Source of the DNA: a virus
Taxonomy: Duplodnaviria > Heunggongvirae > Uroviricota > Caudoviricetes
IMG/VR virus record: IMGVR_UViG_2917403263_000001
Direction: 5' to 3' (one strand)
DNA: 50,015 bases
In this document: positions 1 through 50,015 of the stretch, piece after piece
How the letters are laid out: every line of letters starts with the position of its first letter
Position numbering within the stretch: position 1 is the stretch's first letter
Notes under the pieces: generated by a model
What the model saw: the letters and a program-made list of their open reading frames with translations, nothing else
The model's database searches: none
Told to the model about the DNA's origin: nothing
Program-made: the position numbers and the translations under genes

Positions 1-585
1 CTATTTTTCTTGCCCTAACTGATTGCTAATCGTCATTCCTCTGATTGAACATAAATCCTTCAGATTATTCAGTTCTTCCTTCATCTCCCGCTGGCGCTGA
101 TAAATCTCGTCATTGCGCTCAATCTGCGCCTGAGCCATTGCTGCTGCCAGTTCTTCCAGTTCCGGCATCGACAGTCTCACCTGTTGATTATCAGCATCAC
201 CCCACGCCATAACGCCCCGTGCTGTGTTGGATTTCGATGCCATCACCACCGGAGACAGGCGGGCTATTGAGTCAGGACCAGCGTTCCAGGTGCGGCCGTT
301 CCATTCAAATGTGAACGGCTTCGCCTCCTGTTCTGCACGCCATGCTTCGATTTCCTTTTTTTTGGCATCCTTTGCCGCTGCGATAAATTCTGACGTGACT
401 GTAAACGAGGCTATTGCACCCCATTTGCCGCTTTGCAGCTCATGCCAGACGCACTTGCCCGTCGTCGCTGTATCTTCTGCCGTGGCTGTGTAGGGGATGG
501 GGGCATCCATCCCTTCAAATAAAACCTCGCAGTCAATAGCACCAGATTCGGTATAGCAGGGATTGATGATTTCTTTGATTTCCAT
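1..585 (-). CDS. tfa: Tail fiber assembly protein (Tfa)
   Basis: 194-aa ORF directly downstream of the side tail fiber gene with 1-nt stop/start overlap; sequence resembles lambdoid Tfa proteins (recalled). Confidence 0.75.
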   Translation of the reverse strand: MEIKEIINPCYTESGAIDCEVLFEGMDAPIPYTATAEDTATTGKCVWHELQSGKWGAIASFTVTSEFIAAAKDAKKKEIEAWRAEQEAKPFTFEWNGRTWNAGPDSIARLSPVVMASKSNTARGVMAWGDADNQQVRLSMPELEELAAAMAQAQIERNDEIYQRQREMKEELNNLKDLCSIRGMTISNQLGQEK

Positions 586-2656
586 TATGCAATCCTCATG
601 AATAGCGCCACAAACGCCTGATCGCTGTATGTCAGCATGGTGCCTGACATTGCAATGTACGAGCCAGGAAGCGAATGTGAGTTGCAGCCGACAACGTAGA
701 ATCTGGGGGTTGATGCATAAGTGCCTGAAGGATTAAATGGACACTCAATTCCAACTGGCCCCAGACGCGAACCCGGATAAGACTGTCTTCTGACAACCTT
801 TATATTTTTATCACCGTCAGCAGTTCCCTGATATGCAGCTAATATCAGGCCTCCAATATCGGGGTCACCCCAGTCGTAATTGACGTATGAAAATAGCATG
901 TTACGAACTTTGTTTTTTGTCATGCTAATCTCTTCCCATCCACCTAACGAGCCACCGAAAGTGGAACCGATGAGAACATCCCTATTTATCCCGTAAAAAA
1001 TCAGCAACTTCTTTACTCTGCGAGCATTGCTATAACCATCCCGATTTGTGTTAATCCACAAAACATCGATGATCCCCTCAAAATTCACACTGGATATCGG
1101 CGTGTATCCATTGAATTTATGGTAGTACCTGCCAGGAAGAGCATAATTAGCCCAATTTTCCAGTGCAGAGGCACTATTAAAACTTACACGCCCGTAATAT
1201 TCGTCTTCATACGTGTACCCAAACCCATAAGCGCCAGCCAACGCCAAGACCGAATTCATCATCGCCTTATCGGGCCATGTAAAGGGATTACTGATGACTG
1301 TTTTATTAGCAACCCCCCTGATTTGCAGATTCTCCTGTGCTTTAGCCAGTGCTGACGAGCCAGCATCAACGATTTCCTGAAGGTTGTTTTTTATCTTGAG
1401 ATACCCGCCATCGAGGATATCGTCAATTTCGCCTTTGGCATTCTCTGCTGATTCTGCAGCTGTCGCTGCATCCTGCGCATACTTTTGAGACTGCTGCTCA
1501 TGCAGCTCTGCTTTCTGTGCGTGTTTTTGGGCGTTCTGTTCGCTCAGTGCCGCATTGTCAGAACTTGTTTTTTGAATCTGTGGCACTGAATTCAGAATCC
1601 TTCGCTGCCTGCCGTGCTTGCTTTACCGCGTCCGCGACATCCTGCACACCCTGCTGCACCTGCCCGGCGTTCTGCTCAACTTCTGAAGCCAGTTGTTCAA
1701 CATATTGCTTATCTTTGGCAGCCGCGTCAGCGTTCTGTTGCACGTTATTCGCCAGCGTCTGGCAGTCTTCCTTTATCTTCTGTGCATCGGCTGCGTGTTG
1801 CCCTGCCAGTCGCTCGCTTTCCGCTGCTGCATCCTGACTATTTTTCGCCGCCGTTTCGCTGGTTTTGGCATTCGTTTCACTGGTTTTTGCTGCCGTCTGG
1901 CTGGACTTTGCGTTGGTTTTCGCTCGTCTTTGCTGCTTTCTGGCTGTTAGCCGCAGCAGTTTCTGATCCAGCTGCCGATGTCGCAGAACCGGCTGCCGCG
2001 CTCTCGCTTGCTTCCGCTGCATCCTGGCTGTTTTTCGCCGCAGTTTCACTGGCTTTGGCATTCGTTTCGCTGTCTTTTGCTGCCGTCTGGCTCGACTTTG
2101 CTGCTGTCTCGCTATTTTTTGCGTTGGTTTCCGATTTTTTGGCTGCTGTCGCGAAGTTTTCCGATGCAGTCTGTGAGGCCGCTGCTGCCTGTGCGCTGTT
2201 AGCTGCATCCGTTTCTGAGCTTTTCGCCGCGTCCTTCGATGATGCCGCTGCAGTTTCGGATTTCTTTGCCTCTGCTGCGCTCTGAGAGGCGGCTTCAGCG
2301 TTACGCGCAGCTTCGTCCACCATTGCCTCAAAACGGCGCAATGCCTCCGGCATAACATCATCTTCCGTCATGGCACCGAGAAAATCGTTCAGTGTTCCCG
2401 GCCTGGAACCGTCATAGACGGTAATGGTTCCGGCATGTGAAGGCGGAAAACCTTCAACCAGCAGGATAACGCTGTACTGACCATACTCAACATCCATGCT
2501 ATAACGCCCGGCTTCATCCGGATTTTCTGAGGCCACCGTATTCACCACGACTGTGGTGCTGTTACGCTTTGCCTTCAGTTGAATAGTGCAGTTCTGTATT
2601 GGTTTTCCCGCACCATCTTTCAGTACACCTGAGATTTTTACTGCTGCCATATCCAC
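585..2656 (-). CDS. stf: Side tail fiber protein (Stf-like), reading frame broken twice as assembled
   Basis: N-terminus MDMAAVKISGVLKDGAGKPIQNCTIQLKA matches lambda Stf; coding continues in three successive frames (ORFs 1877-2656, 1558-2361, 585-1586) with SETAAK-type repeats; breaks at T4 run ~1912 and T6 run 1568-1573. Confidence 0.75.
1825..2115. repeat. Tandem ~190-bp direct repeat inside stf (2 diverged copies)
   Basis: 1825-1925 and 2018-2115 are near-identical (gctgcatcctg..ttttcgccgc..gtttc..ctgg.tttggcattcgtttc); encodes repeated SETNAK/SETAAK blocks. Confidence 0.8.
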
Positions 2657-2660
2657 TCCA

Positions 2661-2688
2661 CAAAAAAGCCCGCCTGAACCGGCGGGCT
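2661..2688 (-). terminator. Rho-independent terminator downstream of lom
   Basis: agcccgcc-tgaacc-ggcgggct hairpin followed by U-run on the minus strand. Confidence 0.6.
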
Positions 2689-2714
2689 GTCATAACACTG
2701 TGTTACCCGGCTAA

Positions 2715-3314
2715 TCAGAATTTATAACCGACACCAACGATGAAACCGTCAGTGCGCCAGTCGCCACTGCCGGAACCTTCATAAGCAAGGTCAATGGCCA
2801 CGGATTCGGTCGGGTTAAACTGCACGCCAGCCCCCCACGCCAGAGACGTGTTGCTGTGGCGACCGCCATCACTTCCGGTCAGCACATCGTGCGTTTTCCC
2901 CTTGTTGTCAGCTACGCGGAGATAATCCCCGGAAAACGTCGAAACACGGCTGTAAGCCACACCCGCCATCGCATAAGCACTGAACCATTCATTCACGCGC
3001 ACAGATGGTCCCGCCATCATGCTGAACCAGCGGTTATGCGCTGAATCTTCATGCCAGCGGGTATCGCTGTAACGGGTAATCTGGCGATTCTTGTCTCCTG
3101 CATAGCTGAATGACGTCACCAACCCCAGCGTGTCCGTAAATTCATAACGGTATTTCACGTTAATGCCCTTCAGGTCATCGTTGCCGGGCATATCAGTATG
3201 GGACTGAAGATACCCGCCGCTTAGTGTGGACTGATGCTCTACTGCACTCGCTGGCGTACCAGCGGCGACCAGCCAGACTACTGCAGACAGAATAACAGCA
3301 CATAATTTACGCAT
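2715..3314 (-). CDS. lom: Lom outer membrane protein (Ail/Lom family)
   Basis: 199 aa with signal peptide and C-terminal GVGYKF beta-barrel terminus; sits between J and stf as in lambda. Confidence 0.85.
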
Positions 3315-3338
3315 AATTACCTCTCGCTTTTCTGCAAT

Positions 3339-3362
3339 AAAAAAGGCGCCATTTCTGGCGCC
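3339..3362 (-). terminator. Putative terminator downstream of J
   Basis: Self-complementary ggcgcc-atttct-ggcgcc hairpin followed by U6 on the minus strand. Confidence 0.45.
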
Positions 3363-3383
3363 CGTATTGGGGTTATAAATATT

Positions 3384-6300
3384 TCAACGAATACTGATAC
3401 CGGAAGCAGCTTTTTTGGTCACAATCACCGTACAGTCTGTGATGTTACCTGCGCCCCGATTGCCTTTCTGGAAAATCTTAAACTCCAGAGTGACGCTACC
3501 ACCACCACTCGGCATATCAATAACCGCGCTGTAACTACCGGGAATGGCTCCTTTAGTTTCTCTGGATGCGATTAATACGCCGTTTTTACGAACTTCAAAA
3601 CCATAACCCGTGTATCGCGTACCTCCCGGTTTATTACCGCTCCCCGGATCGTCATACGCCACACCGTTAAAAATAATGGGCGGAATAATGATTTGGCGGT
3701 CAAAGTTATGATCATCGTAAATGGTGACTGTAACCGTCCCGCCTGGTGTTTCCGTGTTACCCCACGTACCAGCCTGTTTCGGGAATGATTTGGATACAGT
3801 TTTAACGAAGTCACCTCTGACCTGGTTCGCCTCCAGCATGCCCTTAATCGTACAGTTTTCATTTACCGTGACGTTGTTGAGCGTCCCGGAGTTCGCATTC
3901 ACGTTACCGCTGATATCAGCATTTCTCGCCGTCAGCCGCCCGTCCGGTGTCAGGGAAAATGCCGGAGGATTACCACCGCTGGTAATGGTGGGAGCCGTCA
4001 GATATTTCAGAAACACTTCGTTCATGAATATCTGGTTGCCCTGCGCCACAAACATCGGCGTTTCATTCCCGTTTGCCGGGTCAATAAACGCGATACGGTT
4101 AGCGGCAACCAGGAACTGGCTCAGTTTGCCTTCCTCCGTATCCTCCATGCTGAGGCCAAGCCCCGCGACATAATGCCTGCCGTCTTCGGTCTGCTCAATT
4201 TTGACGCCCCACATGGCATTCCATTTATCGTTGGCGTCTTTCCACTCTTTCGAAAACTCCTCCAGTTTGCTGGCGTTATCCTCCGTCAGCTCGACTTTTT
4301 CCAGCAGCTCTTTACCGAGATGGGATTCGGTTATCTGGCCTTTGAAAAAATCCAGGTAACCTTCGGCATCATCGCTCGCCCGACCGACAGCCTCCACGAA
4401 TGCCGATTTGCCAACGGTGTTCACACTGCGGATATAAAAATAATAATCATGGCCCGGTTTGATATTGATACTGGCAGCTATCCAGTACAGCGCCGTGCCA
4501 AGATAGCGGGCTGCGGTTTCAACCTGCCTGATATCCGCAATCCGCTTTTCCGAGAACCAGAACTCAAACTGTACCGTCGGGTCATAAACGGCAAGATGCG
4601 GCGTTGCGGTTATCTGAAAATAGCCCGGCGTCAGCTCAATCCGCGACGGTGCTGCCGGTGCGGCAATCCGGAACGATACCGACGCCGGATCGCCCTGCTG
4701 CCCCCACGCATTTACTGCCCGGACTGTCAGCGTGTAACGCCCCAGCGCCAGTTGCCTGAAGCGGTATGTGGTTTCCGTCGTCCGGGCTGTGCTGACAAGC
4801 CGCTCACTGCCGTCATCCGCTGCCACGGTCAAGCGAAGCGTAAAGCTCACCCCCTTCACCACCTTCGGCGTGTCCCATCGCGCCAGTACCTGATATTCCC
4901 CGCTGTCTGCGGTGACTTCGGCAGTCAGGTGCTGCACCGCTGGCGGCGTGACACCATTCACCGTGCCACTCTGGTCGCCGTCAAAGTGCGCCCCGTTATC
5001 CACGATGGCCTCTTTTTCCGGCACATGCTGCACGGCGGTGATGGCATACGTGCCGTCGTCGTTCTCACGGATACTCACACAGCGGAACAGGCGCTGACGC
5101 AGCGTCGGCAGCTTCAGCCCCCACACGCTGTATTCGGCAACGCCGTCAGGAACACGGCTCACTTTTACCTTCACGCCGTCGGTGACGGACTGGACCTCCA
5201 CGCTGACCGGATTCCCCTGCCCGTCAACCAGGCTTATCAGCGTGGTGCCGGAGGATGGCAGCGTGATTTCACGGTCGAGCGTCAGCGTCCGGGTCTGGCT
5301 GTTCACCGCCAGCACACGCCCACCGATGCTGATCCCCGCATAGTCATCATCACAGATTTCAATGACATCGCCCGGTACATGGCGAAGCCCTTCTGCGCCC
5401 ACGCTGAAGTCCACGGTCTGCGTTTCCAGCAGCTCCGTTTTAATCAGCCACAGCCCGGCGCGGTGTGCCTGCCCCCGGCTGGTACAGCCAAAGGCATCCA
5501 TCTTCGTGACGTTACGACCGTAACGGAGAATGGCCTGCGTGTCCTCCACAAGCTCTGTCGCCGTCTCCCAGCCGTTATCCGGGTCAATCCAGTTCACCTC
5601 AACGGCATTATGGCGGTCCTTCAGGGCGCTGAAGCTGTAGCGGAACGGCGCGCCATCATCCGGCATCACCACATTACTGTGGTTATAGGTCCACACCTTA
5701 TCCGACGGTCGGTCCTGCACGAACGTCAGCGTCTGCCCGTTCCATACCGGCATACAGCGCATCGCCGAGCAGAAATCACTGAGAACATCCCACGCCTTAC
5801 GCTGTGTGGTCAGGTAAGCGTTACAGGTGATGCGCGGCTCCGTGCCACCAAAGCCGTCCGACACTGACTGGTCGCAATACTGGCCGATGACATACAACGC
5901 CCATTTATCCACATCCGCCGCACCAAGACGTTTCCCCATGCCGTAGCGCGGGTGGGTCAGCATATCCCACAGACACCAGGCCATATTGTCGCTGTATGCT
6001 GGCTTAAACGTTCCGTCCCAGATACCGCTGTATTGCCGCGTCTGCGGGTTATAGTTCGACGGCACCTGCAGAATGCGCCCGCGAAGATGATAATTACGGC
6101 TCACCTGCTGGCTGCCGAACTGCTCCGAATCCACCTGCACGCCGACCAGTGCCGTGTTCGGGTAGCACTGTTTCACATCGATGATTTCGGTGTATGACGA
6201 CCAGAGCGTTTTGTTCTGCAGCTGGTCTGTGGTGCTGTCCGGCGTCATCCTGCGCATCCGGATATTGAACGGGCGCGGCGGCAGGTTATCCACCACCACC

Positions 6301-6797
6301 GAGGCCAGATACTGCGAGGTGGTTTTGCCCTTAATGGTGATGTCTTTTTCCGTCACCCAGCCACCGTTACGCTGTATCTGAACCAGCAGGCGGACTTCCG
6401 ACGGATTCCGGTCCCCCTTTGAAGTGGTTTCCACCAGTGCCTGCACACCGAAGGTAAAGCGCAGACGGTCGATATTTGCAGACGTGATAGTCCGGGTGAT
6501 CGGCGTGTCGTATTTCACTTCCGTACCCAGTACCGTCTCGGAACCTGATGATTCAAATCCCTCCGGCGGTGACTGCTCCTGCTCACCTGCCCGGAACACC
6601 ACCGTGACACCGGAGATGTTGGTATTTCCCTCACTGTCCAGCACTGGCGTACTGTTCAGTAGCACGCTTTTTAATCCATCCACCGGACCTTCAATCGGCC
6701 CTTCGCTGATGGCATCGATCACACTCAGCAACTGCGTTGATTTGAGATTATCCTTCGCTTCGCGCGGGGTATGCCCCTTACTGCTGCCTTTACCCAT
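3384..6797 (-). CDS. J: Host specificity / tail tip protein J
   Basis: 1137 aa; N-terminus [24 protein letters not shown] as in lambda J; follows I. Confidence 0.9.
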
Positions 6798-6857
6798 TTC
6801 TCAGACCCCATAAACGACAAAACCGCCCGGAGGCGGTTTCACATAAAACATTTTGCA

Positions 6858-7505
6858 TCAGCGACCAATCACCACAACCTGACCACCATCCCCTTCATCT
6901 GCTGTGCTGATCTCCTGAGATACCACACGTGACCCCACGCGCATTTCACCGTACAGAACAGGCAGAACATTACCCTGGGCAACCATGTTATCCAGAGAGG
7001 AGAAATAGGTGTTCTGCTTACCGTTATCCGTTGTCTGTGTGCGGGGAGTTCTGGGTTTAGGAGCCAGCATCTGGGCCACACCGCCAAGGATCATACTGGC
7101 CCCCGCACTATACATTCCTGTAATTGCTGTCGCTCCCAGCCAACCTGCGGGGTTCCACCACGCCACCGCAATCAGCGCCGCCCCCAGCACCGCCTGAAAC
7201 ACGCCGCCACTTTTGGCACCGGTCAGACGCGGTACGATGTGGATGACGGCACCATTCGCCAGCGGCTCATTAAGACGGGCTGATAATTCCGTTTCACCTG
7301 CATCGCGCCCGGCAATGCGTACCTGATACCAGCCGTCGCTCAGTTTCTGACGAAACGCAGGGAGCTGCGTGGCCAGCGCCCGGATGGCTTCGGCTCCCGT
7401 TTTCACACGAAGGTCGATGCGGCGGCCAAATCGTTGCAAATCCCCGTAAAGGCAGATGCGTGCCATGCCCGGTGACGCCAGAGGGAGTGTGTGCGTCGCT
7501 GCCAT
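6858..7505 (-). CDS. I: Tail assembly protein I
   Basis: 215 aa starting MAATHTLPLASPGMARICLYGDL, ending GDGGQVVVIGR; lambda I-like; start may be an internal ATG because the ORF overlaps K. Confidence 0.8.
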   Translation of the reverse strand: MAATHTLPLASPGMARICLYGDLQRFGRRIDLRVKTGAEAIRALATQLPAFRQKLSDGWYQVRIAGRDAGETELSARLNEPLANGAVIHIVPRLTGAKSGGVFQAVLGAALIAVAWWNPAGWLGATAITGMYSAGASMILGGVAQMLAPKPRTPRTQTTDNGKQNTYFSSLDNMVAQGNVLPVLYGEMRVGSRVVSQEISTADEGDGGQVVVIGR

Positions 7506-8146
7506 TTGTCGGTATACCTCTCTCGTTTGCTCAGTTGTTCAGGAATATGGTGCAACAGCTCGCCGTCGCCGCAGTAAATGGCGGCATGATTCGGCACCGA
7601 TGAACCAAAACAGCACAGCAGCACATCGCCCGGCTGCGCCGATGACAACGGCACCTGATACAGCCCTGTGGCCTCCAGATTATCCAGATAGAGATTCTGA
7701 CCGTGACGCCACCAGTCATCCCCGCGATGAAAATCCGGCATCTCAATCCCCGCCAGATGATAAGCATCCCGGAACAGTGTGTAACAGTCCGTCACCCCGT
7801 GCTCAAAGCGCCGCCCGGTGAGATGCGGCACACAGCGGAACTTATGAATCGCCCCCCGGCAGACCAGCCACCACGGCAAATCACTCTGCACCTGCAGCCG
7901 CCGGTCGGCCTCACTCAGCCAGGGCAGACCACCGGGATGACTGTGGACCAGCGCCACAATCTCACCCTGCATCTCTGCCTGCAGCCAGTCCTCCGGAGCC
8001 ATCCGGAAATAATCCTCCGGCTCACCGGAAATATTCACGCAGGGAAAATATCTTTCCCCTTCCGGCGTTCTCACCACGAAGCCGCACGACTCCGCTGGCG
8101 CACATCGCCGGGCGTGCGCCAGAATCGCTGATTCTGTCTCTGTCAT
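7403..8146 (-). CDS. K: Tail assembly protein K (MPN/JAB plus NlpC/P60-like)
   Basis: Start set at MTETESAILAHARRC (ATG 8144-8146); HSHPGG JAB-type motif; lambda K-like. Confidence 0.85.
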   Translation of the reverse strand: MTETESAILAHARRCAPAESCGFVVRTPEGERYFPCVNISGEPEDYFRMAPEDWLQAEMQGEIVALVHSHPGGLPWLSEADRRLQVQSDLPWWLVCRGAIHKFRCVPHLTGRRFEHGVTDCYTLFRDAYHLAGIEMPDFHRGDDWWRHGQNLYLDNLEATGLYQVPLSSAQPGDVLLCCFGSSVPNHAAIYCGDGELLHHIPEQLSKRERYTDKWQRRTHSLWRHRAWHASAFTGICNDLAAASTFV

Positions 8147-8150
8147 GGGA

Positions 8151-8849
8151 TTACTGCGAAAGTTTGTTAATGGAAAGGAAGCCGCCAAAGTTGCCGACGT
8201 TATTGCGAAACTTACAGCCGCTCAGGCATTTGCTGCATTTATCCTTCGTGATATCGGACGTCGGCTGGTCATATTCATCCGCGACAGCCGGACCGTTATA
8301 ACCGCACTCATCACCGCGATAGCTCCAGGTGCAGGTGTTGGCCAGCATGATACGCCCCGGAAAAACAGCACCATCCGTTTCCGTCGGTGTGGACAACACA
8401 AAGGAGGCACTGACCGCACTCAGTTCGCTGCACTGCTCGATGCGCCAGCGGCTGATCACCTCCTGCTCCGGATCGGCGTCGCTGTTTCCGTTGACGAAGT
8501 TCACCGCATCCAGAAAACGGGCGTAAACCTTACGCCTGACCACCGTTCCGCCGACCAGACTCTGTAAATCCTCCACCATCCCGGTGACCATGCCGTGCAG
8601 GTTAGATACTTTCAGTGTTGGCCTTGCACTGGCACCTTTGCCGTTCATCTCAAATCCACCCCCCTGAATGGGATAGGCCTGATACTGCCGACTCTGCCAG
8701 GTGACAGACTCACCTTTTTCATTCTGCTCATTGCAGAAAAAGTAGCGATCCCCGCCTACCTCTGTCAGGTCGATTTCCCAGAGCACCACGCTGGCCGACT
8801 GCTCCGCCCGAATGCATTCATTCAGTGTTTCCTGTTGTATGTCCTGCAT
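8151..8849 (-). CDS. L: Minor tail protein L
   Basis: 232 aa; lambda L-like with C-terminal Cys cluster; start ATG overlaps the M stop (ATGA). Confidence 0.9.
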   Translation of the reverse strand: MQDIQQETLNECIRAEQSASVVLWEIDLTEVGGDRYFFCNEQNEKGESVTWQSRQYQAYPIQGGGFEMNGKGASARPTLKVSNLHGMVTGMVEDLQSLVGGTVVRRKVYARFLDAVNFVNGNSDADPEQEVISRWRIEQCSELSAVSASFVLSTPTETDGAVFPGRIMLANTCTWSYRGDECGYNGPAVADEYDQPTSDITKDKCSKCLSGCKFRNNVGNFGGFLSINKLSQ

Positions 8850-9188
8850 CAGATCACCACTTCGTCAAACTGACACGAAAAATCGGTATAGGTGATATGT
8901 TCTGTCGCTGACCACGTTCGACACACCACTCTGATTTTTCTGTTAATACCCGGCGGGCGCCAAAAAAAAAGATTTATAGCCTTCATGCCGGGCTAAAAAT
9001 TTTTCAAATGAATCACGTTCATTCGCCTCAACTTTGAAATCACAGGTGAAAACGCGCAGAGAATGATTAAGTCCATTTGGACTTCGTTGCTCATAACCAT
9101 CGCCAAATCTTACAGTTTTTATCGATGGTTTATTTTCTGTTTTCATTCCATCCTCTGGTAACCAGTGAAATTCTTCCGTATTAGCCAC
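8849..9188 (-). CDS. M: Minor tail protein M, frame broken at an A9/T9 homopolymer
   Basis: 81-aa ORF (8943-9188) matches the N-terminal two-thirds of lambda M (VRFGDGY..); the C-terminal ~30 codons ([24 protein letters not shown]) continue in another frame after the homopolymer at 8962-8970; one base fewer restores a single ~111-aa ORF. Confidence 0.75.
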
Positions 9189-12100
9189 TTAACATTCCCC
9201 CATCACGTCGCATATTTAACAGAGTGCCCTGTACCCGCTGATCAACCATCCCCATAAGTGCTTTTATTGCCTGAGGGCCAATCTCTCCATTCTGGCCGTC
9301 ATTTTGAATAGTGATTTGGTATACAGGGGCATAGGTAATATCTCCGCCTCCATTACCACTTTTACTATTAATAGCTCTGACACCAAGAGAACCATCGGAA
9401 GTTCGTGTTAATGGCATAATGGCTTCCGGTCCAGCCTCACCAAAAACACCCGCCCCTTTTGCAAAAGCAAAAAATTGCGGGGAATCATAAATACCGTTCG
9501 AATACGTGCTCAATGATGGAGACTCATAAACACCGCCCTTTGCATTCGGAATAAATTTACTAATAGCACTCCCGATAGTTCCTAAAATCCCCCCAGAAGA
9601 ACTGTTACTAATGCTGTCGAAAATCCCAGTAATTGAAGCCTTTAATGCTATTCGACTAAGATCCGAAATCACGGAAGTAGCGAAAGAACGAAAATTTGCC
9701 TTGCCTGTCGTGACAAAATCACCCAGCGCATCGGTCATCCCATCAAACATCAGAGTCGTGGTTGATTTTATCTGCTCACTGATATACTTAGTGTCATCCA
9801 GCCAGTTATTAAATCCCTGGGAGGCACCACTAACCCAGTCTCCTGCCTGAATATCGAGCTGCTCGTTTTTCTGTCTGACAATTTCTTTTTCTCGTTCCAG
9901 AGAGTCATTCAGAGCCTGCATTTTCTCCTGAAAAACATGATCTGACATTCCACGGGATTTATCTGCATAGTCACGTTCAAGTTGCAGACGCTGGTTGTTA
10001 TATTCACGTTCAATCCGCAGTAATTCCTGCTGGCGTTGCTGATTTTTATCGCCAAGCCCATAACCAGCAATCTGAATATCATACCCCTGCTGACGATTAT
10101 CAATCGAAGCCTGCAATGAATCACGCCATGCGGCTATTTCGGCGGATTCCTTGATTAGCCTGTTATTTTTTTCAATCGCAACATTTTTCTCCATCAACGC
10201 GCTTATTTCTTCCCGGTGTAAGAGAAGCGATTTCTGATCCTGGGTTAATTTCGATAACGGTCGTGACTCCAGGTCGGCAATCTGCTGACGCCACTTAACC
10301 AGTTCCTGTTCAGAGGAACTTAATTTAACGGTCAATTCAGCTTGTGAACTTAGTAACGCATTCTGTTGATTCAGATGATCAATCATTCGTTGAGCAGCAT
10401 CATCCGAATAACCTTTCGCCTTTGGTTGCTTTGGATCTTTATAACGCTCATTTATTTGAGCGACAAGCTTATTATATTCTTCCTTTGAATACTGATTCTT
10501 TAGCTTTTCCAGTTTTGCAAGTTCACTGGCTCTCTGCTGCTCCCGAGTCTGATATTGTTTTGAAAAGGCATCTGCTTTCTGTCTGAGTTCAATTCCTTCC
10601 TGTTGTCGCTTGTTGTAATTGTTTATTGATGAATTTAGTACGTTCTGAGCAATTTTTTCTGATTGAAGTGCGCCTAATTGCTGTTTTAATTGAGCCAGCC
10701 TTTTATTTTGAGCACCACCATCTCCAATACCACCTACCCCGAAAACGCCTGGCCTGGTATTTTTTTCTATTTCATCAATTTGACGGAGAACATCTGAGAT
10801 TTTTTGATCAAGAGATACCTCACGCCCAACAGCCAACATGGAATCCCATGCCCATTTTGCGGAGTCAGCGACGGCTTTCCATGCAGTCTCAAGATAACCA
10901 AGATTTTCTTTAATCTGGTTGGTGCGCTGGATCATTGAGGATGAGTATGCTTCCGTCGCAATGCGAGCAGCCTCCTGCTGGTTCCCTTCATCCTGCAGCG
11001 CCTTAATCTGGTTATAAGTCGCCAGTGTCAGAAAATGGTACTGATCATTAAGTTTTGATATGGAACTGACAGGATCCTTTGCAATTTCATTGAAGTCATT
11101 AACAAGTTGATCGGTTGCTATTCCAGTTAATTCACTCGTTTTTACTATCGCAGCCGTCACTTGCTCCAGCGAATTGCTCGCTACCTTTCCCGAACGCACA
11201 AGCTGGTTTAATACTGCCGCCGCAGCGCCAGTTGTCGAATCAGCTGCATCCCCGGCACGTTGAGCTATATCGGCCAATTGCCCGCTGGTTGTCCCCAACT
11301 GATTTCCGGTAAGAATAAGAGATTTATTAAATTCTTCCTGCTCCTGAGAGCCTTTATAGTAAGCTAGCCCCAGGACACCAACGGCTGCTGCGGCCAGGGT
11401 AAAAGGATTAATTAATCCCAGCACATAAGAACCAACACCTTTGATCGCCGGGCCAATACCACCGAACATATCTTTTAGCTGACCGCCCTGCTGCATTAAC
11501 ACCATAAACGGTGACTGGCCTGTGGACAATCCAACCACAATATCAGTCATTTGTGCAGGCAACATGCGCATAGCAAAAGCCGTTTGTTTTGCCGACATTC
11601 CGGTTTTGCTTAGCTGCGATTGAGTAGCCTCAAGCTCACTCCGCATAGCACGGAGTTTTCCTGAAAGCTCCTCATACATTTCAGGAGAAAGCATCCCCTT
11701 GGCTTTTGCTTCGCTGAGTTGCTTTTGCTGCTCTGTCAGGCGGTTAAAAGCTGTTCCGACAGGATCGAGTTGAGCAATCAGACGTTGCAAAGCAGTAACT
11801 TGTTCATCATGCGCTTTTGCTGCTTCTCGTTCTGCCTGAGCCTCTCCTGTTAGCTCTCGCCGCGTTTCCTGTATTTTTCGGCTGTAATTATCAAACTGAG
11901 AGCCATTTATTTGCCCGGATGAAAGTGCAGCATTAAGTTCATCCTGCTGTTGTTCAAGATTTCTTAGCGCCGCTGCCAGAGGGTCGATCTTGTCCAGCAT
12001 TCTTTGAAAGGCCTGAACCTGCGCTTCCTGCTGGGCGGCAGCAAGTTTTCCGGCCTTCTCGGCTTCTCTCTGCGCTTGCGCAACCCCACTCAATTCCTCT

Positions 12101-12414
12101 GTGGTTTCATTAAGTTTACGGGCAAGAAATTCATATTCTTCTTTATCAATAAGCCCTTTATCGAAATATTTCTTTAATTCAGAATAGCGTCGACCGACAG
12201 TATCAATTGCGGCACCGACAGGATCAATAGCTGCTTTTAATTTTGCGAGCGCGTTCTTCTCATCTTCTGTTGCCTTAGTCACTTTCCCTGCACTGGTGGC
12301 AGCGTGTTCTCCAGCCTGCGTCATCTTTACTAACGCAGAAGACAGATTACCCACATTTTTCTCTGCTCCAGTGCTATCAATAATTATTGCGAGACGTGAA
12401 GTTTGCTCAGTCAT
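9181..12414 (-). CDS. Tail tape measure protein
   Basis: 1077 aa, coiled-coil rich, Gly-rich hydrophobic central segment; located between the chaperone genes and M. Confidence 0.85.
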
Positions 12415-12430
12415 TTAGTTATTCCGGACA

Positions 12431-12460
12431 AATAAAAAGCCCCGCTTGGGAAGCGGGGCC
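12431..12460 (-). terminator. Rho-independent terminator after the Ail/Lom-like moron
   Basis: gccccgc-ttgggaa-gcggggc hairpin followed by U-run on the minus strand. Confidence 0.65.
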
Positions 12461-12483
12461 AGACAACAGAGGGGCGTGACTTA

Positions 12484-13041
12484 TCAGAAACGGTAACCGA
12501 TACCAGCCATCCAGGTACCGACTTTCACATCACCCAACTTTGAGTATTCATAAGATGCATCAATTACCAGGTTTGGCATTGGGTTAATCTGGAAACCAGC
12601 ACCATACGCTGCAGAGGTTTTATCTGAAGATGCAGAAAATTCACCATCCCAGACATGAGCTTTTCCATATCCAAGACCAACCAGAGCATATGCACTCAGA
12701 TAGTCATTAAAACGATAGGACGGTCCAGCTGTCACGGAGAAATAATCAAGATCTCCAGATGCTAATTTGGTGTATTGTGGTTTTCCTTGAAGATCGGGAA
12801 CATAGCCATAAGCATCTTTGTTGTAATTGGTGTGCACAAAAGAACCTACCACACCCCAGTCGTTATTCAGTTCATAACGGTATTTAATATTAAAACCGTT
12901 CAGATCCTCGCTGGCACTATCAACTTTTGCATGGCTACGAGCATAACCAGCAGAAATAGTACTCTGCAGTAATTCAGCGTTTGCAATGCCAGTTGCAAAC
13001 AAAGTTGAAACTATAATGGTAGCCAACACTGCTTTCTTCAT
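12484..13041 (-). CDS. Ail/Lom/PagC-family outer membrane beta-barrel protein (moron)
   Basis: 185 aa, signal peptide MKKAVLATIIVSTLFATGIANA, C-terminal GIGYRF; AT-rich upstream region 13042-13210; own terminator; inserted between the chaperone and tape measure genes. Confidence 0.8.
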   Translation of the reverse strand: MKKAVLATIIVSTLFATGIANAELLQSTISAGYARSHAKVDSASEDLNGFNIKYRYELNNDWGVVGSFVHTNYNKDAYGYVPDLQGKPQYTKLASGDLDYFSVTAGPSYRFNDYLSAYALVGLGYGKAHVWDGEFSASSDKTSAAYGAGFQINPMPNLVIDASYEYSKLGDVKVGTWMAGIGYRF

Positions 13042-13211
13042 AAAATTACCTTTTTTATAAAAACATTGTTACGACAGCAAAAATTAAGCTGTGCGGCACA
13101 CATTAAAATACCGAGTATATTTGAAAGTCAACTATCAATTTCGCACTAAATCATATATGTGCATTAAAAATATACGTAATAATATAATAAAGTCGACATT
13201 TACTAAATATC

Positions 13212-13490
13212 TTATTCATCAAAATCGTCAGTTCGTGAAAAATAATTATCATCGAGTGCGAAAATCACGGCTTCGAATTCATCACCGTCTATTAATATCG
13301 GGTGTGCTTTTAAATAGTCGTGTATGTCAGATATTGACAAAGGTAGCGGAATCCCGGGCATGCCTGCATAACGCCTGGAACGAGACATTACTGAATACGC
13401 ATACAATAACTCACGGACAACGGGGTCTATTTCTGGCTCCGGGAGGCGGCGGCAACCTGAGTTTTTCTCGCTTCCATCTTGCCTTTTCAC
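13212..13490 (-). CDS. Possible T-frame extension of the tail assembly chaperone (or separate small ORF)
   Basis: Frame is open from 13540 down to the stop at 13212 and lies +1/-2 relative to the G-like ORF; it overlaps the G stop region. Confidence 0.35.
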   Translation of the reverse strand: MKRQDGSEKNSGCRRLPEPEIDPVVRELLYAYSVMSRSRRYAGMPGIPLPLSISDIHDYLKAHPILIDGDEFEAVIFALDDNYFSRTDDFDE

Positions 13491-13529
13491 CCTTTTCTCC
13501 CCCGAACTCCGATAACCACCGCTGGGCGG

Positions 13530-13991
13530 CTATGGCTTTTTTATCGTATCCTGCTTCTGCTGCTCTTTACCTTGGGCGATGCTGGCTGCTTCTGCAAGGA
13601 TCTGCCAGTACAACTCCGGATTCTGCTTAAGCAGCGCGATCCCTCGTTCTGGCGTATATTCCAGTGCAACCTCAACACCATCAACCAGTTCACCAACCCC
13701 TTTCCAGTCTTTCAGCAGATAACGAGCGGCATTATCAATGAGTAAATCATCAACAGAATCCACCTCGGAAACCTTTGCAATATCAAACTCCTTCGTTCCG
13801 ACGTGCAAGCTGGCATCCATTTTCTCAATGTGGCGACGGATTAATGCATTACGGGAGCGATACTGATCGTTATCGCTGCTTGCCACCAACAGTTTTAACC
13901 CGTCTACAGGTTTTAAGTCCTTCATTGGGGTAAACCAGCGTTCTCCACCGATGATAATTTTCTGATTAAGAATAAACATCCATAACCTCAT
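13530..13991 (-). CDS. Putative tail assembly chaperone (G-like)
   Basis: 153 aa, acidic; position between major tail protein and tape measure; ORF ends right after a slippery heptamer A_AAA_AAG. Confidence 0.55.
   Translation of the reverse strand: MRLWMFILNQKIIIGGERWFTPMKDLKPVDGLKLLVASSDNDQYRSRNALIRRHIEKMDASLHVGTKEFDIAKVSEVDSVDDLLIDNAARYLLKDWKGVGELVDGVEVALEYTPERGIALLKQNPELYWQILAEAASIAQGKEQQKQDTIKKP
13536..13542 (-). promoter_or_regulatory. Candidate ribosomal slippery heptamer A_AAA_AAG in the 0 frame of the G-like gene
   Basis: Coding strand reads ACG ATA AAA AAG CCA TAG; heptamer is in register with the ORF. Confidence 0.45.
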
Positions 13992-14039
13992 TCAATGCGC
14001 CCCCCTGTAGTGCAGTACCACAGGGGGAATAACGGAAAA

Positions 14040-15002
14040 TCAACTAATCGCCTCAGCACTGGCTTTTGCGATCACGGCAGCCGGGGAGGCTTTTTTTCTG
14101 ATTATCGTAGGTGCTTCATCTGCTGCGGTAATGCTCAATTGAACCTGGATAATGTCGGTATTACCCCCATCAGGCCATTCACCTGACACCTGAACCTTCG
14201 GGAAACTGAAAGTGTATGCCCCCTCTCCATTCGAAAGCGTGAAGCTGAACGGAACTGTTTCTCCAGTCAGTGTTTTACTCCAGATTTCCCACGCAGCTTT
14301 AGACCATGAAAGCGTCACCGTACCGGACGGTGTAAAAGTAGTCGGGATATTTGCTCCTGCATAAGGCGAGCCAGTGCCGATACAACGCTGTGTCTGGAGT
14401 TTGTTATCGAACTGAATATCAAAACTGTCGATACAAAAACCGTTACCTCCGGCAACACCATTCAGGCTTACTGCTGAAACCTCCTTAAACGAATAACGTA
14501 GCTTTCCTGCACTATCCACAGGTTCGCCTTTGATAAAATTCGTATCATCGGCCTTTGATTCCCAGTCCAGCCCGGCAAAGGTTACGGTCGCCGTAATATC
14601 GCCGTCGTTAGGGATCTGCATTTTCCATGAGCCAACCTGCGCTCCTCTGACAACAGAGGCAATTCCGACATCGGACGCATAGGTCGCCAGAGAAAATGTT
14701 ATTCGCTCATTCCCCATTGTCAGAGAATCACCTGACCATTCCGCGCCGAAACAGGATGCAAGAAAATCATCATGTTGACCCCAGCGAAATTTGGTACCAA
14801 CATCACCGCCAACATCCACAGTGCCAGGCGTCGCCCCCTGAGCCATCCGGGAGCCACCAATCTCATTATTTTCGCCTTTATTCTGGGTGGGTTTTACTCC
14901 CCAGCTTGTGCGTTTTAATAAACTCCAGTCACCACTTGCTGGTGTGGTGCCTGCAACTGTCTCCCGGATAAATGCCGAGATAACCTTTGCACCTGAACTC
15001 AC
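14040..15002 (-). CDS. Major tail (tube) protein
   Basis: 320 aa, Gly/Thr/Ser-rich beta-type sequence; immediately upstream of the chaperone gene. Confidence 0.65.
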   Translation of the reverse strand: MSSGAKVISAFIRETVAGTTPASGDWSLLKRTSWGVKPTQNKGENNEIGGSRMAQGATPGTVDVGGDVGTKFRWGQHDDFLASCFGAEWSGDSLTMGNERITFSLATYASDVGIASVVRGAQVGSWKMQIPNDGDITATVTFAGLDWESKADDTNFIKGEPVDSAGKLRYSFKEVSAVSLNGVAGGNGFCIDSFDIQFDNKLQTQRCIGTGSPYAGANIPTTFTPSGTVTLSWSKAAWEIWSKTLTGETVPFSFTLSNGEGAYTFSFPKVQVSGEWPDGGNTDIIQVQLSITAADEAPTIIRKKASPAAVIAKASAEAIS

Positions 15003-15028
15003 AGGAGCCTCCTATGTCATTAATTGCG

Positions 15029-15421
15029 CTAGAGCGCGCGATATGGAATTTGAAGATTAAGCTGGAACCAGCCATTCTTTTCGCCAACGGTTATTGAGGA
15101 AACAGCCTGGTAACTGAGACGGTCGTCATCCTGAAACTCAAACAGTTCCCGCAATTTATCGGCTGTCTCAGTAATGAGTTTTGAACCAGAACCTGCGGGG
15201 ACAAATAACTGAATAATGATTATCCCCGTGCGATAAACAACCGGCCCCGCGCCAATTTCATTAACTCCAGCCTGCCCGGGAATATTACTTAAACGCGCCC
15301 AGATTAACTTACCGGAAGGATCGAACGTTGGCCCGTTCGGATACAATACGTCTTTTCCATCAATAACCGTCTGTGCCGTCATTCTGGAAATGACCGTATT
15401 TCTGATTTCAGTAAACGTCAT
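15029..15421 (-). CDS. Tail terminator / tail completion protein (U-like position)
   Basis: 130-aa ORF immediately upstream of the major tail gene; assignment by synteny. Confidence 0.45.
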   Translation of the reverse strand: MTFTEIRNTVISRMTAQTVIDGKDVLYPNGPTFDPSGKLIWARLSNIPGQAGVNEIGAGPVVYRTGIIIIQLFVPAGSGSKLITETADKLRELFEFQDDDRLSYQAVSSITVGEKNGWFQLNLQIPYRAL

Positions 15422-15798
15422 TTGTAAGCCTGTAAAACACCATTAAAAGCGTTGGCATACACGCCTGTTGGCGCTTGTTGTGAATGACCGTTTTCAAGAG
15501 CCTCTGCATAAGGAAGGTTATTCTGGATATAAATAATTCCGTAATTTGCAGCTTTCGAAATAACCCCGATCCCACGCTGAACCGCAATCGTACCGTTCGG
15601 ATCCACGTTATCAGATATACCAAAATCGGGATACTGTAACGACACAATGTTGTTATTTCTGAAACGCCCGGTATCAACCGGAGCAGCAATATCAATAGCA
15701 GTAAGAATCTGAATAGCGATGTAGCGAATTTTCAGCCCCACATCTTCCTCAATCATCCCGGCAAATATTGACGGTTCGATATCCCATGCCTTTGCCAT
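15418..15798 (-). CDS. Head-tail joining / neck protein
   Basis: 126-aa ORF in the head-tail connector gene block, translationally coupled (4-nt overlap). Confidence 0.45.
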   Translation of the reverse strand: MAKAWDIEPSIFAGMIEEDVGLKIRYIAIQILTAIDIAAPVDTGRFRNNNIVSLQYPDFGISDNVDPNGTIAVQRGIGVISKAANYGIIYIQNNLPYAEALENGHSQQAPTGVYANAFNGVLQAYK

Positions 15799-16185
15799 TT
15801 ACGCTCTCCTTAACTGGATTGAGTAAACTGATGCGGAAGGATCTACACTCGCTGTAATTACCTCGTATCGTTGCAACTGCCTTGATACAGAATCATAAAT
15901 CTCAATAATATGGCCGACAGCGGGTTTATCCGTAACCTCGCATACCAGAGCAGTTAATTTAAGGTCACCATGCAAAATATTAATCCCATCAATTCTGCCC
16001 AGCTTATAACGCGTCAACACGCCTCGCCCGGTATAGGTTGCTGTGGATTCGCCGCCAGTTTCAGTCACAGGATCCCAGTTCCGGTGTGTAACGTAAGAAC
16101 CAGAAAAATCACTCACGACGTCTGCTAAATCCTCATCAAAAGCAGCGGCAACCTCTGACTGAATCTCTTCACGAAGCCCCATCAT
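15799..16185 (-). CDS. Head closure / head-tail joining protein
   Basis: 128-aa ORF in the connector block; synteny. Confidence 0.45.
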   Translation of the reverse strand: MMGLREEIQSEVAAAFDEDLADVVSDFSGSYVTHRNWDPVTETGGESTATYTGRGVLTRYKLGRIDGINILHGDLKLTALVCEVTDKPAVGHIIEIYDSVSRQLQRYEVITASVDPSASVYSIQLRRA

Positions 16186-16577
16186 CCCCCCCTCACAACC
16201 CTGACTTGTGAGCGACTAAGTCCGTACGGTTTCAGCAGTGCTATCGCAAGCTGTAAATCGGGTTCAAGCAATGCAGTGCTGTTTGCTGGCAATTCAGCAA
16301 ATGATTTCGATACACTGACCCCGTCAGCCGACACGGCTTTACTGATAACAACGCCAGAATCATTTTTCTGCTGAAACAACTTACCGACAGAGGCAATTCT
16401 GGCTGCATATGCTCCCGCAAGTTTTACCTCTTCCGGAATACGGGATGGGTTAATTTTCAGGCTGAAGCCATTAAGCCAGGCATTAGCCATTAAAACAGCT
16501 TTATTTTTAGCGTTCTCACTCGTCCAGGCGTTCCCAAACGCATTATCAACGTCATCACAGGTCACGTAAGTGATCAT
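16182..16577 (-). CDS. Head-tail adaptor protein
   Basis: 131-aa ORF following the capsid gene; synteny. Confidence 0.45.
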   Translation of the reverse strand: MITYVTCDDVDNAFGNAWTSENAKNKAVLMANAWLNGFSLKINPSRIPEEVKLAGAYAARIASVGKLFQQKNDSGVVISKAVSADGVSVSKSFAELPANSTALLEPDLQLAIALLKPYGLSRSQVRVVRGG

Positions 16578-16580
16578 GTG

Positions 16581-16793
16581 TTACTCCTGAGTTTTCCAGC
16601 CCAGAGCCTTCCAGTTGTCAACTTCATCAGGATGAACATTAGCGATAGTTGGTGCACCGGGAAACATCTGATAATCGGTCACCATAACCACTAACTCAAT
16701 TTGCGTTTTTTGTGGCTCCTGAATTTGCTCCACCACTGCATTTTTTTGCGCGGCTTCACGCTGTGCTCTTTGCTCTTTAGTTAATCCGGCCAT
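16581..16793 (-). CDS. Small hypothetical head-region protein
   Basis: 70-aa ORF tightly packed between capsid and adaptor genes. Confidence 0.35.
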   Translation of the reverse strand: MAGLTKEQRAQREAAQKNAVVEQIQEPQKTQIELVVMVTDYQMFPGAPTIANVHPDEVDNWKALGWKTQE

Positions 16794-16835
16794 ATACCCT
16801 CCATTAAAAATGGGGCCGAAGCCCCGTTTGGATGT

Positions 16836-17977
16836 TTAACCAAGAATCAGACAACCATGTGCCGGTTTCACTGACGAAACACCCCATGCCAGTCCAACTT
16901 CATAGCGCACCTGGCGATACTGACGATACAGTGCAATCTGGAACGTAATCCCTGAAATCGGGTCCGTAACATTCATTACATCATCAGCATTATCGCCACC
17001 TTCCGGCATTGCCGGAGTACGGGATGCCAGCAGAAACGCGTTGCGATCAAACGCCATATTTGCAGTAAAGGAGCCAACAACTGTGATTGCAGTATCATCG
17101 GCCAGATCCTGACGTAGTCCCGGCGCTGCAAGAGTAATCAGATTGCTGGTCGCTGCTGCCACAACATACTGATTCGGATCGCCAGCGAACGTAACAATCT
17201 GACCTGCAGAAATACTCCCCGAACCAGTATCAATGGAAATAAGAACATCGCCTTCTTTTTTCTCGCCATTCACTAGATAACCAGTTGCAGCAACCTTTGG
17301 CGCTCGTTTTACACCTGCCGAACTGTGAATATTGAATCCCTCCAGACGCCCCAACACGCCCTCACGCAGTAGCTGTTCAGTGCCGGATTCATTCACTTTA
17401 AACAATACAGACTGTTTTCCGCGCAAATTAGCAATGGCAGTGGAACCAAGCACCATCTGCAGATCTGTTGTCGGTGCGCCGTTATCCTCCAGAACCTGAC
17501 GAGCCAGAGCAGCATCAGAAAGATCATCTTTAACACCAAATGGCGTTGTCCCTGCGGTTCCCACGGCGCGGGAAGCACCGAAATACAACGCACCAAGATC
17601 AGCCTCAACCTCGTTTGCAAGGGCGCGAAAAGCCTGCTTGAACTGATCAGCCAGAATGGTGTTGTAAGTCCCTGAAGGGCCAAGAGCCAGTTGTTCTTCA
17701 CCATTCCATTTAACCGGCGCCATTTTGGATTTAGTAATTTTTACATCAACAGTGCCAATATTTTGATCACCGGTATTCGGAGCTGACGGCCCCGGTACGA
17801 TATCTTCGGTTTTCGCCTCAGGCGCAACTGGCGCGGTTACCGTCTGATCTTTTGCTGCGGCGTCAGCTTTTGCGTTTTTTGCTACCGCAGGGATAAAACC
17901 CACCTGCTCACGGGATACAACATCCAGGGCGGTGTAAATAGTCGGGATCAACCCGGTCAGGGTATTTCCAGCCATAA
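16836..17977 (-). CDS. Major capsid protein
   Basis: Start set at MAGNTLTGLIPTIYTAL with SD aaggaa upstream; ~380 aa; downstream of scaffold gene. Confidence 0.7.
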
Positions 17978-18073
17978 TTAAATATTCCTTAAAAATTTGC
18001 GTAATTGTGTATGGATTGAGTAGTGAGCTATCCAGCCCTGACACCAGCTCCCATCCGGAAGCTGGCAAATGTA

Positions 18074-18838
18074 TTAATCAACGATTGTGATACCGTCTTT
18101 CAGTGCGTTTTGCTTACCTGCAACATCCAGTGCATCAAAAGCAGAGCGTTTCATCGTTTTCTGACCAATATCATGCTGTGTTGGACGGGAACCGCCGCCA
18201 TTGTTGCCACTGGCTTTCAGGATGTAGTCTTTCTGAGGGTAATTTTCGACGAGGAACTCCAGCGCCTCATCAAACTGCGCCAGTTCTCCTGGCTTCGCGC
18301 GGGAATAAATTTTGTTGCCGGAAGCGTCATAAGCAACGATCTTCCCTTCTTCCACTTTGAATGCCTGTCCGAAGCGGGCTTGTAATAAATCTGCCGGGAT
18401 CGCAATTTTATCGGCAATATATTTTGAACCCGCAAAACTACCGCCAATCATAGAATCGTAAAGCTGCTTCTCCAGCATCTGAGAGCGTTGCTTTTCTTCA
18501 TCTAATTGCTGCTGAAAATTTTTCGTAATTTCTGCCTTAACCTGGTCAACCTGTCCCGCATCGATCAGCTTTTTCTGGTCGATTTTTGACAGCATTTCCA
18601 GTGCCTCAATCGCCTTCTTCGGGTCTTCGATAGCGGCAAACTTAGCCAGTTTTTCCTCTGCAGCTTCTTTAGCCAGGCGATGATTTTTTGCCTCGCCATT
18701 AAGCTCTGTAATTTTTTTTGTCGCCAGCGGTGCATCGAAGCCGATTTCTTTACCATCGTCGTGCACATAGACTGGCAGGCCAGCAGTATCAATTTCTGCG
18801 TATTGTTTTCCGTTAATCTCGACCGTTTTCAGTTTCAT
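18074..18838 (-). CDS. Scaffolding protein
   Basis: Start at MKLKTVEINGKQYAEI (ATG 18836-18838); charged, coiled-coil rich ~254 aa; between head morphogenesis and capsid genes. Confidence 0.6.
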   Translation of the reverse strand: MKLKTVEINGKQYAEIDTAGLPVYVHDDGKEIGFDAPLATKKITELNGEAKNHRLAKEAAEEKLAKFAAIEDPKKAIEALEMLSKIDQKKLIDAGQVDQVKAEITKNFQQQLDEEKQRSQMLEKQLYDSMIGGSFAGSKYIADKIAIPADLLQARFGQAFKVEEGKIVAYDASGNKIYSRAKPGELAQFDEALEFLVENYPQKDYILKASGNNGGGSRPTQHDIGQKTMKRSAFDALDVAGKQNALKDGITIVD

Positions 18839-18896
18839 ATTAGTACCTGGTTTAAGTCTTCCGACAGTTACGCTGCTCACCATCCGGATCGCAGCA

Positions 18897-18923
18897 ATAA
18901 AAAAGGCCACCCGAAGGTAGCCT
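18897..18923 (-). terminator. Putative partial terminator between head morphogenesis and scaffold genes
   Basis: aggccacc-cgaa-ggtagcct hairpin (7/8 bp) followed by U-run on the minus strand. Confidence 0.4.
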
Positions 18924-18942
18924 GTTGTAATAAATGATTTAT

Positions 18943-20058
18943 TTAAATCCCTGCTTTTCTGAATGCCTGTGCATCACGCTCTCGGAGTTGCTTCAGCGTC
19001 AGCCACTCGCCTTTATCGGTGTAAAATTCATCTGGCGACATACCACCATCCCGAATCAGCTTTGCCCGGGTTTCCCCCACAATCTGTTTTTGTCTGGTGT
19101 AAGGCTGGCGCAAAAACCATTCCCTGTAGGTTGTATCTCCGGCCACCACGCCATCCATGCTGGCCCGCTCAGCCGGGGAAATATCACGAACATCAATACC
19201 CAGTTCCTTCGCTGATTTCAGAATGAACGTTTCCGTTGAGCGACAGCAGAAATGAATTTTCCCCGGCCCCTGCAAATAAGGCACGCTGTGACCTACAGGT
19301 TTATTATCCAGCGTATATTTGAGGCGATCCCTGATTCGACATTGTGGCGTAGTACGATTATCAAGCGTTGATAACCATTGCTTACCCTTAATCAAATCAT
19401 TATTCGCGCTGGCAAAACTCTCACGGGCAGTAGCAGCAAGATGTCCAACCGCTGTTTTTGCAATGCTGGCCGCATTAGCCCGACTCATCTGCAATGCACC
19501 GTCCTGAAATCCCTTACTGACATGTCCCCGAATTTTTCTTGCGATCTGCTCATTGGTATCCCCCAACAAAAAACCCTGACGCACCGTATTTGTTATGCGT
19601 CTGAGCCGATCCGCCTCAAGATCTGAGGCCCACTCACTGAGCAGTCGTCCCTGGAATGGTCGCGCCATTGCAGCGGCATAAAGTGCATCAGGTGAGATAC
19701 CAACCAGAGGGTGAACATCAGCAACAAAATCAGGTAGCAGAGAATCAAACAGACTTAACTGATAACCAGCCTCATAAACTGCCAGCTCGTTCAGCTCTCC
19801 GGAGAGACTGGTAAACATACTGTTAATCGCAGCGCGGTTAACCTCTCTGACACTCGCCAGAAGTGACTCTAGGCGCGTAACGGTAAAACTACCTGGATCG
19901 AGGCTGTCCAGAGCCACCAGCAGGCGAGCTGTAAGCTCCGCATCACTGTCATTCAGTGTTTTCACCATTCTGGCAGCCACACCAGTGCTATAGCGGGATA
20001 CCCAGACTGCATGAGCAATTGATTCATCACGCAGCCGTTCATTCACGGTTTGCATCAT
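18943..20058 (-). CDS. Head morphogenesis protein (SPP1 gp7 / Mu F-like)
   Basis: 371-aa ORF immediately downstream of the portal gene; family assignment recalled. Confidence 0.65.
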   Translation of the reverse strand: MMQTVNERLRDESIAHAVWVSRYSTGVAARMVKTLNDSDAELTARLLVALDSLDPGSFTVTRLESLLASVREVNRAAINSMFTSLSGELNELAVYEAGYQLSLFDSLLPDFVADVHPLVGISPDALYAAAMARPFQGRLLSEWASDLEADRLRRITNTVRQGFLLGDTNEQIARKIRGHVSKGFQDGALQMSRANAASIAKTAVGHLAATARESFASANNDLIKGKQWLSTLDNRTTPQCRIRDRLKYTLDNKPVGHSVPYLQGPGKIHFCCRSTETFILKSAKELGIDVRDISPAERASMDGVVAGDTTYREWFLRQPYTRQKQIVGETRAKLIRDGGMSPDEFYTDKGEWLTLKQLRERDAQAFRKAGI

Positions 20059-21446
20059 TGATATCCATCAGCATCACACTCTGATTTTTTAATTCATCGA
20101 TCACTTCCTCTGGACGGGAATCCTGATCAATAAATTTCAACGCCTGCAACACCCGAACCGCATCAATCTGACGTATATCACCGCCCTGACGCAATGACTG
20201 AACAGCCAGCGCGGAGGATGAGTCAAACACCTGGGCAGATACATCCAGTTCAGTGCGCACATCCACATTGCCGCCGCAACTCTCTCCGATCCATTCCGCC
20301 ATTATCTGGAGAATATTATCGAGGGCATCTTCGAGGGAGTTCGCCATTGTATAAAGCGGCGAGTTTTCCTGCATCCGCTCTTCATTAGTCTGATCAACAG
20401 ATTTGGTGGATGTATTTTCAGCCCGCAGAAGTTTAGCGCCGGCATGACGCATCTGATTTTCCAGCTTCTCCAGTTGAGGTTTCGCCAGATTCTATCGCTG
20501 CCCCACTATGTTCAACATATTCGAGGCCATTTTTTGTTCTGTCCTCAAAAATCGTAGCGGTGGATGCACCAACCGTCAGTTCTTCATTTCTGTCCAGCCC
20601 GTAGGCCACCAGCAATGGGACGCGGGCAACATGAAGAATATTGTCCTGCTCGCTCTGGCTTTGCCAGTGCTTGATATTCAACAAGCCAAGATTAAGCAAT
20701 GGCGGTGTACCACGCATAAACCCGATGCGCTTCGTGTACAACGTAACCAGGGGAATATCATCACGGCTGGTATCCCATGACTCGTGAAGCGCCCAGACAG
20801 ATTCGCCATTAGTACCTTCGCTGCGTCGATAAATTTCAACGCGACGGGGCATAATATGGCGGATCTGCTCCACCTTCTTCTGCCCGAAATCATCACCATC
20901 AACAATGATGACCTCTTTTATACGCAAATCAGTAAGAACAACTTTCCCTTTTTCAACTTTCGATTTCCATCCAATAACCTGGCGTGGATTCAGCATCGTA
21001 ACGTATGGGCGACCACCAGCCGCATTTTCATCGGCTTTTGTCCGGATCTCCTTCATATCCGTTCGTGGATAGTCCACCAGCGCATGTGCCACACCATACT
21101 GAAATGCGAGGCTGAAAAATTGCTGCGCCCACACATCCAGTCGGCTCCCCTCCATGTCGATATTTTCTGCATATTCCCTGATTTTTTCCGGCGTTTCCTC
21201 ACTCAATACTGTCGGCTCTGCAAATATGCGTCCAATATTTTGCTTAATGCTTTCTTCATACACAGGAAGTAGCGTAGCCACAGACAGGCGTTTTTTATAA
21301 GCGTCTTCATCTTCGTTAGGCCATTTGGGGAGATAAATTCCCCCCTGCCTGCGCATTTCAAGCGTACCGCCCATCAGTGCGTCATTAATATCCCACGCCT
21401 CCAGCATATCGTTATAGTCGAGGTTGGGTGTTGATATATCAGCCAT
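20039..21446 (-). CDS. Portal protein, reading frame broken as assembled
   Basis: 337-aa ORF (20433-21446) and 137-aa ORF (20039-20452) in different frames overlap by 20 nt; together ~470 aa between TerL and the head morphogenesis gene; break lies in 20433-20500 (T3 at 20480-20482 or T4 at 20457-20460). Confidence 0.6.
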
Positions 21447-21448
21447 AA

Positions 21449-22746
21449 TTAAATCCGAAGTGATGTGACTCTTCCGGTCGGTTTGACAATAGGGAATTGC
21501 TTAACGATGAAATAACCTCCGGCATCATTCGGGTGATCGTTGCCAGATTTTTTATCAGGCTCCCCTTTATCATCCCAGACCTGTTGCTCCAGAGATTCGG
21601 CATATACCGGACAACGCTTCACATTAACTTTATAGCGACGCTCGCCATTGGCATTGCAGAACATTGCATTCATTGAGTTAACGCGATCTTTTACTGGCGG
21701 GTTCGAGTTGTTCACCACAACGTTAAAACCAGCCTGCTTAAGCTGAGCTATATCCGTCGTACTTGCGTTACTTGATTTTCTGGAATCTCCGGAAGCATCT
21801 GGATAAATATAAATCTCCCTCACTTTCCGATAATCATTCCCGTCATACAGCCAGAAGCGTTCTTTAATGATGCGAATCATATCCGGCGTATCGTAGGCAT
21901 TGATGATTTCAGTTACCGCACATGGAAGACCCAAACGCAGCACATGGATGATCCCCGCCATCTTTCCAACGTTAAAATCCATCCCAATATAAATCGGCTC
22001 CCCTGGCTGCTCCACTTCTTCGCAATTATTCAGTTTCCGGTCAAACTGATGGTAAACCGTACCACTTGTCAGGTTAGTAAACTGTCCTCGAAGATAGGCT
22101 TTAATCAGCTCTGGAGGGTATGATTCAAGAAGCGAAGGAATGTAATCTGCTGGCAGGTTCTTTTCATTATCGAAAGTAGATGCCTGCACCAAACCATACA
22201 GTGAGGCCAGCTCTGTTTTTTCACGCACGGCTTTAACAAACTGCTCGTAGACAAATTTGAATCCTTCCGGCGTGGTTGTAACGTCAATACCGTTGCGAAG
22301 TCCATCAACCTTATAACGCATACGCGCAATTATCTTGCGCCACGCTGTTCTGGCTTTTTCCTTCGGCAAAATGTCCAGTTCATCCACCAGTGCATTACCA
22401 ATTTTGAAACCGACGATCGTTTGCGGCTTCTCCATCGATCTGCAGATAGTGGTTCCCCGATACTGACGTCCGTAATAAAAATGAACCTCTTTATTTCCCT
22501 CATTAATTTTTACGTTCAATCCCCAGTCAGCAGCAACTTCTTCCACTGTAGGGTAAAAAATATCGCGAATTTGGGGATACGTTGGCGCAAAATATCCCTG
22601 ATTTATACCTGGATGCTCCCAAATCCCTTTGCATATGCCGCCACACCCAACCCATGTTTTACCCGAGCCAAAACCAGCAATATAGGCTTTAAATTTATGG
22701 GGCATTGAAAGAAATCGCGCCTGAGGCACATTAAGCGTCGGAGAGA
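21449..22746 (-). CDS. Terminase large subunit
   Basis: Start set at MKMISPTLNV (SD aaggag); Walker-A-like AGFGSGKTW; ~432 aa. Confidence 0.85.
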
Positions 22747-23825
22747 TCATCTTCATCACTCCTTGCTCTTGCATCAACCACATTAATATTGATCGCCACA
22801 GGCTGGGGATGTTCATTATCTTCCACCGTTTCGATCTCTTTACGCAGCTTCTGGTTTTCCATTCTGCGCCGTTCAATTTCCAGTTCCTGTAGCCGCTTAT
22901 CTGCACATAAAGCCCCGCCAGCAGAAAGCAAACGCAACAATTCACGCCGGGCGGCAGCTTTATCCTCCAGCAGGATCTCAACACCGAATTTTCCTAGCTT
23001 TGCCCCTGCATATAATTGCCGTGCATCCCCATCAAGCAGAGTGGTATCAGCCATATAAAGCTGCCCCGTTCCCTCACCGCAGCACTTCGGGCAGTCCGGA
23101 TTGGGTATGGCGTTATCAACAAAGCCAAGCCCTCCATATTCCGGTTCGGGTTTGCCATCTCTGGAAGCCTGCGCCGCTGCCTTATCAAATTCTGCTATAT
23201 CGCGCCACTGGTAGAGATGATTCTCGCCCCAGCAATAACGGCAGTTAACACGGCGAAATTGGGCAAGCTGATTGGGGTCGGCCTGGACAATGGACATCAA
23301 CTGACTCACCAGTAAATCCAGGTCTGCGGTATAGCGTTTCTGGTACTGATTGCGGAAGTAGCTGATAGCACGAAAAACCTTAGGATTTCTTAGGAGCTGG
23401 CTGGCGGTTACGTAGGCCGCATTCCCCTCTGACTCGTATCCTGCCAGCCGATATGCCTCAACGAGTTTTTTCCCCTGGGCAACCAGCATTGCGAATTTCG
23501 CCTGCTGGTCTGAAATACCGAATTCATCGGGACAGAACGAAATTTCTTCCGCATCGCCCTCATTCAGGTACGCATCGGATACTGGCTTTTTTTCCTGAGA
23601 TTTTCCGTTCCGCTTTTGTGCAGTCTGCGCAGATTTTTTCTGCGCACTTTTCTGCGCAGTTTTGCGCATTTCTGTCTGCGCATTTTTCGGAGGTTTTTTG
23701 ATGTAACGACGGGCTGTTGCGTAATTCAGTCCCCTTGCTTCACACCATGCCACCGGAGATATACCGGAGCGGGTGTATTCAGCAATATACTCCTGCTGCA
23801 ACGCCCCCCAGTCCGGTCTGCTCAT
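22731..23825 (-). CDS. Putative terminase small subunit (N-terminal HTH, Lys/Gln-rich linker, Cys-rich C-terminal region)
   Basis: 364 aa, N-terminus MSRPDWGALQQEYIAEYTRSGISPVAWCEARGLNYATARRYIKK; CRYCWGEN..CPKCCGEG; overlaps TerL start. Confidence 0.55.
   Translation of the reverse strand: MSRPDWGALQQEYIAEYTRSGISPVAWCEARGLNYATARRYIKKPPKNAQTEMRKTAQKSAQKKSAQTAQKRNGKSQEKKPVSDAYLNEGDAEEISFCPDEFGISDQQAKFAMLVAQGKKLVEAYRLAGYESEGNAAYVTASQLLRNPKVFRAISYFRNQYQKRYTADLDLLVSQLMSIVQADPNQLAQFRRVNCRYCWGENHLYQWRDIAEFDKAAAQASRDGKPEPEYGGLGFVDNAIPNPDCPKCCGEGTGQLYMADTTLLDGDARQLYAGAKLGKFGVEILLEDKAAARRELLRLLSAGGALCADKRLQELEIERRRMENQKLRKEIETVEDNEHPQPVAININVVDARARSDEDDLSDA
23621..23694. repeat. Phased TGCGCA plus T-tract repeats inside the TerS gene (candidate pac/packaging recognition site)
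   Basis: Five copies of (c)tgcgca followed by T-tracts at 11-15 bp spacing; encodes the AQKSAQKKSAQTAQK linker. Confidence 0.4.
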
Positions 23826-23828
23826 CAG

Positions 23829-24038
23829 TTAGTCCTGATTCTTATCCACCCTGAGTAGTTCGCGCAGGGCAAAGGCATCCCCTTTTCTGGCGAGCTTAAA
23901 CAATGCCGCCCGTAGCTCGGCCTCACCTTTCGCTCTGCCCTTACGGATGGACGCGTAAAAATTTGTCATTGCTTCCCGATTTTCTTTCAACCGGTTCAGA
24001 TCAACATCCAGAACGTCAGCGATTTGTTGTGCAGTCAT
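23829..24038 (-). CDS. Small HTH-containing protein upstream of TerS
   Basis: Probable start MTAQQIADVLDVDLNRLKEN; ~69 aa; alternative start at 24080. Confidence 0.4.
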   Translation of the reverse strand: MTAQQIADVLDVDLNRLKENREAMTNFYASIRKGRAKGEAELRAALFKLARKGDAFALRELLRVDKNQD

Positions 24039-24966
24039 CCGGCACGCTGCCAGAGACTCGACTTTCGAATACGGAATCATTTGTCACCCCCATTGATATG
24101 CAGGGTGTCTTCTTCCTGTATTTTTCGTGAAGGATTTTTACTGCAGCGTTGTTCCAGGTGACCTGATGGTGAATGCGTTTATGGCTGGCGCCCATCAGTG
24201 AGATTTTTACGCACGACGGCGCATACATGACGGAGTAAAAACTTTTAACGTAGGTTCCGGAATCCAGATACAGCTCGGTCATTCCGCCGCTGTTTTTCTG
24301 CGTCTGTTTCTGCCCTAACTGGACAGCACCGATCGTCATAAACAATTCACCACGGCGACCAAGATTCGTGTACGTATTCACATCCTCGTTAATGCGCCCC
24401 ATGAATGAGAACGGTCGTTCAACCGAACAGATAAAGCTGTTCATTGCCTTGCGTTTCACCCACGAAGCATGGCCGCCATTGTCACCAAGAAAATCCCCGC
24501 CCTGTGACATAGCGATGGAAAGCGCGGGTATTGATTCGTAATACGCCAGCATTTCAGAAAGGATCGCATCCAGTTTCCTTATCGGGAAATAGGCCTGGTC
24601 ATAGTTGCGATCCACACGAAACTGGAACTCGTGATAATCATCATCGAGCTGAATGAAGTATTTACACCCGACCAGTTTTGCCAGGTCGAAACAGGCATTA
24701 CGGGCGTAAAAAATTGAGCGGCGATCACCGAAATTATCGGCTTCGTCAAAACGACTGGCGATATCGGCTTTGGAAAACACCAGCACCTGTTCACCAAATT
24801 CAGCTATGTACTGATGCCGTGTCTTATCTTCATCATCAACAACGATAAAAATTTTCCCGGTATAGCCAGCACGACGCAACGTCCGGTAAGTCAGAACTTT
24901 GTCCGGTCGCCCGTGAGTCAGAATAAAGGCGCAAAAATCATCACGCATATTCCTTCTCCCCGCCAT
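24016..24966 (-). CDS. GT-A-like (DxD/DDD motif) protein of unknown function
   Basis: 316 aa; AFILTHGRPD, KIFIVVDDED, YFIQLDDDY motifs suggest a nucleotide-sugar transferase-like fold; translationally coupled to the upstream ParB-like gene. Confidence 0.4.
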   Translation of the reverse strand: MAGRRNMRDDFCAFILTHGRPDKVLTYRTLRRAGYTGKIFIVVDDEDKTRHQYIAEFGEQVLVFSKADIASRFDEADNFGDRRSIFYARNACFDLAKLVGCKYFIQLDDDYHEFQFRVDRNYDQAYFPIRKLDAILSEMLAYYESIPALSIAMSQGGDFLGDNGGHASWVKRKAMNSFICSVERPFSFMGRINEDVNTYTNLGRRGELFMTIGAVQLGQKQTQKNSGGMTELYLDSGTYVKSFYSVMYAPSCVKISLMGASHKRIHHQVTWNNAAVKILHEKYRKKTPCISMGVTNDSVFESRVSGSVPDDCTTNR

Positions 24967-25729
24967 GCATGATCTCCACCATGTGCTGCGTCATCCGGAC
25001 AAATCCATTTTCAATAGCCTGCTGGTAATCAATGATCACCAGCGCCGACTCCTCAAAAAGGCGCTGAATTTCAGCAGGAGCGTGAGCGTAATAGTCCGCA
25101 ATTCTGCTGAAATTAAACACCGTGTGACGTTCTGCCGCACACAGGAGGAATTTTTCGATATCAGGCTCAAGGGACGCCGAACGTATCCGGCTGATCAGCT
25201 CCTGAGTTTTCGTATCGTCGTACAGTTCACTGATATCCGGTTTACCGCCCGACGGCTCATAAACAGGCGTATCAATTTTCGTCGTATAAGGCTCCTCCTC
25301 ATTTCCTGTACCGGGCAAAACATCCGTCAACAGTTCATCAATTTCTGTCGGGCTGAATCCTGTCAGGGAAATATCAAAATCAGCATTGATTAGCTCCGAC
25401 AGCTCCATCCGTAACAGATCTTCATCCCAGCCAGCATTCATCGGCAGGCGATTATCTGCCAGGCGGTACGCCTTTTTCTGATCATCCGTCAGACCAGACA
25501 GAACGATGACCGGAACGGAATCCATTTTGAGCACTTCAGCCGCCATAACGCGACCGTGACCAGCAATAATTTCGCCCTTTTCATCAATCAGCACCGGATT
25601 AGTCCAGCCGAATTGCTTAATGCTTTCTACCAGTTGTGCCACCTGCTCAGGGCTGTGTGTCCTGGCATTGTGTGCATACGGAGACAGTTCTTGTAACGGG
25701 CGATAGACGATCTTCAATTTCTCGCTCAT
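24941..25729 (-). CDS. ParB/Srx-like nuclease domain protein
   Basis: 262 aa; N-terminal ParB-N motif PVLIDEKGEIIAGHGRVMAAEVL; unknown C-terminal domain. Confidence 0.7.
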   Translation of the reverse strand: MSEKLKIVYRPLQELSPYAHNARTHSPEQVAQLVESIKQFGWTNPVLIDEKGEIIAGHGRVMAAEVLKMDSVPVIVLSGLTDDQKKAYRLADNRLPMNAGWDEDLLRMELSELINADFDISLTGFSPTEIDELLTDVLPGTGNEEEPYTTKIDTPVYEPSGGKPDISELYDDTKTQELISRIRSASLEPDIEKFLLCAAERHTVFNFSRIADYYAHAPAEIQRLFEESALVIIDYQQAIENGFVRMTQHMVEIMHGGEKEYA

Positions 25730-25852
25730 ACAGCCTCGCTTTATGAATAAAAAAGCCCGCTATCGGCCAGTGCGCTGGGTGCGCGGCGGGTGCCGATGAC
25801 GAGCTTTGGCATTATCGCCCCCCCTCACCATGAAGGGCTGCTGTAATGCCTG

Positions 25853-25960
25853 TTACTCACGAATCAAACGAGTATGCTGACCGCTCATTTCAATGCGTAA
25901 GTATTGTGGCTTGCCGTCAATCAATGCGGTGATTAACTTGTCACCAGTAGGTTTCCACAT
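25853..25960 (-). CDS. Small hypothetical protein (36 aa)
   Basis: ATG preceded by SD aggag; MWKPTGDKLITALIDGKPQYLRIEMSGQHTRLIRE. Confidence 0.3.
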   Translation of the reverse strand: MWKPTGDKLITALIDGKPQYLRIEMSGQHTRLIRE

Positions 25961-26133
25961 AATTTTCTCCTGTTTTAATGCCCCTTGCCGCCCGGGCAGT
26001 TGATCAAAGTTCATCTTGATTCGGCAAGATTTAGAATGAATAAGATAAAATTGGCACACGCAGCAGAATTTCATGCTTTCCGTACGCTGGCGCACCCATC
26101 ATTTTCAGCAAAATATTCTGCTCTTAAAGGCGA

Positions 26134-26316
26134 TCAGTTCTGCATACACTGCCGAACACCGTCGACAATTTCACAGACCTGAGAAGCTGTATCGAAAAGC
26201 TGGCGCGCCTTATCCAGGCTGACGCATCCCACCAATAAAAAAGGCACCAGTATCGCTACCAGTACCCATTTCGCCGCCGTTCGTGGCATTCTGTGTGTCC
26301 AGTGCTTCCGCTTCAT
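26134..26316 (-). CDS. Lysis-cassette lipoprotein (o-spanin-like)
   Basis: Signal peptide with lipobox LVGC; ~60 aa; end of the lysis gene block. Confidence 0.45.
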   Translation of the reverse strand: MKRKHWTHRMPRTAAKWVLVAILVPFLLVGCVSLDKARQLFDTASQVCEIVDGVRQCMQN

Positions 26317-26320
26317 CTCG

Positions 26321-26455
26321 CTATCCACCAATCAACCCGGATAAGCTCAATACTCGCCAGGCGGTGGAAATGAAAATAGCAACCAACATTGCTGAAAATG
26401 AAAGACCAACAACCACACAGAGAATCCGCGCCAGTTTTATAATGCTGTCTGACAT
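26321..26455 (-). CDS. Small membrane protein (44 aa), not in the ORF track
   Basis: MSDSIIKLARILCVVVGLSFSAMLVAIFISTAWRVLSLSGLIGG; its stop overlaps the SD of the lipoprotein gene. Confidence 0.3.
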   Translation of the reverse strand: MSDSIIKLARILCVVVGLSFSAMLVAIFISTAWRVLSLSGLIGG

Positions 26456-26477
26456 ATTTACCCCTTAATTCCCCCAC

Positions 26478-26660
26478 TCACGATTTCAGCGCAACGATCA
26501 ATTTTGCCAGCCCATACAGCATCGGAGACACAGCGATACCGACAGCCACCCACTTAATGGCAAAAGCCACCGCTCTGCTGATGTCATCAGTTACAGGCGC
26601 TTTCAATTCAAGGCCGTTTTTCATAGTCAACCTCAACAGAACTAGTTTATACTTCCTCAT
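26478..26660 (-). CDS. Small membrane protein (60 aa) in the lysis cassette
   Basis: Start MRKYK with SD aaaggaaaac; C-terminal hydrophobic segment. Confidence 0.3.
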   Translation of the reverse strand: MRKYKLVLLRLTMKNGLELKAPVTDDISRAVAFAIKWVAVGIAVSPMLYGLAKLIVALKS

Positions 26661-26800
26661 GTTTTCCTTTGCCTTACCCAAGGCCAGAAACAGAAAACCC
26701 CGGACTGTTACCGCAGCCGGGGTTTTTGCTTTTCGGTAAATCTAATACCTCTCCGACCACAAAGAGGATTTACCGTTTTCACTGCAAACAGGAATAAACG

Positions 26801-27346
26801 TTACAAACCAACACGTTCTTTCATCCAGCCGTAGACAAACGACTCGTTGGCCTCCCGTTTCTCTGCCAGCTCCAGATAGCGGTCACCCTGCGTACAGTTC
26901 AGTGCGGTCAGCATTACCCGTTCGCCTTCCCTGCCACGATTTTTCAGATATGCCCGTAACGCATTAATAGTTCGTGGGCCGATACGTCCGTCTGCATCCA
27001 TATCCGGATACAGTTTCCCGCGCAGGTTGAAAACGTTCAGCCAGCGTTGAAGCATTCTGGACGCCACAGTTGGTCCCATGTTCACGCCCGTGTCGCACAG
27101 CTCTGCAGCAATATCCGGCGACAGGTTCGCAATCTGGTCAAAACGTGGGCCGTACCAGTAATCCGCCTCGAGTATTTCCAGCGCCTGCCCGCGCGTCAGG
27201 TCACGCATATCGCCCTGATATCCGTGCACCCTGGCGACTTTTTCCGTAATGCCCCATTTGGTCGGACCACCTTTATCATCCGGATGGTTGACGTAACCGC
27301 CCTCTTTTCCCAGAACCTCGTCAAAAATTTCATCTTTCGACTTCAT
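26801..27346 (-). CDS. Endolysin, GH108-type lysozyme with peptidoglycan-binding domain
   Basis: Start MKSKDEIFDEVLGKEGGYVNHPDDKGGPTKWGI (GH108-like motif); ~181 aa; adjacent to holin-like genes. Confidence 0.75.
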   Translation of the reverse strand: MKSKDEIFDEVLGKEGGYVNHPDDKGGPTKWGITEKVARVHGYQGDMRDLTRGQALEILEADYWYGPRFDQIANLSPDIAAELCDTGVNMGPTVASRMLQRWLNVFNLRGKLYPDMDADGRIGPRTINALRAYLKNRGREGERVMLTALNCTQGDRYLELAEKREANESFVYGWMKERVGL

Positions 27347-27347
27347 T

Positions 27348-27641
27348 TCAGTACCTTCGTAATGCAAGGATTTTTGAAACATTCCCACGTGCACGTATCA
27401 CCAGCACGCAGAACAGCAGATTAAAAAACACCACCAGCCAGTTCGCCGCTAACAGACGACCACACAGATAGCTGAGTGGCGCAAGGGCATAAAGCAGCAT
27501 CAGCAGCCAAGCCAGCCATGACATCAGCGGTTTATGTCTGGAGTCATGACGACGATAAAAAAAAAGCGTCAGCACGATAACCGTGCATAACGCTACATTC
27601 AGCAATCCAGAAAAGTTATTAGGCATTGCCGCCTCCTCCAC
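27348..27641 (-). CDS. Lysis-associated membrane protein (holin/antiholin-like)
   Basis: 97 aa with ~3 predicted TM segments between holin candidate and endolysin. Confidence 0.4.
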   Translation of the reverse strand: MEEAAMPNNFSGLLNVALCTVIVLTLFFYRRHDSRHKPLMSWLAWLLMLLYALAPLSYLCGRLLAANWLVVFFNLLFCVLVIRARGNVSKILALRRY

Positions 27642-28008
27642 CCCGCAGGCGGGAGAACAGGCCGGACACCAGTGATGCGATATCCTGCTGGTGGATGAAC
27701 GACAGAATCTTCACCGACACCACTGACACCAGCACTGCACACAATGCGTCGACAGGCGCTCCGTCAAACCCTGTATGCTTTACCAGCCAGGATGCCAGAA
27801 CCTCTGCACCCAGCACGCCGATAATGAACGACACCAGAAAATGCGCCGCCACACGCCACGCTGAAAGCGCCTGCGGTATCGTTGCCACAAATAACGCCCC
27901 GGCGAACGCACCAAACACAATCCCGAAATCCGTTCCGGTAAACAGCCCGAATACCGTCGCCCCGCCGAGCGCCGCAGCCGTGCCGGAACCGGATAAGGGT
28001 TCAGACAT
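27619..28008 (-). CDS. Putative holin
   Basis: Start MSEPLSGSG (SD aggag); Gly-rich multi-TM protein, first gene of the lysis block. Confidence 0.5.
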   Translation of the reverse strand: MSEPLSGSGTAAALGGATVFGLFTGTDFGIVFGAFAGALFVATIPQALSAWRVAAHFLVSFIIGVLGAEVLASWLVKHTGFDGAPVDALCAVLVSVVSVKILSFIHQQDIASLVSGLFSRLRGGGGGNA

Positions 28009-28199
28009 ACTTTTTTCTCCTGTAAATAAAAAAGGCCACCAGCGGCCCGTAAAAAACAACATCCCATCGTAGGAATCCGCAAATGCCTTTTGTGTGACAT
28101 AGTCTGATATGAAAAGCGAAGAATTAATGTACGGAAATAAGGATTACCAGAAATTCAGATTAATTTTCCTGTTTAAACGAGAAAAATTAATTTATATAC

Positions 28200-28293
28200 T
28201 TTTTGCACTTCCCGAGCGGGAGGTGGAAAGGAAATTCGTTATGTTTCACGGACTTTGTCCAGCGACCTTAATCCGACGGTCGCGTTTTTTTTT
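28200..28293 (+). ncRNA. Candidate small structured RNA, copy A (three hairpins ending in an intrinsic terminator)
   Basis: Possible TATACT -10 near 28188; hairpins cttcccg/cgggagg, ggac-ttt-gtcc, gcgacc-ttaatccgac-ggtcgc followed by U9; paralogous to 29130-29214 with compensatory stem changes. Confidence 0.35.
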
Positions 28294-28328
28294 GCGTCAT
28301 ATTCATCGTTGACTTACATGGCATTGCC

Positions 28329-28361
28329 ACACGGACATTATCAGTGTCCGTGTATTTTTTT
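28329..28361 (+). terminator. Second plus-strand intrinsic terminator
   Basis: acacggaca-ttatcag-tgtccgtgt 9-bp stem followed by U7. Confidence 0.55.
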
Positions 28362-28372
28362 GAATTCAACAC

Positions 28373-28398
28373 AAAAAAAACCGCCTGGTGCGGCGGTT
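28373..28398 (-). terminator. Minus-strand intrinsic terminator (module A)
   Basis: aaccgcc-tggtgc-ggcggtt hairpin followed by U8 on the minus strand. Confidence 0.6.
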
Positions 28399-28560
28399 GA
28401 ACAATGCTGAAGATGAATCATTTTTATTGTAGTGAAATTGAGATGTTGTGGACTTCCCTGAATATCTGACTTTATGCCAGACATTGTGGTTACAGAAACA
28501 CAATGTAAACCACCCTCATACCGGGGAACATCTCTTTGGTGTTATTTACAACACCGGAAT
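28399..28560 (-). ncRNA. Candidate minus-strand small RNA, copy A (ends at terminator 28373-28398)
   Basis: ~160 bp with conserved blocks shared with 29390-29560 (GGTGGTTT, GTCAGATATTYMGGGA); no conserved ORF. Confidence 0.3.
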
Positions 28561-28772
28561 GATGCATTTCCGACTCTCCAAAGAAACACAATATTTCTAC
28601 CGAAAATACACCATTCCGCTATTGTAAAATAACAGCGCAAACCACTGACTAGCCAATTACAAATCGGTGTTCCTGTTTCCTGAGCAATGTTTACTCTTCA
28701 TATGAGTTCTTGTCGGGGAATAAAACCACTCACCCGGAAGACAGACGTATAATAACAAGGAATAAAATCACT

Positions 28773-28928
28773 TCAACTGTAATAATCTGAAAAATGATTC
28801 TTGCCACATGAAAACACCCACCAACCGTCCATTACCACAAATAAAAAAGCCTTCACCGCGTCGCGGTTTTCCATTTTCTTTACTTCTACAATAGCCTTAC
28901 GGGTTTTCTTTTTGAAAATCACAAACAT
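28773..28928 (-). CDS. Small hypothetical protein (51 aa)
   Basis: ATG with SD aaggaaaag; MFVIFKKKTRKAIVEVKKMENRDAVKAFLFVVMDGWWVFSCGKNHFSDYYS. Confidence 0.3.
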   Translation of the reverse strand: MFVIFKKKTRKAIVEVKKMENRDAVKAFLFVVMDGWWVFSCGKNHFSDYYS

Positions 28929-29129
28929 CGTGACTTTTCCTTTTAGTGGGTGAACCTCTGCCCGGGGTGCCCAACCCACAGAGAAAGTCACACTGACCAT
29001 CCCGTAAGCTCACCCCTGAAAGGTTCTGTGGTCTTTGATCCGCGCCGGGCGTAGCGCAAAGAATGAAATAAGCCTTATCTGAAATTAAGGTTAATCTAAG
29101 GATTTAAACCATTCTAAATGCTTAGTAGT

Positions 29130-29214
29130 ATAAACATGCCTCTTGAAAGAGGCAGATACTAATCCTTCTTCATGGACCTTGTCCCGCGGCTTTAATCCGA
29201 CAGCCGCGTTTTTT
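29130..29214 (+). ncRNA. Candidate small structured RNA, copy B
   Basis: Hairpins gcctct-tgaa-agaggc, ggac-ctt-gtcc, cgcggc-tttaatccgac-gccgcg followed by U6; same architecture and loop as copy A. Confidence 0.35.
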
Positions 29215-29364
29215 GCCTGTATATTACCATATGATGCAAATATAAAAGGCTCACCGAAGCGAACCTGATTCAAGCGTACTTGCTGCTACAACAGGGTTAT
29301 AATACCCCAACCACATAACGCCATGTGTTCTTTTCTAATGAGTTGGTGATAATTTTATACAAGC

Positions 29365-29389
29365 AAAAAAAACCGCCTGTTAAGGCGGT
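29365..29389 (-). terminator. Minus-strand intrinsic terminator (module B)
   Basis: accgcc-tgttaa-ggcggt hairpin followed by U8 on the minus strand. Confidence 0.6.
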
Positions 29390-29560
29390 GGTCAAATCAT
29401 GAAGAGTATTATTATAATATAGGTGAGGTGTCGGGTGCCTCCCGAAATATCTGACATTCCATCAGATACTGTAGTTTCCCCGCTAAACAACCACTAAAAC
29501 CACCCCCGCACATGGGGTTCACCTCATTTTGTGATGTTAACAACATCGGGATAGTGCATA
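29390..29560 (-). ncRNA. Candidate minus-strand small RNA, copy B
   Basis: Paralogous to 28399-28560 at ~60-65% identity, ending at an equivalent terminator. Confidence 0.3.
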
Positions 29561-29749
29561 ATCAGCCCCAGCTAGGAAATATCAAAAATCCCACTAATAA
29601 TGCACTATTCCGATAGTGTCAAAAAAACACAGCACTGAAACTATAACTGGTCTCCGTTATAATTCGGGGGAGCGATAAAGGAGTATACGAGACCTTTCCC
29701 CGCGAGAAAAAACGCCAGTGCTGAAAAACCTGTGCCTCATTTGTTTTGC

Positions 29750-29824
<75 letters not shown>

Positions 29825-29827
29825 ATA

Positions 29828-29903
<76 letters not shown>

Positions 29904-30133
29904 ATTATTTCCTCAGACGGGAATATATCGCAACCATTCCCCCTGAAGAACTGCGGCAAATAATACGTTTAAATAATAAAACTGCAATACACCATAACGT
30001 CAAGTTTTGTAAAGTTATTTTTAGGTTTCTATTTTGTCAACTTTTTATATAAATTTAAAAAACAGTCATAAATGTACGCAAAATATATTTTATACAACAA
30101 TTTAATCGCGCGTTTTTTTAATCAGGCTTCAGA

Positions 30134-30161
30134 AATAAAAAAACCCGCCAGTGGCGGGTTT
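30134..30161. terminator. Bidirectional intrinsic terminator; candidate tR' ~100 nt downstream of Q
   Basis: A7-cccgcc-agt-ggcggg-T5; U-runs on both strands. Confidence 0.6.
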
Positions 30162-30232
30162 TTAAGTTCACGTTTCTGGTTAACCTCGCGATACAGCTTG
30201 CGAAGCGTAACTGAATTGAAGCAGTTTATTGC
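30162..30232 (-). promoter_or_regulatory. Candidate late promoter (PR'-like) / Q-utilisation region
   Basis: Between Q stop and the terminator; minus strand has TTGCAA-17 bp-TTCAAT-like elements; location by analogy with lambda PR'-qut-tR'. Confidence 0.35.
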
Positions 30233-30778
30233 TCACTTTGCAATAGTTTTTTTTTGTGCCGTGAACATTGGTTTATAAAGCATAAATTCAGCAATCATCA
30301 GCCATTGATCGATACGACGTCGACAGGTAATTAATGTCCAGTCAGGATGATTTTCATTTAACTGCTCTGCCATTTTCAGTTTGCTCATTCCCCGCCCTTC
30401 ATATCGTTGTCGGAGGATGCTAATTAATCCCGGATACTCGACCAGCACTTCGCTAATTACCCGATCAATACATAACGCCTCGGCATCAGTACAATGAGAC
30501 AACCAGCTTTTCTGCTTACCGTCGAGCATTTCCCGCAAAAATGCCTCCAGTTCCGTCTTATCAATTCCCGCTTTTTTCATCCTGCGCAGAGCTTCATTGA
30601 TGGCTGTTTTCGTCAATTTTTTGGATGCCAGCAACTGGTTAAACATATTCCCCGTCTTACCGCCGCCAATATACGACCAGCGCCCCCACATGCGCAGTTT
30701 TCCCTGAATCCAGACACTTTCCAGCGTGGTGAGACGAAGGTGTTCCCCGCTTTTTCCTGTATTTGTTGGGTAAATCAT
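30233..30778 (-). CDS. Q: Late antiterminator Q
   Basis: Start MIYPTNTGKSGEHL (SD aggaagg); ~181 aa; position directly upstream of a short terminated leader, tRNAs and lysis genes; Q-family assignment recalled. Confidence 0.65.
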   Translation of the reverse strand: MIYPTNTGKSGEHLRLTTLESVWIQGKLRMWGRWSYIGGGKTGNMFNQLLASKKLTKTAINEALRRMKKAGIDKTELEAFLREMLDGKQKSWLSHCTDAEALCIDRVISEVLVEYPGLISILRQRYEGRGMSKLKMAEQLNENHPDWTLITCRRRIDQWLMIAEFMLYKPMFTAQKKTIAK

Positions 30779-31068
30779 AAATAACCTTCCTTTCTCCAGA
30801 TTTCTTGTGTGCGAAAAACACCTTCTGCATGCATCAGGCGTAATTCTTCTTTGGTGTAATCGCTGGTTTTTACTCTCCCGTCGATTAAATCGTGGCATGA
30901 GCTACAGGCAATTGCAGCCTGCATATCGTGTGGCTTTGTCGCTGTTCCACACGTCCCCGCCAGTCTGTAATGCGCCAGCACGGAAGTTTCGGGATTGTGA
31001 TTGCAGTACCCAGGAATTCTGACCTGACACATCTGGCCCCGCGCCGCTTTACGTAAATCTGCCATCAC
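30775..31068 (-). CDS. ybcO: YbcO-like (DUF1364) Cys-rich putative nuclease
   Basis: 97 aa MMADLRKAARGQMCQVRIPGYCNHNPETSVLAHYRL..CSSCHD; coupled to Q (4-nt overlap). Confidence 0.65.
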   Translation of the reverse strand: MMADLRKAARGQMCQVRIPGYCNHNPETSVLAHYRLAGTCGTATKPHDMQAAIACSSCHDLIDGRVKTSDYTKEELRLMHAEGVFRTQEIWRKEGYL

Positions 31069-31664
31069 GCAAACTCCAGCAGCTGTGCAGTCACATTTTC
31101 GACTTGTTCCGGAGAGGAAAATTTACGGAACAGAATCCAGTTCCACAGCACATTCAGTACAGATTTATAAACCTGCTGAAACTCGGTTTCGTCCATATTT
31201 GCAAACGCGATGGATTTCGCCCGACGCCCGCGGCTACCGTCCGGATAAAAATGCTCAGTGTAAAATCCGGCCTGAATGGTTACCCATTCACGGAAGGCGT
31301 CAAATGACTTGAGTAATGCCGTATCCTGGGTTCTGCGTGTCGCAACTGTATTCAGATATTGCTCTGCGGCTTCGCTCAGGGCTGGCGTATGTTCCCTGCC
31401 TACCGAGTCACACAGGTAATCAACGAAACCTGACACCAGTGTTCGTTCGCGAGGCGTGATCGCCCCACCGACCGGAGTCCAGTAATCGAATCCGAGTTGC
31501 AGGAGTTTGAAAAAACGCTTGTGGAATGCGTAGTTACGAACACGCTTAAAGTCAGCGTGTATCCACTCGCCTATTTTTATTTGATGCAGAAAATCGCAAC
31601 TCTCCGGCGTCGCCGGGAGAAGTAAACCAGAAGAAGTTTGTTTGACCAGTTGTATATGTGCCAT
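31065..31664 (-). CDS. nin-region protein of unknown function
   Basis: 199-aa ORF coupled to the ybcO-like gene. Confidence 0.45.
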   Translation of the reverse strand: MAHIQLVKQTSSGLLLPATPESCDFLHQIKIGEWIHADFKRVRNYAFHKRFFKLLQLGFDYWTPVGGAITPRERTLVSGFVDYLCDSVGREHTPALSEAAEQYLNTVATRRTQDTALLKSFDAFREWVTIQAGFYTEHFYPDGSRGRRAKSIAFANMDETEFQQVYKSVLNVLWNWILFRKFSSPEQVENVTAQLLEFA

Positions 31665-31730
31665 CGGTTTTCTCCGGTGGCACGGTGTTACTCAGCAGGG
31701 GGTCAACCCTGTGCTGAATTGTAGATGAAT

Positions 31731-31991
31731 TCACTCAGTCTCAAAAGCAAAAAATCCAGCCTTAAGTCCTATCTCTTTCAAAGCCTGTAATGATGTGACA
31801 AATTCATCTTCACGTAAAATAAAACCGTCCACCATAAGTCCATCCACAAAATAAATTAACACAGCACCGTTCTTCCTTTGCTGGGATTGTAAACATTTAA
31901 TGCGGCAGTGACTGACAATAGTTCCATTCTCAACGCGCACAGCATAGAGGCCATTTTCACTAAACAATTCATGCAATTCTTCGATTTTCAT
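31731..31991 (-). CDS. Hypothetical 86-aa protein (orphan moron gene)
   Basis: SD ggaagga before ATG; preceded by a 250-bp AT-rich region with acaaatacg tandem repeats and a terminator. Confidence 0.45.
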   Translation of the reverse strand: MKIEELHELFSENGLYAVRVENGTIVSHCRIKCLQSQQRKNGAVLIYFVDGLMVDGFILREDEFVTSLQALKEIGLKAGFFAFETE

Positions 31992-32231
31992 CTTCAGAAT
32001 CCTTCCAGATAAATAGCTCTCCCCTTTTCAGGGTCCATCCATCTTCTCCCTGCGCGCTACTCAAAACGGATGAATTCTAATTAATCTTTATTTCGAAGCA
32101 ATCGCAAACGATAAAGACAAAAATAAAAACAAATACGACAAATACGACAAATACAATAATATCGAAAATTAACTAACCATTCGGACAACAAGGCAATATA
32201 ATTTCAGCTAAAATTATTAATCCCTTATTCA

Positions 32232-32258
32232 TGAAAAACAAAACCCGCCGAAGCGGGT
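32232..32258 (-). terminator. Intrinsic terminator downstream of the HTH-peptidase gene
   Basis: aacccgc-cgaa-gcgggtt hairpin followed by U-rich run on the minus strand; same hairpin as at 34070-34094. Confidence 0.65.
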
Positions 32259-32263
32259 TATGC

Positions 32264-33385
32264 CTAGTGAATTTTGCCTCTAAGAGTTCGGTAAGATTGT
32301 AGTGAAACAACATCACCACTTCCTGGCAGTTCATGAACCGCAGGAAGATCATCTCCAACTAACTCATAAAAAATGTCCACTTCTATATCCATTTCATCAG
32401 CTATACGCTGTGGGTCGTATCCTAACTCTTCAAATAAAAACGATAAAGCCCGACGGAATAACTCAGGACGCTCATGAGGGATTAGATAATCTTCTTTTTC
32501 ATCAATAGCTTCCCCTTTCCGTTTCAACCCCATAAATGCAGTTCTGTACTGCTCATCAGTCAAAAGTCCTAATTGATGAGCCCTGTAAACAATGGCAGCC
32601 TTACTTACTTTCCATGTCAACTTAAATTGGCTTAGTCCCTGCCAATTTATCCTCCCCCCCACAGGTCTTGGAAAATATTTCGCCATCGACGTTCTGGGAA
32701 GCAACAGAGCAGAGGCAAAACGGTTTGCCTGGGATTCAGTTAATCTATCACCAGTAGAAATTCCTTCATGAAGAATCAAATGGGCAACCTCATGAGCAAT
32801 ATCAAAGCGTTGCCTACAAGGTGAATTTTTAGCTGTATTTCGAACAATAAAAGGCCTTCGTAGAGGAACAGACAGTGCATCTACTTCATCCGAAACGGAG
32901 TCAAATGAAGTAACAAACGCCCCAAGTTTCTCGGCCAGGCGAGTCATATTTTCAATTGGGCCAAAGCCTAAGCCCCACTCAATACGACATTTTTCTGCCG
33001 CTCGCTCGATATCTTCTTGTGTATGGACACGAAATTCAGGAAATCGAACAGGTGACAAATTAAGATTATCTTCAAATACATCAATAAAACGACGATAAAA
33101 CTCAGCCTTAGCGAGTGTTGATAGCTTCGTTGACATCCTTGTCGAGGCGCGTTTACGAAAATGTACAATCTCTTCATTAACAGGAGAATGTTCCTGCCCT
33201 TCGAAAAAGGCGGGCTTCACGCGCAAAACCTCGGCTAATTTATTTATAAGCTCTGGGGATGGAGTAGCTGAACCAGACTCCAGTCGCTGTACATACTGGC
33301 GTGTTTTTTCAACCTTCTCAGCAACCTGCTCCAGAGATAGCTCGTGATACAGACGAGCAAGTCTTAAATTAGTACCGTTAAACAC
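32264..33385 (-). CDS. XRE-family HTH fused to ImmA/IrrE-type zinc metallopeptidase (COG2856-like)
   Basis: N-terminal HTH LSLEQVAEKVEKTRQYVQRLESG; HEXXH motif HEVAHLILHE; 373 aa. Confidence 0.8.
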   Translation of the reverse strand: MFNGTNLRLARLYHELSLEQVAEKVEKTRQYVQRLESGSATPSPELINKLAEVLRVKPAFFEGQEHSPVNEEIVHFRKRASTRMSTKLSTLAKAEFYRRFIDVFEDNLNLSPVRFPEFRVHTQEDIERAAEKCRIEWGLGFGPIENMTRLAEKLGAFVTSFDSVSDEVDALSVPLRRPFIVRNTAKNSPCRQRFDIAHEVAHLILHEGISTGDRLTESQANRFASALLLPRTSMAKYFPRPVGGRINWQGLSQFKLTWKVSKAAIVYRAHQLGLLTDEQYRTAFMGLKRKGEAIDEKEDYLIPHERPELFRRALSFLFEELGYDPQRIADEMDIEVDIFYELVGDDLPAVHELPGSGDVVSLQSYRTLRGKIH

Positions 33386-33395
33386 ATTTCACCCA

Positions 33396-34037
33396 CTATT
33401 TGCTATTTTGTTTCTTTTCCTTCTCAGTCTTAGACGCACTGATAGGTTCTAGTTCGATAGGTACCGGTGCTGGAGGTACATCATCGACAGAGTTCAGCAT
33501 AACAACACGGTCCGCACCATATGTCCAAGTTGACACGATCTCACCAAACACGTTATAGCCATTAAAAATGACTTTACCACCCTCGCCTTCAAATTCAGGC
33601 TTTTCAACCACAAAGCGATGCATAGTTGGAGTGGTCTCCTCTGACTCAAAGAGTCGATCAGCATCGTTTCTTTTGAAAAAACCGCGTTTCTTGGGATTAT
33701 CTGCGTCATCAGTAAAGAAACGAATAGGGACATTCCCAATTGAAAACGTAAGATCCATGCCAGGATTAAGTAGTCTTAACCAGTCATATGTCTTTCGTAC
33801 GCACATTTGTAGCAACGCCTGCCGCTGACGCCCAAATGTACAACCACCACGAGTGTAATTATCATCATAGGGCGATGACAATAACTCATGAGTAATATCC
33901 TGTATCCTGAGCAACTCCTCAGCTATTATGGTTAAACGATCCTCTGTTAACTCAGGAAAGAACTCCCAAGGGAATGGATGGTTCTGCATAGACACATCTC
34001 CGTCTAATCCGTGCAAAAAACGACTTTTGTCAACCAA
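33396..34037 (-). CDS. Hypothetical protein, first gene of the two-gene cassette
   Basis: 213-aa ORF (possible internal start MQNHPFPW); 10-nt gap to the HTH-peptidase gene; AT-rich; no family recognised. Confidence 0.5.
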   Translation of the reverse strand: MVDKSRFLHGLDGDVSMQNHPFPWEFFPELTEDRLTIIAEELLRIQDITHELLSSPYDDNYTRGGCTFGRQRQALLQMCVRKTYDWLRLLNPGMDLTFSIGNVPIRFFTDDADNPKKRGFFKRNDADRLFESEETTPTMHRFVVEKPEFEGEGGKVIFNGYNVFGEIVSTWTYGADRVVMLNSVDDVPPAPVPIELEPISASKTEKEKKQNSK

Positions 34038-34069
34038 GATATTGGTGCATATTCATAATTTTGTCAACC
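34038..34069 (-). promoter_or_regulatory. Candidate promoter of the two-gene cassette
   Basis: Consensus TTGACA -35 hexamer (complement of 34062-34067) immediately downstream of the terminator; -10 assignment uncertain. Confidence 0.35.
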
Positions 34070-34094
34070 AATAAAAAACCCGCCGAAGCGGGTT
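34070..34094 (-). terminator. Intrinsic terminator downstream of hok-like gene / upstream cassette boundary
   Basis: aacccgc-cgaa-gcgggtt hairpin followed by U-run on the minus strand. Confidence 0.65.
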
Positions 34095-34159
34095 AAGCGC
34101 GGGTGCGTTGAGGATGCCTGACACATCAGAGGTGGCGGGGGTTTACCCCGCCTGGTCTC

Positions 34160-34315
34160 TTACTCCTCAGGTTCGTAAGCTGTGAAGACAGCGACCTCCG
34201 TCTGGCCGGTTCGGATTCGTACCTCGCAGAGGTCTTTCCTCGTTACCAGTGCCGTCACTATGACGGTTAAACAGATGACGATCAGGGCGATTAACATCGC
34301 CTTTTGCTGCTTCAT
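34160..34315 (-). CDS. hok: Hok/Gef-family type I toxin
   Basis: 51 aa MKQQKAMLIALIVICLTVIVTALVTRKDLCEVRIRTGQTEVAVFTAYEPEE; SD aaggag; the longer in-frame ORF 34160-34372 may be the mok-like leader. Confidence 0.8.
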   Translation of the reverse strand: MKQQKAMLIALIVICLTVIVTALVTRKDLCEVRIRTGQTEVAVFTAYEPEE

Positions 34316-34582
34316 AGCCTGCTTCTCCTTGACCTTTCGGTCCGTAAGAGGCAATCTATATGTGACGAGCATATAGGGGCCTCACTTCGATTTATAGTCG
34401 GGTGGGGCTTTTCTCTATCTGCCTTTGGTAGCATGCCCGAGGCAGATAGCCTCAAGCACCCGCAGCAATTCTACTTAACTATCTTTTTCCCGCAAATCGT
34501 TTTTATCCCCAGCGGCAAATCGAATACACCATCAGCGCCACCGCCATTGCAATTCCTACCGTTGTGAATGCTTCAGGCCAAC

Positions 34583-35006
34583 TCATTGATTCACCTCCTG
34601 CGGCGGTTCTGGTAGCGGCATCCAGTGGGTTACATTGCGGCTCTGTGTTTCGAAGAACTCCTCACCATTGCGGACAACATCAAAAAACTCACTGTCTCGA
34701 TATTGCGCATAAAGAACGAATGCGCCATCACATAAAATAATTACGTGCTGACCATCATCTGGCATTCGCTCACTACAGCTTATCCAAGCATCCGGAGCTA
34801 CCGGGTAGTTGCCCAATAGCTCGTTCAACTTCACCTTAATCTCCACATTTCTCAGCTTTAGCACTATTGGTAGGTCTGACTTTCCGGTTAATGCTAATGC
34901 GAGATTTTCTGGAGTAATGAGAGCAGTTATTGTTTTCCCCATTGCCAGACGAATAATCATTCGTATCTCTCGATCGTCACATGCTCCCGGTCGAACAATT
35001 GATATT
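34583..35006 (-). CDS. DUF551-like phage protein
   Basis: Start MNGQISIV (SD aaggag); C-terminal WISCSERMPDDG..THWMPLPEPP. Confidence 0.55.
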
Positions 35007-35018
35007 TGTCCATTCATA

Positions 35019-35537
35019 TCAATCTCCTTTTCCATGAAACAGGTGCTCACGACTGGATTTCCAGAATATCCATGCCAGATCAACATTCGGGTCCTGGTAA
35101 TTCATCCCTTCGTTGGCACGAAGCAATAATGTTTCATGGTTTTTATCACCCGCATGAAACCTGACAAGTGCTTCGAACTGTTCGCGACCATCATCTGGCA
35201 TTCGCTCACTACAGCTTATCCAACCATCCGGAGTTACCGAAATTGGCGGCGCGGCATATAGCTTACGGGTCTGAACACCTGCCCCCTGACATTTCTCTTC
35301 CTCAACAAATCCTTCGTAAACGCATTCTCCGCAATCTTCCCATTCTCCCCATTCATCATATTCTGCATCCCACTGGCGATACTGATATGCCACTGGCTCT
35401 GCTTCCAACGATGCCAGCGCAATACGAAACACATTGGCAAGCAGGCTGTTTGAAGATTGGTTATCGTGCGCCGCATCGCTCAGAAAGCCAGTGATGAATG
35501 ATTTAATCTCTGCGCTTTCTCTGGTAATAGTTGCCAT
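35019..35537 (-). CDS. DUF551-domain phage protein (paralog)
   Basis: Start MATITRES; contains DGWISCSERMPDDG; shares a 48-bp near-identical DNA segment (35192-35240) with 34755-34803. Confidence 0.5.
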   Translation of the reverse strand: MATITRESAEIKSFITGFLSDAAHDNQSSNSLLANVFRIALASLEAEPVAYQYRQWDAEYDEWGEWEDCGECVYEGFVEEEKCQGAGVQTRKLYAAPPISVTPDGWISCSERMPDDGREQFEALVRFHAGDKNHETLLLRANEGMNYQDPNVDLAWIFWKSSREHLFHGKGD

Positions 35538-35538
35538 A

Positions 35539-35757
35539 TCAGTTTTCCTTATACGGATTAATTTTATTGTGCAGTGTGTTGAACGAGGCCCATACCACGT
35601 CGTTATACAATTCAATAACTGGCTCAATTATTTTCCCGATTCCCCATACCAGAATTAACGGGGATATCGGTATCATCAACACGATAAACAGAATGAGAAA
35701 CAGGAATTCTGTTGTTCGACTTCTTCGCGGATAATTTTTCCTGAATAGTGTAGGCAT
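35539..35757 (-). CDS. Small membrane protein (72 aa)
   Basis: SD aaggag before ATG; hydrophobic core FLFLILFIVLMIPISPLILVWGIG. Confidence 0.4.
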   Translation of the reverse strand: MPTLFRKNYPRRSRTTEFLFLILFIVLMIPISPLILVWGIGKIIEPVIELYNDVVWASFNTLHNKINPYKEN

Positions 35758-36101
35758 ATCACGCTCCTTTAGTGCGGAAGTGATTTTTCCAGCGGTTTTG
35801 CTCTGCGCTGGGCTTTTTGCAACAGCTGTGACCCATCACCCCGCAACACCCCGTCAATCTCACTCGTCTGTTACTAATCCTCAACCATCGCCAGCCCCCA
35901 ACACCGTTTCTGCGAGCTAACAGAATTTTTGCTTTACGGTTTTTCATCGTTTTGCTCTCCTGCGTTTCTTTGCTGCACGGCGTGCCGCTGCAATACCGGT
36001 ATGGCGCTTTGGTGCCGGAATAATATTGTCAGCCATCATGACATGCGGCATAACTGTTAAGGCAGCCCCATGAAACCAGACCAGATAAGGCGACATCAGC
36101 A

Positions 36102-36632
36102 TTACTTCCCCCTATTATCCTGAAGCATGGCTTCGCGGCAGGCATTCCAGCCATCAACATAATCAAACGTATTGCTATCGTCTGGCTCGATTTCATCCGG
36201 CACTATCAGTGCTGGCTGGACGGTGGCATTGGCAAAGGCAGCACGCAACCCGGTTTTAATTTCTTCGATTTCATCAGAGCCAAGCGATGAGTCAGAAAGC
36301 GCATGGTGAAATGCGTAAGCCATGTCGTCGTTTACTACAACCGGCTCTGCTTCCAGCGATACTACCGGTCTATCAGGTAGCACTGGCGGGGCGGCGAATA
36401 GTGGTTTAGGTGATATCTCCGCACGTTTTGCATATGCTTCAACTGTGTCAGGATTAAACAGGATTATGTTTTCTCCGCATACCCACGCTATCGGTTCTGC
36501 TTCCAGCGATGCCAGTGCAATTTTGAATAACTCGCCCTCTACCCGTGCCATCCCTGAATTGGGGTGGCATTTCGCAATCGCTATTTTTAATTTGGCTTCT
36601 TCGATTAATTGCTCTTTGGTTAATTCTGTCAT
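36102..36632 (-). CDS. Hypothetical phage protein sharing an N-terminal module with 35019-35537
   Basis: 176 aa; motif FKIALASLEAEPIAW also present in the neighbouring paralog. Confidence 0.45.
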   Translation of the reverse strand: MTELTKEQLIEEAKLKIAIAKCHPNSGMARVEGELFKIALASLEAEPIAWVCGENIILFNPDTVEAYAKRAEISPKPLFAAPPVLPDRPVVSLEAEPVVVNDDMAYAFHHALSDSSLGSDEIEEIKTGLRAAFANATVQPALIVPDEIEPDDSNTFDYVDGWNACREAMLQDNRGK

Positions 36633-36729
36633 TTTTCATTACCGCCCTTTCGGACGGACTCCTGATGTATTGAGGTTGCAGGAATCCCTCCGGTTAAGGA
36701 TTAAATTTTATTTACAGTACTAAATTTAA

Positions 36730-37308
36730 TTATTCTGGAGCGCGAAGCTGTTCCACACAATGCAGCAGCGCATCCGTTGCTTCATTAAGCGTTACGGTAT
36801 CGGCATCATCCAGCCCTGCAACTTTTGCGTGCCTGACAAACGCCGCGCAAAGGTCGTTAAACGCCCACGCCCGTACTTCAGCCAGAAAAACATCGGTGGC
36901 CGGAGTGGGCTTTTGTGGTGATATAGCAATACGAATTGTTTCAAGCCCCGATTTTGTTTTCATTGCTGGCACTTTGATATGCCCAAGTTGCACCGCATTC
37001 ATAATGAACCTGCGACGGTCATCACATATCGCCTTCAGCCCAGCATTCTCCGCTGCCAGAGCCATGCATTCTTTCTCAAGTCGGAAAATTTCCGTCACGT
37101 ATTTGGCGTTTTCACCGCCCTTGATTAACTCGTTAATTCGTTTGCTTTTAATTTCCAGCTCATCCAGTAACGCAAGCACAAGGTGTGGCGTTATCAAGGA
37201 CTCAAATTCGGCAACAGCTTGCTCACCTCGCTTGTAATTCTTAATCCCACCTAAATCTCTCGCGTTCTGTGCCGCATCACGCAGTGCCTGATAATTAATT
37301 TTGCTCAC
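36730..37308 (-). CDS. Ead/Ea22-like coiled-coil protein
   Basis: 192-aa acidic coiled-coil protein in the early-right region; family recalled. Confidence 0.45.
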   Translation of the reverse strand: MSKINYQALRDAAQNARDLGGIKNYKRGEQAVAEFESLITPHLVLALLDELEIKSKRINELIKGGENAKYVTEIFRLEKECMALAAENAGLKAICDDRRRFIMNAVQLGHIKVPAMKTKSGLETIRIAISPQKPTPATDVFLAEVRAWAFNDLCAAFVRHAKVAGLDDADTVTLNEATDALLHCVEQLRAPE

Positions 37309-37727
37309 AAAAGCACCTCCTGAAAATTACCCTGATAGAACGCCAGTACACGCTGCATAGCTTCGCTTTTCCGACACTCGCGACAGATTATGTTCAGACG
37401 CCTGTCGTAGCGGCGTATTTCTCCATCTTGTAACGACCGGATAAGACCCGGATCAACCACAGCTGTTTTCTTCACCTTTGCCCTTGATAGTTTTTTGCGG
37501 GCGTTTTGCCAGTCCTTACGAGCCTGTTCTGACGGGAATAACCCGTAGCCAGAGTTATATACATCGCCACTGGCAACCAGCTCTCTGGCGAGAACACTCA
37601 TCAGATATCTTGTCGCACCTGTCTTGGCTTCCAGTTGCCGTAACGTCTCGCGCCCACTCTGGCGCACGAGTTCAACAACCTGCCCCTTAATTTTTTCCCG
37701 CTCTTCTTGTGTAAATACTTTTGCCAT
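37305..37727 (-). CDS. Hypothetical early-region protein
   Basis: Start MAKVFTQEEREK (SD ggagg); ~140 aa. Confidence 0.4.
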   Translation of the reverse strand: MAKVFTQEEREKIKGQVVELVRQSGRETLRQLEAKTGATRYLMSVLARELVASGDVYNSGYGLFPSEQARKDWQNARKKLSRAKVKKTAVVDPGLIRSLQDGEIRRYDRRLNIICRECRKSEAMQRVLAFYQGNFQEVLL

Positions 37728-37742
37728 AAGCGCCTCCGGCAA

Positions 37743-38495
37743 TCACTTGTCCGACACAATACGACTGGAGGAATAGACAATCTGTCGAACAATATCCCGG
37801 TGCTTGTTCAGTTCCCGCAGCGCGGCGCAGACACGCTCCCACTTCTGGACATGATTTTTCGCCCGACGCAGTTCGCGATTTGCCATATGCAGCGATGGCA
37901 AAACCAGGTCATCCGCTTGTGTTTCGGTGTACGATGGCAACGACTGCACAATGTCCGCTACAGTTTCTGTTTTAATATCTTCCTGTGTTGCAGCTTCCTG
38001 CACCGGTAACGCAACACCTGCTGGTTGAGGAAAGGCTTTACCATGGGTTTCCGCTATCGATTTAACTTTCGGCTCTGCTGGTAAATTACCGCCCGGCATG
38101 CAGTAACGAAATTTACCGTTCTGATTAACGCGAATCAGACGACCTTTGCTGATTGCCATTGCCAGCGTTGAAGCCACTTTGCGGGATGTTGTACCGAACA
38201 GCGTAGCCAGTTCATCCGCCGTTTGTGGGCCACGTTGTTCAATCGTCGAAGTTAAATCGCTCTCCGAAATTTTCGTCACTGTTGCCGTAGTGGTTTCTTC
38301 CGGCAGTGCTGGCTGTTCCTGCTGAACGTTGTTATCAGCCACACGCCAGGTGTATACGCTTTTATCAACGAAGCCAGCCTTTTTCAGTTCCCACAGCTCG
38401 TTCAGCACTTCTTCACGACTGATATCAAGTCGCGCTGCCAGTTCTACCGACGTGGCTTTTCCCATTGCTTTCAGTGCGTCAAAAACGGTCTCCAT
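37743..38495 (-). CDS. Hypothetical protein with two winged-helix-like segments
   Basis: Start [30 protein letters not shown] (SD gggagga); ~250 aa. Confidence 0.45.
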
Positions 38496-38529
38496 TAAAA
38501 TTTCCTCCCGGTAAAAATTACTTCTCAAC

Positions 38530-39195
38530 TCAAACAAAACCAGCCGCTTTCCGGCGTTCGTATTCCTGTTTCAGCAACTCAATTGGAGTTGGCCCCGACG
38601 GGCGTTCTGGTGCAGCCAGTTGCCGCCGGACTGGCGGAACACTGAGGCCGTCACCAACTTGTTTTGCCCATTTCGCCAGTTGCCGTTCTGCAAGTCCTTT
38701 TAACTCCCCTTCGGTCATCTGACGCTCAATCCCTTTTGCCCGCATCTCGAGGCAAATGTGATACAGCACAGGCTGAGACCACGGGTATTTATCGCTTCCG
38801 TCGTATCGCCAGGACTCGTTGCGCCAGCGTCGGTACTCCTCCATCACGGCATCCACAGTCAAACCAAACGGATTTGCCCCACTTTCCGAAATCAACGCCA
38901 CAAACTCTGCCAGGTCAGGAGGCCATGTTTCACCCGCCCGACAACGCTCCATGCACTGGCGGCAGACCTGCCGGATTTGCTGCTCAGTCATCGCGCCAAT
39001 CTGTGCAATCCAGAGCTTCGAAGGTGCGGCCCCGTTCTTCTGAGTCCAGCGGTTCGAATAAACCTCCCCCATGAGTTCCCACAGCTTCCACGCCGTTTCC
39101 GTCGCTGATAAATCCGTTTTCACGTTCCCACTGTTCACGTGCTGCCCGAATCTCCCGAACTGCCCGTGATGCGGTGCCACCTGGTGCTGCTGCAT
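38530..39195 (-). CDS. Replication protein P-like (helicase loader-like)
   Basis: C-terminal half resembles lambda P (recalled); true start uncertain because of a 211-nt overlap with the upstream ORF. Confidence 0.45.
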
Positions 39196-40048
39196 GGCTC
39201 ACCCCCTTGCTGACTGGTTTAACCTGCGCCCTGACGTGATTTACGTGACGGGCGAATTTCTGCTCCCACTGAATCTGCGTGAAAACTTTCCCCTCCGCTG
39301 CCCAGTAGTCCCGGAAGGCGGCAAGTTCAGCAGGTGTAAATTCCGGCTCTGGCAGAGCCACTCCCCACAGTGCAGCCCGCCGTCGAAAATCCGGCGACGG
39401 ATGCCAGCCATCGGTCATCTGAAATTTCCCGATGGGTTCAATCAGGCCGTCAAGATATTCGGGTTCCGTTGTCTGCGATGGCGTACCGTTCGATTCACTT
39501 GTCGGAGTACTCTCGCGTACGCGCGCGTTATGTGTGGGGTTTAATTCTTTTAGATCTGTATCTTTATTAGTTGCTTTTGTGTTGGCATCATGTTCAAACA
39601 CCACTCCAACATATGTTTGAACACCTGTTAAATTTCTCTCTTGTTTTGTTTGAGCATCTGCTTCCTTTCTGCTTCTTCTGGCCTGAACAGATGCTTTTCC
39701 TGCGGCTGATTTTTTGGTTAACTTTTCCCTGACTGATGCCAGATCTTCTTCAATCCGAAGATGCACCCATTCGTCGCCGTTATCGCAAAAAAACTCCCGC
39801 AAGGATGGTTCAACATCAGCCCATCGCTCGTTAGTCAGACGGGCAATTTTTGCCAGCCTGTTTTTGGGTATTGGCTTTCCTGTTTGCCAGTAATTGAACA
39901 TCAGCAACAAATACGCACCGTGTTCCTCTGCTGACAAATGCATGGTGTCAGCCAGGTAATCAGCTATGTACAGTTGCATGTATGGTAATGCGGCCATAAT
40001 TGCCCCGTATGATGCTGCCCGGTGGCTTAGAATAAGCACAACCAGCAT
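38984..40048 (-). CDS. Replication initiation protein (YdaU/DUF1376-like)
   Basis: 354-aa ORF downstream of the YdaT-like gene; N-terminus [18 protein letters not shown]; 3-prime end overlaps the P-like ORF. Confidence 0.5.
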
Positions 40049-40060
40049 GGAAACTTTTGC

Positions 40061-40483
40061 TTAATGAACAATGACAGAATCGTCGGAAGACCCACCGCCG
40101 CTGAAATGCGCTTTCCGGTAAACGGCCTGAACTGCATCATCATGCGCATCAATTGCCGTACTCAACGCTTCCTGCGCCGCCAGTAATGCACGGCGTTCCA
40201 GGGTATCGAAGATGCAGAGTCGATGACGCAGTTCGCGCGGAAGAATTGCCAGAATTGCTGGGATCAGCTTCTGAATTTTTTCCCTTTGCGCTTTCGTTTC
40301 ACCTTTTAACCAACGGTGATAGATGCTCTGCTGATTATTCCAGTCCTTGCCTGGTACCAAAGGCAATTCGCCGCCCCCCTGCCGCAGATATTCTTCAGTA
40401 ATTGCGTTAGCGACCCACGCCTGCCCTTTTTCGGCTGCCAGGGCTAACAGCACTGATTCGATGTGCTCATGCCTGATTTTCAT
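40061..40483 (-). CDS. ydaT: YdaT-like protein
   Basis: 140 aa, immediately downstream of the Cro-like gene as in Rac. Confidence 0.55.
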   Translation of the reverse strand: MKIRHEHIESVLLALAAEKGQAWVANAITEEYLRQGGGELPLVPGKDWNNQQSIYHRWLKGETKAQREKIQKLIPAILAILPRELRHRLCIFDTLERRALLAAQEALSTAIDAHDDAVQAVYRKAHFSGGGSSDDSVIVH

Positions 40484-40685
40484 GAATCACCTTCCCAGGT
40501 CGTTTTGCCTTACGATATTCGTCATAAACTTTGGGGTCGTACTGAAGCTCCCCGCCAGATGCTTTTTGTAGGCGCATCGCGCGACCTTCGGGAACCAGTT
40601 CACCCCATGCAGCAACACTTGCCAGTTTCACTCCTGCGGCATTGGCAAGCTTTGTTTTGCTGCCAAAAAAAGTAAATTGCATCAA
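40467..40685 (-). CDS. Cro-like / YdaS-like small DNA-binding regulator
   Basis: 72 aa, divergent from the repressor gene across the operator region; GSKTKLANAAGVKLASVAAWG HTH-like. Confidence 0.5.
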   Translation of the reverse strand: MMQFTFFGSKTKLANAAGVKLASVAAWGELVPEGRAMRLQKASGGELQYDPKVYDEYRKAKRPGKVIHENQA

Positions 40686-40707
40686 CTTTAAGCATCAAAG
40701 CCCCCTT

Positions 40708-40751
40708 TTGTTAGATATTTCTAACAGTAATGTGCGCGGGATATCTAAGTC
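40708..40751. promoter_or_regulatory. Operator dyads between cro-like and repressor genes (OR-like)
   Basis: TTGTTAGA-tatt-TCTAACAg palindrome at 40708-40727 plus inverse half-site ATATCTAA at 40744-40751. Confidence 0.5.
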
Positions 40752-40775
40752 AAGAAAAATTAGAATTACCTAACT

Positions 40776-41183
40776 ATGGATACAAGAACCCTAGGCCAGC
40801 GAGTTCTGGCACGACGAAAAGAATTACGCCTAACACAACGAGAAGCTGCACGCCTCGCTGGGGTAGCTCACGTCACAATTTCGCAATGGGAAAGAGACGA
40901 AACCCAACCAGTCGGGAAGCGGTTGTTTGCTTTAGCGGATGCGCTGAAGTGCTCGCCTACATGGCTAATGTTTGGTGACGAAGACAAGGCACCAGTACCA
41001 GCACAAGAACTTCATGTGGAAACCGAGTTAACTCCCAACCACAAAGAATTGATCGAATTATTCGATGCTCTTCCATCCTCCGAGCAGGAAGCCTTGCTGT
41101 CTGAAATGCGCGCAAGAGTAGAGAATTTCAATAAACTCTTCGAAGAAATGCTTAAAGCGCGTAAAAACAAATCAATAAAATAA
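40776..41183 (+). CDS. CI-like repressor (XRE-family HTH)
   Basis: 135 aa; HTH LRLTQREAARLAGVAHVTISQWERDE; divergent from cro-like gene; flanked by operator dyads. Confidence 0.7.
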   Translation: MDTRTLGQRVLARRKELRLTQREAARLAGVAHVTISQWERDETQPVGKRLFALADALKCSPTWLMFGDEDKAPVPAQELHVETELTPNHKELIELFDALPSSEQEALLSEMRARVENFNKLFEEMLKARKNKSIK

Positions 41184-41199
41184 CATCCTTTTCAGTTGC

Positions 41200-41274
41200 T
41201 TAGATTCTCCCACCCTTTTTGTTAGACTGATCTAACAAAAAACACTTGCCATATTTGTTAGGTTATTCTAAATT
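41200..41274. promoter_or_regulatory. Operator array downstream of the repressor gene (OL-like)
   Basis: Perfect dyad TTGTTAGA-ctga-TCTAACAA at 41219-41238; partial sites at 41200-41205 and 41255-41274. Confidence 0.5.
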
Positions 41275-41346
41275 ACTCTCCATCAAGACACCGCACGGTG
41301 TTCTCAGCAAACAGTTCCGCCACCCGGCGTTAAGGGGAGAGATAAG

Positions 41347-41481
41347 ATGGAGCATTACGAAGTAGTTCAGTATTTGATGGATTGTTGCGGTATCACTTAC
41401 AACCAAGCTGTACAGGCTCTACGCAGGAACGACTGGGATCTCTGGCAAGCTGAAGCCTCTATCCGCAGCAACAAGATGTAA
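41347..41481 (+). CDS. Small protein (44 aa), YdaG-like position
   Basis: SD ggggagag; MEHYEVVQYLMDCCGITYNQAVQALRRNDWDLWQAEASIRSNKM. Confidence 0.4.
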   Translation: MEHYEVVQYLMDCCGITYNQAVQALRRNDWDLWQAEASIRSNKM

Positions 41482-41491
41482 GGTCAGCAAA

Positions 41492-41646
41492 ATGCAAAAA
41501 ATCGACCTCGGCAACAACGAATCTCTGGTATGTGGCGTGTTCCCAAACCATGACGGCACGTTCACCGCTATGACGTATACCAAAAGCAAAACGTTTAAAA
41601 CCGAAGCTGGCGCGCGTCGATGGTTGGAGAAGCACACAGTAAGCTA
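41492..41646 (+). CDS. Small protein (51 aa), YdaF-like
   Basis: MQKIDLGNNESLVCGVFPNHDGTFTAMTYTKSKTFKTEAGARRWLEKHTVS. Confidence 0.45.
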
Positions 41647-42132
41647 ACGATTAAAACGCCTACTCCTGCTGTTCCAGAATAACTTCATAAAGTGGGAGTA
41701 TTTTTCGGTGACGAGATAATAAGAACAGTTTGCGCTATCACTCTGATGTTGAATGATGCCCTTCCGTTCTAATTTTTTCATAACCGGGTTACGGCAAGGA
41801 GAAGTGATAATAAGATTTCCTGTTTTAAGGAAATCTTTAAATACAGAGATTTCTTCCTCTGATAAACGAAGCAATACTCGTTGCTCTGGTAGCAATGAAT
41901 AATGCTTTTGAATATGCGCTCGCAATCTTGAGAAGGAAATAGCGACCACGAAAGAAAAGGCAAAAGCGATAATCTGAAAGAGCCAGGGTATTTCAGTATA
42001 AGCATTGAATGCGACAGCAAACTCTTTCGGTATCAACCAGAGAGTGAGGCCGAAAATGATAATCGTGTACATAAGTCTTTCGAGTGGCTCGTTAGCAAAA
42101 AGTTTCAACAATGGAGTAAATACATCCAACAT
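41644..42132 (-). CDS. sieB: Superinfection exclusion protein SieB
   Basis: 162 aa from MLDVFTPLLKLFANEPLERLMYTIIIFGLTLWLIPKEF; matches Rac/lambda SieB (recalled); opposite strand to neighbours as in Rac. Confidence 0.8.
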   Translation of the reverse strand: MLDVFTPLLKLFANEPLERLMYTIIIFGLTLWLIPKEFAVAFNAYTEIPWLFQIIAFAFSFVVAISFSRLRAHIQKHYSLLPEQRVLLRLSEEEISVFKDFLKTGNLIITSPCRNPVMKKLERKGIIQHQSDSANCSYYLVTEKYSHFMKLFWNSRSRRFNR

Positions 42133-42575
42133 ATCAATAACTCTCGACTGTAAGGGTATTGAAATGTTAACACAAGCTCTCGCTGTAGGGGTATAGCAGA
42201 GACCACCGAAGCCCGGAGGTGGTGAAATAAAACCGGGCGCAACACGAAGGCGCATTTCCGATATCCATAAAGAGTCGGTCTTGTCTGTTAAATTTAAATG
42301 GTTGGAGTGCGCCTCCGGTTGTGAATAACAACACTGCTGTGTGTAGTCTTGGCGGCATCAGTTTTTTCTTGAAGTTCGACTGATGTCCGCCCTTTTTAAA
42401 GTGAATTTTGTGATGCGGTGAATGCGGCTAAGCGGACGCGGCACAGTTAAAAGTCATGTTAGTCCTTATTGGTTTGGGTGGGAAAGCCGACTGTAATTGT
42501 TAACTGGTTGCAGTCACCTGGAGGCACCAGGCACCGCATCAACAAAGTTCATTTAGTAACCAGGAAGGGAATTAT

Positions 42576-42848
42576 ATGCAAGAGATAAGTTTTGAAGTAA
42601 CAGCAAAAGATGTACAGGTTAAGCCCGATTACAATCAAAAATTATGTATTGAAGTCAATGGCGTGAAGTTATCAGACCTGATTGATTCAGTTGAAGATAA
42701 CGACGCTATTATTGAAATGGTTGGAGCCGAAGAAATAGCAGAATATTTTTCAACAGAGGGGCGTCTTCATGAGCTTCTGGAAAAATTTTCATATCAGGAT
42801 ATCGCTACATTTCTGGAAATTAATGGTTATAAAGTTACCGAGGAATAA
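42576..42848 (+). CDS. Hypothetical early-left protein
   Basis: 90-aa acidic ORF with SD aggaaggg. Confidence 0.4.
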   Translation: MQEISFEVTAKDVQVKPDYNQKLCIEVNGVKLSDLIDSVEDNDAIIEMVGAEEIAEYFSTEGRLHELLEKFSYQDIATFLEINGYKVTEE

Positions 42849-42996
42849 AGTAGCTCAGGTGGCGTTATGGAACGTAATCATCTAACAGCTATCAGTGCCG
42901 CACAGAGTAAATTCGCCATCGCTGTATTTTTACAGGATGAAGAAATGTTTGAGCAGGCCATTATTCAGTTTGCAATTGCGACCGGGAGTAAAATAA

Positions 42997-43233
42997 ATGA
43001 ACACTTTGTTCGCTCTTGTCATGACCGTTTTTCTGACATCAGGCGAAACTCAGGATGTTGTTACCGGAATTTATAACTCCGAACCTGAATGCAAGGCCGC
43101 AGCTATTGAGCAAAAAGTAGCTGGCGAATGTTTCCCTGTTGAGAAATTTATCCGGCCTGTAAATGAAGAAATTCCCGCAGGCCTCACAGGAGAAAATCAT
43201 GAAAATAAAATGTGCTTACCACCTTTGCAATAA
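42997..43233 (+). CDS. Hypothetical small secreted/membrane protein
   Basis: SD gggag; N-terminal hydrophobic MNTLFALVMTVFLTSG; overlaps ORF 42867-43076, so one of the two is probably not real. Confidence 0.3.
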   Translation: MNTLFALVMTVFLTSGETQDVVTGIYNSEPECKAAAIEQKVAGECFPVEKFIRPVNEEIPAGLTGENHENKMCLPPLQ

Positions 43234-43363
43234 AGAAGTTGAAGAAAGCAAAACTATTACAAGACCACTTCATTTCATGCGTGGAGTTATCCCAACGACG
43301 GAAATGAAAAAATATTGTAGTGAAATCTGTGCCGAAAAAGACCAGATGGCACACGAACTTTAA
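43199..43363 (+). CDS. ydaE: Small zinc-ribbon protein (YdaE-like)
   Basis: MKIKCAYHLCNKEVEE..KYCSEICAEKDQMAHEL with CxxC/CxxxC pattern; SD aggag. Confidence 0.55.
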   Translation: MKIKCAYHLCNKEVEESKTITRPLHFMRGVIPTTEMKKYCSEICAEKDQMAHEL

Positions 43364-43437
43364 TTAACTGACTATTCGAAAATGAATTTATGCCAGCAAT
43401 GGCAGGGATTCGCTCAACCTTAATTAAGGAGAAAAAC

Positions 43438-43707
43438 ATGATTACCAATTATGAAGTCACTGTTGTAACTACCGATGACATTGTTCACGAGGTTAATCTG
43501 GAAGGAAAGCGTATTGGCTACGTGATTAAAACAGGAAATAAAGAAACCCCATTCACTGTGGTTGATATCGACGGTCCATCAGGCAACGTAAAAACACTTG
43601 ATGAAGGTGTCACAAAAATGTGCCTGGTTCACATCGGAAAGAATCTGCCCGCAGAAAAAAAAAGCCGGATTTCTGGCAACTCTGATTGCAATGAAATTAA
43701 ACGGTGA
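43438..43707 (+). CDS. racC: RacC-like protein
   Basis: MITNYEVTVVTTDDIVHEVNLEGKRIGYVIK; A9 run at 43655-43663 near the 3-prime end makes the last ~17 codons length-sensitive. Confidence 0.55.
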   Translation: MITNYEVTVVTTDDIVHEVNLEGKRIGYVIKTGNKETPFTVVDIDGPSGNVKTLDEGVTKMCLVHIGKNLPAEKKSRISGNSDCNEIKR

Positions 43708-43815
43708 AATCTGAAAGAAATAGCCTGCGTATGGCGCAGGCTATGAACAGTGTGTATCCGGCAAGATCATTCACTGAACAAAACGAATTTTAATCTGAGT
43801 TGAGGTTAAAAAACA

Positions 43816-46800
43816 ATGAGCACAAAACCACTTTTCCTGTTACGGAAAGCGAAAAAATCATCCGGTGAACCTGACGTCGTCCTCTGGGCAAGCGACGATT
43901 TTGAATCGACCTGTGCCACTCTGGACTACCTGCTCGTTAAGTCAGGTAAAAAACTGAGCAGCTATTTTAAACATGTTGCCACGAATTTTCCTGTCGTTAA
44001 TGACCTTCCCCCTGAAGGTGAGATCGATTTTACCTGGAGTGAACGCTATCAACTCAGCAAAGACTCCATGACCTGGGAACTAAAACCAGGAACAGCGCCA
44101 GACGACGTTCACCATCAGGAGAATGCACCGGAAACCGAAGAACCGGCGGGAGGCCAGGAAGAAAACACACGGGCAGACGCTCACGGGGATTGCCAGGATT
44201 GCGAAGTATCTGTATCTACTTTGCGGTTCACACAGCGTCTTCTGCACATTTTTACCTATGCGGCCGGGGATCGGAAATACCTGCATCATGCCACCCGAGA
44301 ACAACGCGAACACATTACTGCTCTTGAGATGGATCAGGAAAACAGCTATGTCCAGAATCTGCTGTTGGCCATACGCGGCATGGCAGAACCGACAACTCTG
44401 GATAATGCCGCCCTGCTCCGCCTGACTGATGCAATTAAGGCAGTTTTCTCTATCACGAAAAAACATCAGCCCTATGAATTTAAGAATTTCATTTCAGCCT
44501 GGCTGGATACCGAACACATTGATCGCGGTCTTCTGACAAAAGAATGGCAAAAAGGGAATCGTGTTTCACGCATCACTCGCACGGCTTCCGGTGCTAATGC
44601 TGGCGGCGGGAACCTCACCGATCGCGGCGAAGGTTTCGTCCATGATCTGACGTCACTGGCGCGCGATGTAGCCACTGGCGTACTGGCCCGTTCAATGGAC
44701 GTGGACATCTATAACCTTCATCCGGCACACGCGAAACGCATTGAGGAAATTATCGCTGAAAATAAACCGCCCTTTTCTGTTTTCCGCGACAAATTCATCA
44801 CCATGCCTGGCGGGCTGGATTATTCACGCGCCATCGTGGTTGCGTCCGTGAAAGAAGCACCAATTGGGATCGAGGTCATCCCCGCGCACGTCACTGAATA
44901 TCTGAACAAAGTACTGACTGAAACCGATCATGCCAACCCTGATCCGGAAATCGTGGATATTGCCTGCGGTCGCTCCTCTGCCCCGATGCCGCAGCGTGTA
45001 ACAGAAGAAGGAAAACAGGATGATGAAGAAAAACCACAACCAACTGGAACAACGGCAGATGAACAGGGAGAGGCTGAAACAATGGAACCGGACGCAACTG
45101 AACATCATCAGGACACGCAGCCGCTGGATGCTCAGTCACAGGTAAATTCTGTTGATGCGAAATATCAGGAACTGCGGGCAGAACTCCATGAAGCCCGGAA
45201 AAACATTCCATCAAAAAATCCTGTCGATGCCGATAAATTGCTTGCTGCATCACGTGGTGAATTTGTTGACGGAATTAGCGACCCGAACGATCCGAAATGG
45301 GTTAAGGGGATCCAGACTCGCGATTCTGTGTACCAGAACCAGCCAGAAACGGAACAAAACACGCCAGAAACTGAAAAAACCAGCCCGGATGTGAAACAAC
45401 CAGAGCCAGTAGTGCAACAGGAACCGGAGAAAGTCTGCAATGTCTGTGGCAAGACTGGCGGGGATAACTGCCCTGACTGTGGTGCGGTGATGGGCGACGC
45501 AACATACCAGGAAACATTCGATGAAGAGAATCAGGTTGAAGCTAAGGAAAAAGATCCGGTGGAAATGGAAGGCGCTGAACATCCGCACAATGAGAATGCT
45601 GGCAGCGATCCGCATCGTGATTGCAGTGATGAAACTGGTGAAGCGTCAGCTCCTGTAGCAACTGAAATCATGTGGCCGTCATATTTCGAGCCTGGCCGCT
45701 ATGAAAACCTCCCGAACGAGGTTTATCACTCCGCCAACGGAATAAGCAGCACGATGCTGAAGGATGCCCGTATCAGCCTGATGTATTACCACGGACGGCA
45801 CATTACCGGAACTATTCCGAACGAGGAAAGTGATGCACTGCTGCGTGGGCGGATCATTCACAGCTATGTTCTGGAAACGGATAAATTCGCTGATGAATAT
45901 GCCATTCCGGTACCGGTTCCTGAATATGTGGTTACTACTTCTAACGAACTGATCGCCATCATTAAAAAACACAATGCCAGTCTGCCAGCACTGATGACAC
46001 CAGAGCAGATGAAAGAGTGGATCGAAAGCTACAACAGCACTCTTATACAGCCACTGTCTGTAAGTGCCGGGGCCGAAGAAACAGGCATCCTTTACGGTTC
46101 GCTTCCGGTGGAATTTCGGCGTATTCCTGAGGGGGAAAAACACACAGCATCAGCAATGAAAGCCTGTATTAAAGAATACAACGCAAGCCTCCCTCCTCTG
46201 TTGAAAACCAGTGGAGCACGGGAGCAGCTTCTGGATCAAATTGAAACTGTAGACCCAGAACTGGCAAAAAAAGAACGTGCTAAATCTTTGCCTTACAACA
46301 TCAGTGGCACAAAAGAGCAATTAACCGAAATCGCACGGAAAATTCGCCCGGAACTGGTGACACTGGAGGACTGGCAAAAACGCCAGCAAGAAGAAAATGC
46401 CGGGAAAACGTTTATCAGTCCGGATATGTATGAACAGGCAAAAAATATTCACGCGGCACTGCAAAACAATACCGATGCAGCAAGGCTACTCAACCACCCG
46501 GATCGCAAATCTGAAATCAGCTATTTCGGGTTTGATGAAGAAACCGGGCTGGAAATCAGGGTCCGTCCTGATATCGAAATCCGGCTGCCATACGAAAGCA
46601 TTTGCGCTGACGTGAAGTCAGTCAGCCTCGGTTATGTGCGACAGGAACGACTTAAAGATCGCCTGCACCGTGAAATTATTGAGCGTGATTATCACCTCAG
46701 CGCCGCAATGTATTGCGATGTGGCAAACCTGGACAAATTTTTCTGGATCTTCGTCAACAAAGATGCTGGCTATCACTGGGTGGCAGTCGTGGAAGCCTCG

Positions 46801-46959
46801 CAGGAACTCCTGGAACTTGGTCGACAGGAATATCGCCGGACGCTACGCCAGATAAACGAAGCCCTGGAGACAAACAACTGGCCAGCACCGATTACCGAAA
46901 GTTATACCGACGAATTAAACGACTTTGATCTTCGTCGTCTTGAAGCACTGAGCATCTGA
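43816..46959 (+). CDS. recE: RecE-like exonuclease VIII with divergent, insertion-bearing C-terminal PD-(D/E)XK domain
   Basis: 1047 aa; N-terminal ~600 aa match Rac RecE (recalled: [29 protein letters not shown]); C-terminal [13 protein letters not shown] nuclease motifs; internal repeat HNASLPALM / YNASLPPLL. Confidence 0.8.
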
Positions 46960-46970
46960 GGAAGGACACA

Positions 46971-48023
46971 ATGAACGAATTAACTCAACAAGAAAATATT
47001 AACTCTAATGTTGCGGTTTTCAGCCCTCAGTCCCTGGCTGCAATTCAGACATTTTCCCAGGTAATGGCTTCCGGCATGGCTACTGTACCGGAACACCTCC
47101 GGGGAAATCCATCAGACTGCATGGCCATCACCATGCAGGCGATGCAGTGGCAAATGAACCCTTACGCAGTAGCTCAGAAAACTTTCGTTGTGAATGGTGT
47201 GCTCGGATATGAAGCGCAACTGGTTAATGCCGTAATCAGTACTCGTGGGCCGCTAACCGGGCGTATTGAATATGACTGGTTCGGGCCGTGGGAAAAAATT
47301 ATCGGGAAATTTGAAATCAGGAAGAGCGACAAAGGGAAAGAATATCGTGTACCTGGCTGGAAGCTGGCCGATGAAAACGGGATCGGTGTTCGTGTCCAGG
47401 CAACACTACGCGGCGAAAGTAAACCACGCGTACTGGAATTACTTCTGGCGCAGGCCAGAACACGTAACTCAACGCTATGGGCCGACGATCCTCGCCAGCA
47501 GCTTGCCTATCTGGCGCTGAAACGCTGGGCGCGCCTTTATTGCCCCGAAGTGATTCTTGGAGTGTACACCAGGGACGAACTGGACGAGCCACAGGAAAAA
47601 ATCATTAATCCGGTTCAGGAACATAAAAACACTTCCGCTTGCCGCGCGGAACGTGAAACAACAATTATTGAGCAGGATGCCGGGGAAAACTGGATCGATG
47701 CTTTCCGTGAACGTATTGAGCAGGCACAAAGCACCGGGGAAACAACAGCACTTCGCCAGGAAGTGGAAGATCATAAAAATACACTTGGCGCTCTCTATAC
47801 GGAACTTAAAGGAAAAGTGGTTCAGCGTCATCACCGTCTCAATGCTATTGCCCGTATCGAGAAGATGATAAATGACCTACCTTCTTCAGGTGATCCAGAA
47901 GCAGAACAAAAATTTACTGCTCTGGAAAATACGCTGAATGCTGCCCGGCCACATCTGGGTGAATTATATGAGGCGTATAAAACGACACTGACAGATATGA
48001 AACCAGAATATATCGGCTCCTGA
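46971..48023 (+). CDS. Putative single-strand annealing protein, divergent RecT-family, in the recT position
   Basis: 350 aa directly downstream of recE-like gene; LAYLALKRWARLYCPEV resembles the RecT-family C-terminal motif; not canonical E. coli RecT. Confidence 0.5.
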   Translation: MNELTQQENINSNVAVFSPQSLAAIQTFSQVMASGMATVPEHLRGNPSDCMAITMQAMQWQMNPYAVAQKTFVVNGVLGYEAQLVNAVISTRGPLTGRIEYDWFGPWEKIIGKFEIRKSDKGKEYRVPGWKLADENGIGVRVQATLRGESKPRVLELLLAQARTRNSTLWADDPRQQLAYLALKRWARLYCPEVILGVYTRDELDEPQEKIINPVQEHKNTSACRAERETTIIEQDAGENWIDAFRERIEQAQSTGETTALRQEVEDHKNTLGALYTELKGKVVQRHHRLNAIARIEKMINDLPSSGDPEAEQKFTALENTLNAARPHLGELYEAYKTTLTDMKPEYIGS

Positions 48024-48086
48024 TATTGACTTTGGCGGTGTAGCCTCACCGCCATCACAAAATTTTATTTTATGAGAGAAAAGACA

Positions 48087-48281
48087 ATGCGGTATGAAAA
48101 AGTCAAACCATGCCCTTTTTGTGGTTGTCCATCAGTAACGGTGAAAGCCATTTCAGGATATTACCGCGCGAAGTGTAACGGATGCGAATCCCGAACCGGC
48201 TATGGTGGAAGTGAAAAAGAAGCACTCGAACGATGGAATAAACGAACCACTGGAAATAATAATGGAGGTGTTCATGTATAA
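48087..48281 (+). CDS. ralR: Restriction alleviation protein Lar / RalR
   Basis: MRYEKVKPCPFCGCPSVTVKAISGYYRAKCNGCESRTGYGG; matches Rac Lar/RalR (recalled). Confidence 0.8.
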   Translation: MRYEKVKPCPFCGCPSVTVKAISGYYRAKCNGCESRTGYGGSEKEALERWNKRTTGNNNGGVHV

Positions 48282-48462
48282 AATTACCGCCACTATTGAA
48301 AAGGAAGGTGGCACTCCTACTAACTGGACAAGGTACTCAAAAACAAAATTAACCAAATCAGAATGCGAAAAAATGCTCTCAGGTAAAAAAGAAGCAGGCG
48401 TTTCCAGAGAGCAGAAAGTAAAACTGATAAATTTTAATTGCGAGAAAATTCAGTCCTCGTGA
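48276..48462 (+). CDS. ydaC: YdaC-like small protein
   Basis: MYKITATIEKEGGTPTNWTRYSK..; SD ggagg; overlaps ralR end. Confidence 0.55.
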
Positions 48463-48561
48463 GTTGCATTGTATTCAAATTAAAACTTCATAGCTGATTA
48501 TTAATAATCAACATCGGGCGTCAATTTCGGTCTAACATTGGCGCCTGCCAGAGGTGATGCG

Positions 48562-48777
48562 ATGGCACAAGTAATCTTTAATGAAGAGTGGATGGTTGAA
48601 TACGGCCTGATGCTTCGCACTGGTCTGGGGGCCAGACAAATTGAAGCATACCGCCAGAACTGTTGGGTGGAAGGCTTCCACTTCAAACGAGTATCTCCTT
48701 TAGGGAAGCCAGACAGTAAGCGAGGGATTATCTGGTACAACTATCCAAAGATAAATCAGTTTATCAAAGACTCATGA
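48562..48777 (+). CDS. xis: Excisionase
   Basis: [35 protein letters not shown]..; immediately upstream of int with 1-nt spacing. Confidence 0.8.
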
Positions 48778-48778
48778 T

Positions 48779-50015
48779 ATGTCTAAATTACCAACAGGTG
48801 TCGAGATTCGAGGTAAATACATTCGCATCTGGTTCATGTTTCGAGGAAAACGATGTCGGGAAACATTGAAAGGCTGGGAGGTTACTAACAGTAACATTAA
48901 AAAGGCCGGGAATTTAAGAGCATTGATAGTTCATGAAATCAACTCCGGTGAATTTGAGTATTTAAGACGTTTTCCCCAGTCCAGCACTGGGGCAAAAATG
49001 GTGACAACGAGGGTCATAAAAACGTTCGGGGAGCTTTGTGATATCTGGACAAAAATTAAAGAGACAGAGTTAACAACAAACACAATGAAGAAAACGAAAT
49101 CACAATTAAAAACAACTCAGGATAATAATTTGTGAGAGTACACATATATCACATATTCGTTATAGCGATATCTTAAACTACCGGAATGAACTGCTGCATG
49201 GAGAAACGCTTTACCTGGATAATCCAAGATCCAACAAAAAAGGAAGAACCGTGCGCACAGTTGATAACTATATCGCCCTGCTCTGTTCGTTGTTACGTTT
49301 TGCGTATCAGTCGGGATTTATATCAACCAAACCATTTGAAGGAGTAAAAAAATTACAGCGAAACAGAATAAAGCCTGATCCGTTATCTAAAACAGAATTC
49401 AATGCATTAATGGAAAGTGAAAAAGGACAGAGCCAGAACTTGTGGAAATTTGCCGTTTACTCCGGGCTTCGTCACGGGGAACTGGCTGCTCTGGCGTGGG
49501 AGGATGTGGATTTCGAGAAGGGAATTGTGAATGTCAGAAGAAACCTGACGATACTTGATATGTTCGGTCCCCCAAAAACAAATGCGGGGATCCGGACGGT
49601 AACACTACTACAGCCTGCTCTTGAAGCACTGAAGGAGCAATACAAACTGACCGGGCATCATCGCAAAAGCGAAATCACTTTTTATCATCGGGAGTACGGC
49701 AGAACCGAAAAGCAAAAACTGCATTTTGTTTTCATGCCCAGGATGTGTAACGGAAAACAGAAACCTTATTACTCGGTAAGCAGTTTGGGTGCGAGATGGA
49801 ATGCAGCTGTAAAACGTGCTGGTATTCGCCGCCGTAATCCGTACCATACGCGACATACTTTTGCCTGCTGGCTGTTGACGGCAGGAGCGAACCCGGCATT
49901 TATAGCCAGCCAGATGGGGCATGAAACTGCGCAGATGGTGTATGAAATTTACGGTATGTGGATTGATGACATGAACGACGAACAGGTAGCTATGTTGAAT
50001 GCGCGGTTATCGTAG
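48779..50015 (+). CDS. intR: Tyrosine integrase (IntR-like), reading frame broken as assembled
   Basis: N-terminal 118-aa ORF (MSKLPTGVEIRGKYIRIWFMFRGKRCRETLKGW) and C-terminal ORF from ~49109 (catalytic R..HxxR..Y region NPYHTRHTFACWLL..GHETAQMVYEIY) lie in different frames; shift near aaaaacaactcagg at 49098-49111. Confidence 0.8.

Follow-up and report, generated by a model that had tools for sequence, protein, structure and literature searches.

The ttcA locus of E. coli K-12 harbours Rac, a cryptic and genuinely defective prophage, most of whose structural genes are gone. The sequence analysed here, a stretch of 50,015 nucleotides termed the window, contains a prophage that resembles K-12 Rac in its location, with int beside ttcA and uspF/ompN/pfo-type genes at the far end. 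It also resembles Rac in gene content, possessing a recE-recT-ralR-xisR-intR module in addition to racC, kil, sieB and ydaT-type genes. A first-pass annotation had described breaks of the reading frame in stf (twice), M, the portal gene and int, all of which are present in the window as split or truncated ORFs.

The second system to be compared is the sequencing chemistry. On the Ion Torrent platform, one nucleotide flow reads an entire homopolymer. The error profile of the platform comprises 1.03% overcalls, 0.95% undercalls, 0.437% insertions, 0.084% deletions and 0.008% mismatches, and a 'non-CAFIE' class accounts for 43% of the insertions (PMC3711422). The differences described below are indels only, with more insertions than deletions, in agreement with this profile. 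We conclude that the frame breaks are very probably single-base indel errors in an Ion Torrent draft of an intact Rac-family lambdoid prophage of strain E3659, with no biological mechanism behind them.

Two assemblies of strain E3659

Bases 1-11586 of the window share 100% identity with PDID01000001.1 (GCA_004745145.1) of Escherichia sp. E3659, a member of cryptic clade II. The reads of this project (PDID00000000) are single-end Ion Torrent reads of 35-400 nt at ~40x, assembled with MIRA and SPAdes (PMC6639607). A second E3659 assembly, sequenced independently (VATQ01000006.1, GCA_005781135.1), covers the window from 1 to 50015 completely by tiling; a literature search gave no statement of the sequencing platform of VATQ01/SRR8835201. 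Comparison of the two over 50,015 bases revealed no substitutions and 14 indel sites, at which the window has 12 +1 insertions and two deletions relative to VATQ01. Eight of the 14 hit coding sequence and the other six are non-coding (Table 1).

Table 1. Indel sites that distinguish the window from VATQ01, and the slippery heptamer of the tail assembly chaperone gene
Position	Strand	Feature	Evidence
1917..1920	-	Spurious +1, T3>T4; first stf break	Missing in VATQ01, SRR8835201 Logan assembly and E. coli AST215
1565..1566	-	Spurious +1, T1>T2 on + strand (CAG>CAAG on coding strand); second stf break	Missing in VATQ01 and SRR8835201 Logan assembly
8962..8970	-	A9, true length A8; M cut to 81 aa from 112	A8 in VATQ01 and AST215
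13445..13446	-	Spurious +G, G1>G2; breaks -1-frame 'T-like' ORF of tail assembly chaperone	Missing in VATQ01
13536..13542	-	Slippery heptamer A AAA AAG, end of YdaY-like chaperone gene (13530-13991)	Candidate programmed -1 frameshift
20474..20475	-	Spurious +1, T1>T2; portal break	Missing in VATQ01 (portal 468 aa) and SRR6148330 Logan assembly
28285..28293	.	T9 vs T8 in VATQ01; non-coding, upstream of holin gene	One relative has C+T7 (8 pyrimidines in total)
29209..29214	.	T6 vs T8 in VATQ01; 2-base deletion, non-coding	Assembly comparison
29365..29372	.	A8 vs A9 in VATQ01; 1-base deletion, non-coding	Assembly comparison
30057..30062	.	A6 vs A5 in VATQ01; non-coding	Assembly comparison
30113..30119	.	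T7 vs T6 in VATQ01; non-coding	Assembly comparison
30247..30255	-	T9 vs T8 in VATQ01; 3' end of Q-like DUF1133 gene	Two-assembly comparison and translation
40674..40676	.	A3 vs A2 in VATQ01; intergenic between divergent cro-like and cI-like genes	Assembly comparison
43655..43663	+	A9, true length A8; racC	A8 in VATQ01, E. coli ETEC1706 and 0-4
49114..49115	+	Spurious +1, A1>A2; int break	Missing in VATQ01 (int 411 aa), E. coli ETEC1706 and 0-4

In VATQ01, the proteins encoded by stf (687 aa), M (112 aa), the portal gene (468 aa), racC (91 aa) and int (411 aa) are all intact, and deletion of the extra bases from the window regains each of them at the same length. The first-pass annotation had proposed a comparison with related prophage sequences as a check, and VATQ01, with all of these genes intact, provides it. 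Eight of the differences between the assemblies had been missed (13445/13446, 30247-30255 and the six non-coding sites), and the damage proved not to be confined to the five genes listed, as the -1-frame ORF of the tail chaperone is also broken and the Q-like gene has an altered C-terminus.

The Logan assembly of SRR8835201, the run of the second data set, lacks both stf insertions. That of SRR6148330 has no mismatches to the window and lacks the portal insertion, but carries another 1-base deletion 76 bases away (A5>A4, window 20547-20551), which indicates that the indels are not stable in that read set. SRR6148330 is presumably the Ion Torrent run behind PDID01, given the absence of mismatches and the occurrence of the exact ParB protein on only four contigs of the collection. 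The recE, ParB and tail-terminator proteins served as look-up queries, whereas recT was too widespread and gave only E. coli copies. In addition, 9.4 kb of host chromosome beside the prophage shows one difference of the same kind (A7>A8) and no substitutions, so the process is not specific to the prophage.

Searches of complete E. coli genomes and of the phage collection yielded relatives only 91-96% identical, in which each break corresponds to a +1 in the window, and from which error and mutation are inseparable. We infer that VATQ01 is correct at all 14 sites; the intact ORFs and the relatives support this strongly in coding sequence, and it is tentatively assumed at the six non-coding runs, where the relatives are too diverged to tell which assembly has the right length. 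A difference at 42542 from the E. coli references, considered as another insertion, was rejected, being common to both E3659 assemblies and thus a real divergence.

Reading frames of the affected genes

The stf gene is represented in the window by three minus-strand ORFs (1877-2656, 1558-2361 and 585-1586). Its 3' half is without a close E. coli match, and pattern scans for the stf junction in IMG/VR and the GTDB species representatives gave no match; a distant search led to UMNF18 (76% identity), from which the junction could be placed at the protein level. Once the base at 1565..1566 is removed, stf reads ...DSKNSSDNAALSEQ..., matching ...DSKNSADNAALSEQ... of UMNF18 stf, and removal of both extra bases gives a product of 687 aa identical to WP_240730970.1/P0017. 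The portal (DUF4055) gene is divided into ORFs at 20433-21446 (337 aa) and 20039-20452 (137 aa), and int into ORFs at 48779-49135 (118 aa) and 49251-50015 (254 aa). In M, an ORF of 81 aa (8943-9188) stops just past the A9 run 8962-8970, exactly the run to which the junction had been assigned. The racC ORF (43390-43707) is unsplit and ends just after its own A9 run, as had also been recorded; passage through A9 replaces the 16 final residues AGFLATLIAMKLNGEI with 14 others, SRISGNSDCNEIKR. The Q-like DUF1133 protein ends in ...AQKKTIAK (stop) in the window versus ...AQKKLLQSEQ (stop).

The exact positions modify part of the initial description, which had placed the breaks mostly at A/T homopolymers. 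At each of the six sites that break a frame in the named genes, the window has gained an A or a T, but the homopolymer context holds only loosely, these sites including one long run, one 3-mer and three doubled single bases. For stf, breaks at T4 and T6 runs had been reported: the T4 run is indeed the site of one break (T3>T4), whereas the base at 1565/1566 adjoins the T6 run 1568-1573 at a distance of one base and lies outside it. Similarly, the A5 run named for int (49108-49112) does adjoin the break, but the extra A follows it one base later. The intergenic site at 40674-40676 lies two bases past an A7 run (40665-40671).

In the tail assembly chaperone gene, the -1 frame ends with ...LRLPPPPGARNRPRCP (stop) in the window, but is longer and open in VATQ01 and in 10/10 relatives, reading ...LRLPPLPEPEIDPVV... 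in 8/10 of these and ...LRLPPIPEPEIDPVL... in 2/10. All 10 relatives retain the A AAA AAG heptamer together with an overlapping ORF in the -1 frame. Based on the G/GT architecture of phage lambda, we propose the heptamer as a candidate programmed -1 frameshift, which would be the sole biological frame change in the window. The resemblance to lambda covers the position of the chaperone gene, between those for the tail tube and the tape measure, as well as the slippery heptamer and the conserved -1 overlap; a Pfam scan of the fused product gave no match. This putative frame change, assigned by architecture, was absent from the list of breaks in the first-pass annotation.

Error pattern and rival explanations

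The longer the homopolymer, the more often the assemblies disagree, and the rise is steep: they differ at 6 of 10 runs with >=8 bases, at 2 of 294 with 5-7 bases and at 6 of ~35,900 with <=4 bases. Of the six insertions in short runs, three have a run of >=5 of the inserted base no more than 3 nt away, against a background of 1.2% (binomial P = 3e-5), and these three fit the signature of flow phasing. For the other three (1917-1920, 13445/6 and 20474/5), which lack such a neighbouring run within 3 nt, a flow-space cause is less obvious; they correspond to the 'non-CAFIE' insertion class. The earlier attribution to homopolymer indel errors is thus right as to assembly error and too narrow as to type, as several are single-base duplications, some of them beside a same-base run. 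Because a single flow reads each run, homopolymer lengths are over- or under-called, and the more so as runs lengthen; templates out of phase through carry-forward or incomplete extension boost the signal when the same nucleotide is flowed nearby and give spurious single-base insertions. In the explanation proposed here, twelve insertions and two deletions of this sort stayed in the consensus of the 50-kb stretch. Two of them broke stf, one each broke M, the portal gene, int and the -1-frame portion of the tail chaperone, and two altered the C-termini of racC and the Q-like gene.

Genuine decay would imply that the culture behind PDID01 carried a defective prophage with real frameshifts in stf, M, the portal gene, int and others, comparable to the cryptic Rac of K-12. 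Rac-family prophages are often degraded; annotations of relatives include frameshifted genes, as in ETEC1706 (terminase small subunit) and strain 0-4 (sieB), and a 254-aa C-terminal fragment of int identical to that of the window occurs on 27 other contigs. However, 14 indels and not one substitution separate two data sets of one strain over 50 kb, and none of these lesions was reproduced by the independent sequencing. The lesions are exclusively indels of 1-2 bases, with no nonsense mutation, IS element or larger deletion seen; they follow homopolymer length and extend into non-coding DNA, and gene order and the remaining gene lengths are those of intact relatives. Moreover, the host flank has the same kind of indel, the portal indel is contradicted by an independent assembly of what are presumably the same reads, and Ion Torrent is known for exactly such errors. 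Decay is therefore extremely unlikely. The first-pass annotation had likewise favoured assembly indels over pseudogenisation, a preference upheld by the intact VATQ01 genes, the Ion Torrent source and the indel-only pattern.

A different account supposes that the long A/T tracts, above all the A8 of M, vary biologically by slippage in the manner of phase variation, and that PDID01 caught an off-length state. Of 45 IMG/VR proviruses with the same flanks, 42 have A8 in M, two A7 and one A9, and the exact 81-aa truncated M was called on 14 contigs of unrelated runs; all 10 of those retrieved have the 9-mer. Yet runs of >=8 bases are classic miscall sites on several platforms, so that such recurrence is expected from error alone; the M difference of E3659 is accompanied by 13 other indels of artefact type, and slippage would cover at most the long-run sites, leaving over the single-base duplications. 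As an explanation for this assembly it is very unlikely. It is improbable, too, that the A8 tract in M, and perhaps that in racC, is a real slippage hot spot with A7/A9 'off' alleles in subpopulations of Rac-family prophages, in which case part of the recurrent 81-aa M would be biological. As for programmed frameshifting or other recoding that would yield full-length proteins across the listed breaks, lambdoid phages do use it and the chaperone gene of this very phage carries the conserved heptamer and -1 overlap described above. Its probability at those breaks is nonetheless practically negligible, for none of them is conserved, the relatives and VATQ01 have uninterrupted ORFs at each, and +1 shifts would be needed at unrelated sequences that share no motif. 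Sequencing error accordingly stays the preferred reading, and the frame breaks are an ordinary artefact of a prophage that is not decaying.

Consequences and comparison with known systems

The ORF boundaries and pseudogene calls of the window are unreliable at face value, and the same caution very likely applies to the 15 further assemblies that the project made with Ion Torrent (PDHW-PDIL). Scored from the window sequence, the prophage is defective, yet the strain appears to have a complete Rac-family prophage. We advise the use of VATQ01, or of the 14 corrections, for downstream analysis. The case also illustrates that a quick look for another assembly of the strain can decide between artefact and decay without reads.

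Compared to K-12 Rac, with which it shares its locus and the recE-recT-ralR-xisR-intR module, the E3659 element differs in completeness: with the 14 errors removed it is a complete prophage of ~50 kb, in which the terminase, portal, capsid, tail, lysis, replication and integration genes are intact. Its 14 differences from VATQ01 resemble the miscalls and the carry-forward or incomplete-extension insertions of flow-based sequencing (Ion Torrent / 454) in draft bacterial assemblies, sharing the platform, the restriction to indels, the excess of insertions and the dependence on run length. Apart from the three insertions without a nearby long same-base run, there is no difference of substance from these known errors.

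Frame breaks and a second assembly of the same strain

ORF listing and translation of the window confirmed every break named by the first-pass annotation, namely two in stf and one each in M, the portal gene and int, in addition to the length-sensitive end of racC. Exact-sequence look-up of the ORF fragments revealed that the 333-aa C-terminal fragment of stf is TGB88605.1 of Escherichia sp. E3659, encoded on a 466,245-bp contig, and that its 90% cluster also holds an intact 687-aa tail fibre, likewise from E3659 and located on a different, 412,234-bp contig. Positions 1-11586 are 100% identical to PDID01000001.1 (GCA_004745145.1), which is the source of the window. The whole prophage is also covered by a second E3659 assembly, VATQ01000006.1 (GCA_005781135.1; hereafter VATQ01), four loci of which (L051, L068, L054 and L076) tile positions 1-50015 with consistent overlaps. 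Over this length the two assemblies differ at 14 indel sites, comprising 12 insertions and 2 deletions in the window, and by no substitution. In VATQ01, stf encodes 687 aa identical to WP_240730970.1, and the products of M, portal, racC and int are 112, 468, 91 and 411 aa long, respectively. Both stf insertions are absent from the Logan read-set assembly of SRR8835201, the run behind VATQ01; the platform of this data set was not found in the literature.

Features of the window and its length differences from VATQ01 (run length in VATQ01 > run length in the window)
Feature	Position	Strand	Remark
DUF4376 protein gene	1-585	minus	tail fibre assembly position
stf	1877-2656, 1558-2361, 585-1586	minus	three overlapping ORFs
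M	8943-9188	minus	81-aa ORF ending just beyond A9 run 8962-8970
Chaperone gene and -1 ORF region	13212-13991	minus	candidate programmed -1 frameshift
YdaY-like tail assembly chaperone gene	13530-13991	minus	slippery heptamer near its end
Slippery heptamer A AAA AAG	13536-13542	minus	end of chaperone gene
Portal (DUF4055)	20433-21446 + 20039-20452	minus	split in two ORFs
racC	43390-43707	plus	end shortly past A9 run 43655-43663
int	48779-49135 + 49251-50015	plus	split in two ORFs
Extra T	1565/6		T1>T2
Extra T	1917-1920		T3>T4
Extra A	8962-8970		A8>A9
Extra G	13445/6		G1>G2
Extra T	20474/5		T1>T2
Extra T	28285-28293		T8>T9
Two T missing	29209-29214		T8>T6
One A missing	29365-29372		A9>A8
Extra A	30057-30062		A5>A6
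Extra T	30113-30119		T6>T7
Extra T	30247-30255		T8>T9
Extra A	40674-40676		A2>A3
Extra A	43655-43663		A8>A9
Extra A	49114/5		A1>A2

Even the closest complete E. coli genomes and phages reach no more than 91-96% identity with the window. These relatives share its gene order, with the tail fibre, M, portal and intR each as one unbroken gene (113, 468 and 411 aa for the last three, respectively), and gap enumeration in the alignments assigned each break to one surplus base in the window. E. coli offers no close match to the 3' half of stf; at the stf junction the distant match in strain UMNF18 reads ...SATDSKNSADNAALSEQ..., which the window also yields after removal of one base. At 95% identity, this comparison alone could not separate error from mutation. 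A further difference from E. coli at 42542 was considered as another insertion and rejected; it is real divergence, because both E3659 assemblies have it. At the six non-coding runs the VATQ01 lengths are tentatively taken as correct, since diverged relatives weakly support them.

Breaks had been placed mostly at A/T homopolymers, which describes the M site well; among the six frame-breaking sites in named genes it is the only one at a long homopolymer, and the others include one T3>T4 extension and three doublings of a single base. The second stf insertion lies one base outside the T6 run to which it had been ascribed, and that of int one base past the proposed A5 run. All genes listed as affected are indeed so, but two coding effects had been overlooked: one in the -1-frame ORF of the tail assembly chaperone, the other at the C-terminus of the Q-like DUF1133 gene (30233-30784, minus strand), whose last residues are altered by T8>T9 at 30247-30255 (...AQKKTIAK* in the window versus ...AQKKLLQSEQ* when corrected).

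Origin of the length differences

The E3659 draft PDID00000000 was built from Ion Torrent single-end reads (35-400 nt, 40x) assembled with MIRA and SPAdes (PMC6639607). On E. coli data, Ion Torrent gave 1.03% overcalls, 0.95% undercalls, 0.437% insertions, 0.084% deletions and 0.008% mismatches, with 57% of the insertions attributed to phasing (PMC3711422). Discordance between the E3659 assemblies affects 6 of the 10 runs of at least 8 nt, 2 of the 294 runs of 5-7 nt and 6 of the ~35,900 shorter ones. Six insertions fall outside long runs, and half of them lie at most 3 nt from a same-base run of at least 5 nt (T6 beside 1565/6, A7 beside 40674-6 and A5 beside 49114/5), against a background of 1.2% (P = 3e-5); carry-forward and incomplete-extension phasing would be expected to place insertions near same-base runs. 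With no substitutions and 12 insertions against 2 deletions, the differences have the signature of Ion Torrent chemistry.

Over 11 kb a Logan contig of SRR6148330 (L055) matches the window with 0 mismatches, and just four contigs of the collection, this one included, encode this exact ParB protein, so SRR6148330 is presumably the Ion Torrent run of E3659. Its portal gene lacks the extra T at 20474/5 and is broken instead by A5>A4 at 20547-20551, and thus two assemblers drew different indels from presumably the same reads. In the 9.4 kb of host DNA adjoining the prophage, we found one further difference, an intergenic A7>A8, and no substitution; the indel process is therefore not prophage-specific.

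For real pseudogenisation of the prophage genes, 14 indels but no substitution would have to have arisen between two cultures of one strain, followed homopolymer length and hit non-coding sites too; this reading is further contradicted by the disagreement of the SRR6148330 assembly at the portal site. Recoding by ribosomal frameshifting at the listed breaks is likewise contradicted, as the ORFs are unbroken at those sites in the relatives and VATQ01. The earlier preference for assembly indel errors over decay is borne out by the intact genes of VATQ01, the 14 indels with 0 substitutions and the Ion Torrent source: the frame breaks are an ordinary sequencing artefact. ORF and pseudogene calls from PDID01 should be corrected before they are relied on, as should, probably, those from its 15 sister assemblies.

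The M tract also varies in public assemblies (loci L006-L050 and L077-L086). In IMG/VR, 45 proviruses have identical flanks, and of these 42 carry A8, two A7 and one A9. Unrelated runs also yield 14 contigs on which the exact truncated 81-aa M product is called, with the 9-mer in 10/10 retrieved. These variants may reflect either real slippage or recurrent miscalling at a long run.

The Rac-locus prophage and its cargo

The window is a lambdoid prophage extending from the DUF4376 gene to the tyrosine integrase stop codon at 50015. Next to int its host neighbours are ttcA and dbpA; at the opposite end lie Usp, porin and pyruvate:ferredoxin oxidoreductase genes. The element thus occupies the Rac locus. 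Apart from the artefacts, this Rac-family prophage is complete; its host strain belongs to Escherichia cryptic clade II.

A minus-strand gene pair (24016-25729) directly precedes the small terminase: the first gene has a ParB/Srx N-terminal domain (24941-25729), and the second is TAGT/GREB1-related and glycosyltransferase-like (24016-24966). The pair is kept in E. coli relatives and may form a DNA-modification module. There are two Ail/Lom-family outer-membrane protein genes (2715-3314 and 12484-13041, minus strand): one follows J, as in lambda, and the second separates the tape measure gene from the chaperone gene, at a place that in AST215 holds only ~150 bp. Within 32264-34037 (minus strand), a 373-aa HTH_3 and Peptidase_M78 (ImmA/IrrE-like) gene and an adjoining gene of ~200 aa, which gave no domain match, are neighbours of a hok-type toxin. 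The Q-like gene and the holins are separated by a long A/T-rich non-coding stretch, which carries tRNA-Gly(tcc) and tRNA-Thr(tgt) (29750-29903, minus strand) and in which 5 of the 14 miscalled runs cluster.

A conserved candidate -1 frameshift in the tail assembly chaperone

The end of the chaperone gene is overlapped by a -1-frame ORF (KKAIAAQRWLSEFGG...DDFDE), which the spurious G at 13445/6 breaks in the window. The heptamer and the -1 ORF are kept in all ten relatives examined, the distant ones with conservative amino-acid changes. Unlike the nearby artefacts, this frame change is probably genuine. Because a Pfam scan of the chaperone product returned no match, we infer the frameshift assignment: the heptamer is a candidate site of programmed -1 frameshifting of the G/GT type, sharing with the lambda G/GT programmed frameshift the same architecture of a slippery heptamer and an overlapping -1 ORF.

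Follow-up and report, generated by a model that had tools for sequence, protein, structure and literature searches.

An Ail-type outer-membrane barrel gene, probably a moron, at the chaperone-tape measure junction of a Rac-family prophage

Introduction

Gene 15 of phage HK97 is a moron that is reportedly the subject of Juhala et al. 2000 and Cumby et al. 2012. It lies at the junction between the chaperone and tape measure genes and was the first moron to be described, and the membrane protein it encodes, gp15, prevents the injection of DNA (PMC3594210). The gene order in the HK97 record is G/GT with its -1 frameshift, gp15, a putative terminator, 12 nt and then the tape measure gene. A further passenger of phage tail regions is lom of phage lambda, a gene that lysogens express and that promotes adhesion (PMC7067206; PMC3594210). 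For Ail the reported roles comprise complement resistance, adhesion/aggregation and LPS-coupled envelope robustness (PMC8508112).

Here we analyze a locus at which an Ail-type gene occupies the same junction as HK97 gene 15. It is found in a stretch of viral DNA of 50,015 nucleotides (IMG/VR record IMGVR_UViG_2917403263_000001), the whole of which we call the window. The window is a Rac-family lambdoid prophage with intR, recE and recT at one prophage end, a structural module about 95% identical to that of E. coli phages and late genes encoded on the minus strand. The genes relevant to the argument are the following.

2715-3314, minus strand: lambda-type lom, the prophage's other outer-membrane gene, flanked by gpJ and the side tail-fibre gene (Ail_Lom 1.3e-117)
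3384-6797: gpJ, flanking lom
9181-12414, minus strand: tail tape measure gene (TMP_2 9e-81; PHROG_24), downstream boundary of the insertion site
12484-13041, minus strand: Ail-type outer-membrane barrel gene, the putative moron cargo (185 aa, ATG start, tandem stops TGA TAA)
13212-13490, minus strand: T-like segment of the G-T chaperone gene (PHROG_1189, 1.6e-29), upstream boundary of the insertion site
13530-13991, minus strand: G-like tail assembly chaperone of the YdaY family (PHROG_313, 5e-47)
14040-15002, minus strand: tube protein gene (Pfam/PHROG profile searches)
30233-30898: Q-type antiterminator

Homologues of the G-like chaperone match PF27119 (Phage_YdaY). The gene at 2715-3314 has both the sequence identity and the position, between gpJ and the side tail-fibre gene, of a Lom orthologue. 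The region between the T-like segment and the tape measure gene (the T/H junction) is probably a moron, that is, a self-contained passenger unit of the late (tail) operon with an Ail-type outer-membrane cargo.

Results

The gene at the T/H junction encodes an Ail/Lom-family outer-membrane barrel. An initial sequence-only reading of this DNA had placed an Ail/Lom gene at 12484-13041, and both the coordinates and the family are borne out, with the gene on the minus strand. The open reading frame is intact. Its product scores 111.2 bits with Pfam Ail_Lom (PF06316; cut-off 23, E 6.9e-32) and 79.3 bits with OMP_b-brl (cut-off 28.7, E 5e-22), and it also matches PHROG_108, 'Lom outer membrane protein' (2.7e-47). 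Two parts of the protein can be distinguished.

12976-13041, minus strand: predicted Sec signal peptide, residues 1-22, MKKAVLATIIVSTLFATGIANA with an AxA cleavage site before E (next residues ELLQ)
Residues 23-185: mature barrel with C-terminal YRF

The signal peptide was read from the sequence and aligns with those of Ail, OmpX and Lom. The C-terminus GYRF represents an aromatic BAM beta-signal, and its last residue, F185, is invariant in 45 homologues. An AlphaFold2 model built from these 45 homologues (pLDDT 87) contains eight long strands, with the signal peptide forming a helix apart from the barrel. The best solved structure by sequence is that of Yersinia pestis Ail (3qra, E 7e-48), followed by OmpX (1e-31) and a Lom chain (PDB 9wso, 1e-14). 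A Foldseek search with the model returned Ail (3qrc) at a TM-score of 0.92-0.93 with 52-54% identity and OmpX (1qj9) at a TM-score of 0.92, with 41% identity to E. coli OmpX. For PDB 9wso ('Outer membrane protein lom') our literature search gave no associated paper.

Within the family, the protein scores 133.3 bits against the OmpX equivalog NF006917 of NCBIfam, below the cut-off of 176, and 96.6 bits against the Rck/PagC-type complement-resistance equivalog NF011777, below the cut-off of 258. We also considered and rejected an identity as a Lom orthologue, given 33% identity to the lom of the window, an E-value of 1e-14 to the Lom chain 9wso and a different position in the prophage. The scores below the OmpX and Rck cut-offs therefore make the protein an Ail-like member of the family and not an orthologue of OmpX, Rck/PagC or Lom. 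The same 33% identity agrees with the earlier view that the gene is distinct from lom at 2715-3314.

The T/H junction is empty in most relatives and carries varied cargo in others. The distance between the flanking genes is 152 bp in the prophage of E. coli M3 and 796 bp in the window, while the tube, G, T and tape measure proteins of the two are 95-99% identical. A survey of IMG/VR by searching with the G protein yielded 80 loci, four of which could not be scored. The junction is empty in 56 of the 80, with a spacer of about 150 bp (179-185 bp as measured), and six more have a minimal empty junction of 90-91 bp. An outer-membrane allele is present at seven loci (one with the allele of the window at 98.9%, six at about 60%), and the remaining seven carry unrelated cargo of 0.5-1.8 kb. 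The G, tube and tape measure proteins encoded around empty junctions are 90-100% identical to those of the window, the tube and G proteins 97-100%. Among complete E. coli genomes the junction is present in 1071 of 5426; 20 contain the outer-membrane cassette and most junctions are empty. The gene had been said to interrupt a conserved junction, which is what is seen when M3 and the 56 IMG/VR relatives, with their spacers of about 150 bp, are set against the approximately 800 bp of the window. Absence from M3 and from 62 IMG/VR loci in relatives that are otherwise collinear is the presence/absence pattern of a moron.

Among the unrelated cargos are a DUF2545 plus zinc-ribbon membrane protein, a TM-anchored protein (132-152 aa), a KilA-N protein and an HExxH protein on the opposite strand, together with several proteins of unknown function; Pfam and PHROGs searches with eight other junction cargos returned mostly 'unknown function'. 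Two more outer-membrane alleles, at about 68% identity, occur at the junction in Salmonella and E. coli, those of Salmonella beside YafO-toxin-like and AntA genes. A repeat search at the insert found no direct or inverted flanking repeats that would suggest transposition. The T/H junction is a recurrent cargo site in the Rac-family lineage and in HK97.

A terminator-like hairpin follows the gene and is shared by all forms of the junction. The feature lies just upstream of the tape measure gene.

12430-12460, minus strand: intrinsic-terminator-like hairpin, GGCCCCGCTT-CCC-AAGCGGGGC(T) followed by TTTTTATTT

The stem (12438-12460) comprises 10 bp with seven GC pairs, is followed by a T-run and has a predicted stability of -20.6 kcal/mol. 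The whole feature follows the outer-membrane stop codon at a distance of 23 nt and ends 16 nt short of the tape measure ATG. Across the alleles the terminator at this site is conserved while its loop varies. A GC hairpin with a T-run is found 10-20 nt before the tape measure RBS in all 26 sequence types of the junction (77 loci). An Rfam scan of 12300-13600 found no known RNA element; two sub-threshold matches were returned, both on the terminator hairpin. Since empty and filled junctions possess the hairpin alike, the terminator cannot be attributed to the moron alone and is as much a property of the junction. The proposal that the gene brings its own terminator consequently holds as far as the hairpin and T-run after the gene are concerned, but the same feature is present in every version of the junction, empty or filled.

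The upstream DNA is AT-rich and contains a conserved promoter-like element. Four features can be assigned to the interval between the T stop codon and the ATG of the outer-membrane gene.

13042-13211, minus strand: AT-rich upstream region, T stop codon to outer-membrane ATG (170 bp, 26% GC)
13102-13131, minus strand: best promoter candidate, -35 TTGACT at 13126-13131, 18-nt spacer, -10 TTTAAT at 13102-13107
13169-13196, minus strand: second promoter-like site from a consensus scan, TCGACT, 16 nt, TATATT (9/12 matches)
13049-13052, minus strand: AAGG, the Shine-Dalgarno sequence 7 nt ahead of the outer-membrane ATG

The AT-rich character ascribed earlier to the upstream DNA is confirmed by its GC content of 26%, compared with 42% for the Ail-like reading frame. 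The tube, G and tape measure genes have 45-50% GC, and lom and J reach 54-56%; a base composition unlike that of neighbouring genes belongs to the Juhala/Hendrix definition of a moron. In an alignment of four divergent allele groups, an invariant block, ...ATAGTTGACT, stands out while the neighbouring DNA varies freely. The GTTGACT block is retained in all four groups and is accompanied by a conserved T-rich, -10-like hexamer at a fixed distance downstream. By this consensus argument we infer that TTGACT-18-TTTAAT is the candidate promoter of the moron, with a predicted transcription start at about 13095 and a 5'UTR of about 54 nt. A generic promoter scan of the upstream region finds promoter-like sites to be no commoner than in shuffled sequence and selects 13169-13196 instead, a site that is variable and lacks conservation in the other alleles. 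Inspection of the upstream region by eye revealed neither a PhoP box nor any other regulator site that was convincing. In the 5'UTR of several alleles a 5' hairpin and an AU-rich hairpin pairing the start codon can be drawn; the folding energy for the window is ordinary (z -1.1).

Divergent alleles of the gene are maintained under purifying selection. Alleles found at the junction in E. coli and Salmonella prophages are 98.9%, 85%, about 68% and about 60% identical in amino acid sequence to the protein of the window. Comparison with the allele of S1-INA-02-A gives a dS of 0.56, a dN of 0.066 and a dN/dS of 0.12, which indicates that the gene is maintained by purifying selection. The reading frame is intact in all 12 cassettes examined, and the barrel core, signal peptide, Shine-Dalgarno sequence, -35 block and terminator are kept across alleles up to 40% apart in protein sequence. 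Divergent alleles are 72-81% identical in the barrel core and 34-60% in the extracellular loops; for the closest allele, that of S1-INA, core and loops are both 85-88% identical. Loops diverging on a conserved core are the pattern expected of a surface protein under diversifying pressure.

RefSeq labels the E. coli alleles at the T/H junction of Rac-site prophages 'Ail/Lom family outer membrane beta-barrel protein' (S1-INA-02-A and the ETEC1730 and SA31-1 groups); they share 85% or about 60% identity with the protein of the window, while near-identical copies (98-99%) are found solely in unannotated metagenome and IMG/VR data. Both S1-INA-02-A, at the Rac site, and the ETEC1730 group have the T/H outer-membrane gene and lom after gpJ, as annotated by PGAP. 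In ETEC1730 the tape measure gene next to the cassette is split by IS1. The prophage of the LT-II ETEC strain SA31-1 has the T/H gene and lacks lom, so the two outer-membrane sites vary independently. Among sequenced phages in GenBank no protein is more than 60% identical to the Ail-like protein, and species-representative genomes contain no close relative, the best match (54%) coming from Citrobacter braakii outside a tail context. Our literature search gave no paper on the gene of the window itself and none naming an Ail/Lom gene alongside a tape measure gene; Jobling 2016, on LT-II Rac-like prophages, lay outside its coverage.

The gene upstream of the insert is a G-T frameshift gene. A slippery heptamer, A_AAA_AAG, is located at 13536-13542, two codons before the TAG stop of G, and in relatives the -1 frame from the heptamer spans 102-116 codons through the T domain, from which G-T is classed as a canonical frameshift gene. 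The insert had been described as lying between the chaperone and tape measure genes; its position is correctly given, but the adjoining 'chaperone' reading frame is the -1-frame T part of the G-T gene. Where relatives have GCCGCCG-CTCCCGG, the window has one additional C, within GCCGCCGCCTCCCGG (13439-13453), which disrupts the -1 frame. The extra C puts the T segment into the frame of G, and the frameshift product of the window would end after 43 codons, at 13411-13413. Either the extra C is a sequencing error or the prophage would be unable to assemble tails; the window prophage may thus be tail-defective through a broken G-T product. A broken G-T product has no bearing on a moron expressed in the lysogen.

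Functional residues of Ail are partly retained. In a HMMER alignment, R14, K16, K139 and K144 of LPS cluster I in Ail correspond to H37, K39, K168 and K173, three of the four being kept, whereas only one of the six residues of LPS cluster II is kept (K97, corresponding to K127). F54, F68, S102 and F104, implicated in vitronectin binding and serum resistance, align approximately with Y80, L98, G133 and F135; two of the four are not conserved, and the alignment of the loops is uncertain. Given this partial retention and a longer EL2, a specific ligand cannot be inferred.

Discussion

The interpretation of the insert as a moron was already part of the sequence-only reading and now has several observations on its side: variable presence in collinear prophages, AT-rich DNA upstream that includes a conserved promoter-like element, a terminator after the gene, albeit one found at every form of the junction, and orientation with the late operon. 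We propose that the AT-rich DNA contains a sigma-70-type promoter, from which a lysogen would produce a monocistronic mRNA of about 0.65 kb ending at the hairpin before the tape measure gene, so that the tail genes would stay silent. During lytic growth, a Q-antiterminated late transcript would pass through the hairpin terminator, and because of this read-through the insert would exert no polarity on the tail genes. Q-type antitermination is the classical reason why morons are tolerated in late operons (Juhala et al. 2000, as summarized in PMC3594210). The precursor protein would be exported by Sec, cleaved after ANA and inserted by BAM via the C-terminal YRF, folding into an 8-stranded barrel with four surface loops. 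At the cell surface it would change the contact of the lysogen with its surroundings, most likely through complement resistance and/or adhesion, as Ail, Rck, PagC and Lom suggest, and LPS-linked stabilization of the envelope is also possible.

In terms of function, family membership suggests that the protein should alter the surface interactions of the lysogen, be it complement resistance, adhesion/aggregation or envelope robustness. The surface loops on which serum resistance and adhesion by Ail depend are, however, different in the protein of the window. If the insert is a moron, the chances that it confers a serum-resistance or adhesion phenotype, as judged from its sequence relationships, would be roughly even.

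The protein could instead serve the phage, through superinfection exclusion at the outer membrane, masking of a receptor or action as a decoy against adsorption to debris, which we regard as unlikely. Cor and Llp, which act on FhuA, provide exclusion models for such a role. The identical junction in HK97 holds gp15, a protein that blocks DNA injection (PMC3594210), and Y. pestis Ail can itself act as a phage receptor according to work cited in PMC11267873, so that loops of this family do come into contact with phages. Several of the unrelated junction cargos are also predicted envelope proteins (DUF2545 with zinc-ribbon; TM-anchored), the gene points the same way as the late operon, so that its product would also be made in lytic growth, and strong diversification of the loops suits phage pressure as well as immune pressure. 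The homology of the protein, however, is to Ail, which interacts with the host and with LPS, the same prophage already contains lom, PADLOC returned no match for the Ail-like protein or eight other junction cargos, and we know of no Ail/Lom-family protein that has been shown to exclude phages. A broader version would make the T/H junction a dedicated slot for envelope cargo acting on phage entry, with the Ail-like protein as an exclusion or receptor-masking factor and phages driving the diversity of its loops. We consider this quite improbable; if it were true, HK97 gp15, the membrane proteins of relatives and the outer-membrane barrel of the window would be the envelope-targeted occupants of one junction.

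A gene without current function, whether inert passenger or decaying remnant, is a very unlikely reading. Few of the E. coli genomes with the junction contain the cassette (20 of about 1071), the G-T gene of the window prophage is broken and in ETEC1730 IS1 splits the adjacent tape measure gene, all of which would fit decay. Decay is at odds with 12 intact reading frames out of 12, a dN/dS of 0.12 at a dS of 0.56 and the conservation of barrel core, signal peptide, Shine-Dalgarno sequence, -35 block and terminator across alleles. A structural or assembly component of the tail, for which location inside the tail operon is the sole argument and which had been named at the outset as the finding that would overturn the outer-membrane assignment, is effectively refuted by the predicted cleavable Sec signal, the 8-stranded Ail/OmpX fold, the C-terminal aromatic BAM signal and the absence of the gene from most phages with near-identical tail genes (tube and G 97-100%).

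Understood as a moron, the insert has consequences beyond this prophage. If the gene is expressed and its product active, a host of the prophage would acquire two distinct surface barrels from a family associated with complement resistance and adhesion. This would be relevant to the contribution of Rac-family prophages to fitness in animals, some relatives also carrying the LT-II enterotoxin. With at least four divergent alleles of the Ail-like protein and about seven unrelated cargos, the T/H junction moreover constitutes a natural system for studying moron turnover.

The closest counterpart in position is HK97 gene 15, which like the gene of the window sits between the G/GT chaperone and tape measure genes and is missing from close relatives. 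The two genes share short intergenic distances, late-operon orientation, a terminator and a distance of 12-23 nt to the tape measure gene. The HK97 cargo, in contrast, is a 62-aa YebO-like exclusion protein of the inner membrane and that of the window a 185-aa outer-membrane barrel, with no sequence relationship between them. Placement at this junction does not make the arrangement new: HK97 gene 15 makes it the archetypal moron site, and Lom/Ail morons in tail operons are annotated in Gifsy-2 and Fels-1. The Lom homologues of these two prophages (STM1043 and STM0920, respectively) resemble the gene of the window in occupying a non-lambda position within the tail operon and are 39-42% identical to its product, but they are situated between gpM and gpL instead of T and H, and that of Gifsy-2 adjoins the virulence gene sodCI. 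The presence of two outer-membrane genes in one tail operon, previously called unusual, is uncommon but not unique, as the annotations of S1-INA-02-A and ETEC1730 demonstrate.

In terms of cargo, lambda lom is similar in belonging to PF06316, encoding a small barrel and residing inside the tail region in late-gene orientation, and it is regarded as a lysogenic-conversion gene. It differs in its position after gpJ, in a much longer EL3 and in sequence, the lom of the window being only 33% identical. The closest characterized protein is Ail of Y. pestis and Y. enterocolitica, which shares the eight strands and four loops. Ail is chromosomal whereas the gene of the window is phage-borne, and the two proteins differ in loops EL1-EL3, EL2 being 9 residues longer in the protein of the window. 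Clear precedents exist for this kind of element, for its site, for the protein family and even for the pairing of two outer-membrane genes. As element, site and family are each established, the locus leaves current understanding unchanged.

The junction upstream of the tape measure gene varies in cargo and keeps a hairpin of constant architecture

A GC-rich hairpin followed by a T-run is found in all versions of the T/H junction, the site between the tail chaperone genes and the tape measure gene, and lies 10-20 nt 5' of the tape measure ribosome-binding site (77 loci). It occurs in both empty and cargo-bearing junctions and its architecture is constant while its sequence is variable, with 26 distinct sequences among the 77 loci.

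Window 12430-12460 (-): hairpin and T-run; ~10-70 nt upstream of the tape measure start in related prophage loci L088-L167
L088 4770-4920: 150-bp spacer of the "empty" junction, likewise present in E. coli M3 (L003)
Window 13039-13095 (-): predicted 5'UTR of the Ail-like gene, with foldable hairpins

Within the "empty" spacer, a possible 21-codon ORF (MMLLEKSIAWPRNRYIYYYVA) is directly followed by the terminator hairpin and might represent a tiny moron or a moron remnant. In more distant relatives, the junction is occupied by unrelated cargo. Examples are a membrane protein with DUF2545 and a zinc ribbon, a KilA-N protein, a protein with a TM anchor (132-152 aa) and an HExxH protein encoded on the opposite strand. 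In Salmonella, YafO-toxin-like and AntA genes adjoin the Ail-like gene at this junction. Pfam and PHROGs gave no functional assignment for most of these cargos, and PADLOC returned zero matches among them.

Cargo intervals at the T/H junction of individual loci
L155 4743-5280
L160 4746-5362
L162 4743-6575
L163 4746-5951
L165 3692-5045
L166 4737-5583
L167 4743-5461
L168 5001-8226

The predicted 5'UTR of the Ail-like gene can fold into a 5' hairpin (ACAGC/GCTGT) and a second, AU-rich hairpin in which the start codon is paired and the SD is located in the loop. Comparable hairpins can be drawn for the ~60% alleles and the S1-INA allele adopts a different predicted fold. The folding energy of the window 5'UTR is not unusual (z -1.1).

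The tail chaperone frameshift gene of the window appears disrupted

The slippery heptamer A_AAA_AAG of the G-T gene is unbroken in the window. One additional C within 13439-13453 places the T domain outside the -1 frame used in relatives and the G-T product would consequently end at 13411-13413. The gene looks disrupted; unless the additional C is a sequencing error, the prophage would be tail-defective.

13411-13542 (-): G-T frameshift region, apparently broken
13536-13542: slippery heptamer

Additional genes in the window and virulence-type cargo in the lineage

24016-25729 (-): two adjacent genes between the lysis genes and, immediately downstream, the terminase/head genes
29750-29903 (-): tRNA-Gly(TCC) and tRNA-Thr(TGT), within the prophage between the lysis genes and a Q-like antiterminator
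32264-34037 (-): HTH and Peptidase_M78 (ImmA/IrrE-like) protein with an adjoining 213-aa ORF
L087 1055-2189: LT-II enterotoxin A and B genes, following the lysis genes and 5' of those for terminase

Of the adjacent pair, one gene carries a TET-associated glycosyltransferase (TAGT) domain (4e-35), and its neighbour contains a ParB_N domain. Such a pairing is suggestive of a phage DNA-modification module. The 213-aa ORF has no Pfam match. The E. coli SA31-1 prophage (L087), which carries a ~60% allele at its T/H junction, also encodes the A and B chains of LT-II heat-labile enterotoxin, indicating that this prophage lineage bears several independent virulence-type cargos.

Follow-up and report, generated by a model that had tools for sequence, protein, structure and literature searches.

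Introduction

The closest described counterpart of the locus analysed here is the G/T gene pair of phage lambda, in which a -1 programmed frameshift yields gpG and gpGT (Levin, Hendrix and Casjens 1993, as cited in PMC5009743), and the conservation of the G/GT frameshift has been treated by Xu, Hendrix and Duda (2004, as cited in PMC5009743). In lambda the G:GT ratio is about 30:1 and roles have been described for both products, and, of the -1 sites in E. coli, A_AAA_AAG has been reported to be one of the most prone to shift, with a 3' CC as the most shift-prone flanking dinucleotide (PMC5009743). In this study, we examined a G-like tail assembly chaperone gene in a stretch of 50,015 nucleotides of viral DNA (IMG/VR record IMGVR_UViG_2917403263_000001), hereafter the window, to which all coordinates refer. 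An initial annotation of the window had drawn attention to a slippery heptamer just before the stop of this gene, and had proposed that the long open frame behind it was reached by a non-canonical programmed frameshift or was disturbed by an error in homopolymer length. We provide evidence that the locus, part of a Rac-like prophage, is very probably a conventional G/GT cassette for tail assembly chaperones of the lambda type, masked by one spurious C.

Results

Reading frames at the end of G

The 3' end of the G ORF reads GAT ACG ATA AAA AAG CCA TAG (protein ...DTIKKP), with 6 nt from the heptamer to the end of TAG and a 3' CC flanking the heptamer, and translation agrees here with the initial annotation, which had the ORF ending 6 nt after an in-register A_AAA_AAG (Table 1). 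Gene callers place the start of G at ATG 13979, which gives 149 aa. G has a precomputed Pfam match to PF27119 (Phage_YdaY), a local Pfam search with G gave no match, and an exact match of the 153-aa product is indexed in 289 blocks of a public collection.

The 780 bases from 13991 to 13212 translate in one frame as 260 codons with TAG as the sole internal stop, thus the long open stretch of 105 codons directly behind TAG (13529..13215) is in frame 0 with G, and not in the +1/-2 frame to which it had been assigned. It had further been remarked that a run of five A would fuse the frames directly, and this is wrong because the long downstream stretch is already in frame 0. The true +1/-2 frame meets a stop at the heptamer and many further stops downstream on translation. 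The -1 frame after the heptamer is open to 13414 in the deposited sequence and encodes 41 residues (AIAAQRWLSEFGGEKGEKARWKREKLRLPPPPGARNRPRCP*), so that the short -1 extension, previously put at about 45 codons, is real. An extra C at 13446/13445, 90 nt downstream of the heptamer, makes the deposited T extension look divided between the -1 frame and frame 0; the T core is in frame 0 as deposited and in the -1 frame once the extra C is taken out.

Table 1. Features of the G/T locus and its surroundings, and single-base insertions in the window relative to sibling copies of the prophage
Feature	Coordinates	Strand	Remarks
Major tail tube gene	14040..15002	minus	PF18906 Phage_tube_2, E 1.7e-31; immediately upstream of G
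G-like tail assembly chaperone ORF	13530..13991	minus	153 codons, ATG 13991 to TAG 13532-13530
Slippery heptamer A_AAA_AAG	13542..13536	minus	X_XXY_YYZ register; followed by CCA TAG
T extension, first part	13447..13536	minus	-1 frame, AIAAQRWLSEFGGEKGEKARWKREKLRLPP
CC instead of single C	13445..13446	minus	one base read as a spurious insertion that breaks the -1 frame
T domain core	13212..13444	minus	..EPEIDPVVRELLYAYSVMSRSRRYAGMPGIPLPLSISDIHDYLKAHPILIDGDEFEAVIFALDDNYFSRTDDFDE; stop TAA 13214-13212
Ail/Lom outer-membrane protein moron	12484..13041	minus	PF06316 Ail_Lom, E 6.9e-32; between T and tape measure
Tape measure protein gene	9181..12414	minus	1077 aa; precomputed Pfam TMP_2, TMP_4, Tape_meas_lam_C
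Insertion, A>AA	20475		portal split into 337 + 137 aa
Insertion, C>CC	13446		T domain
Insertion, T8>T9	8970		minor tail protein M, 81 aa vs 112
Insertion, A3>A4	1920		tail fibre
Insertion, A>AA	1566		tail fibre; 687 aa split together with the insertion at 1920
Insertion, A7>A8			chromosomal flank, intergenic

Error profile of the assembly

Ion Torrent chemistry miscounts the lengths of base runs. The window is 100% identical to PDID01000001.1 (GCA_004745145.1) of Escherichia cryptic clade II strain E3659, a draft (PDID00000000) assembled with MIRA and SPAdes from single-end Ion Torrent reads of 35-400 bp at 40x coverage (PMC6639607). It was compared with three other assemblies of this prophage, GCA_005781135.1 (VATQ01000006.1) and the Logan assemblies of SRR8835201 and SRR6148330, all of which come from other runs or isolates and are not established as E3659 itself. 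The base-by-base comparison spanned 20,558 and 20,600 bases, with a union of about 30.3 kb that includes about 7 kb of chromosomal flank, and gave 0 substitutions, 0 deletions and six single-base insertions in the window, each of them extending a base run. Five of the six break genes, namely those for the portal, T, minor tail protein M and, twice, the tail fibre. The copies in GCA_005781135.1 and SRR8835201 are identical to each other, and that in SRR6148330 carries no window insertion within its overlap. Six insertions with zero substitutions are the signature of Ion Torrent run-length error, not of natural divergence.

Several of these sites have features of their own. The DUF4055 portal gene encodes 468 aa in the siblings, and at 20474-20475 the window reads CAAC on the minus strand vs CAC; since the additional base is missing from three otherwise identical copies, it is probably also an Ion Torrent error. 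At 8962-8970 the minus strand of the window has T9, and both the siblings and the E. coli relatives have T8. The tail fibre insertions, at 1917-1920 and 1565-1566, leave three overlapping ORFs (1877..2656, 1558..2361 and 585..1586). SRR6148330 (L025 / L024) has run-length deletions of its own, T5>T4 at the equivalent of 20551 and G3>G2 at 5390, and its portal and J genes are split by these, a pattern suggestive of error-prone flow-based sequencing here too, possibly within the same project. The accession ranges of SRR6148330 and SRR8835201 likewise hint that both runs may belong to the same laboratory's project.

The extra C is confined to one assembly

At the site of the extra C the window has GCCGCCGCCTCCC, vs GCCGCCGCTCCC. 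The additional base is missing from the three copies of the prophage that are otherwise free of substitutions (L025, L026 and L028), and likewise from every more distant relative compared. An exact look-up of the product of the 92-aa ORF that the insertion creates led to one assembly only, GCA_004745145.1, contig PDID01000001.1. Neither an insertion-bearing 33-mer in an exact scan of species-representative genomes nor a 28-mer in an exact scan of IMG/VR was found, as would fit a singleton insertion, although for the species-representative set this is weak evidence because that set holds one genome per species. On these comparisons, the extra C is unlikely to be anything but a run-length sequencing error in the Ion Torrent draft assembly.

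Relatives of the G/T locus

The relatives aligned were Salmonella phage SPF_0923, Escherichia phage vB_EcoS-606R9 and E. coli ETEC1730, RM10740, SA31-1, M3 and S1-INA-02-A. Except in S1-INA-02-A, the heptamer and the CCA TAG behind it are the same as in the window (6/7), and all seven relatives are one C shorter, with GCCGCCG-CTCC[C/T]GG or GCCACCG-ATACCGG where the window has GCCGCCGCCTCCCGG. Of 23 loci from other sources, 21 have the motif of heptamer plus CCA TAG, S1-INA-02-A and Erwinia phage Gungnir39 being the exceptions, and because the motif is identical in so many of them the heptamer at the end of G is, on this sequence evidence, more than a chance match. In all 21 motif-bearing loci the -1 extension has 104-113 residues (107 aa in the three substitution-free prophage copies and 104-113 aa in 18 further relatives), and frame 0 stays open for only 33 (or 5) codons behind the stop. 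The combination of a 41-residue -1 tail with a 105-codon frame 0 occurs only in the window's own assembly.

The A6 run of the heptamer in the window is of the correct length. The initial annotation had suspected a homopolymer length error in this run and had named, as a finding that would refute its proposal, homologues with a conventional -1 arrangement and a different run length. It was right about the kind of error and wrong about its place, the A-run being intact and the extra C lying downstream; the conventional -1 arrangement was indeed found in the homologues, with the same and not a different run length in the 21 loci.

The two exceptions are of different kinds. In S1-INA-02-A (L009, NZ_CP145663.1, locus at about 13220) the stop TAG of G is mutated to TTG, with which G would extend 33 codons further in frame 0, and PGAP marks the gene as incomplete; it retains the heptamer and an intact -1 T frame and has no extra C. 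Gungnir39 (L004, about 2700-2712) does not have the full heptamer and its G ends in GCA AAG TAA. Its homologous T frame is a 115-codon -1 frame entered from A_AAG beside the stop, which suggests a putative single-tRNA slip at the stop-adjacent Lys codon, and its T is annotated as two small hypothetical genes.

In Klebsiella phage 5 LV-2017 (about 70% nucleotide identity), A_AAA_AAG CCA TAG is preserved, as is a homologous extension (AIEAQKWLKEFAGEQGEKAKWRREKLNLPPIPEPEID...). The first part of T is conserved as protein in the Klebsiella phage (AIEAQKWLKEFAGEQGEKAKWRREKLNLPP) and the Erwinia phage (VIEAQEWLNEFGGSDNGEKARFKREKLGLPP) at about 30-35% DNA divergence, thus the stretch from the heptamer to the extra C is coding in the -1 frame. 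The T core of the window is about 93% identical to those of ETEC1730 and RM10740 and about 80% identical to the SPF_0923 type. Against the SPF_0923/M3 type there are few differing bases upstream, followed by about 80% identity from near the insertion point (about 13445), and because identity falls there the T core belongs to a different, more divergent allele group. This mosaic boundary at about 13445 looks like a recombination junction inside the T extension, to judge from the alignment.

The corrected fusion and its neighbourhood

When the extra C is removed, the -1 extension has 107 residues (AIAAQRWLSEFGGEKGEKARWKREKLRLPPLPEPEIDPVVRELLYAYSVMSRSRRYAGMPGIPLPLSISDIHDYLKAHPILIDGDEFEAVIFALDDNYFSRTDDFDE) and the conceptual GT fusion 259. 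Residues 5-252 of the corrected fusion align with positions 13-245 of the 258 in the profile of PHROG 313, 'tail assembly chaperone' (E 1.2e-50). There is a further match of the T part to PHROG 1189, and the match of T to PF23812 (Phage_TAC_18) is weak and below the cut-off. Tail assembly chaperone genes canonically occupy the position that G/T has here in the gene order tube, G/T, (Lom moron), tape measure.

The window is a Rac-type prophage; its close E. coli relatives adjoin trkG and have a G homologue annotated as YdaY. The ORF at the right edge of the window (48779..49135), looked up with a view to the chromosomal flank on the other side, had no matching record. Among 5426 complete E. coli genomes, 1061 matched at least 80% of a query of 421 bases (13180-13600, with the 3' end of G and all of T). 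G is called 'hypothetical protein' or 'YdaY' in the RefSeq records examined, and the GT fusion is annotated in none of them.

The tail module contains two morons of the Ail/Lom family. The one at 2715-3314 follows J, as in lambda, and the placement of the one at 12484-13041, between T and tape measure, is unusual. The latter is present in ETEC1730, RM10740 and SA31-1 and absent in M3, APEC O1 and SPF_0923.

Discussion

A probable conventional -1 cassette and its rivals

The reading frames, an extra base that is absent elsewhere, the pattern of run-length errors in the assembly and the match of the corrected fusion to a tail assembly chaperone family all point to a lambda-type G/GT cassette hidden by one miscalled base. 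Such -1 cassettes are already known and are common in E. coli prophages, and the cassette itself offers no novelty. The occurrence of frameshifting, its efficiency and the binding roles of the products are taken from the lambda paradigm and from work on A_AAA_AAG in E. coli. By analogy with these, most ribosomes would translate G and terminate at TAG, and a few percent would slip -1 on A_AAA_AAG, where a single tRNA-Lys would re-pair from AAG to AAA. The slipped ribosomes would then read a T extension of about 107 residues and produce a GT fusion of about 259 residues, whose G part would putatively bind the tape measure protein and whose T part would recruit the tail tube protein.

Defects are frequent in prophages of the Rac type. 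It could thus be proposed that the extra C is a real mutation of E3659, and that we are looking at a decaying prophage which makes G and a useless -1 tail of 41 residues, and has neither functional GT nor tails. The frequent defectiveness of such prophages and the fact that the insertion stands in the deposited consensus speak for this proposal, but six insertions with 0 deletions and 0 substitutions in about 30 kb form an unnatural mutation spectrum, one of the six lies in the chromosomal flank, and all six extend base runs in 40x Ion Torrent data; moreover, all other structural genes are full length. We consider a genuine mutation very improbable.

Alternatively, the CC might be genuine and a working GT still be made, either by a -1 shift at A_AAA_AAG followed by a +1 shift on CCC_G or by read-through of TAG, and the geometry permits both. 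CCC_N after polyproline is a known +1-prone context. In the double shift, a +1 slip of tRNA-Pro on CCC_G (13443-13440) after PPPP would give ...LRLPPPP-EPEIDPV..., a product nearly identical to the relatives' LRLPPLPEPEIDPV. However, the CCC_G site and the long frame 0 behind TAG exist in one error-prone assembly only: this assembly has CCG CCG CCT CCC G vs the continuous CCG CCG CTC CCG of the siblings, and frame 0 behind TAG has 105 codons here vs at most 33 in 21 other loci. Read-through would also exchange the conserved linker AIAAQRWLSEFGG... for an unrelated frame-0 sequence, and two low-level shifts in succession would together yield much less than the roughly 3% required in lambda (PMC5009743). 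If it were true that the C is genuine and GT is still made, the locus would represent a natural translational correction of an indel, but we find this scarcely credible, and unusual recoding is neither needed nor indicated at the G/T locus.

Just as far-fetched is a separate initiation of T at GTG 13490, as implied by the gene-caller annotation of a 92-aa ORF. A Shine-Dalgarno-like GGGGAG does lie 6 nt upstream of this GTG, and a gene of 92 aa was called there, but the ORF exists only through the insertion, the corresponding sibling frame closing after 33 codons, and GTG 13490 is GGG in many relatives. In addition, distant phages conserve the protein sequence of the -1 segment that precedes this GTG, and G and T form a single chain in the PHROG 313 model. 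Finally, a -2 or +1 programmed frameshift at A_AAA_AAG that opens the long downstream frame, as had been suggested for this locus, has the presence of the heptamer and nothing further in its favour and is excluded, since it sprang from a frame miscount: the long frame is frame 0, the real +1/-2 frame stops at the heptamer and again downstream, and the homologues have the conventional -1 arrangement with the same A6G heptamer.

Implications for annotation

With the conventional -1 cassette as by far the best reading, the main value of this case lies in quality control, an apparent recoding signal being in all likelihood a miscounted base run in Ion Torrent data. Over about 30 kb this assembly has at least five further insertions of the kind, with the portal, minor tail M and tail-fibre genes split by them, and any other frameshift- or pseudogene-like finding from the window or from this genome should be compared with sibling assemblies before it is believed. 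That so widespread a cassette carries no GT annotation in the RefSeq records examined is an annotation gap and not a biological novelty.

Comparison with known systems

Like lambda G/GT, the locus lies between the tail tube and tape measure genes, and its short G ORF carries a slippery heptamer in register a few codons upstream of the stop. As in lambda, all error-free copies have a -1 T extension of about 100 residues, and both products would be expected to be absent from the virion. It differs from lambda in its heptamer (A_AAA_AAG vs G_GGA_AAG), in the Ail/Lom moron between T and the tape measure gene, and in having no sequence similarity to lambda G or T detectable by Pfam searches, its family being PHROG 313 / Phage_YdaY.

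With E. coli dnaX it shares the identical A_AAA_AAG shift site and a single tRNA-Lys (PMC5009743), whereas the only Shine-Dalgarno-like candidate stimulator here is AGGA, 7 nt upstream. A stimulatory hairpin was also considered and is unsupported: the fold predicted immediately 3' of the heptamer does not improve on shuffled sequence (z -0.65), and of its 11 pairs two show a compensatory change and seven are broken in at least one sequence, with breaks in distant relatives.

Close kin of the locus are ydaY of the Rac remnant of E. coli K-12 and the Rac-like G/T genes of SPF_0923, vB_EcoS-606R9 and APEC O1, with which it shares the trkG neighbourhood. The G protein is 100% identical to that of the APEC O1 prophage, and the end of G, the heptamer and the first part of T, all upstream of the insertion, differ from those of the Rac-like prophages at few bases. 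What sets the window apart from them is the extra C, together with a T core of the more divergent allele group.

Follow-up and report, generated by a model that had tools for sequence, protein, structure and literature searches.

A candidate pac site within the small-terminase gene of a Rac-type prophage: a hexamer array that tracks a PacA-like helix-turn-helix domain

Introduction

How the small terminase subunit (TerS) chooses viral DNA for packaging is still considered unresolved; once purified, most TerS rings show weak DNA binding and no preference for a sequence (PMC9611059). A stretch of 50,015 bases of prophage DNA, referred to here as the window, poses this question in a concrete form. 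Within its terS gene, in the DNA that codes for a linker, the hexamer TGCGCA recurs in a tight cluster, and an earlier note on the same DNA had suggested that these repeats are a packaging (pac) recognition site. Is the cluster a feature of the DNA or of the peptide it encodes, which protein might read it, and what would the reading be for? Our estimate, which puts the probability at about 0.75 and is drawn from sequence comparisons, is that the array is the pac recognition site of a Rac-type prophage, built along the lines of the P1 site but without GATC.

Results

The prophage and its terminase genes

The array is found in a Rac-type lambdoid prophage of Escherichia coli. E. coli chromosomes are the records that match best, and in them the Rac-type region lies next to ynaK, ydaY, and trkG. 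A terS gene of the window type, with 80 to 99% identity, is present in 906 of 5,426 complete E. coli genomes. The genes downstream of terS comprise terL, a DUF4055 portal gene, P22-type head genes, and a set of tail genes of the lambda type. On the upstream side lie a small open reading frame (ORF), the gene for a TAGT-family glycosyltransferase, that for a ParB_N protein, lysis genes, and the gene for a Q-like antiterminator (Table 1). The product of the small ORF, 69 aa long in the RefSeq relatives, is similar to part of a PHROG named “terminase small subunit,” and the same name is given in RefSeq to the terS relatives. Among the window ORFs that were scanned, none had a DNA methyltransferase or TET domain. 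Compared with a 98%-identical relative, the portal gene has a 1-nt insertion that splits it into two ORFs, which may reflect either a defective prophage copy or a sequencing error. Because of this frameshift, the window copy of the prophage may not package at all. The hexamer array itself is intact.

Table 1. Coordinates of the terminase genes, the hexamer array, and neighboring features in the window
Feature	Position	Strand	Remarks
Portal gene	20039-21446		1-nt insertion
terL, large terminase subunit	21449..22750	-	433 aa; Terminase_6N + Terminase_6C (T4-like type)
terS, small terminase subunit	22731..23825	-	364 aa; Pfam, PHROG
Lys/Gln/Ala-rich linker between HTH and Terminase_2 core	23541..23693	-	terS codons 45-95
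Hexamer array, proposed pac recognition elements	23617..23682	-	5 exact TGCGCA + 1 degenerate
Degenerate sixth copy, TGCACA	23617-23622		
Exact TGCGCA copies	23626-23631, 23641-23646, 23653-23658, 23663-23668, 23677-23682		+ strand coordinates
N-terminal PacA-like HTH	23694..23825	-	terS codons 1-44; MSRPDWGALQQEYIAEYTRSGISPVAWCEARGLNYATARRYIKK
Small ORF directly upstream of terS	23829..24080	-	83 aa from first ATG
ParB-like protein	24941-25729		

The terS product matches the Pfam family Terminase_2 (PF03592; 39.1 bits against a cut-off of 26.1, aa 123 to 321) and PHROG 51, “terminase small subunit” (E = 4.6e-75), and its Terminase_2 core bears an inserted four-Cys motif (CRYC...CPKC). Ahead of this core are an N-terminal helix-turn-helix (HTH) domain and a linker that is rich in Lys, Gln, and Ala (KPPKNAQTEMRKTAQKSAQKKSAQTAQKRNGK for aa 45 to 80). 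The N-terminal domain follows the pattern M-x-x-P-D-W-G-A-L-Q ... W-C ... G-L-N-Y-A-T-A-R-R-Y-I-K-K, with YATARRYIKK as the putative recognition helix. In an hhalign comparison, a 7-sequence alignment of this domain matched residues 3 to 41 of P1 PacA (residues 1 to 64 were used) with a probability of 90.8% and an E value of 1.2e-6 over 39 aligned columns that include LN..TARRY, a match of moderate strength that comes from one profile comparison.

No relative of the window TerS in the PDB was detectable by sequence search, and its AlphaFold2 model, made from a shallow alignment, has poor overall confidence (mean pLDDT of 50). Within the model, helices at residues 6 to 20, 24 to 30, and 35 to 38 (the third one short) make up the N-terminal domain with a pLDDT of about 70 to 75, residues 57 to 93 fall below 50, and residues 99 to 160 form a confident helical region, the Terminase_2 DNA-binding region. 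The linker is probably disordered, and the model fits an HTH that is tethered through a disordered linker. With the peptide so weakly constrained, the linker DNA would be free to carry binding sites.

The nearest named relatives of TerL are those of Kagunavirus (51%) and of Jersey-like siphoviruses (43%). Circular permutation has been reported for some of the Salmonella phages of one study (PMC9409062), and the terminase of phage 933W is the headful reference in one large survey (PMC6029569). As far as such relationships can be read from sequence, they favor headful packaging for the window phage.

A single cluster of hexamers in the linker-coding DNA

Five exact copies of TGCGCA lie within 57 bp (23626-23682). 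A sixth copy is degenerate in the window (TGCACA), but many relatives have the exact hexamer there. Read along the coding strand, the array is aaTGCGCAgacagaaaTGCGCAaaacTGCGCAgaaaagTGCGCAgaaaaaatcTGCGCAgacTGCACAaaag (terS nt 143 to 208). The repeat unit with its flanks is approximately aaaa(n)TGCGCA(g/a)aaa, and Tandem Repeats Finder describes the array as 4.5 copies with a period of 12 and the consensus TTTTTCTGCGCA. The exact copies are spaced 15, 12, 10, and 14 bp apart in + strand order (mean, 12.75); on the coding strand, with the degenerate copy included, the spacings are 14, 10, 12, 15, and 9 bp. Relatives have from 3 to 8 copies at the same position, with spacings of 7 to 15 bp and modes at 12 and 14 bp. 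The window array forms a single cluster, followed downstream only by scattered copies with one mismatch; some relatives have bipartite arrays, such as PhiR12_3 (5+2) and Klebsiella phi18.2 (6+3). The hexamer contains no GATC and is neither a Dam nor a Dcm site.

TGCGCA as such is not enriched in the window (17 copies against 20.5 expected, 5 of the 17 being in the array), and the signal therefore lies in the clustering. No more than 2 copies of this hexamer fell within 60 bp in any of 300 simulated sequences (first-order Markov), and a Poisson estimate puts the probability of the observed cluster at about 1e-7. No second complex hexamer reaches at least four copies per 60 bp anywhere in the window.

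Much of what the earlier note had described is borne out by these data: the five copies are exact, the + strand T-tracts beside them are present, and the array does lie in the DNA for a Lys/Gln/Ala-rich linker of a small terminase, as identified by Pfam Terminase_2 and PHROG 51. The spacing, given there as roughly one helical turn, fits only loosely. At 10 to 15 bp in the window and 7 to 15 bp in the relatives, the distances speak against helical phasing, and the T-tracts, invoked as bendable DNA, are simply the A-runs of Lys codons on the coding (-) strand seen from the other side. Helical phasing and intrinsic bending were accordingly dropped as the basis of the array.

Selection on the DNA rather than on the peptide

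The window linker peptide across the array is NAQTEMRKTAQKSAQKKSAQTAQ. Four of the copies are read as (xxT)GCG-CAG and encode Ala-Gln; they are preceded by AAT, ACT, AGT, and TCT, codons for Asn, Thr, Ser, and Ser whose last base is in each case the T of the hexamer. The second copy is in another frame, where it is read as ATG-CGC-AAA (Met-Arg-Lys). When the protein was kept fixed and codons were resampled synonymously from the phage's own codon usage, the expected number of TGCGCA was 0.77, as against 5 observed, and at least 5 copies were reached in 2 of 20,000 resamples of the window terS; shuffling of the codon order gave an expectation of 0.15. Synonymous resampling likewise reveals an excess in three other lineages.

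The TerS of Serratia fonticola is 54% identical to that of the window and has a different linker peptide (SKSAQSEMRNAAQKELRTSKSKTAQS). Its gene contains five exact copies of TGCGCA in two frames, three of them encoding Ala-Gln and two encoding x-Arg-x; the first three are spaced 14 and 10 bp apart, as in the window, and the observed count was reached in none of 20,000 resamples. In PhiR12_3 and in a Klebsiella prophage, the hexamers occupy all three frames. The peptides that result from the arrays can be odd, as in KCAKNCAN of PhiR12_3, KCEQNCETAN...ENCETNCESNCETAK of the Pasteurella phage Pmp11, whose hexamers translate as Cys-Glu, and IDHEIDHKTDHEIDHD of 933W. Among the E. coli relatives, lone copies have decayed (to TGTGCA, TGCGCG, or TACGCA) and units have been gained or lost, with 4 to 6 exact copies retained. 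Taken together, these sequence comparisons indicate that selection on the TGCGCA repeat acts at the level of the DNA and not of the protein.

The hexamer follows the N-terminal helix

If the repeat is a DNA signal, its reader might be recognized by co-variation with it. The survey of helices and hexamers covered 151 distinct sequences from 351 loci, with hexamers counted in the 150 nt after the helix; a scan of GTDB genomes contributed four loci, and most of the diversity came from IMG/VR, a metagenome scan, and GenBank phages. The helix classes differ in the hexamer that they accompany (Table 2). In an unbiased count, the commonest hexamer was the motif of the class, either exactly or in a shifted, overlapping register, in 150 of the 151 sequences.

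Table 2. Hexamer copies in the 150 nt after the helix, by helix class
Helix	Distinct sequences	TGCGCA	TGCGAA/TTCGCA	GATCAT
ARRYIK	68	3-8	0-1	0-1
AKRYIK	71	0	4-8	0-1
ARTRIK (933W type)	10	1-2	0	4-5

The nearest neighbors of the Lys-class domains (those of RothD, PSTCR3, and a Yersinia phage) are Arg-class domains, at 79 to 88% identity with position 39 omitted, whereas the Arg-class domains are only 37 to 84% identical to each other. The hexamer thus follows the helix residue and not overall relatedness. A second natural swap is seen between 933W and PhiR12_3, whose N-terminal domains are 74% identical: the helix is ARTRIKM in the former and ARRYIKL in the latter, and the motif is GATCAT and TGCGCA, respectively.

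At least five further TerS bodies, 219 to 335 aa long, also bear an N-terminal domain of the window type; they come from IMG/VR contigs and from named phages of Klebsiella, Aeromonas, Yersinia, Providencia, Pasteurella, and E. coli. The module is present in 254 GenBank phage records, mostly of Stx-converting phages of the 933W type. Wherever this domain occurs, an array directly follows the HTH-coding DNA. Where the same TerS core has a different, unrelated N-terminal HTH, there is no TGCGCA array and another short motif is found at the equivalent position. Examples include TGGAAA/TTTCCA in six copies in the phage recorded as Actinobacillus phage pPE4, GGGGCA(A)n followed by the inverted TGCCCC in an Erwinia prophage and three metagenome contigs, and TTCGCAAA in three copies followed by the inverted GCGAAC (class TTCGCA/GCGAAC) in one metagenome contig. 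Like the TGCGCA arrays, the arrays of these other HTH types exceed the synonymous expectation.

Two neighboring gene products were considered as possible binders and rejected. The ParB-like gene is absent from several array-bearing loci, and the small ORF upstream of terS is nearly unchanged among loci of different hexamer classes and shows no co-variation with the motif; neither therefore explains the motif pattern.

Since the reader domain adjoins the array, the co-variation could partly reflect joint inheritance rather than binding. With this reservation, we give slightly better than even odds to a broader reading of the sequence pattern, according to which a PacA-like HTH and its own hexamers, located in the linker DNA, would form a portable packaging-specificity cassette that occurs on at least five TerS bodies and in which Arg39 or Lys39 tracks TGCGCA or TGCGAA. 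The combination is carried by prophages from E. coli, Klebsiella, Serratia, Yersinia, Providencia, Pasteurella, and Aeromonas, as well as by Shiga-toxin phages of the 933W type.

Discussion

Proposed mechanism

The suggestion of the earlier note that the array is a candidate pac site inside terS is strongly supported by sequence comparison on four counts: selection at the DNA level, co-variation of hexamer and helix, homology to PacA, and a TerL that probably belongs to a headful-type family. In the mechanism that we propose, TerS has an extra PacA-like HTH on a flexible basic linker ahead of an ordinary Terminase_2 oligomerization core, and the DNA coding for that linker holds the 5 to 6 copies of the hexamer that the HTH would read. 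Several HTHs of the TerS oligomer could then bind several hexamers at once, marking concatemeric phage DNA; TerS would recruit the large terminase, presumably the nuclease and motor, which would cut near the array and start a headful packaging series. For this scheme we infer direct binding of the hexamer by the HTH as well as the position of cleavage, the headful mode, and the direction of packaging. Because the reader domain and its sites are adjacent within a short piece of DNA, they could move jointly as a cassette between TerS bodies, and such movement would keep packaging specificity intact through mosaic recombination.

Alternative explanations

Four other explanations of the array were weighed and are taken here in order of decreasing probability, the last two being equally improbable. 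The first is that the hexamers form an operator for transcription or translation of the late operon, bound by the TerS HTH or by another regulator, and have no role in packaging. The co-variation leaves room for this reading, as it pairs the HTH with the hexamers but does not tell what the effect of binding is; moreover, the palindromic copies on the + strand, together with the T-runs, amount to four terminator-like hairpins where 1.5 are expected for the region. However, no sigma-70-like promoter is predicted in the array region, direct-repeat-only arrays such as that of Pmp11 are unable to form hairpins, TerS is the pac-recognition subunit of the terminase, and the homologous arrangement in P1 is a pac site. 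We regard the operator as unlikely.

A cosB-type anchor, at which TerS of a cohesive-end phage would be held beside a fixed nicking site, is quite unlikely. In lambda, the N-terminal HTH of gpNu1 reads several short repeats near the start of the small-terminase gene, and an N-terminal HTH that reads repeats near the start of terS would follow the same logic. The window repeats, however, lie inside the coding region, and the window TerL has the T4-like Terminase_6N/6C domains instead of being of the lambda GpA type. The relatives of this TerL are reported to be circularly permuted or headful (PMC6029569; PMC9409062), and the homologous module of HTH plus array serves headful packaging in P1.

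It is highly improbable that the array has no function as DNA and arose only because replication slippage lengthened a low-complexity Ala-Gln-Lys linker. A 12-bp tandem periodicity is what slippage would leave, copy number does vary among relatives (one extra unit, or one to two fewer), and the low confidence with which the linker is predicted is consistent with disorder. Against this stand the differing frames, the differing preceding codons that all end in T, a count about 6-fold above the synonymous expectation (p about 1e-4) with an excess in four lineages, the retention of the hexamer while the peptide changes, its tracking of an HTH residue, and the inverted copies in other classes, which slippage cannot produce. 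Reading frames, third-base pattern, and synonymous-codon resampling thus rule out an origin as a protein-level repeat.

Just as improbable is selection for an RNA structure in which palindromic copies pair, whether in the mRNA of terS or in antisense RNA: the window array does fold well (-32.8 kcal/mol, z = -5.6 against shuffles), as do those of Aeromonas (z = -3.9) and pPE4 (z = -4.3), but the direct-repeat arrays of the family show no excess (z = +1.0 in Pmp11, +0.45 in Serratia, -1.3 in 933W, and -1.6 in P1), so that RNA structure, be it a hairpin or an antisense terminator, is not the conserved property. Besides, an RNA helix would tolerate compensatory changes, whereas the hexamer is constant all the way from Aeromonas to E. 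coli, with differing spacing and partners, and RNA structure predicts no link to an amino acid of the HTH.

Novelty and implications

We found no published description of TGCGCA arrays, of the pac sites of Rac-type or 933W-type phages, or of the spread of a PacA-like module, although subscription journals were thinly covered and an earlier description is possible. Nor did the literature searched contain packaging data for PhiR12_3, RothD, Pmp11, PSTCR3, or the Yersinia and Aeromonas phages.

The array family makes pac recognition directly testable, as it offers a discrete reader domain, discrete hexamers, and natural specificity variants. The latter include a single switch of Arg to Lys that accompanies one of C to A, and the exchange of TGCGCA for GATCAT between domains that are 74% identical. 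If binding is direct, pac recognition in the family would follow a protein-DNA code that is simple and can be read off. A movable cassette of reader plus sites would also be a wider, and more interesting, pattern than a single array. If it is real, pac sites and origins of lateral transduction would become predictable from sequence and could be reprogrammed by design. A pac site that can be read from sequence would help in predicting where lateral transduction of chromosomal genes starts in E. coli and in lysogens of Shiga-toxin phages, and it would aid the design of packaging-specific phagemids, for which P1 pac is a precedent (PMC10028697).

Comparison with known packaging sites

The R elements of lambda cosB resemble the window array in that they are a number of short repeats, close to where the gene of the small subunit (gpNu1) begins, that are read by the N-terminal HTH of this subunit. 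Lambda, however, packages by cos: its large terminase is of the GpA type, its cohesive ends are fixed, and its R elements are located upstream of Nu1, outside the coding region. The G1P protein of SPP1/SF6 shares with the window TerS a core of the same Pfam family, Terminase_2, and a model in which several HTHs of the ring contact several points of pac (PMC4737164; PMC9611059). In SPP1/SF6, it is the Terminase_2 HTH itself that binds DNA, through contacts that are largely sequence independent, and pac is at and before the start of the gene; the window TerS differs in having an additional, unrelated HTH appended to it and discrete, putatively cognate hexamers. In the P22/Sf6 type, pac is embedded in terS, as proposed here, and recognizer and site are co-inherited (PMC11260489; PMC9611059). 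A change in a pac site so placed is tolerated only if the protein and the DNA signal can both accommodate it (PMC11260489; PMC9611059). The P22 site, however, is a single asymmetric sequence of 22 bp and not an array, and both the TerS family and the DNA-binding region differ from those of the window.

A pac site inside a small-terminase gene is thus of a known kind, and the nearest case is P1 pac. This site comprises 161 bp with seven hexamers, each of which contains GATC, the Dam site, and synonymous mutation of the hexamers lowers packaging about 9-fold (PMC10028697; PMC11260489). In the annotated P1 record, pacA encodes the HTH in codons from about 17 to 41, followed by a basic linker and four copies of TGATCA at nt 193 to 232 (peptide SMIIDHSNDQHAGDH); then come an IHF site, the mapped pac cleavage at nt 275 to 284, and 3 to 4 further copies of TGATC(A/G) at nt 323 to 379. 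As in the window, the site falls within the 5' third of the gene that encodes the pac-recognition subunit, after a homologous HTH and a basic linker, and consists of several copies of a palindromic-type hexamer in various frames. P1 is a headful phage, and the packaging genes of the window phage are probably of the headful type.

The differences from P1 define what would be new here: a hexamer without GATC, arranged in a single cluster and joined to a TerS of the Terminase_2 type. In P1, TGATCA/G contains GATC and Dam methylation governs cleavage, whereas the absence of GATC from the window TGCGCA would imply no Dam control. P1 has two clusters (4+3) that flank the IHF site and the cut sites, whereas the window has one cluster of 5 to 6, and the rest of PacA is unrelated to the window TerS. 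The 933W array, with four copies of GATCAT and thus with GATC, resembles P1 pac even more than the window array does. Although P1 PacA has ARRYL, the hexamer that it reads is TGATCA, which limits residue 39 to being a determinant within the close family and not part of a general code. Given the homologous HTH and the equal layout of the genes, the window array would be the counterpart of the experimentally established pac site of P1.

Altered terS copies and predicted antisense hairpins

Some relatives of the Rac-type prophage carry rearranged or truncated versions of the small terminase gene. In Rac-SA53 (KU052037, 3700-3740; compare also the related terS locus L133), terS is annotated as a deletion fusion, “gpOterS”; homology to the window starts within the hexamer array, the HTH is absent, and only two exact TGCGCA copies are left, the remaining ones having decayed. 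A further copy, L206, has a frameshift immediately 5′ of the array, which ends the ORF after 88 aa; the hexamers there are read as KKCAERNAQNCAKKCAKKNCADCAK, yet all five TGCGCA copies are intact. The gene layout of Rac-SA53 is also that of L003 (PP818812, “Actinobacillus phage vB_Apl-pPE4”), whose terS/terL region shows about 90% nucleotide identity to the E. coli Rac-type genes. Such likeness is surprising for a phage of Actinobacillus pleuropneumoniae, and the host assignment or sample origin of this record may need checking.

On the plus strand, antisense to terS, palindromic hexamer pairs followed by T-runs score as four hairpins resembling intrinsic terminators (23615-23682); the region 23300-24200 contains 5 such hairpins versus 1.5 expected. 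These structures are probably a side effect of the palindromic hexamers, although those in the array might stop antisense transcription.

Genes near terS

The small ORF preceding terS aligns with PHROG 309 (“terminase small subunit”, positions 145-218) and retains its place upstream of terS in Serratia and also in metagenome loci of other hexamer classes. Its product may be an accessory packaging protein. Between the lysis and packaging genes of the window are those for a TET-associated glycosyltransferase (TAGT) family protein, some RefSeq copies of which are named “GREB1-related,” and a ParB_N protein. The window ORFs that were scanned show neither a TET/JBP nor a DNA methyltransferase domain, and the pair may represent a DNA modification module without its usual partner. 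The portal gene is split by a 1-nt insertion (1,408 versus 1,407 nt in a 98.2%-identical E. coli relative). The extra nucleotide reflects either a real defect of the prophage or an error in sequencing.

Features of the window and of related terS loci
Feature	Record	Coordinates	Strand	Details
Portal gene (DUF4055)	Window	20039-21446	-	Two ORFs: 20433-21446 and 20039-20452
Small ORF	Window	23829-24080	-	83 aa (69 aa in RefSeq); immediately upstream of terS
TAGT family protein	Window	24016-24966	-	E value 4e-35
ParB_N protein, ynaK-like	Window	24941-25729	-
Frameshifted terS copy	L206, IMGVR_UViG_2529292883_000002	1501-1770		Array TGCGCA x5
GATCAT array of phage 933W	L233, NC_000924 28775-29581	terS nt about 135-185

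A candidate pac site in 933W-type phages

The terS gene of the 933W-type Stx phage contains four GATCAT copies with exact 12-bp spacing, encoding IDHEIDHKTDHEIDHD and located directly 3′ of the DNA for a PacA-like HTH (helix ARTRIKM). As in the hexamers of P1 pac, a Dam GATC site is present in every GATCAT copy. The array is a candidate pac site of Shiga toxin phages, possibly one under methylation control.

Follow-up and report, generated by a model that had tools for sequence, protein, structure and literature searches.

Two adjacent minus-strand genes, carried in the late operon of an E. coli prophage of the Rac-like lambdoid type, form a syntenic two-gene system that recurs, with near-obligate co-occurrence, across many unrelated phages, rather than the cargo that a preliminary description of this DNA (a window of 50,015 nucleotides) had supposed. 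On the basis of their family memberships and folds, their conserved catalytic-type residues, their coupling, their near-obligate co-occurrence and their position by packaging or replication genes, we give an even chance to the reading that the pair is an adaptor-dependent DNA glycosyltransferase (GT) acting before packaging. The adaptor would contact the GT and tether it to DNA, DNA would be the substrate, and the phage would benefit through protection from restriction.

Both open reading frames lie between the lysis genes and the terminase, at 24941-25729 (262 aa) and 24016-24966 (316 aa). Upstream of the pair, Pfam matches identify a GH108 endolysin (26801-27394) and holins (27348-28062), and the Pfam scan of the window places a Q-like antiterminator at 30233-30898; the expression setting of the coupled genes is a Q-dependent late operon. 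On the other side are TerS (22731-23825, minus strand) and, directly downstream, TerL (about 21449-22750, minus strand; 433 aa in E. coli ET358), with Pfam Terminase_2, Terminase_6N and Terminase_6C matches across the two. The portal gene of this window is frameshifted. Although the slot between lysis genes and terminase is as first described, the pair is not, strictly speaking, directly upstream of the terminase: A gene for a small HTH-like protein of 69-83 aa (23829-24080, minus strand), overlapped by the final ~22 GT codons, intervenes before TerS. This gene matches the phrog_309 'terminase small subunit' region (E = 2.5e-22); its product is 100% identical in E. coli, a gene of ~85 aa occupies the equivalent place in many enterobacterial loci, and it probably belongs to the packaging module and not to the adaptor-GT pair.

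At the junction of the two genes (24941-24959, minus strand), the ParB stop codon (TGA, 24941-24943) and the GT start codon (ATG, 24946-24948) share an 8-nt ATGCGTGA overlap, and the Shine-Dalgarno sequence GGAGAAGG stands before it at 24952-24959. The longest GT reading frame (316 aa, from the ATG at 24966) overlaps the ParB gene by 26 nt, but the start is likely, judging from the sequence, to be Met7 (ATG at 24948), which would yield a protein of 310 aa encoded at 24016-24948 on the minus strand. The identical start and 8-nt overlap are annotated by PGAP in E. coli HBUT-L, and the overlap recurs in unrelated phages. Because both proteins have thousands of homologues and are strongly conserved, these are genuine genes and not chance reading frames. 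The translational coupling proposed earlier is upheld.

The nucleotide-sugar transferase fold previously suggested for the 316-aa protein is well founded, and its sequence identifies it as a GT-A nucleotide-sugar transferase of the DNA-glycosylating TAGT family. It matches Pfam TAGT (PF20691, TET-associated glycosyltransferase) with E = 4e-35 (122.1 bits against a cutoff of 27.5) over model positions 4-205 of 205 (202 covered), and phrog_842 with E = 1.7e-102; its PGAP name is 'GREB1-related protein'. Structural searches of the PDB with Foldseek returned exclusively GT-A glycosyltransferases and related nucleotidyltransferases, and the top structural matches in BFVD are TAGT-domain proteins (E = 6.6e-22). 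The DxD/DDD motifs that had been pointed out are present, as VVDDED and DDDY in the 316-aa frame. In the numbering of the 310-aa protein, the DDD (DxD) metal/NDP-sugar motif comprises residues 102-104 (24637-24645, minus strand), and R14, D102-D104 and E188-D189 are invariant among 29 aligned GT sequences, a pattern that agrees with the R...DDD...ED motif described in phage DNA GT-A enzymes and in the base-J GT (bioRxiv 10.1101/2023.12.21.572611).

The AlphaFold model of the GT is confident only over residues 1-180, with low pLDDT for ~186-310, and a conserved basic C-terminal extension (aa ~205-290) lies outside the Pfam model. A sequence search of the PDB gave nothing below E = 0.7, and PADLOC returned no match for this protein. 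The GT belongs to a distinct clade: Of 50,697 phage records searched by tblastn, only 36 gave a match, and T-even phages are not among them. Among the top 150 50%-identity representatives, the GT was seen fused to a methyltransferase, a sulfotransferase, a second TAGT or a P-loop-like domain, and no fusion of TAGT to ParB or to the C-terminal domain of the adaptor (the C-domain) was found; when the genomic context of a kinase-like fusion was sought in viral contigs, only unfused relatives were recovered.

The partner of this enzyme (24941-25729, minus strand; 262 aa) is a YnaK-like adaptor with a ParB/Srx fold, for which the PGAP name is 'ynaK: ParB/Srx family N-terminal domain-containing protein'. 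It matches Pfam ParB_N (PF02195) at 28.5 bits (cutoff 26.3) and phrog_620 at E = 8e-90; its best structural matches in Foldseek are Noc, ParB, PadC, KorB, Srx and SerK, and a PDB profile search aligns it with the CTPase domain of Noc and ParB (E = 2e-5). The N-terminal ParB/Srx NTP-binding module, together with a short helical segment, spans aa 1-135 (25325-25729, minus strand) in the adaptor alignment, with conserved N21, H25, S36, GWTNP (41-45), GHGR (57-60) and YRxADN (88-93). The GHGRVMAA string noted at the outset is found at residues 57-64. Box II reads GHGR, not GERR, such that the catalytic Glu and one Arg are absent, and this replacement makes NTP hydrolysis doubtful; of the canonical boxes II (GERR) and III (ENLQR), only R60 and N93 are kept. 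The PADLOC Type II MTase model aligns through its N-terminus with residues 10-144 (E = 4e-38), and the N-module matches phrog_498 'DNA methyltransferase' (E = 3.5e-51).

Two other identities for the adaptor were considered and rejected. The 'nuclease-domain' label given to it originally is not sustained, nor is a 'ParB nuclease': There is no nuclease motif or family match, and the domain is of the ParB/Srx N-terminal (NTP-binding) type. A 'partition ParB' was rejected because parA is absent from the window (Pfam scans of all sizeable ORFs), the adaptor has no HTH or ParB-C Pfam match, and its NCBIfam ParB matches are sub-threshold only (e.g., TIGR00180, 37 bits against a cutoff of 58). The protein has a pI of 4.6 and a net charge of about -22, and it is strongly acidic in every segment with no recognisable DNA-binding domain, an unusual condition in a DNA clamp.

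The AF2 model shows the NBD and helices extending to ~135, a helical CTD at residues 166-255 and, between them, a stretch (aa 136-167) with a pLDDT below 50. Within this stretch of predicted disorder lies the linker motif Y148-T-x-K-I-x-x-P-x-Y-x-P-S160 (25250-25288, minus strand), whose Y, K, P, Y, P and P stay unchanged in divergent phages and in an archaeal virus. The helical, TAGT-associated C-domain (aa ~165-255; 24965-25237, minus strand) was delimited in two adaptor alignments and contains the conserved strings FLLxAAERHTVFNF, KIADYYAHA, EESALVIIDY and AIENGF. That the ParB-like protein ends in a distinct and unannotated domain, as had been proposed, is borne out: The C-domain has no Pfam match, and PDB sequence searches yield nothing beyond weak noise from repeat proteins (whole-sequence E = 0.035 at best, and no domain alignment of significance). 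Both linker and C-domain have low pLDDT in the AlphaFold model.

An invariant Tyr-rich motif in a disordered linker, adjoining a GT-specific domain, is also what might be seen if the enzyme glycosylated protein, either the Tyr, Thr or Ser residues of YTxKIxxPxYxPS in the adaptor itself (glycogenin-like) or a replication or packaging protein, with the C-domain docking the substrate. The structural neighbours of the GT include the protein- or peptide-modifying GT-A enzymes glycogenin, ColGalT1, SunS/ThuS and POMGnT1, the TAGT domain of animal GREB1 O-GlcNAcylates ER-alpha (PMC7968844), and a protein target would make the missing-acceptor problem disappear. We nonetheless regard a protein target as unlikely: The Foldseek matches in the PDB, at E~1e-4, are generic to the GT-A fold and cannot tell one substrate from another; DNA is the target of the nearest characterised relatives; and DNA is also indicated by the N-modules (either a clamp-binding-like peptide or the ParB/Srx module common to DNA methyltransferases) and by the location of the genes among those for replication or packaging.

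The association between the two genes is confirmed by their distribution. When loci were fetched through TAGT, a C-domain reading frame was directly upstream in every case (85/85); when they were fetched through the C-domain alone, TAGT was always within 2.5 kb (79/79); and in a more distant sample of TAGT loci, an adaptor was also present in 67 of 70. The two genes occur together in 231 of 234 informative loci, mostly with overlapping stop and start codons. The constant partner of TAGT is the C-domain, even where the ParB module is absent. Thirteen of 16 ParB-less adaptors begin with Q..[LM]F, vs. 0.7% of background ORFs, and this N-terminal QxxLF peptide resembles, in sequence, a beta-clamp-binding motif, such that we term it clamp-binding-like. 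The peptide is confined to these ParB-less relatives: The adaptor of the window has no terminal clamp-binding peptide (QL[SD]LF-type) and carries the ParB module in that place.

If the two proteins had independent functions, the ParB-like one in partition, pac-site recognition or as a packaging nuclease, and the GT as a modifier of LPS or virion proteins, their adjacency would be incidental. ParB-like genes are common near phage terminase genes, and phage GTs for O-antigen or capsids exist (bioRxiv 10.1101/2023.12.21.572611; PMC12373910). However, the maintenance of both genes together in 231 of the 234 loci, the conservation of the C-domain as partner even without a ParB module, and the lack in the window of ParA, of an HTH/parS-binding domain and of recognisable Gtr-type partner genes render such independence highly improbable.

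HK97-like phages whose terminases are unrelated retain the pair at ~60-65% identity, and it also occurs in Lactobacillus phage phi jlb1, the L. delbrueckii phages c5/LL-Ku, the archaeal virus HHTV-2 and Vibrio phage genomes of ~191-195 kb. In most dereplicated loci, a TerL belonging to one of at least four Pfam families lies within 3.5 kb downstream of the pair, and replication or recombination genes lie upstream. Some phages have the pair inside the replication module, the gene order at one locus being PolA - TAGT - adaptor - DnaN-like, and others insert donor-synthesis genes between adaptor and GT (His_Phos_1 with a cytidylyltransferase-like gene, or a CofD-like gene with an NTP-transferase). 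An action on already packaged DNA, as the preliminary description envisaged, is unlikely; the target of the module would be replicated DNA that is yet to be packaged or is being packaged.

The 2.1-kb region is present over 80% or more of its length, at 80-99% nucleotide identity, in 866 of 5,426 complete E. coli genomes (strain W among them), and module-carrying phages have been deposited as isolates. Rac-type prophages do decay: K-12 retains no more of the ParB gene than its first 89 codons, in strain ET358 the GT is frameshifted, and the window has its own portal frameshift. Together with the contents of 5mYOX clusters, which often hold GTs (31%), ParBs (27%) and terminases (19%) (PMC13229309), this decay might suggest that the pair is what remains of a larger TET/5mYOX-ParB-GT hypermodification cluster, with neither acceptor nor current function here. 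Such a history is improbable, since both genes are intact in the window and strongly conserved in thousands of clusters, the dioxygenase-free pair is the rule in three independent viral-contig samples and in complete genomes of viable phages, and the C-domain was never seen with a dioxygenase in the samples.

The position of the genes also bears on whether the pair could serve the prophage in defence or exclusion, glycosylating incoming foreign DNA or a host factor against superinfecting phages. This possibility has been raised for prophage GTs (bioRxiv 10.1101/2023.12.21.572611), and ParB/DUF262-type domains are found in defence systems (PMC12373910); but the genes occupy a site in the Q-dependent late operon between the lysis genes and the terminase, not a moron slot expressed during lysogeny, and the pair is also present in the ~191-195-kb Vibrio phage genomes and L. 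delbrueckii phages. Moreover, the GT is without a PADLOC match and the ParB-like adaptor matches only the N-terminus of a methyltransferase in that collection, and we consider a defensive role quite improbable.

Under the favoured reading of an adaptor-dependent DNA glycosyltransferase, the TAGT-family GT-A enzyme would be the catalytic subunit, drawing on a host nucleotide-sugar as donor, and the acidic protein would be its obligate adaptor or activator, built of three parts. The first would be a swappable N-terminal device for tracking DNA, here the ParB/Srx NTP-binding module, which phages also fuse to DNA N6/N4-methyltransferases and which elsewhere would be replaced by the QxxLF clamp-binding-like peptide. 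The second would be the disordered linker with its invariant YTxKIxxPxYxP, and the third the small helical C-domain, specific to this TAGT clade, which presumably docks on or activates the transferase. Translational coupling in a Q-dependent late operon, just before the terminase, could supply adaptor and GT in stoichiometric amounts; replicated phage DNA would then be glycosylated before packaging, and the injected DNA would resist host nucleases.

The module type and the late-operon position fit the DNA-modification or anti-restriction role first suggested for the pair, but the prophage encodes no enzyme that makes a 5-hydroxymethyl-pyrimidine. Pfam scans of all sizeable ORFs in the window found no TET/JBP/5mYOX, no hydroxymethylase of the thymidylate-synthase type and no C5 or N6/N4 methyltransferase, and neither an alpha-GT nor a beta-GT is present in the genome. 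Likewise, the complete 38-kb genome of phi jlb1 has no TET/5mYOX, hydroxymethylase or C5-methyltransferase, no acceptor-making enzyme is among the 25 families seen most often as neighbours in 34-38 dereplicated loci, and a dioxygenase was never found beside the C-domain in the viral-contig samples examined. To our knowledge, every TAGT-family DNA enzyme characterised so far depends on a hydroxyl made beforehand. The bases that these enzymes glycosylate in DNA are 5hmC, 5hmU or glucosyl-hmC (PMC13216743; bioRxiv 10.1101/2023.12.21.572611). Of 753 GT-encoding phages, 288 have a 'solitary' TAGT homologue of undefined function and no alpha- or beta-GT (NAR 2026, PMC13216743), and about 65% of mined GT contigs are without a neighbouring base-modification enzyme (bioRxiv 10.1101/2023.12.21.572611). 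It is plausible that the present clade is part of this solitary group (288/753 phages, PMC13216743). Our literature search found no experimental results on the DNA of phages carrying the pair.

A possible, though somewhat doubtful, solution is that the pair glycosylates DNA without a pre-installed hydroxymethyl, the sugar being placed directly on a canonical base or at another native position in DNA to which the enzyme is delivered by its ParB-type or clamp-bound adaptor. If so, a sugar on DNA lacking hydroxymethyl would be a chemically new post-replicative modification, present in many temperate phages, in about one-sixth of complete E. coli genomes (as prophages) and in an archaeal virus.

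Solitary TAGT-type GTs are a recognised gap in the literature, and the pair supplies a defined and testable two-gene unit with an obligate adaptor. A DNA target would imply either new acceptor chemistry or a hidden acceptor derived from the host, and it would extend the concept of ParB as an activator of DNA-modifying enzymes from dioxygenases and methyltransferases to glycosyltransferases. A protein target would amount to phage protein glycosylation of a new type, tied to replication and packaging. Either outcome bears on restriction evasion, on host range in phage therapy, and on the 'modified base' signals of long reads in prophage DNA.

Among known systems, the Gtr-type seroconverting GTs (a membrane GT with GtrA/GtrB-like partners, as a rule beside the attachment site and active in lysogens) differ from the pair, whose genes are in a late operon and for which no such Pfam matches occur in the window. 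With the CTP-dependent clamps ParB (of canonical partition type), Noc and KorB, the adaptor shares its N-terminal fold, the Arg of box II (R60) and the Asn of box III (N93); unlike them, the adaptor has no ParA, HTH or basic DNA-binding surface, reads GHGR for GERR, is strongly acidic and scores below the NCBIfam cutoffs for partition ParB. The TAGT family (i.e., the GTs associated with phage TET/5mYOX, the beta-glucosyl-HMC-alpha-glucosyltransferase of T2/T6, and the kinetoplastid base-J glucosyltransferase) resembles the GT in its whole-model Pfam match, its GT-A fold, its R...DDD...ED residues and its phage origin, whereas the present system departs from the characterised ones in having no TET/JBP, hydroxymethylase, alpha-GT or beta-GT, in its obligate adaptor gene and in its basic C-terminal extension. 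Iyer et al. (2013) are said to have defined TAGT, and are reportedly the source cited for ParB in hypermodification clusters.

The alpha-glucosyltransferase of T4 is bound to the gp45 sliding clamp (Sommer 2004; confirmed in PMC13216743, which cites it), and the concept of a clamp-tethered DNA GT is echoed by the ParB-less adaptors, which carry QxxLF and sit in replication modules. The T4 enzyme, however, is a GT-B in direct contact with the clamp and has hmC as its substrate, whereas the tether here would be a separate adaptor, and the adaptor of the window has a ParB module and not a clamp-type peptide. The prophage-enriched fusions of ParB to N6/N4 DNA methyltransferases in phages (Kaljevic et al., PNAS 2025, PMC12704722) have the same N-terminal module of ~140 aa; in the present case the effector is a separate polypeptide and a glycosyltransferase, which would be recruited via a dedicated C-domain.

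The last parallel is with the phage thymine dioxygenases that require ParB-like activators on dsDNA, namely 5mYOX176/ParB176 (O'Toole et al., PNAS 2026, PMC13229309). There the partner is a dioxygenase, whereas here it is a GT with no dioxygenase encoded, and activation by the adaptor would be the counterpart of the activation reported for ParB176; the C-domain of the adaptor is tied to TAGT. In both systems, an enzyme of DNA-modifying type is encoded by a phage beside a ParB-like protein, in a neighbourhood with terminase and GT genes. Like ParB176, the adaptor is composed of an NBD, a short helical segment, a disordered linker (~50 aa in ParB176) and a CTD, with no DNA-binding HTH, and its putative NTP-site residues (N, R, S ... 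R) appear to be similarly spaced when the published residue numbers are compared with the adaptor alignment.

The ParB-like protein (24941-25729, minus strand; 262 aa), which we call the adaptor, and the TAGT-family glycosyltransferase (GT; 24016-24966, minus strand) form a conserved system with the C-terminal domain of the adaptor (C-domain; residues ~165-255) as its core. The preliminary description had named a search for co-occurrence, and across three samples of public viral contigs the two proteins were found together in 231 of the 234 informative loci, with which a model of two independently functioning proteins fits poorly. All 85 loci fetched with the GT have an ORF for the C-domain immediately upstream of it; and when the C-domain alone, taken from a divergent member, was the query, each of 79 new loci contained a TAGT gene on the same strand within 2.5 kb, overlapping in most. 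In a third sample of 76 loci with more distant TAGT proteins, 70 had enough upstream sequence for the adaptor, and 67 of these encode it. Genomes with the pair also include those of HK97-like phages that have unrelated terminases and an HNH gene, of Lactobacillus gasseri phage phi jlb1, Nocardia phage NTR1 and L. delbrueckii phages, of Vibrio phages of ~191-195 kb, and of the archaeal virus HHTV-2, whose gp21 comprises the ParB module and the C-domain. That the pair is a relic also fits poorly, given the strong conservation of both genes. A rare exception to the pairing is a GC-rich phage contig (L233), where a full-length TAGT of the clade (5947-6870) has no C-domain ORF within 6 kb on either side; this GT is preceded by an HTH-like ORF of 81 aa.

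Translational coupling of the two genes, proposed in the preliminary description together with ORF coordinates that match the ORF calls exactly, is well supported by the overlap of stop and start, a Shine-Dalgarno sequence, the PGAP start and the recurrence of the overlap elsewhere. On the coding strand, the sequence across the junction is ...GGAGAAGGAATATGCGTGATG..., and the TGA stop of the ParB-like gene falls within ATGCGTGA. The second methionine of the GT ORF (24948), situated 3 nt downstream of the Shine-Dalgarno GGAGAAGG, is the start assigned by PGAP in E. coli, yielding a 310-aa product and an 8-nt overlap; an overlap of a few nucleotides between adaptor and GT is also found in unrelated phages.

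The GT matches Pfam TAGT (PF20691) over practically the full model (E=4e-35) and phrog_842 ('beta-glucosyl-HMC-alpha-glucosyltransferase'; E=1.7e-102), and is named 'GREB1-related protein' in RefSeq. Its AF2 model, confident over residues 1-180, retrieved only GT-A glycosyltransferases and related nucleotidyltransferases from the PDB, in agreement with the GT-A-like fold initially suggested, and TAGT-domain proteins from a viral structure set (E=6.6e-22). A search of 90%-identity clusters returned at least 8,000 candidate homologues, and the family comprises 1,493 50%-identity representatives at E<=1e-3. In an alignment of 29 sequences with identity down to 59%, the invariant positions are R14, D38/D41, DDDY102-105, QGGD, NEDV187-190, GGMT, GTYVKSFY and RxHH, which match the R...DDD...ED pattern of phage DNA GT-A enzymes and the base-J glucosyltransferase (bioRxiv 10.1101/2023.12.21.572611). 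The Pfam model does not cover the ~90 conserved residues at the C-terminus, a strongly basic stretch (pI 9.7). Fusion proteins among relatives in the GT clade (P0264, P0287, P0297, P0266, P0248, P0256, P0267, P0273 and P0285) carry an N-terminal P-loop-like domain, an N- or C-terminal SAM-methyltransferase domain, a second TAGT domain or a sulfotransferase domain; these fusions suggest more elaborate, tailored glycans in other viruses. Several phages carry genes for nucleotide-activated donors between adaptor and GT, either a His-phosphatase and cytidylyltransferase-like fusion or a CofD-like gene paired with one for a MobA-like NTP-transferase (L112, 867-1817; L113, 3107-5477; also L114, L117, L118, L143, L149, L157 and L160), and these probably make unusual nucleotide-activated donors. 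Family, residues, predicted structure, fusions and donor genes all fit an active, glycan-building enzyme.

The first ~135 residues of the adaptor form a ParB/Srx-fold module, of which residues 10-144 correspond to the N-terminal module of phage or Type II DNA methyltransferases (PADLOC MTase_II, E=4e-38; phrog_498, E=3.5e-51). The NTP site retains the box II Arg (R60) and the box III Asn (N93); box II is GHGR, not GERR, and thus lacks one Arg as well as the catalytic Glu. We rejected an identity as a partition ParB, as the window has no ParA, the protein has no HTH domain and its NCBIfam scores are sub-threshold. Residues 136-167 are a predicted disordered linker with the invariant motif Y-T-x-K-I-x-x-P-x-Y-x-P, followed by the C-domain, which had been noticed at the outset as an unknown C-terminal domain and proves to be helical, ~85 aa long and without a relative in Pfam or the PDB. 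With a pI of 4.6 and a net charge of about -22, the adaptor is very acidic overall and acidic in each of its segments.

The N-terminus of the adaptor is variable. In most loci it is the same ParB module as in the window and in some another ParB/Srx subfamily (GGNMR), whereas a ParB module is lacking altogether in at least 16 distinct adaptors, which are just ~130 aa in length. Thirteen of these ParB-less adaptors open with (M)KQxN[LM]F / QxxLF, a start found in 0.7% of background ORFs. The bacterial beta-clamp-binding motif is QL[SD]LF, which the QxxLF start resembles, and we take it to be a candidate clamp-binding peptide. ParB-less adaptors sit in replication modules, after DnaB or a DnaC-like gene, and in one case in the order PolA - TAGT - adaptor - DnaN-like - RecU-like. 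The ~191-kb Vibrio phage pv27 (L167, 4459-5888) has a 139-aa ParB-less adaptor that lacks QxxLF and lies directly 5' of TAGT, the two flanked by exonuclease and helicase genes.

The window is a Rac-like lambdoid prophage in which nearly all genes leftwards from the Q-like gene are on the minus strand. The early region includes the integrase at the right end (49251-50015), RecE/RecT (43816-48023), a cI-like repressor, YdaS/T/U-type replication genes, DUF1627, DUF977, Ead/Ea22, an HTH-M78 peptidase, DUF1367, YbcO and the DUF1133/Q-like antiterminator (30233-30898). The late region continues with a strong terminator-like hairpin (30139-30163), tRNA-Thr(TGT) and tRNA-Gly(TCC) (29750-29903, minus strand), two holins and a GH108 endolysin (26801-28062), and, after the pair, a small HTH-like gene, TerS, TerL, portal, a Mu-F-like protein, a P22-type coat protein and tail genes. 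This order places the pair in the Q-dependent late operon, a location with which a role in defence fits poorly.

Several other features of the prophage were observed. Its E. coli relatives share the position of the two tRNA genes between the Q-like gene/terminator and the lysis genes. The DUF4055-type portal gene (20039-21446, minus strand) is broken up into two overlapping ORFs of 337 and 137 aa that differ in frame, its counterpart in E. coli ET358 being a single-frame CDS of 468 aa; the split reflects either a sequencing error or a frameshift, and in the latter case the prophage would be defective. Inside the 5' part of terS, a cluster of short TGCGCA(G)-based repeats and hairpins (23615-23682, plus-strand coordinates) encodes an AQK/AQT-rich stretch of TerS and could be a pac-type site. 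In the nin-like region (32264-34037, minus strand), the gene for the HTH + M78 (ImmA/IrrE-type) peptidase (373 aa) lies directly 3' of one for a 213-aa protein with no Pfam or NCBIfam match, and the two may be an accessory or defence-type pair.

In 34-38 dereplicated loci, a gene for a terminase large subunit usually lies within 3.5 kb downstream of the pair, and these subunits represent at least four Pfam families (Terminase_3 in 14, Terminase_6N in 12, GpA in two, the TerL_ATPase type in others); upstream are replication/recombination or lysis genes. No third gene is consistent across these loci, and none of Tet_JBP, thymidylate synthase or C5-methylase is among the 25 most frequent neighbour families in either direction. 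Neighbours include one dCMP deaminase and, occasionally, an N6/N4 methylase. The complete, 54-gene genome of phi jlb1, with the order ParB-TAGT-TerS-TerL, contains no annotated base-modifying enzyme.

At least 80% of the 2.1-kb region is present in 866 of 5,426 complete E. coli genomes, making the module easily testable. In K-12 Rac (L165, 7378-7981), 'ynaK' is just the first 89 codons of the ParB-like gene (93% identical), and reported K-12 ynaK phenotypes therefore concern a remnant; relative to the window, the deletion joins position 25476 to 13881, taking out the C-domain, GT, terminase, portal and head genes. In E. coli ET358 (L245, 6616-8328), where trkG adjoins the module as in K-12 Rac, the GT is frameshifted near codon 287 and the ParB gene is annotated as partial. 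The module is decaying in some E. coli strains. In the HBUT-L prophage (L001), ParB, GT and the small gene are 97-100% identical to those of the window, and TerS (window 22731-23825; L001 11013-12026) is 85% identical over residues 1-335; the window TerL and portal have no match in the fetched HBUT-L locus, nor have those of HBUT-L a tblastn match in the window. This pattern indicates a mosaic joint in the terS region, the module recombining with most of terS.

The most economical interpretation is a glycosyltransferase that depends on the adaptor and has DNA as its target. Binding or activation of the GT would fall to the GT-specific C-domain, perhaps aided by the invariant linker motif, and the N-terminal module would position the complex on DNA, using either the replisome clamp or a ParB-type NTP-gated device of the kind that also serves phage methyltransferases and dioxygenase activators. 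Progeny DNA would then be modified ahead of packaging, which fits late, coupled expression just before terminase. Its weak points are that the acceptor is missing from the gene content, that the adaptor NTP site is degenerate and that the adaptor is acidic and may have the basic GT lobe, not DNA, as its binding partner. Protein glycosylation, for which the invariant Tyr/Thr linker motif would serve as acceptor, is the main rival, and there is precedent in an animal TAGT-family domain that modifies protein (PMC7968844). The original observation was confirmed, and the proposal of a DNA-modification or counter-defence module was broadly right in kind, with DNA as a substrate that we only infer.

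TAGT-family enzymes are known to glycosylate 5hmC or 5hmU produced by TET-like dioxygenases, those of T2/T6 add a second glucose to glucosyl-hmC, and many 'solitary' GTs have no known precursor pathway; in the same studies, ParB-like and terminase genes are noted only as frequent GT neighbours (PMC13216743; bioRxiv 10.1101/2023.12.21.572611). The T4 alpha-GT binds the gp45 sliding clamp (PMC13216743). One subclass of phage thymine dioxygenases requires a ParB-like activator, which consists of an NBD, a short helical segment, a ~50-aa disordered linker and a CTD, has no DNA-binding domain, is necessary on dsDNA only and still functions after NTP-site mutations (O'Toole et al., PNAS 2026, PMC13229309); compared by description, the adaptor has the same architecture. 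ParB-fold fusions to DNA methyltransferases were reported from prophages by Kaljevic et al. (PNAS 2025, PMC12704722), who make no mention of glycosyltransferases, terminase or YnaK. The ParB-TAGT pair, the C-domain and the QxxLF variants are undescribed in the literature searched, the scope of which did not extend to Iyer et al. (2013). As far as that literature goes, it is new that a precursor-making enzyme is consistently absent, that the adaptor can exchange a ParB for a clamp-peptide N-terminus and that TAGT has the C-domain as obligate partner, and the module belongs, as a variant, with the TAGT DNA glycosyltransferases and the ParB-assisted DNA-modifying enzymes.

Follow-up and report, generated by a model that had tools for sequence, protein, structure and literature searches.

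Prophages of pathogenic E. coli are already known to carry pairs of converging sRNA genes: Tree et al. 2014 (PMC4104026) reported such pairs 3′ of PR′, at the moron site, in lambdoid prophages of EHEC. In these pairs STnc100 or EcOnc27 faces AsxR or AgvB, and we find that in Sakai prophage Sp5 STnc100 and AsxR converge tail to tail 3′ of PR′ and stx2, matching the published account (PMC4104026). AsxR and AgvB are anti-sRNAs (PMC4104026); they are 51–60 nt long, of which ~42 nt on the 3′ side are conserved and 14–18 nt on the 5′ side vary. STnc100 copies are expressed in EDL933 (PMC5331693), PasD and PasA of EPEC are abundant, Hfq-dependent and verified by Northern blot (PMC8550237), and StxS, a by-product of PR′-tR′ transcription, is an Hfq-dependent regulator (PMC7547250). 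In pathogenic E. coli, sRNAs encoded at this prophage position rewire the regulation of the host: AgvB helps colonization, AsxR is linked to heme use, and StxS affects both toxin and RpoS. Another RNA of relevance, 3′ETS-leuZ, is a sponge sRNA released by cleavage of a tRNA-operon trailer. Here we analyze a locus of this kind in a 50,015-nt stretch of Caudoviricetes DNA (the window; all positions refer to it), where two modules lie between the Q gene and the lysis genes. We put at roughly 70% the probability that each module is a convergent sRNA gene pair in the cargo (“moron”) slot of a lambdoid late operon.

Results

The modules are two diverged copies of one cassette, copy A at 28134–28636 and copy B at 29065–29636, which are ~66–85% identical. 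Alignment of 28100–28640 with 29030–29640 (MAFFT) gave a mean column identity of 75%, and BLAST found matches of 85% over 46 nt (E 7e-9) and of 66% over 273 nt (E 2e-9), the latter between the two sense RNAs described below. When each unit was searched against the whole window by BLAST, the other unit was the sole match and there was no third copy. The ~450-bp unit that an initial annotation had reported twice is a real repeat, not chance, and extends somewhat further than was first thought. On the plus strand, antisense to the late operon, each copy has a promoter, a three-hairpin RNA of ~80 nt, and an intrinsic terminator; on the minus strand, in the sense of the late operon, each has a long leader hairpin, a structured RNA of ~190 nt, and an intrinsic terminator. 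Two predicted sRNA genes per copy converge tail to tail, 3′ of Q and the tRNAs and 5′ of the lysis genes, between Q/PR′ and the next late ORF. Terminator-like sites are enriched over 27900–30300 (14 observed vs 2.1 ± 1.5 in shuffles). Compensatory changes support both RNA structures in over 100 related prophage loci, in covariation sets that consist of closely related sequences, and the strand assignments are supported by agreement among G.U vs A.C counts, promoters, and T runs. The antisense orientation first attributed to the modules as a whole applies to the plus-strand RNA only, the minus-strand RNA being sense.

All neighboring late-operon features are on the minus strand. The Q-type late antiterminator gene (30233..30898) matches Pfam DUF1133 at 347 bits and Phage_antitermQ at 27.1 bits, its homologues are annotated as antitermination protein Q, and its start is probably an internal Met giving ~181 aa. 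Directly 3′ of Q is an intrinsic terminator (30139..30163; 11-bp stem, then a T run), present also in related loci L124 and L007. The sequence next offers a candidate sigma-70 promoter for the tRNA array (29940..29967, TTGCAG-16-TATTAT), with equivalents in phage vB_EcoS-683R6 (TTGCGA-16-TATTAT) and in L007 (TTGCTA-17-TATTAT), and this is possibly the late promoter PR′. The array, identified by ARAGORN and Rfam at 29750..29903, holds tRNA-Thr(UGU) and tRNA-Gly(UCC); in most related loci tRNA-Gly lies ~100–150 nt 5′ of the sense RNA. Between the two copies, at a recombination junction, a consensus scan picked out a candidate promoter (28749..28776, TTGAAG-16-TATTAT with TG) that could drive the copy A sense RNA. 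At the far end is the holin gene (27619..28008, Pfam Phage_holin_8), whose start is marked by a conserved AGGAGAAAAA-N-ATGTCTGAACCC motif and is most likely the ATG at 28008; directly 5′ of its RBS is a terminator-like hairpin with a T run (28033..28048) that is kept in related loci.

The copy B sense RNA, with an STnc100/PasD-like core, is placed at 29364..29551 on the minus strand and its terminator at 29389..29372, followed by a T run; its diverged paralogue in copy A is at 28371..28541, with the terminator at 28398..28379 and a T run. Minus-strand terminators preceded by conserved sequence had been noted before, and both are present, but the conserved stretch is ~250 nt rather than ~160 nt. 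An Rfam scan, a check proposed with the initial annotation, aligned copy B with the whole of RF02076 (STnc100; model positions 1–206 of 206) at 42.9 bits and E 2e-7, a score below the gathering threshold of 47 bits and so outside formal membership, and found no family for the plus-strand RNA. The end-to-end plan of RF02076, an outer helix around several hairpins and then a terminator, is present in copy B, and an independent RNAalifold structure of the sense-RNA family gives the same plan. Copy A had no direct match to RF02076 in the Rfam search (E≤10), and scores elsewhere were 22 bits for typical relatives of the sense RNA, 41.4 bits for PasD2, 37.7 bits for PasD1, and 207.7 bits for the Sakai Sp5 copy. 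In one alignment (A3) copy A, PasD1, and PasD2 align with the sense-RNA family, and the sense RNA lies, like that superfamily, in the late region of a lambdoid prophage and in the orientation of Q. The minus-strand RNA is a distant relative of STnc100/PasD, copy B scoring in the range of the validated PasD1 and PasD2. Its structure, which was derived from the same alignment used to test it, is paired to 95.4%, with compensatory change in 17 pairs; none of 500 shuffles did as well, and slid controls gave 37–58%. The core has 20 G.U cells vs 3 A.C on the minus strand.

A long imperfect hairpin leads into each sense RNA on the minus strand. In copy B (29534..29625) it folds at −35.5 kcal/mol (z −5.95) vs −27.3 on the plus strand, and in copy A (28542..28631) at −41.8 kcal/mol (z −8.4) vs −19.8; it folds on the late-sense strand only, with 72 G.U cells vs 2 A.C among relatives. 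A conserved promoter directly 5′ of the sense core was considered and rejected: the candidate in copy B, TTGATA-16-GATTAT, is found there and in loci of the L001 type, and most relatives have TTTGTA-16-GTGATG instead. Given the leader hairpin, transcription would begin further 5′, and the RNA may arise by processing, as a by-product and not from a dedicated gene. It ends in what is most simply a tR′-type terminator, both late-strand intrinsic terminators lying between the candidate late promoter and the lysis genes. Further 3′ of the copy B sense RNA is a second late-strand terminator-like hairpin (29238..29266, minus strand; hairpin 29266..29247), homologous to the GGCTCGCTACGGCGGGCC-TTTTT hairpin that fills the slot in loci without the antisense sRNA.

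These features could be explained by a purely cis-acting late-operon leader, composed of minus-strand tR′-type terminators and of hairpins for processing or stability of the tRNA and late transcript, with the RNA as a by-product without trans function, as lambda 6S RNA was long viewed. The strand-specific leader fold would be expected of such a leader, as would the lack of any flagged terminator from tRNA-Gly to the sense-RNA terminator, the four serial terminator-like hairpins before the holin, and the fact that the core can be swapped for an unrelated ~65-nt core with leader and terminator kept. We nevertheless consider it unlikely, given that several hairpins of the core itself are conserved and show compensatory changes, that the related PasD and STnc100 are abundant, bind Hfq, and have had their targets mapped, and that even the PR′-tR′ by-product StxS proved to be a regulator (PMC7547250). 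Moreover, a leader role is compatible with a convergent sRNA pair and does not exclude it.

The hairpins of the plus-strand RNA, with an identical terminator loop and different, compensating stems, occur in both copies just as had been claimed. In copy A a promoter read from the sequence and by scan (28172..28200, plus strand, TTTAAA-17-TATACT) precedes a predicted antisense sRNA of ~87 nt (28207..28293, plus strand), which scores 73.3 bits with R1, a covariance model built here for the antisense RNA, and folds at −29.2 kcal/mol (z −2.17). It contains hairpin 1 (28206–28225), a GGAC-TTT-GTCC hairpin (28250–28260), and a GCGACC/GGTCGC terminator (28262–28283) with loop TTAATCCGAC and nine T after it, all on the plus strand. 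In copy B the predicted promoter (29103..29131, plus strand) has its −35 TTTAAA at 29103–29108, a 17-nt spacer, and its −10 TAGTAT at 29126–29131, and the pattern TTTAAAC-N17-TA(A/G)TAT is kept in 50 distinct variants. The predicted RNA of ~77 nt (29138..29214, plus strand; R1 104.1 bits, −25.9 kcal/mol, z −4.04) runs from hairpin 1 (29138–29153) through a U/C-rich single strand and a GGAC-CTT-GTCC hairpin (29174–29184) to a CGCGGCT/AGCCGCG terminator (29185–29208) with the same loop as copy A (UUAAUCCGAC) and then six T, or U6 in the RNA, again all on the plus strand. Copy A has a second plus-strand terminator (28329–28361; 11-bp stem and T7) which copy B lacks and most relatives have in equivalent form; transcription reading to it would produce a longer form of the copy A antisense RNA, of ~155 nt.

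The 3′ module is common to copies A and B, and the 5′ hairpin and single-stranded region differ; across relatives the conserved 3′ part is ~45 nt and the 5′ part is variable. In the structure, of which hairpin 2 and the loop were fixed by the search pattern, 95% of cells are paired and 8 pairs show compensatory change; none of 500 shuffles did as well, and slid controls were 37–56% paired. On the plus strand there are 18 G.U cells vs 7 A.C. An Hfq-binding module, as Ishikawa et al. 2012 are quoted in PMC4104026, consists of a U-rich stretch, a single or double hairpin, and a 3′ poly-U. Copy B has UUCUUCAU, the GGAC-CUU-GUCC hairpin, the terminator hairpin, and U6 in that order, and the tail of copy A is U9, so that the predicted antisense 3′ module is of the usual Hfq-binding design. 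Literature searches with the motifs TTAATCCGAC and GGACTTTGTCC returned unrelated papers only.

Covariation in the homologous loci (with RNAalifold used for the sense RNA), where stems are kept with compensatory pairs and the region is not protein-coding, agrees with the original proposal of RNA genes, as does the STnc100/PasD homology of the minus-strand RNA, and on the same two grounds sRNA regulators are the best of the roles proposed. The 23- and 7-codon ORFs are not, as had been stated, the only ones spanning the hairpins, there being also a 67-codon ORF from ATG at 28109–28312 in copy A and a 41-codon ORF from TTG at 29143–29268 in copy B. The absence of a conserved ORF stands: the 67- and 41-codon ORFs are not conserved between copies or among relatives, no ORF on either strand is common to both copies, and 1-nt indels in hairpin 1 of relatives break any frame. 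Unannotated small protein-coding genes might be suspected because some RefSeq/GenBank records place a hypothetical protein over the homologous stretch; most records have no annotation there (RefSeq leaves the stretch under the antisense RNA itself blank or assigns a hypothetical protein to it), copies A and B have different ORFs, substitutions track base-pairing and not codon structure, and in many variants the start of the 7-codon ORF is ACG or GCG. It is just as improbable that the copies are type I toxin-antitoxin loci, with a small toxin mRNA opposite each structured RNA and the latter as its antitoxin. Each copy does have short ORFs, and type I-like systems occur elsewhere in the prophage (RalA at 48280–48458 and a sok-like RNA at 34313–34461), but neither strand has a conserved small toxin ORF, the copy B minus-strand frame opposite the sRNA stops after 4 codons, the opposite frame is not hydrophobic and in relatives is interrupted by 1-nt indels, and Rfam has no antitoxin family with a match at the modules. 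Both the coding and the toxin-antitoxin readings, the latter including the antitoxin-like role suggested earlier, were rejected.

A further question is whether the main role of the plus-strand RNA is a cis one, a safety lock in which convergent transcription and/or antisense pairing with transcripts leaking past the upstream terminator silences holin and terB in the lysogen. Its position is suggestive, always directly 3′ of the sense terminator and 5′ of the next late gene, and loci without it hold a second same-direction terminator in the slot, while unrelated antisense sRNAs (AsxR, PasA) occupy equivalent positions in other prophages. However, the paired region would lie ~130–290 nt 5′ of the holin or terB start codon and not on the RBS, and trans-acting sRNAs are marked by just this combination, a variable seed joined to a conserved 3′ module of Hfq type. 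Copy B, in addition, carries both the second terminator and the antisense RNA, so these are not strict alternatives. A mainly cis role is in our judgment quite unlikely; the plus-strand RNA may exert antisense control of late read-through, one of the roles first suggested from position and orientation. A sponge-target relation by direct pairing within a module was rejected, the RNAduplex energies of its two RNAs relative to shuffles lying at z −1.6 to +1.1 in nine diverse modules. Sites in the window prophage complementary to the invariant loop or to the copy B seed were limited to the RNA's own antisense strand, with near-matches at chance level.

Discussion

If each module is a convergent sRNA gene pair, the sense RNA would be a ~190-nt member of the STnc100/PasD superfamily, produced behind a leader hairpin and ending at an intrinsic terminator. 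In the lysogen this terminator would halt transcription arriving from upstream, and the sense RNA would accumulate as a stable small RNA; after induction, Q-modified polymerase would pass the terminator into the lysis genes. The antisense RNA, of ~80 or ~155 nt, would be transcribed independently from its own promoter and combine a variable 5′ hairpin and single-stranded “seed” with the conserved Hfq-type 3′ module. By analogy with what has been shown for the EHEC and EPEC counterparts, both RNAs are most likely regulators that base-pair in trans or sponges of host RNA, and since the seed regions of copies A and B are not alike, their targets would differ too.

Shared with the EHEC pairs are the slot 3′ of Q and phage tRNAs and 5′ of the lysis genes, the tail-to-tail layout, an STnc100-type sense partner, a short antisense partner whose 5′ part varies and whose 3′ hairpin-plus-terminator module is conserved, and related, non-identical copies across many prophages. 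The antisense partner shares with AsxR and AgvB the design principle of a conserved 3′ and a variable 5′ part, but it is longer (77–87 nt predicted) and has an extra 5′ hairpin. In contrast to the EHEC pairs, the sense partner here is a distant STnc100 relative behind a long leader hairpin, the cassette directly follows a tRNA array and not a toxin gene, and there are two cassettes in tandem. Neither AsxR (RF02703) nor AgvB (RF02702) had a match in 27950–30300 at E≤10, and R1 scored 5.3 bits on AsxR; R1 had no match at E<10 to PasA (locus L003) or PasC (L004), sequences that were also read directly, and no homology of the plus-strand RNA to PasB was found with R1 or Rfam. Since the antisense RNA has no detectable homology to any of these, function may be transferred to it by analogy only.

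PasD1 and PasD2 of EPEC E2348/69, with STnc100, are the nearest counterparts of the sense RNA and share with copy B a GGUGAA-CCCC hairpin and CGGGAGGCACCCG, the orientation relative to Q, and a terminator with an AU-rich pre-terminator region. They differ from the window family in the seed region, and PasD has a promoter where that family has the 3′ arm of the leader hairpin. PasA and PasC, EPEC Hfq sRNAs of 84 nt, resemble the antisense RNA in being antisense to the late operon, just 5′ of the holin or beside terB, and in having a conserved 3′ end and a variable 5′ part, yet have no similarity to it in sequence or structure model, and in E2348/69, unlike the window, an esterase gene lies between PasA and PasD2. 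The sense RNA may also be compared with lambda 6S RNA and StxS, each a constitutive short late-leader transcript ended by a terminator that Q overrides; if that analogy holds, the terminated transcript of the window would additionally include two tRNAs and a processing hairpin. As with 3′ETS-leuZ, a structured RNA here lies directly 3′ of the last tRNA, with no terminator flagged in between, and ends in the operon terminator; copy A and PasD differ, having no tRNA upstream.

Alternatively, although we think it rather unlikely, the cassette could be one late-gene control unit and not two cargo sRNAs. The tRNAs and the STnc100-like RNA would then belong to one constitutive late-promoter transcript, from which cleavage within the long, G.U-rich hairpin of the leader, by RNase III for instance, would free the sRNA; this would be a phage version of a tRNA-trailer-derived sRNA. 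The slot behind the terminator would be kept for a back-up block on leakage into the lysis genes, in the form either of a second terminator or of a convergent antisense sRNA gene, and the antisense RNA would represent a new family of Hfq sRNAs or anti-sRNAs with a nearly invariant 10-nt terminator loop.

The convergent-pair concept is already published, and what is new is its members, including an antisense family that we did not find catalogued. The design extends to a different prophage group, that of phiP27-like phages and their relatives in commensal, animal, and ETEC strains, where the antisense partner is distinct in sequence and absent from Rfam; the sense partner is too diverged for Rfam-based annotation. 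The convergent layout was seen in most of 116 viral contigs, which were found through the antisense RNA, and in two sequenced phages, and the antisense RNA is present in ~5% of complete E. coli genomes. About 1/4 to 1/3 of sense-RNA loci have no antisense partner, so the pair is not obligatory.

Related E. coli prophages, such as those of strains ATCC 8739, M19, and UMNK88, have a single module, and the second copy in the window was probably acquired through recombination with another prophage, an event that destroyed terB. Between the copies, on the minus strand, is a 5′ remnant of a terB-family gene of 27 codons (28847..28927) with a conserved leader at ~28928–29060, 24 of its 27 residues being identical to TerB of E. 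coli UMNK88; in a three-way alignment the remainder of terB and the DUF3927 gene have been replaced. The duplication came about through recombination replacing most of terB, and its tandem, diverged form illustrates how sRNA paralogues acquire new seeds by recombination. The terB leader (28925–29075, minus strand) was considered as a structured element and set aside, its fold having a z of only −1.5. Near-identical copies of the copy A sense RNA are found in loci L053, L066, L089, and L113.

Results

A lambdoid, phiP27-like prophage makes up the window, and its late genes lie on the minus strand. On that strand a Q-type antiterminator (30898..30233; Pfam DUF1133, 347 bits, and Phage_antitermQ, 27 bits) is followed by an intrinsic terminator (30163..30139) and then by tRNA-Thr and tRNA-Gly (29903..29750), and about 1.7 kb free of annotated genes separates these tRNAs from the lysis genes, with two holins and a GH108 endolysin downstream. 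In a comparison with 5,426 complete E. coli genomes, even the best relatives of the region were just 86–88% identical. Typical relatives and two sequenced phages share one gene order: Q, terminator, a promoter (TTGCxx-16/17-TATTAT; promoter assignments throughout are consensus matches only), a tRNA array ending in tRNA-Gly, a leader hairpin, a sense RNA whose core is either long or an unrelated ~65-nt one, its terminator, the convergent antisense RNA and the holin. The ~110 nt that separate tRNA-Gly from the leader hairpin (29640-29749, minus strand) hold a long-range inverted repeat, AGCACUGG ... CAGUGCUG, with a U run after it; relatives keep this repeat even with different sequence between the arms. 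A GC hairpin with a T run, also conserved in related loci, lies ~15 nt 5′ of the holin ribosome-binding site (28033-28048, minus strand), so that the lysis cassette has its own terminator-like signal, the fourth consecutive one on the late strand. Elsewhere in the window, Rfam matches to a full-length RalA antitoxin RNA (48280-48458, minus strand, 213 bits) and a sok-like antitoxin RNA (34313-34461, minus strand, 110 bits) indicate that the prophage has toxin-antitoxin RNAs.

The initial annotation described a ~450-bp unit present twice, and alignment of copy A (about 28134-28636) with copy B (about 29065-29636) gave 75% column identity, while BLAST of each unit against the 50-kb window retrieved the other as sole match (85% over 46 nt and 66% over 273 nt; E ~1e-9); both copies were placed correctly, although the units are somewhat longer than claimed. 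Terminator-like sites were enriched about seven-fold in the stretch holding both units. The plus-strand hairpins, with their common loop TTAATCCGAC and with terminator stems that compensate, were likewise found where they had been reported, as were both minus-strand terminators, and copy A has an extra plus-strand terminator (28329-28361) that had not been listed.

The pattern GGAC-N-TTGTCC-N7-TTAATCCGAC, used to search for the plus-strand, antisense RNA, occurred in 116 viral contigs, in 279/5,426 complete E. coli genomes and, among 185,579 species representatives, in Escherichia ruysiae only. Fifty distinct variants have in common a promoter (TTTAAAC-N17-TA(A/G)TAT), a first hairpin that varies, a single-stranded U/C-rich stretch, a small GGAC hairpin and the terminator. 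The three-hairpin structure was 95% paired over 31 distinct, closely related sequences, with compensatory changes at eight pairs; none of 500 shuffles was as good, slid controls reached 37–56%, and G.U pairs favored the plus strand by 18 to 7. Hairpin 2 and the loop were preset by the search pattern, and in loci retrieved through the other RNA, together with one sequenced phage, the loop showed single substitutions only (TTAATCCGAT, TTAATTCGAC), which indicates that it is nearly invariant while the stems covary. R1, the covariance model built here for this RNA, gave 104 bits for copy B and 73 for copy A and did not match PasA, PasC, PasB or AsxR.

An Rfam scan, one of the checks first proposed, was productive on one strand: it returned no match for the plus-strand RNA, whereas the sense RNA of copy B matched the STnc100 model over its full length with 42.9 bits, below the threshold of 47. 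The same model gave 41.4 bits for PasD2 and 37.7 for PasD1, two EPEC RNAs with experimental validation, 22 bits for typical relatives and 207.7 bits for the Sakai Sp5 copy. The consensus fold of 17 relatives aligned with PasD1 and PasD2 has an outer helix enclosing three to four hairpins, followed by a terminator; it was 95.4% paired with 17 compensatory pairs, a level that 0/500 shuffles reached, when tested on the same alignment of closely related sequences from which it was derived. Compensatory pairs in both RNAs agree with the original claim of covariation without a conserved ORF. For the plus-strand RNA, protein coding is excluded by 1-nt indels in its hairpin 1 and by loss of its ATG in many variants. 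In about a quarter of loci (L002, L009, L019, L028 and L056, related prophage or phage loci, and others), an unrelated ~65-nt core replaces the STnc100-like core with leader hairpin and terminator kept, suggesting that the RNA body is exchanged as a module.

The leader hairpin, which is ~90 nt long and lies upstream of the sense-RNA core, is G.U-rich (72 G.U vs 2 A.C), and its late-strand fold is much the more stable (copy A, -41.8 vs -19.8 kcal/mol), suggesting that the transcript probably starts upstream of the 5′ end defined by Rfam; processing may then release the sense small RNA. A consensus-like promoter occurs at the sense-RNA 5′ position in copy B but not in copy A, and most relatives have none there. 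As a consequence of the leader's inverted repeat, the plus-strand sequence of its upstream arm (29594-29629) is TAATAAT-GCACTATTCCGATAG, like a -10 element facing back to tRNA-Gly, which could be a divergent promoter or may be a mere by-product of the hairpin.

Discussion

The modules are of the same kind as the convergent small-RNA pairs of EHEC and EPEC prophages, in another phage lineage. Such pairs were reported 3′ of PR′, at the moron site, in eight Sakai prophages, with the anti-sRNAs AsxR and AgvB as antisense partners (Tree et al. 2014, PMC4104026), and we confirmed that STnc100 and AsxR lie tail to tail, directly adjacent, 3′ of stx2B in Sp5. In EPEC, PasD is STnc100-related and sense, and PasA/PasC are antisense, beside holin and terB (Pearl Mizrahi et al. 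2021; Zhu et al. 2026). Compared with these systems, the sense partner in the window is a diverged STnc100/PasD relative, and for the antisense partner we found no related family among those catalogued.

We infer that each cassette most likely makes two trans-acting, Hfq-type small RNAs, with the sense-RNA terminator also serving as a stop that Q would override. The single-stranded seed regions differ between copies A and B, so targets would differ. Pairing between the two RNAs of one module was no better than chance, and a search across the prophage found no other sites complementary to the invariant loop or to copy B's seed. Readings of the modules as type I toxin-antitoxin loci or as protein-coding genes were rejected. 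Among loci retrieved via the leader motif, 85 had the antisense RNA and 32 did not, a count skewed in favor of the antisense RNA, on which the first scan had been anchored; in most of the 32 its place is taken by a second same-direction terminator. This alternative occupant, together with the fixed position of the antisense RNA, makes it attractive to propose that this RNA may act as a cis lock against lysis-gene leakage. In UMNK88-type module B the spacer between the convergent RNAs contains a tRNA-like element that is absent from the window (related loci L001, ~2900-3290; L053, 795-876; L113, 3299-3380), called by ARAGORN as an 82-nt ‘tRNA-Tyr’ with anticodon ATA.

As to the origin of the duplication, E. 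coli UMNK88-type prophages carry terB and a DUF3927 gene between cassette and holin, and in the window 27 codons of terB are left, the remainder of that stretch being swapped for ~760 bp that include copy A. The double arrangement was found in none of the complete E. coli genomes searched and in three IMG/VR contigs. The truncated terB leader (28928-29060, minus strand) is almost invariant relative to two E. coli prophages otherwise ~87% identical, and its predicted fold is unexceptional (z -1.5). A duplicated tRNA, small-RNA cassette and holin segment also occurs in L123, the LT-IIb toxin prophage Escherichia phage SerU-LTIIb (KU052038), suggesting that recombination duplicates this region recurrently.
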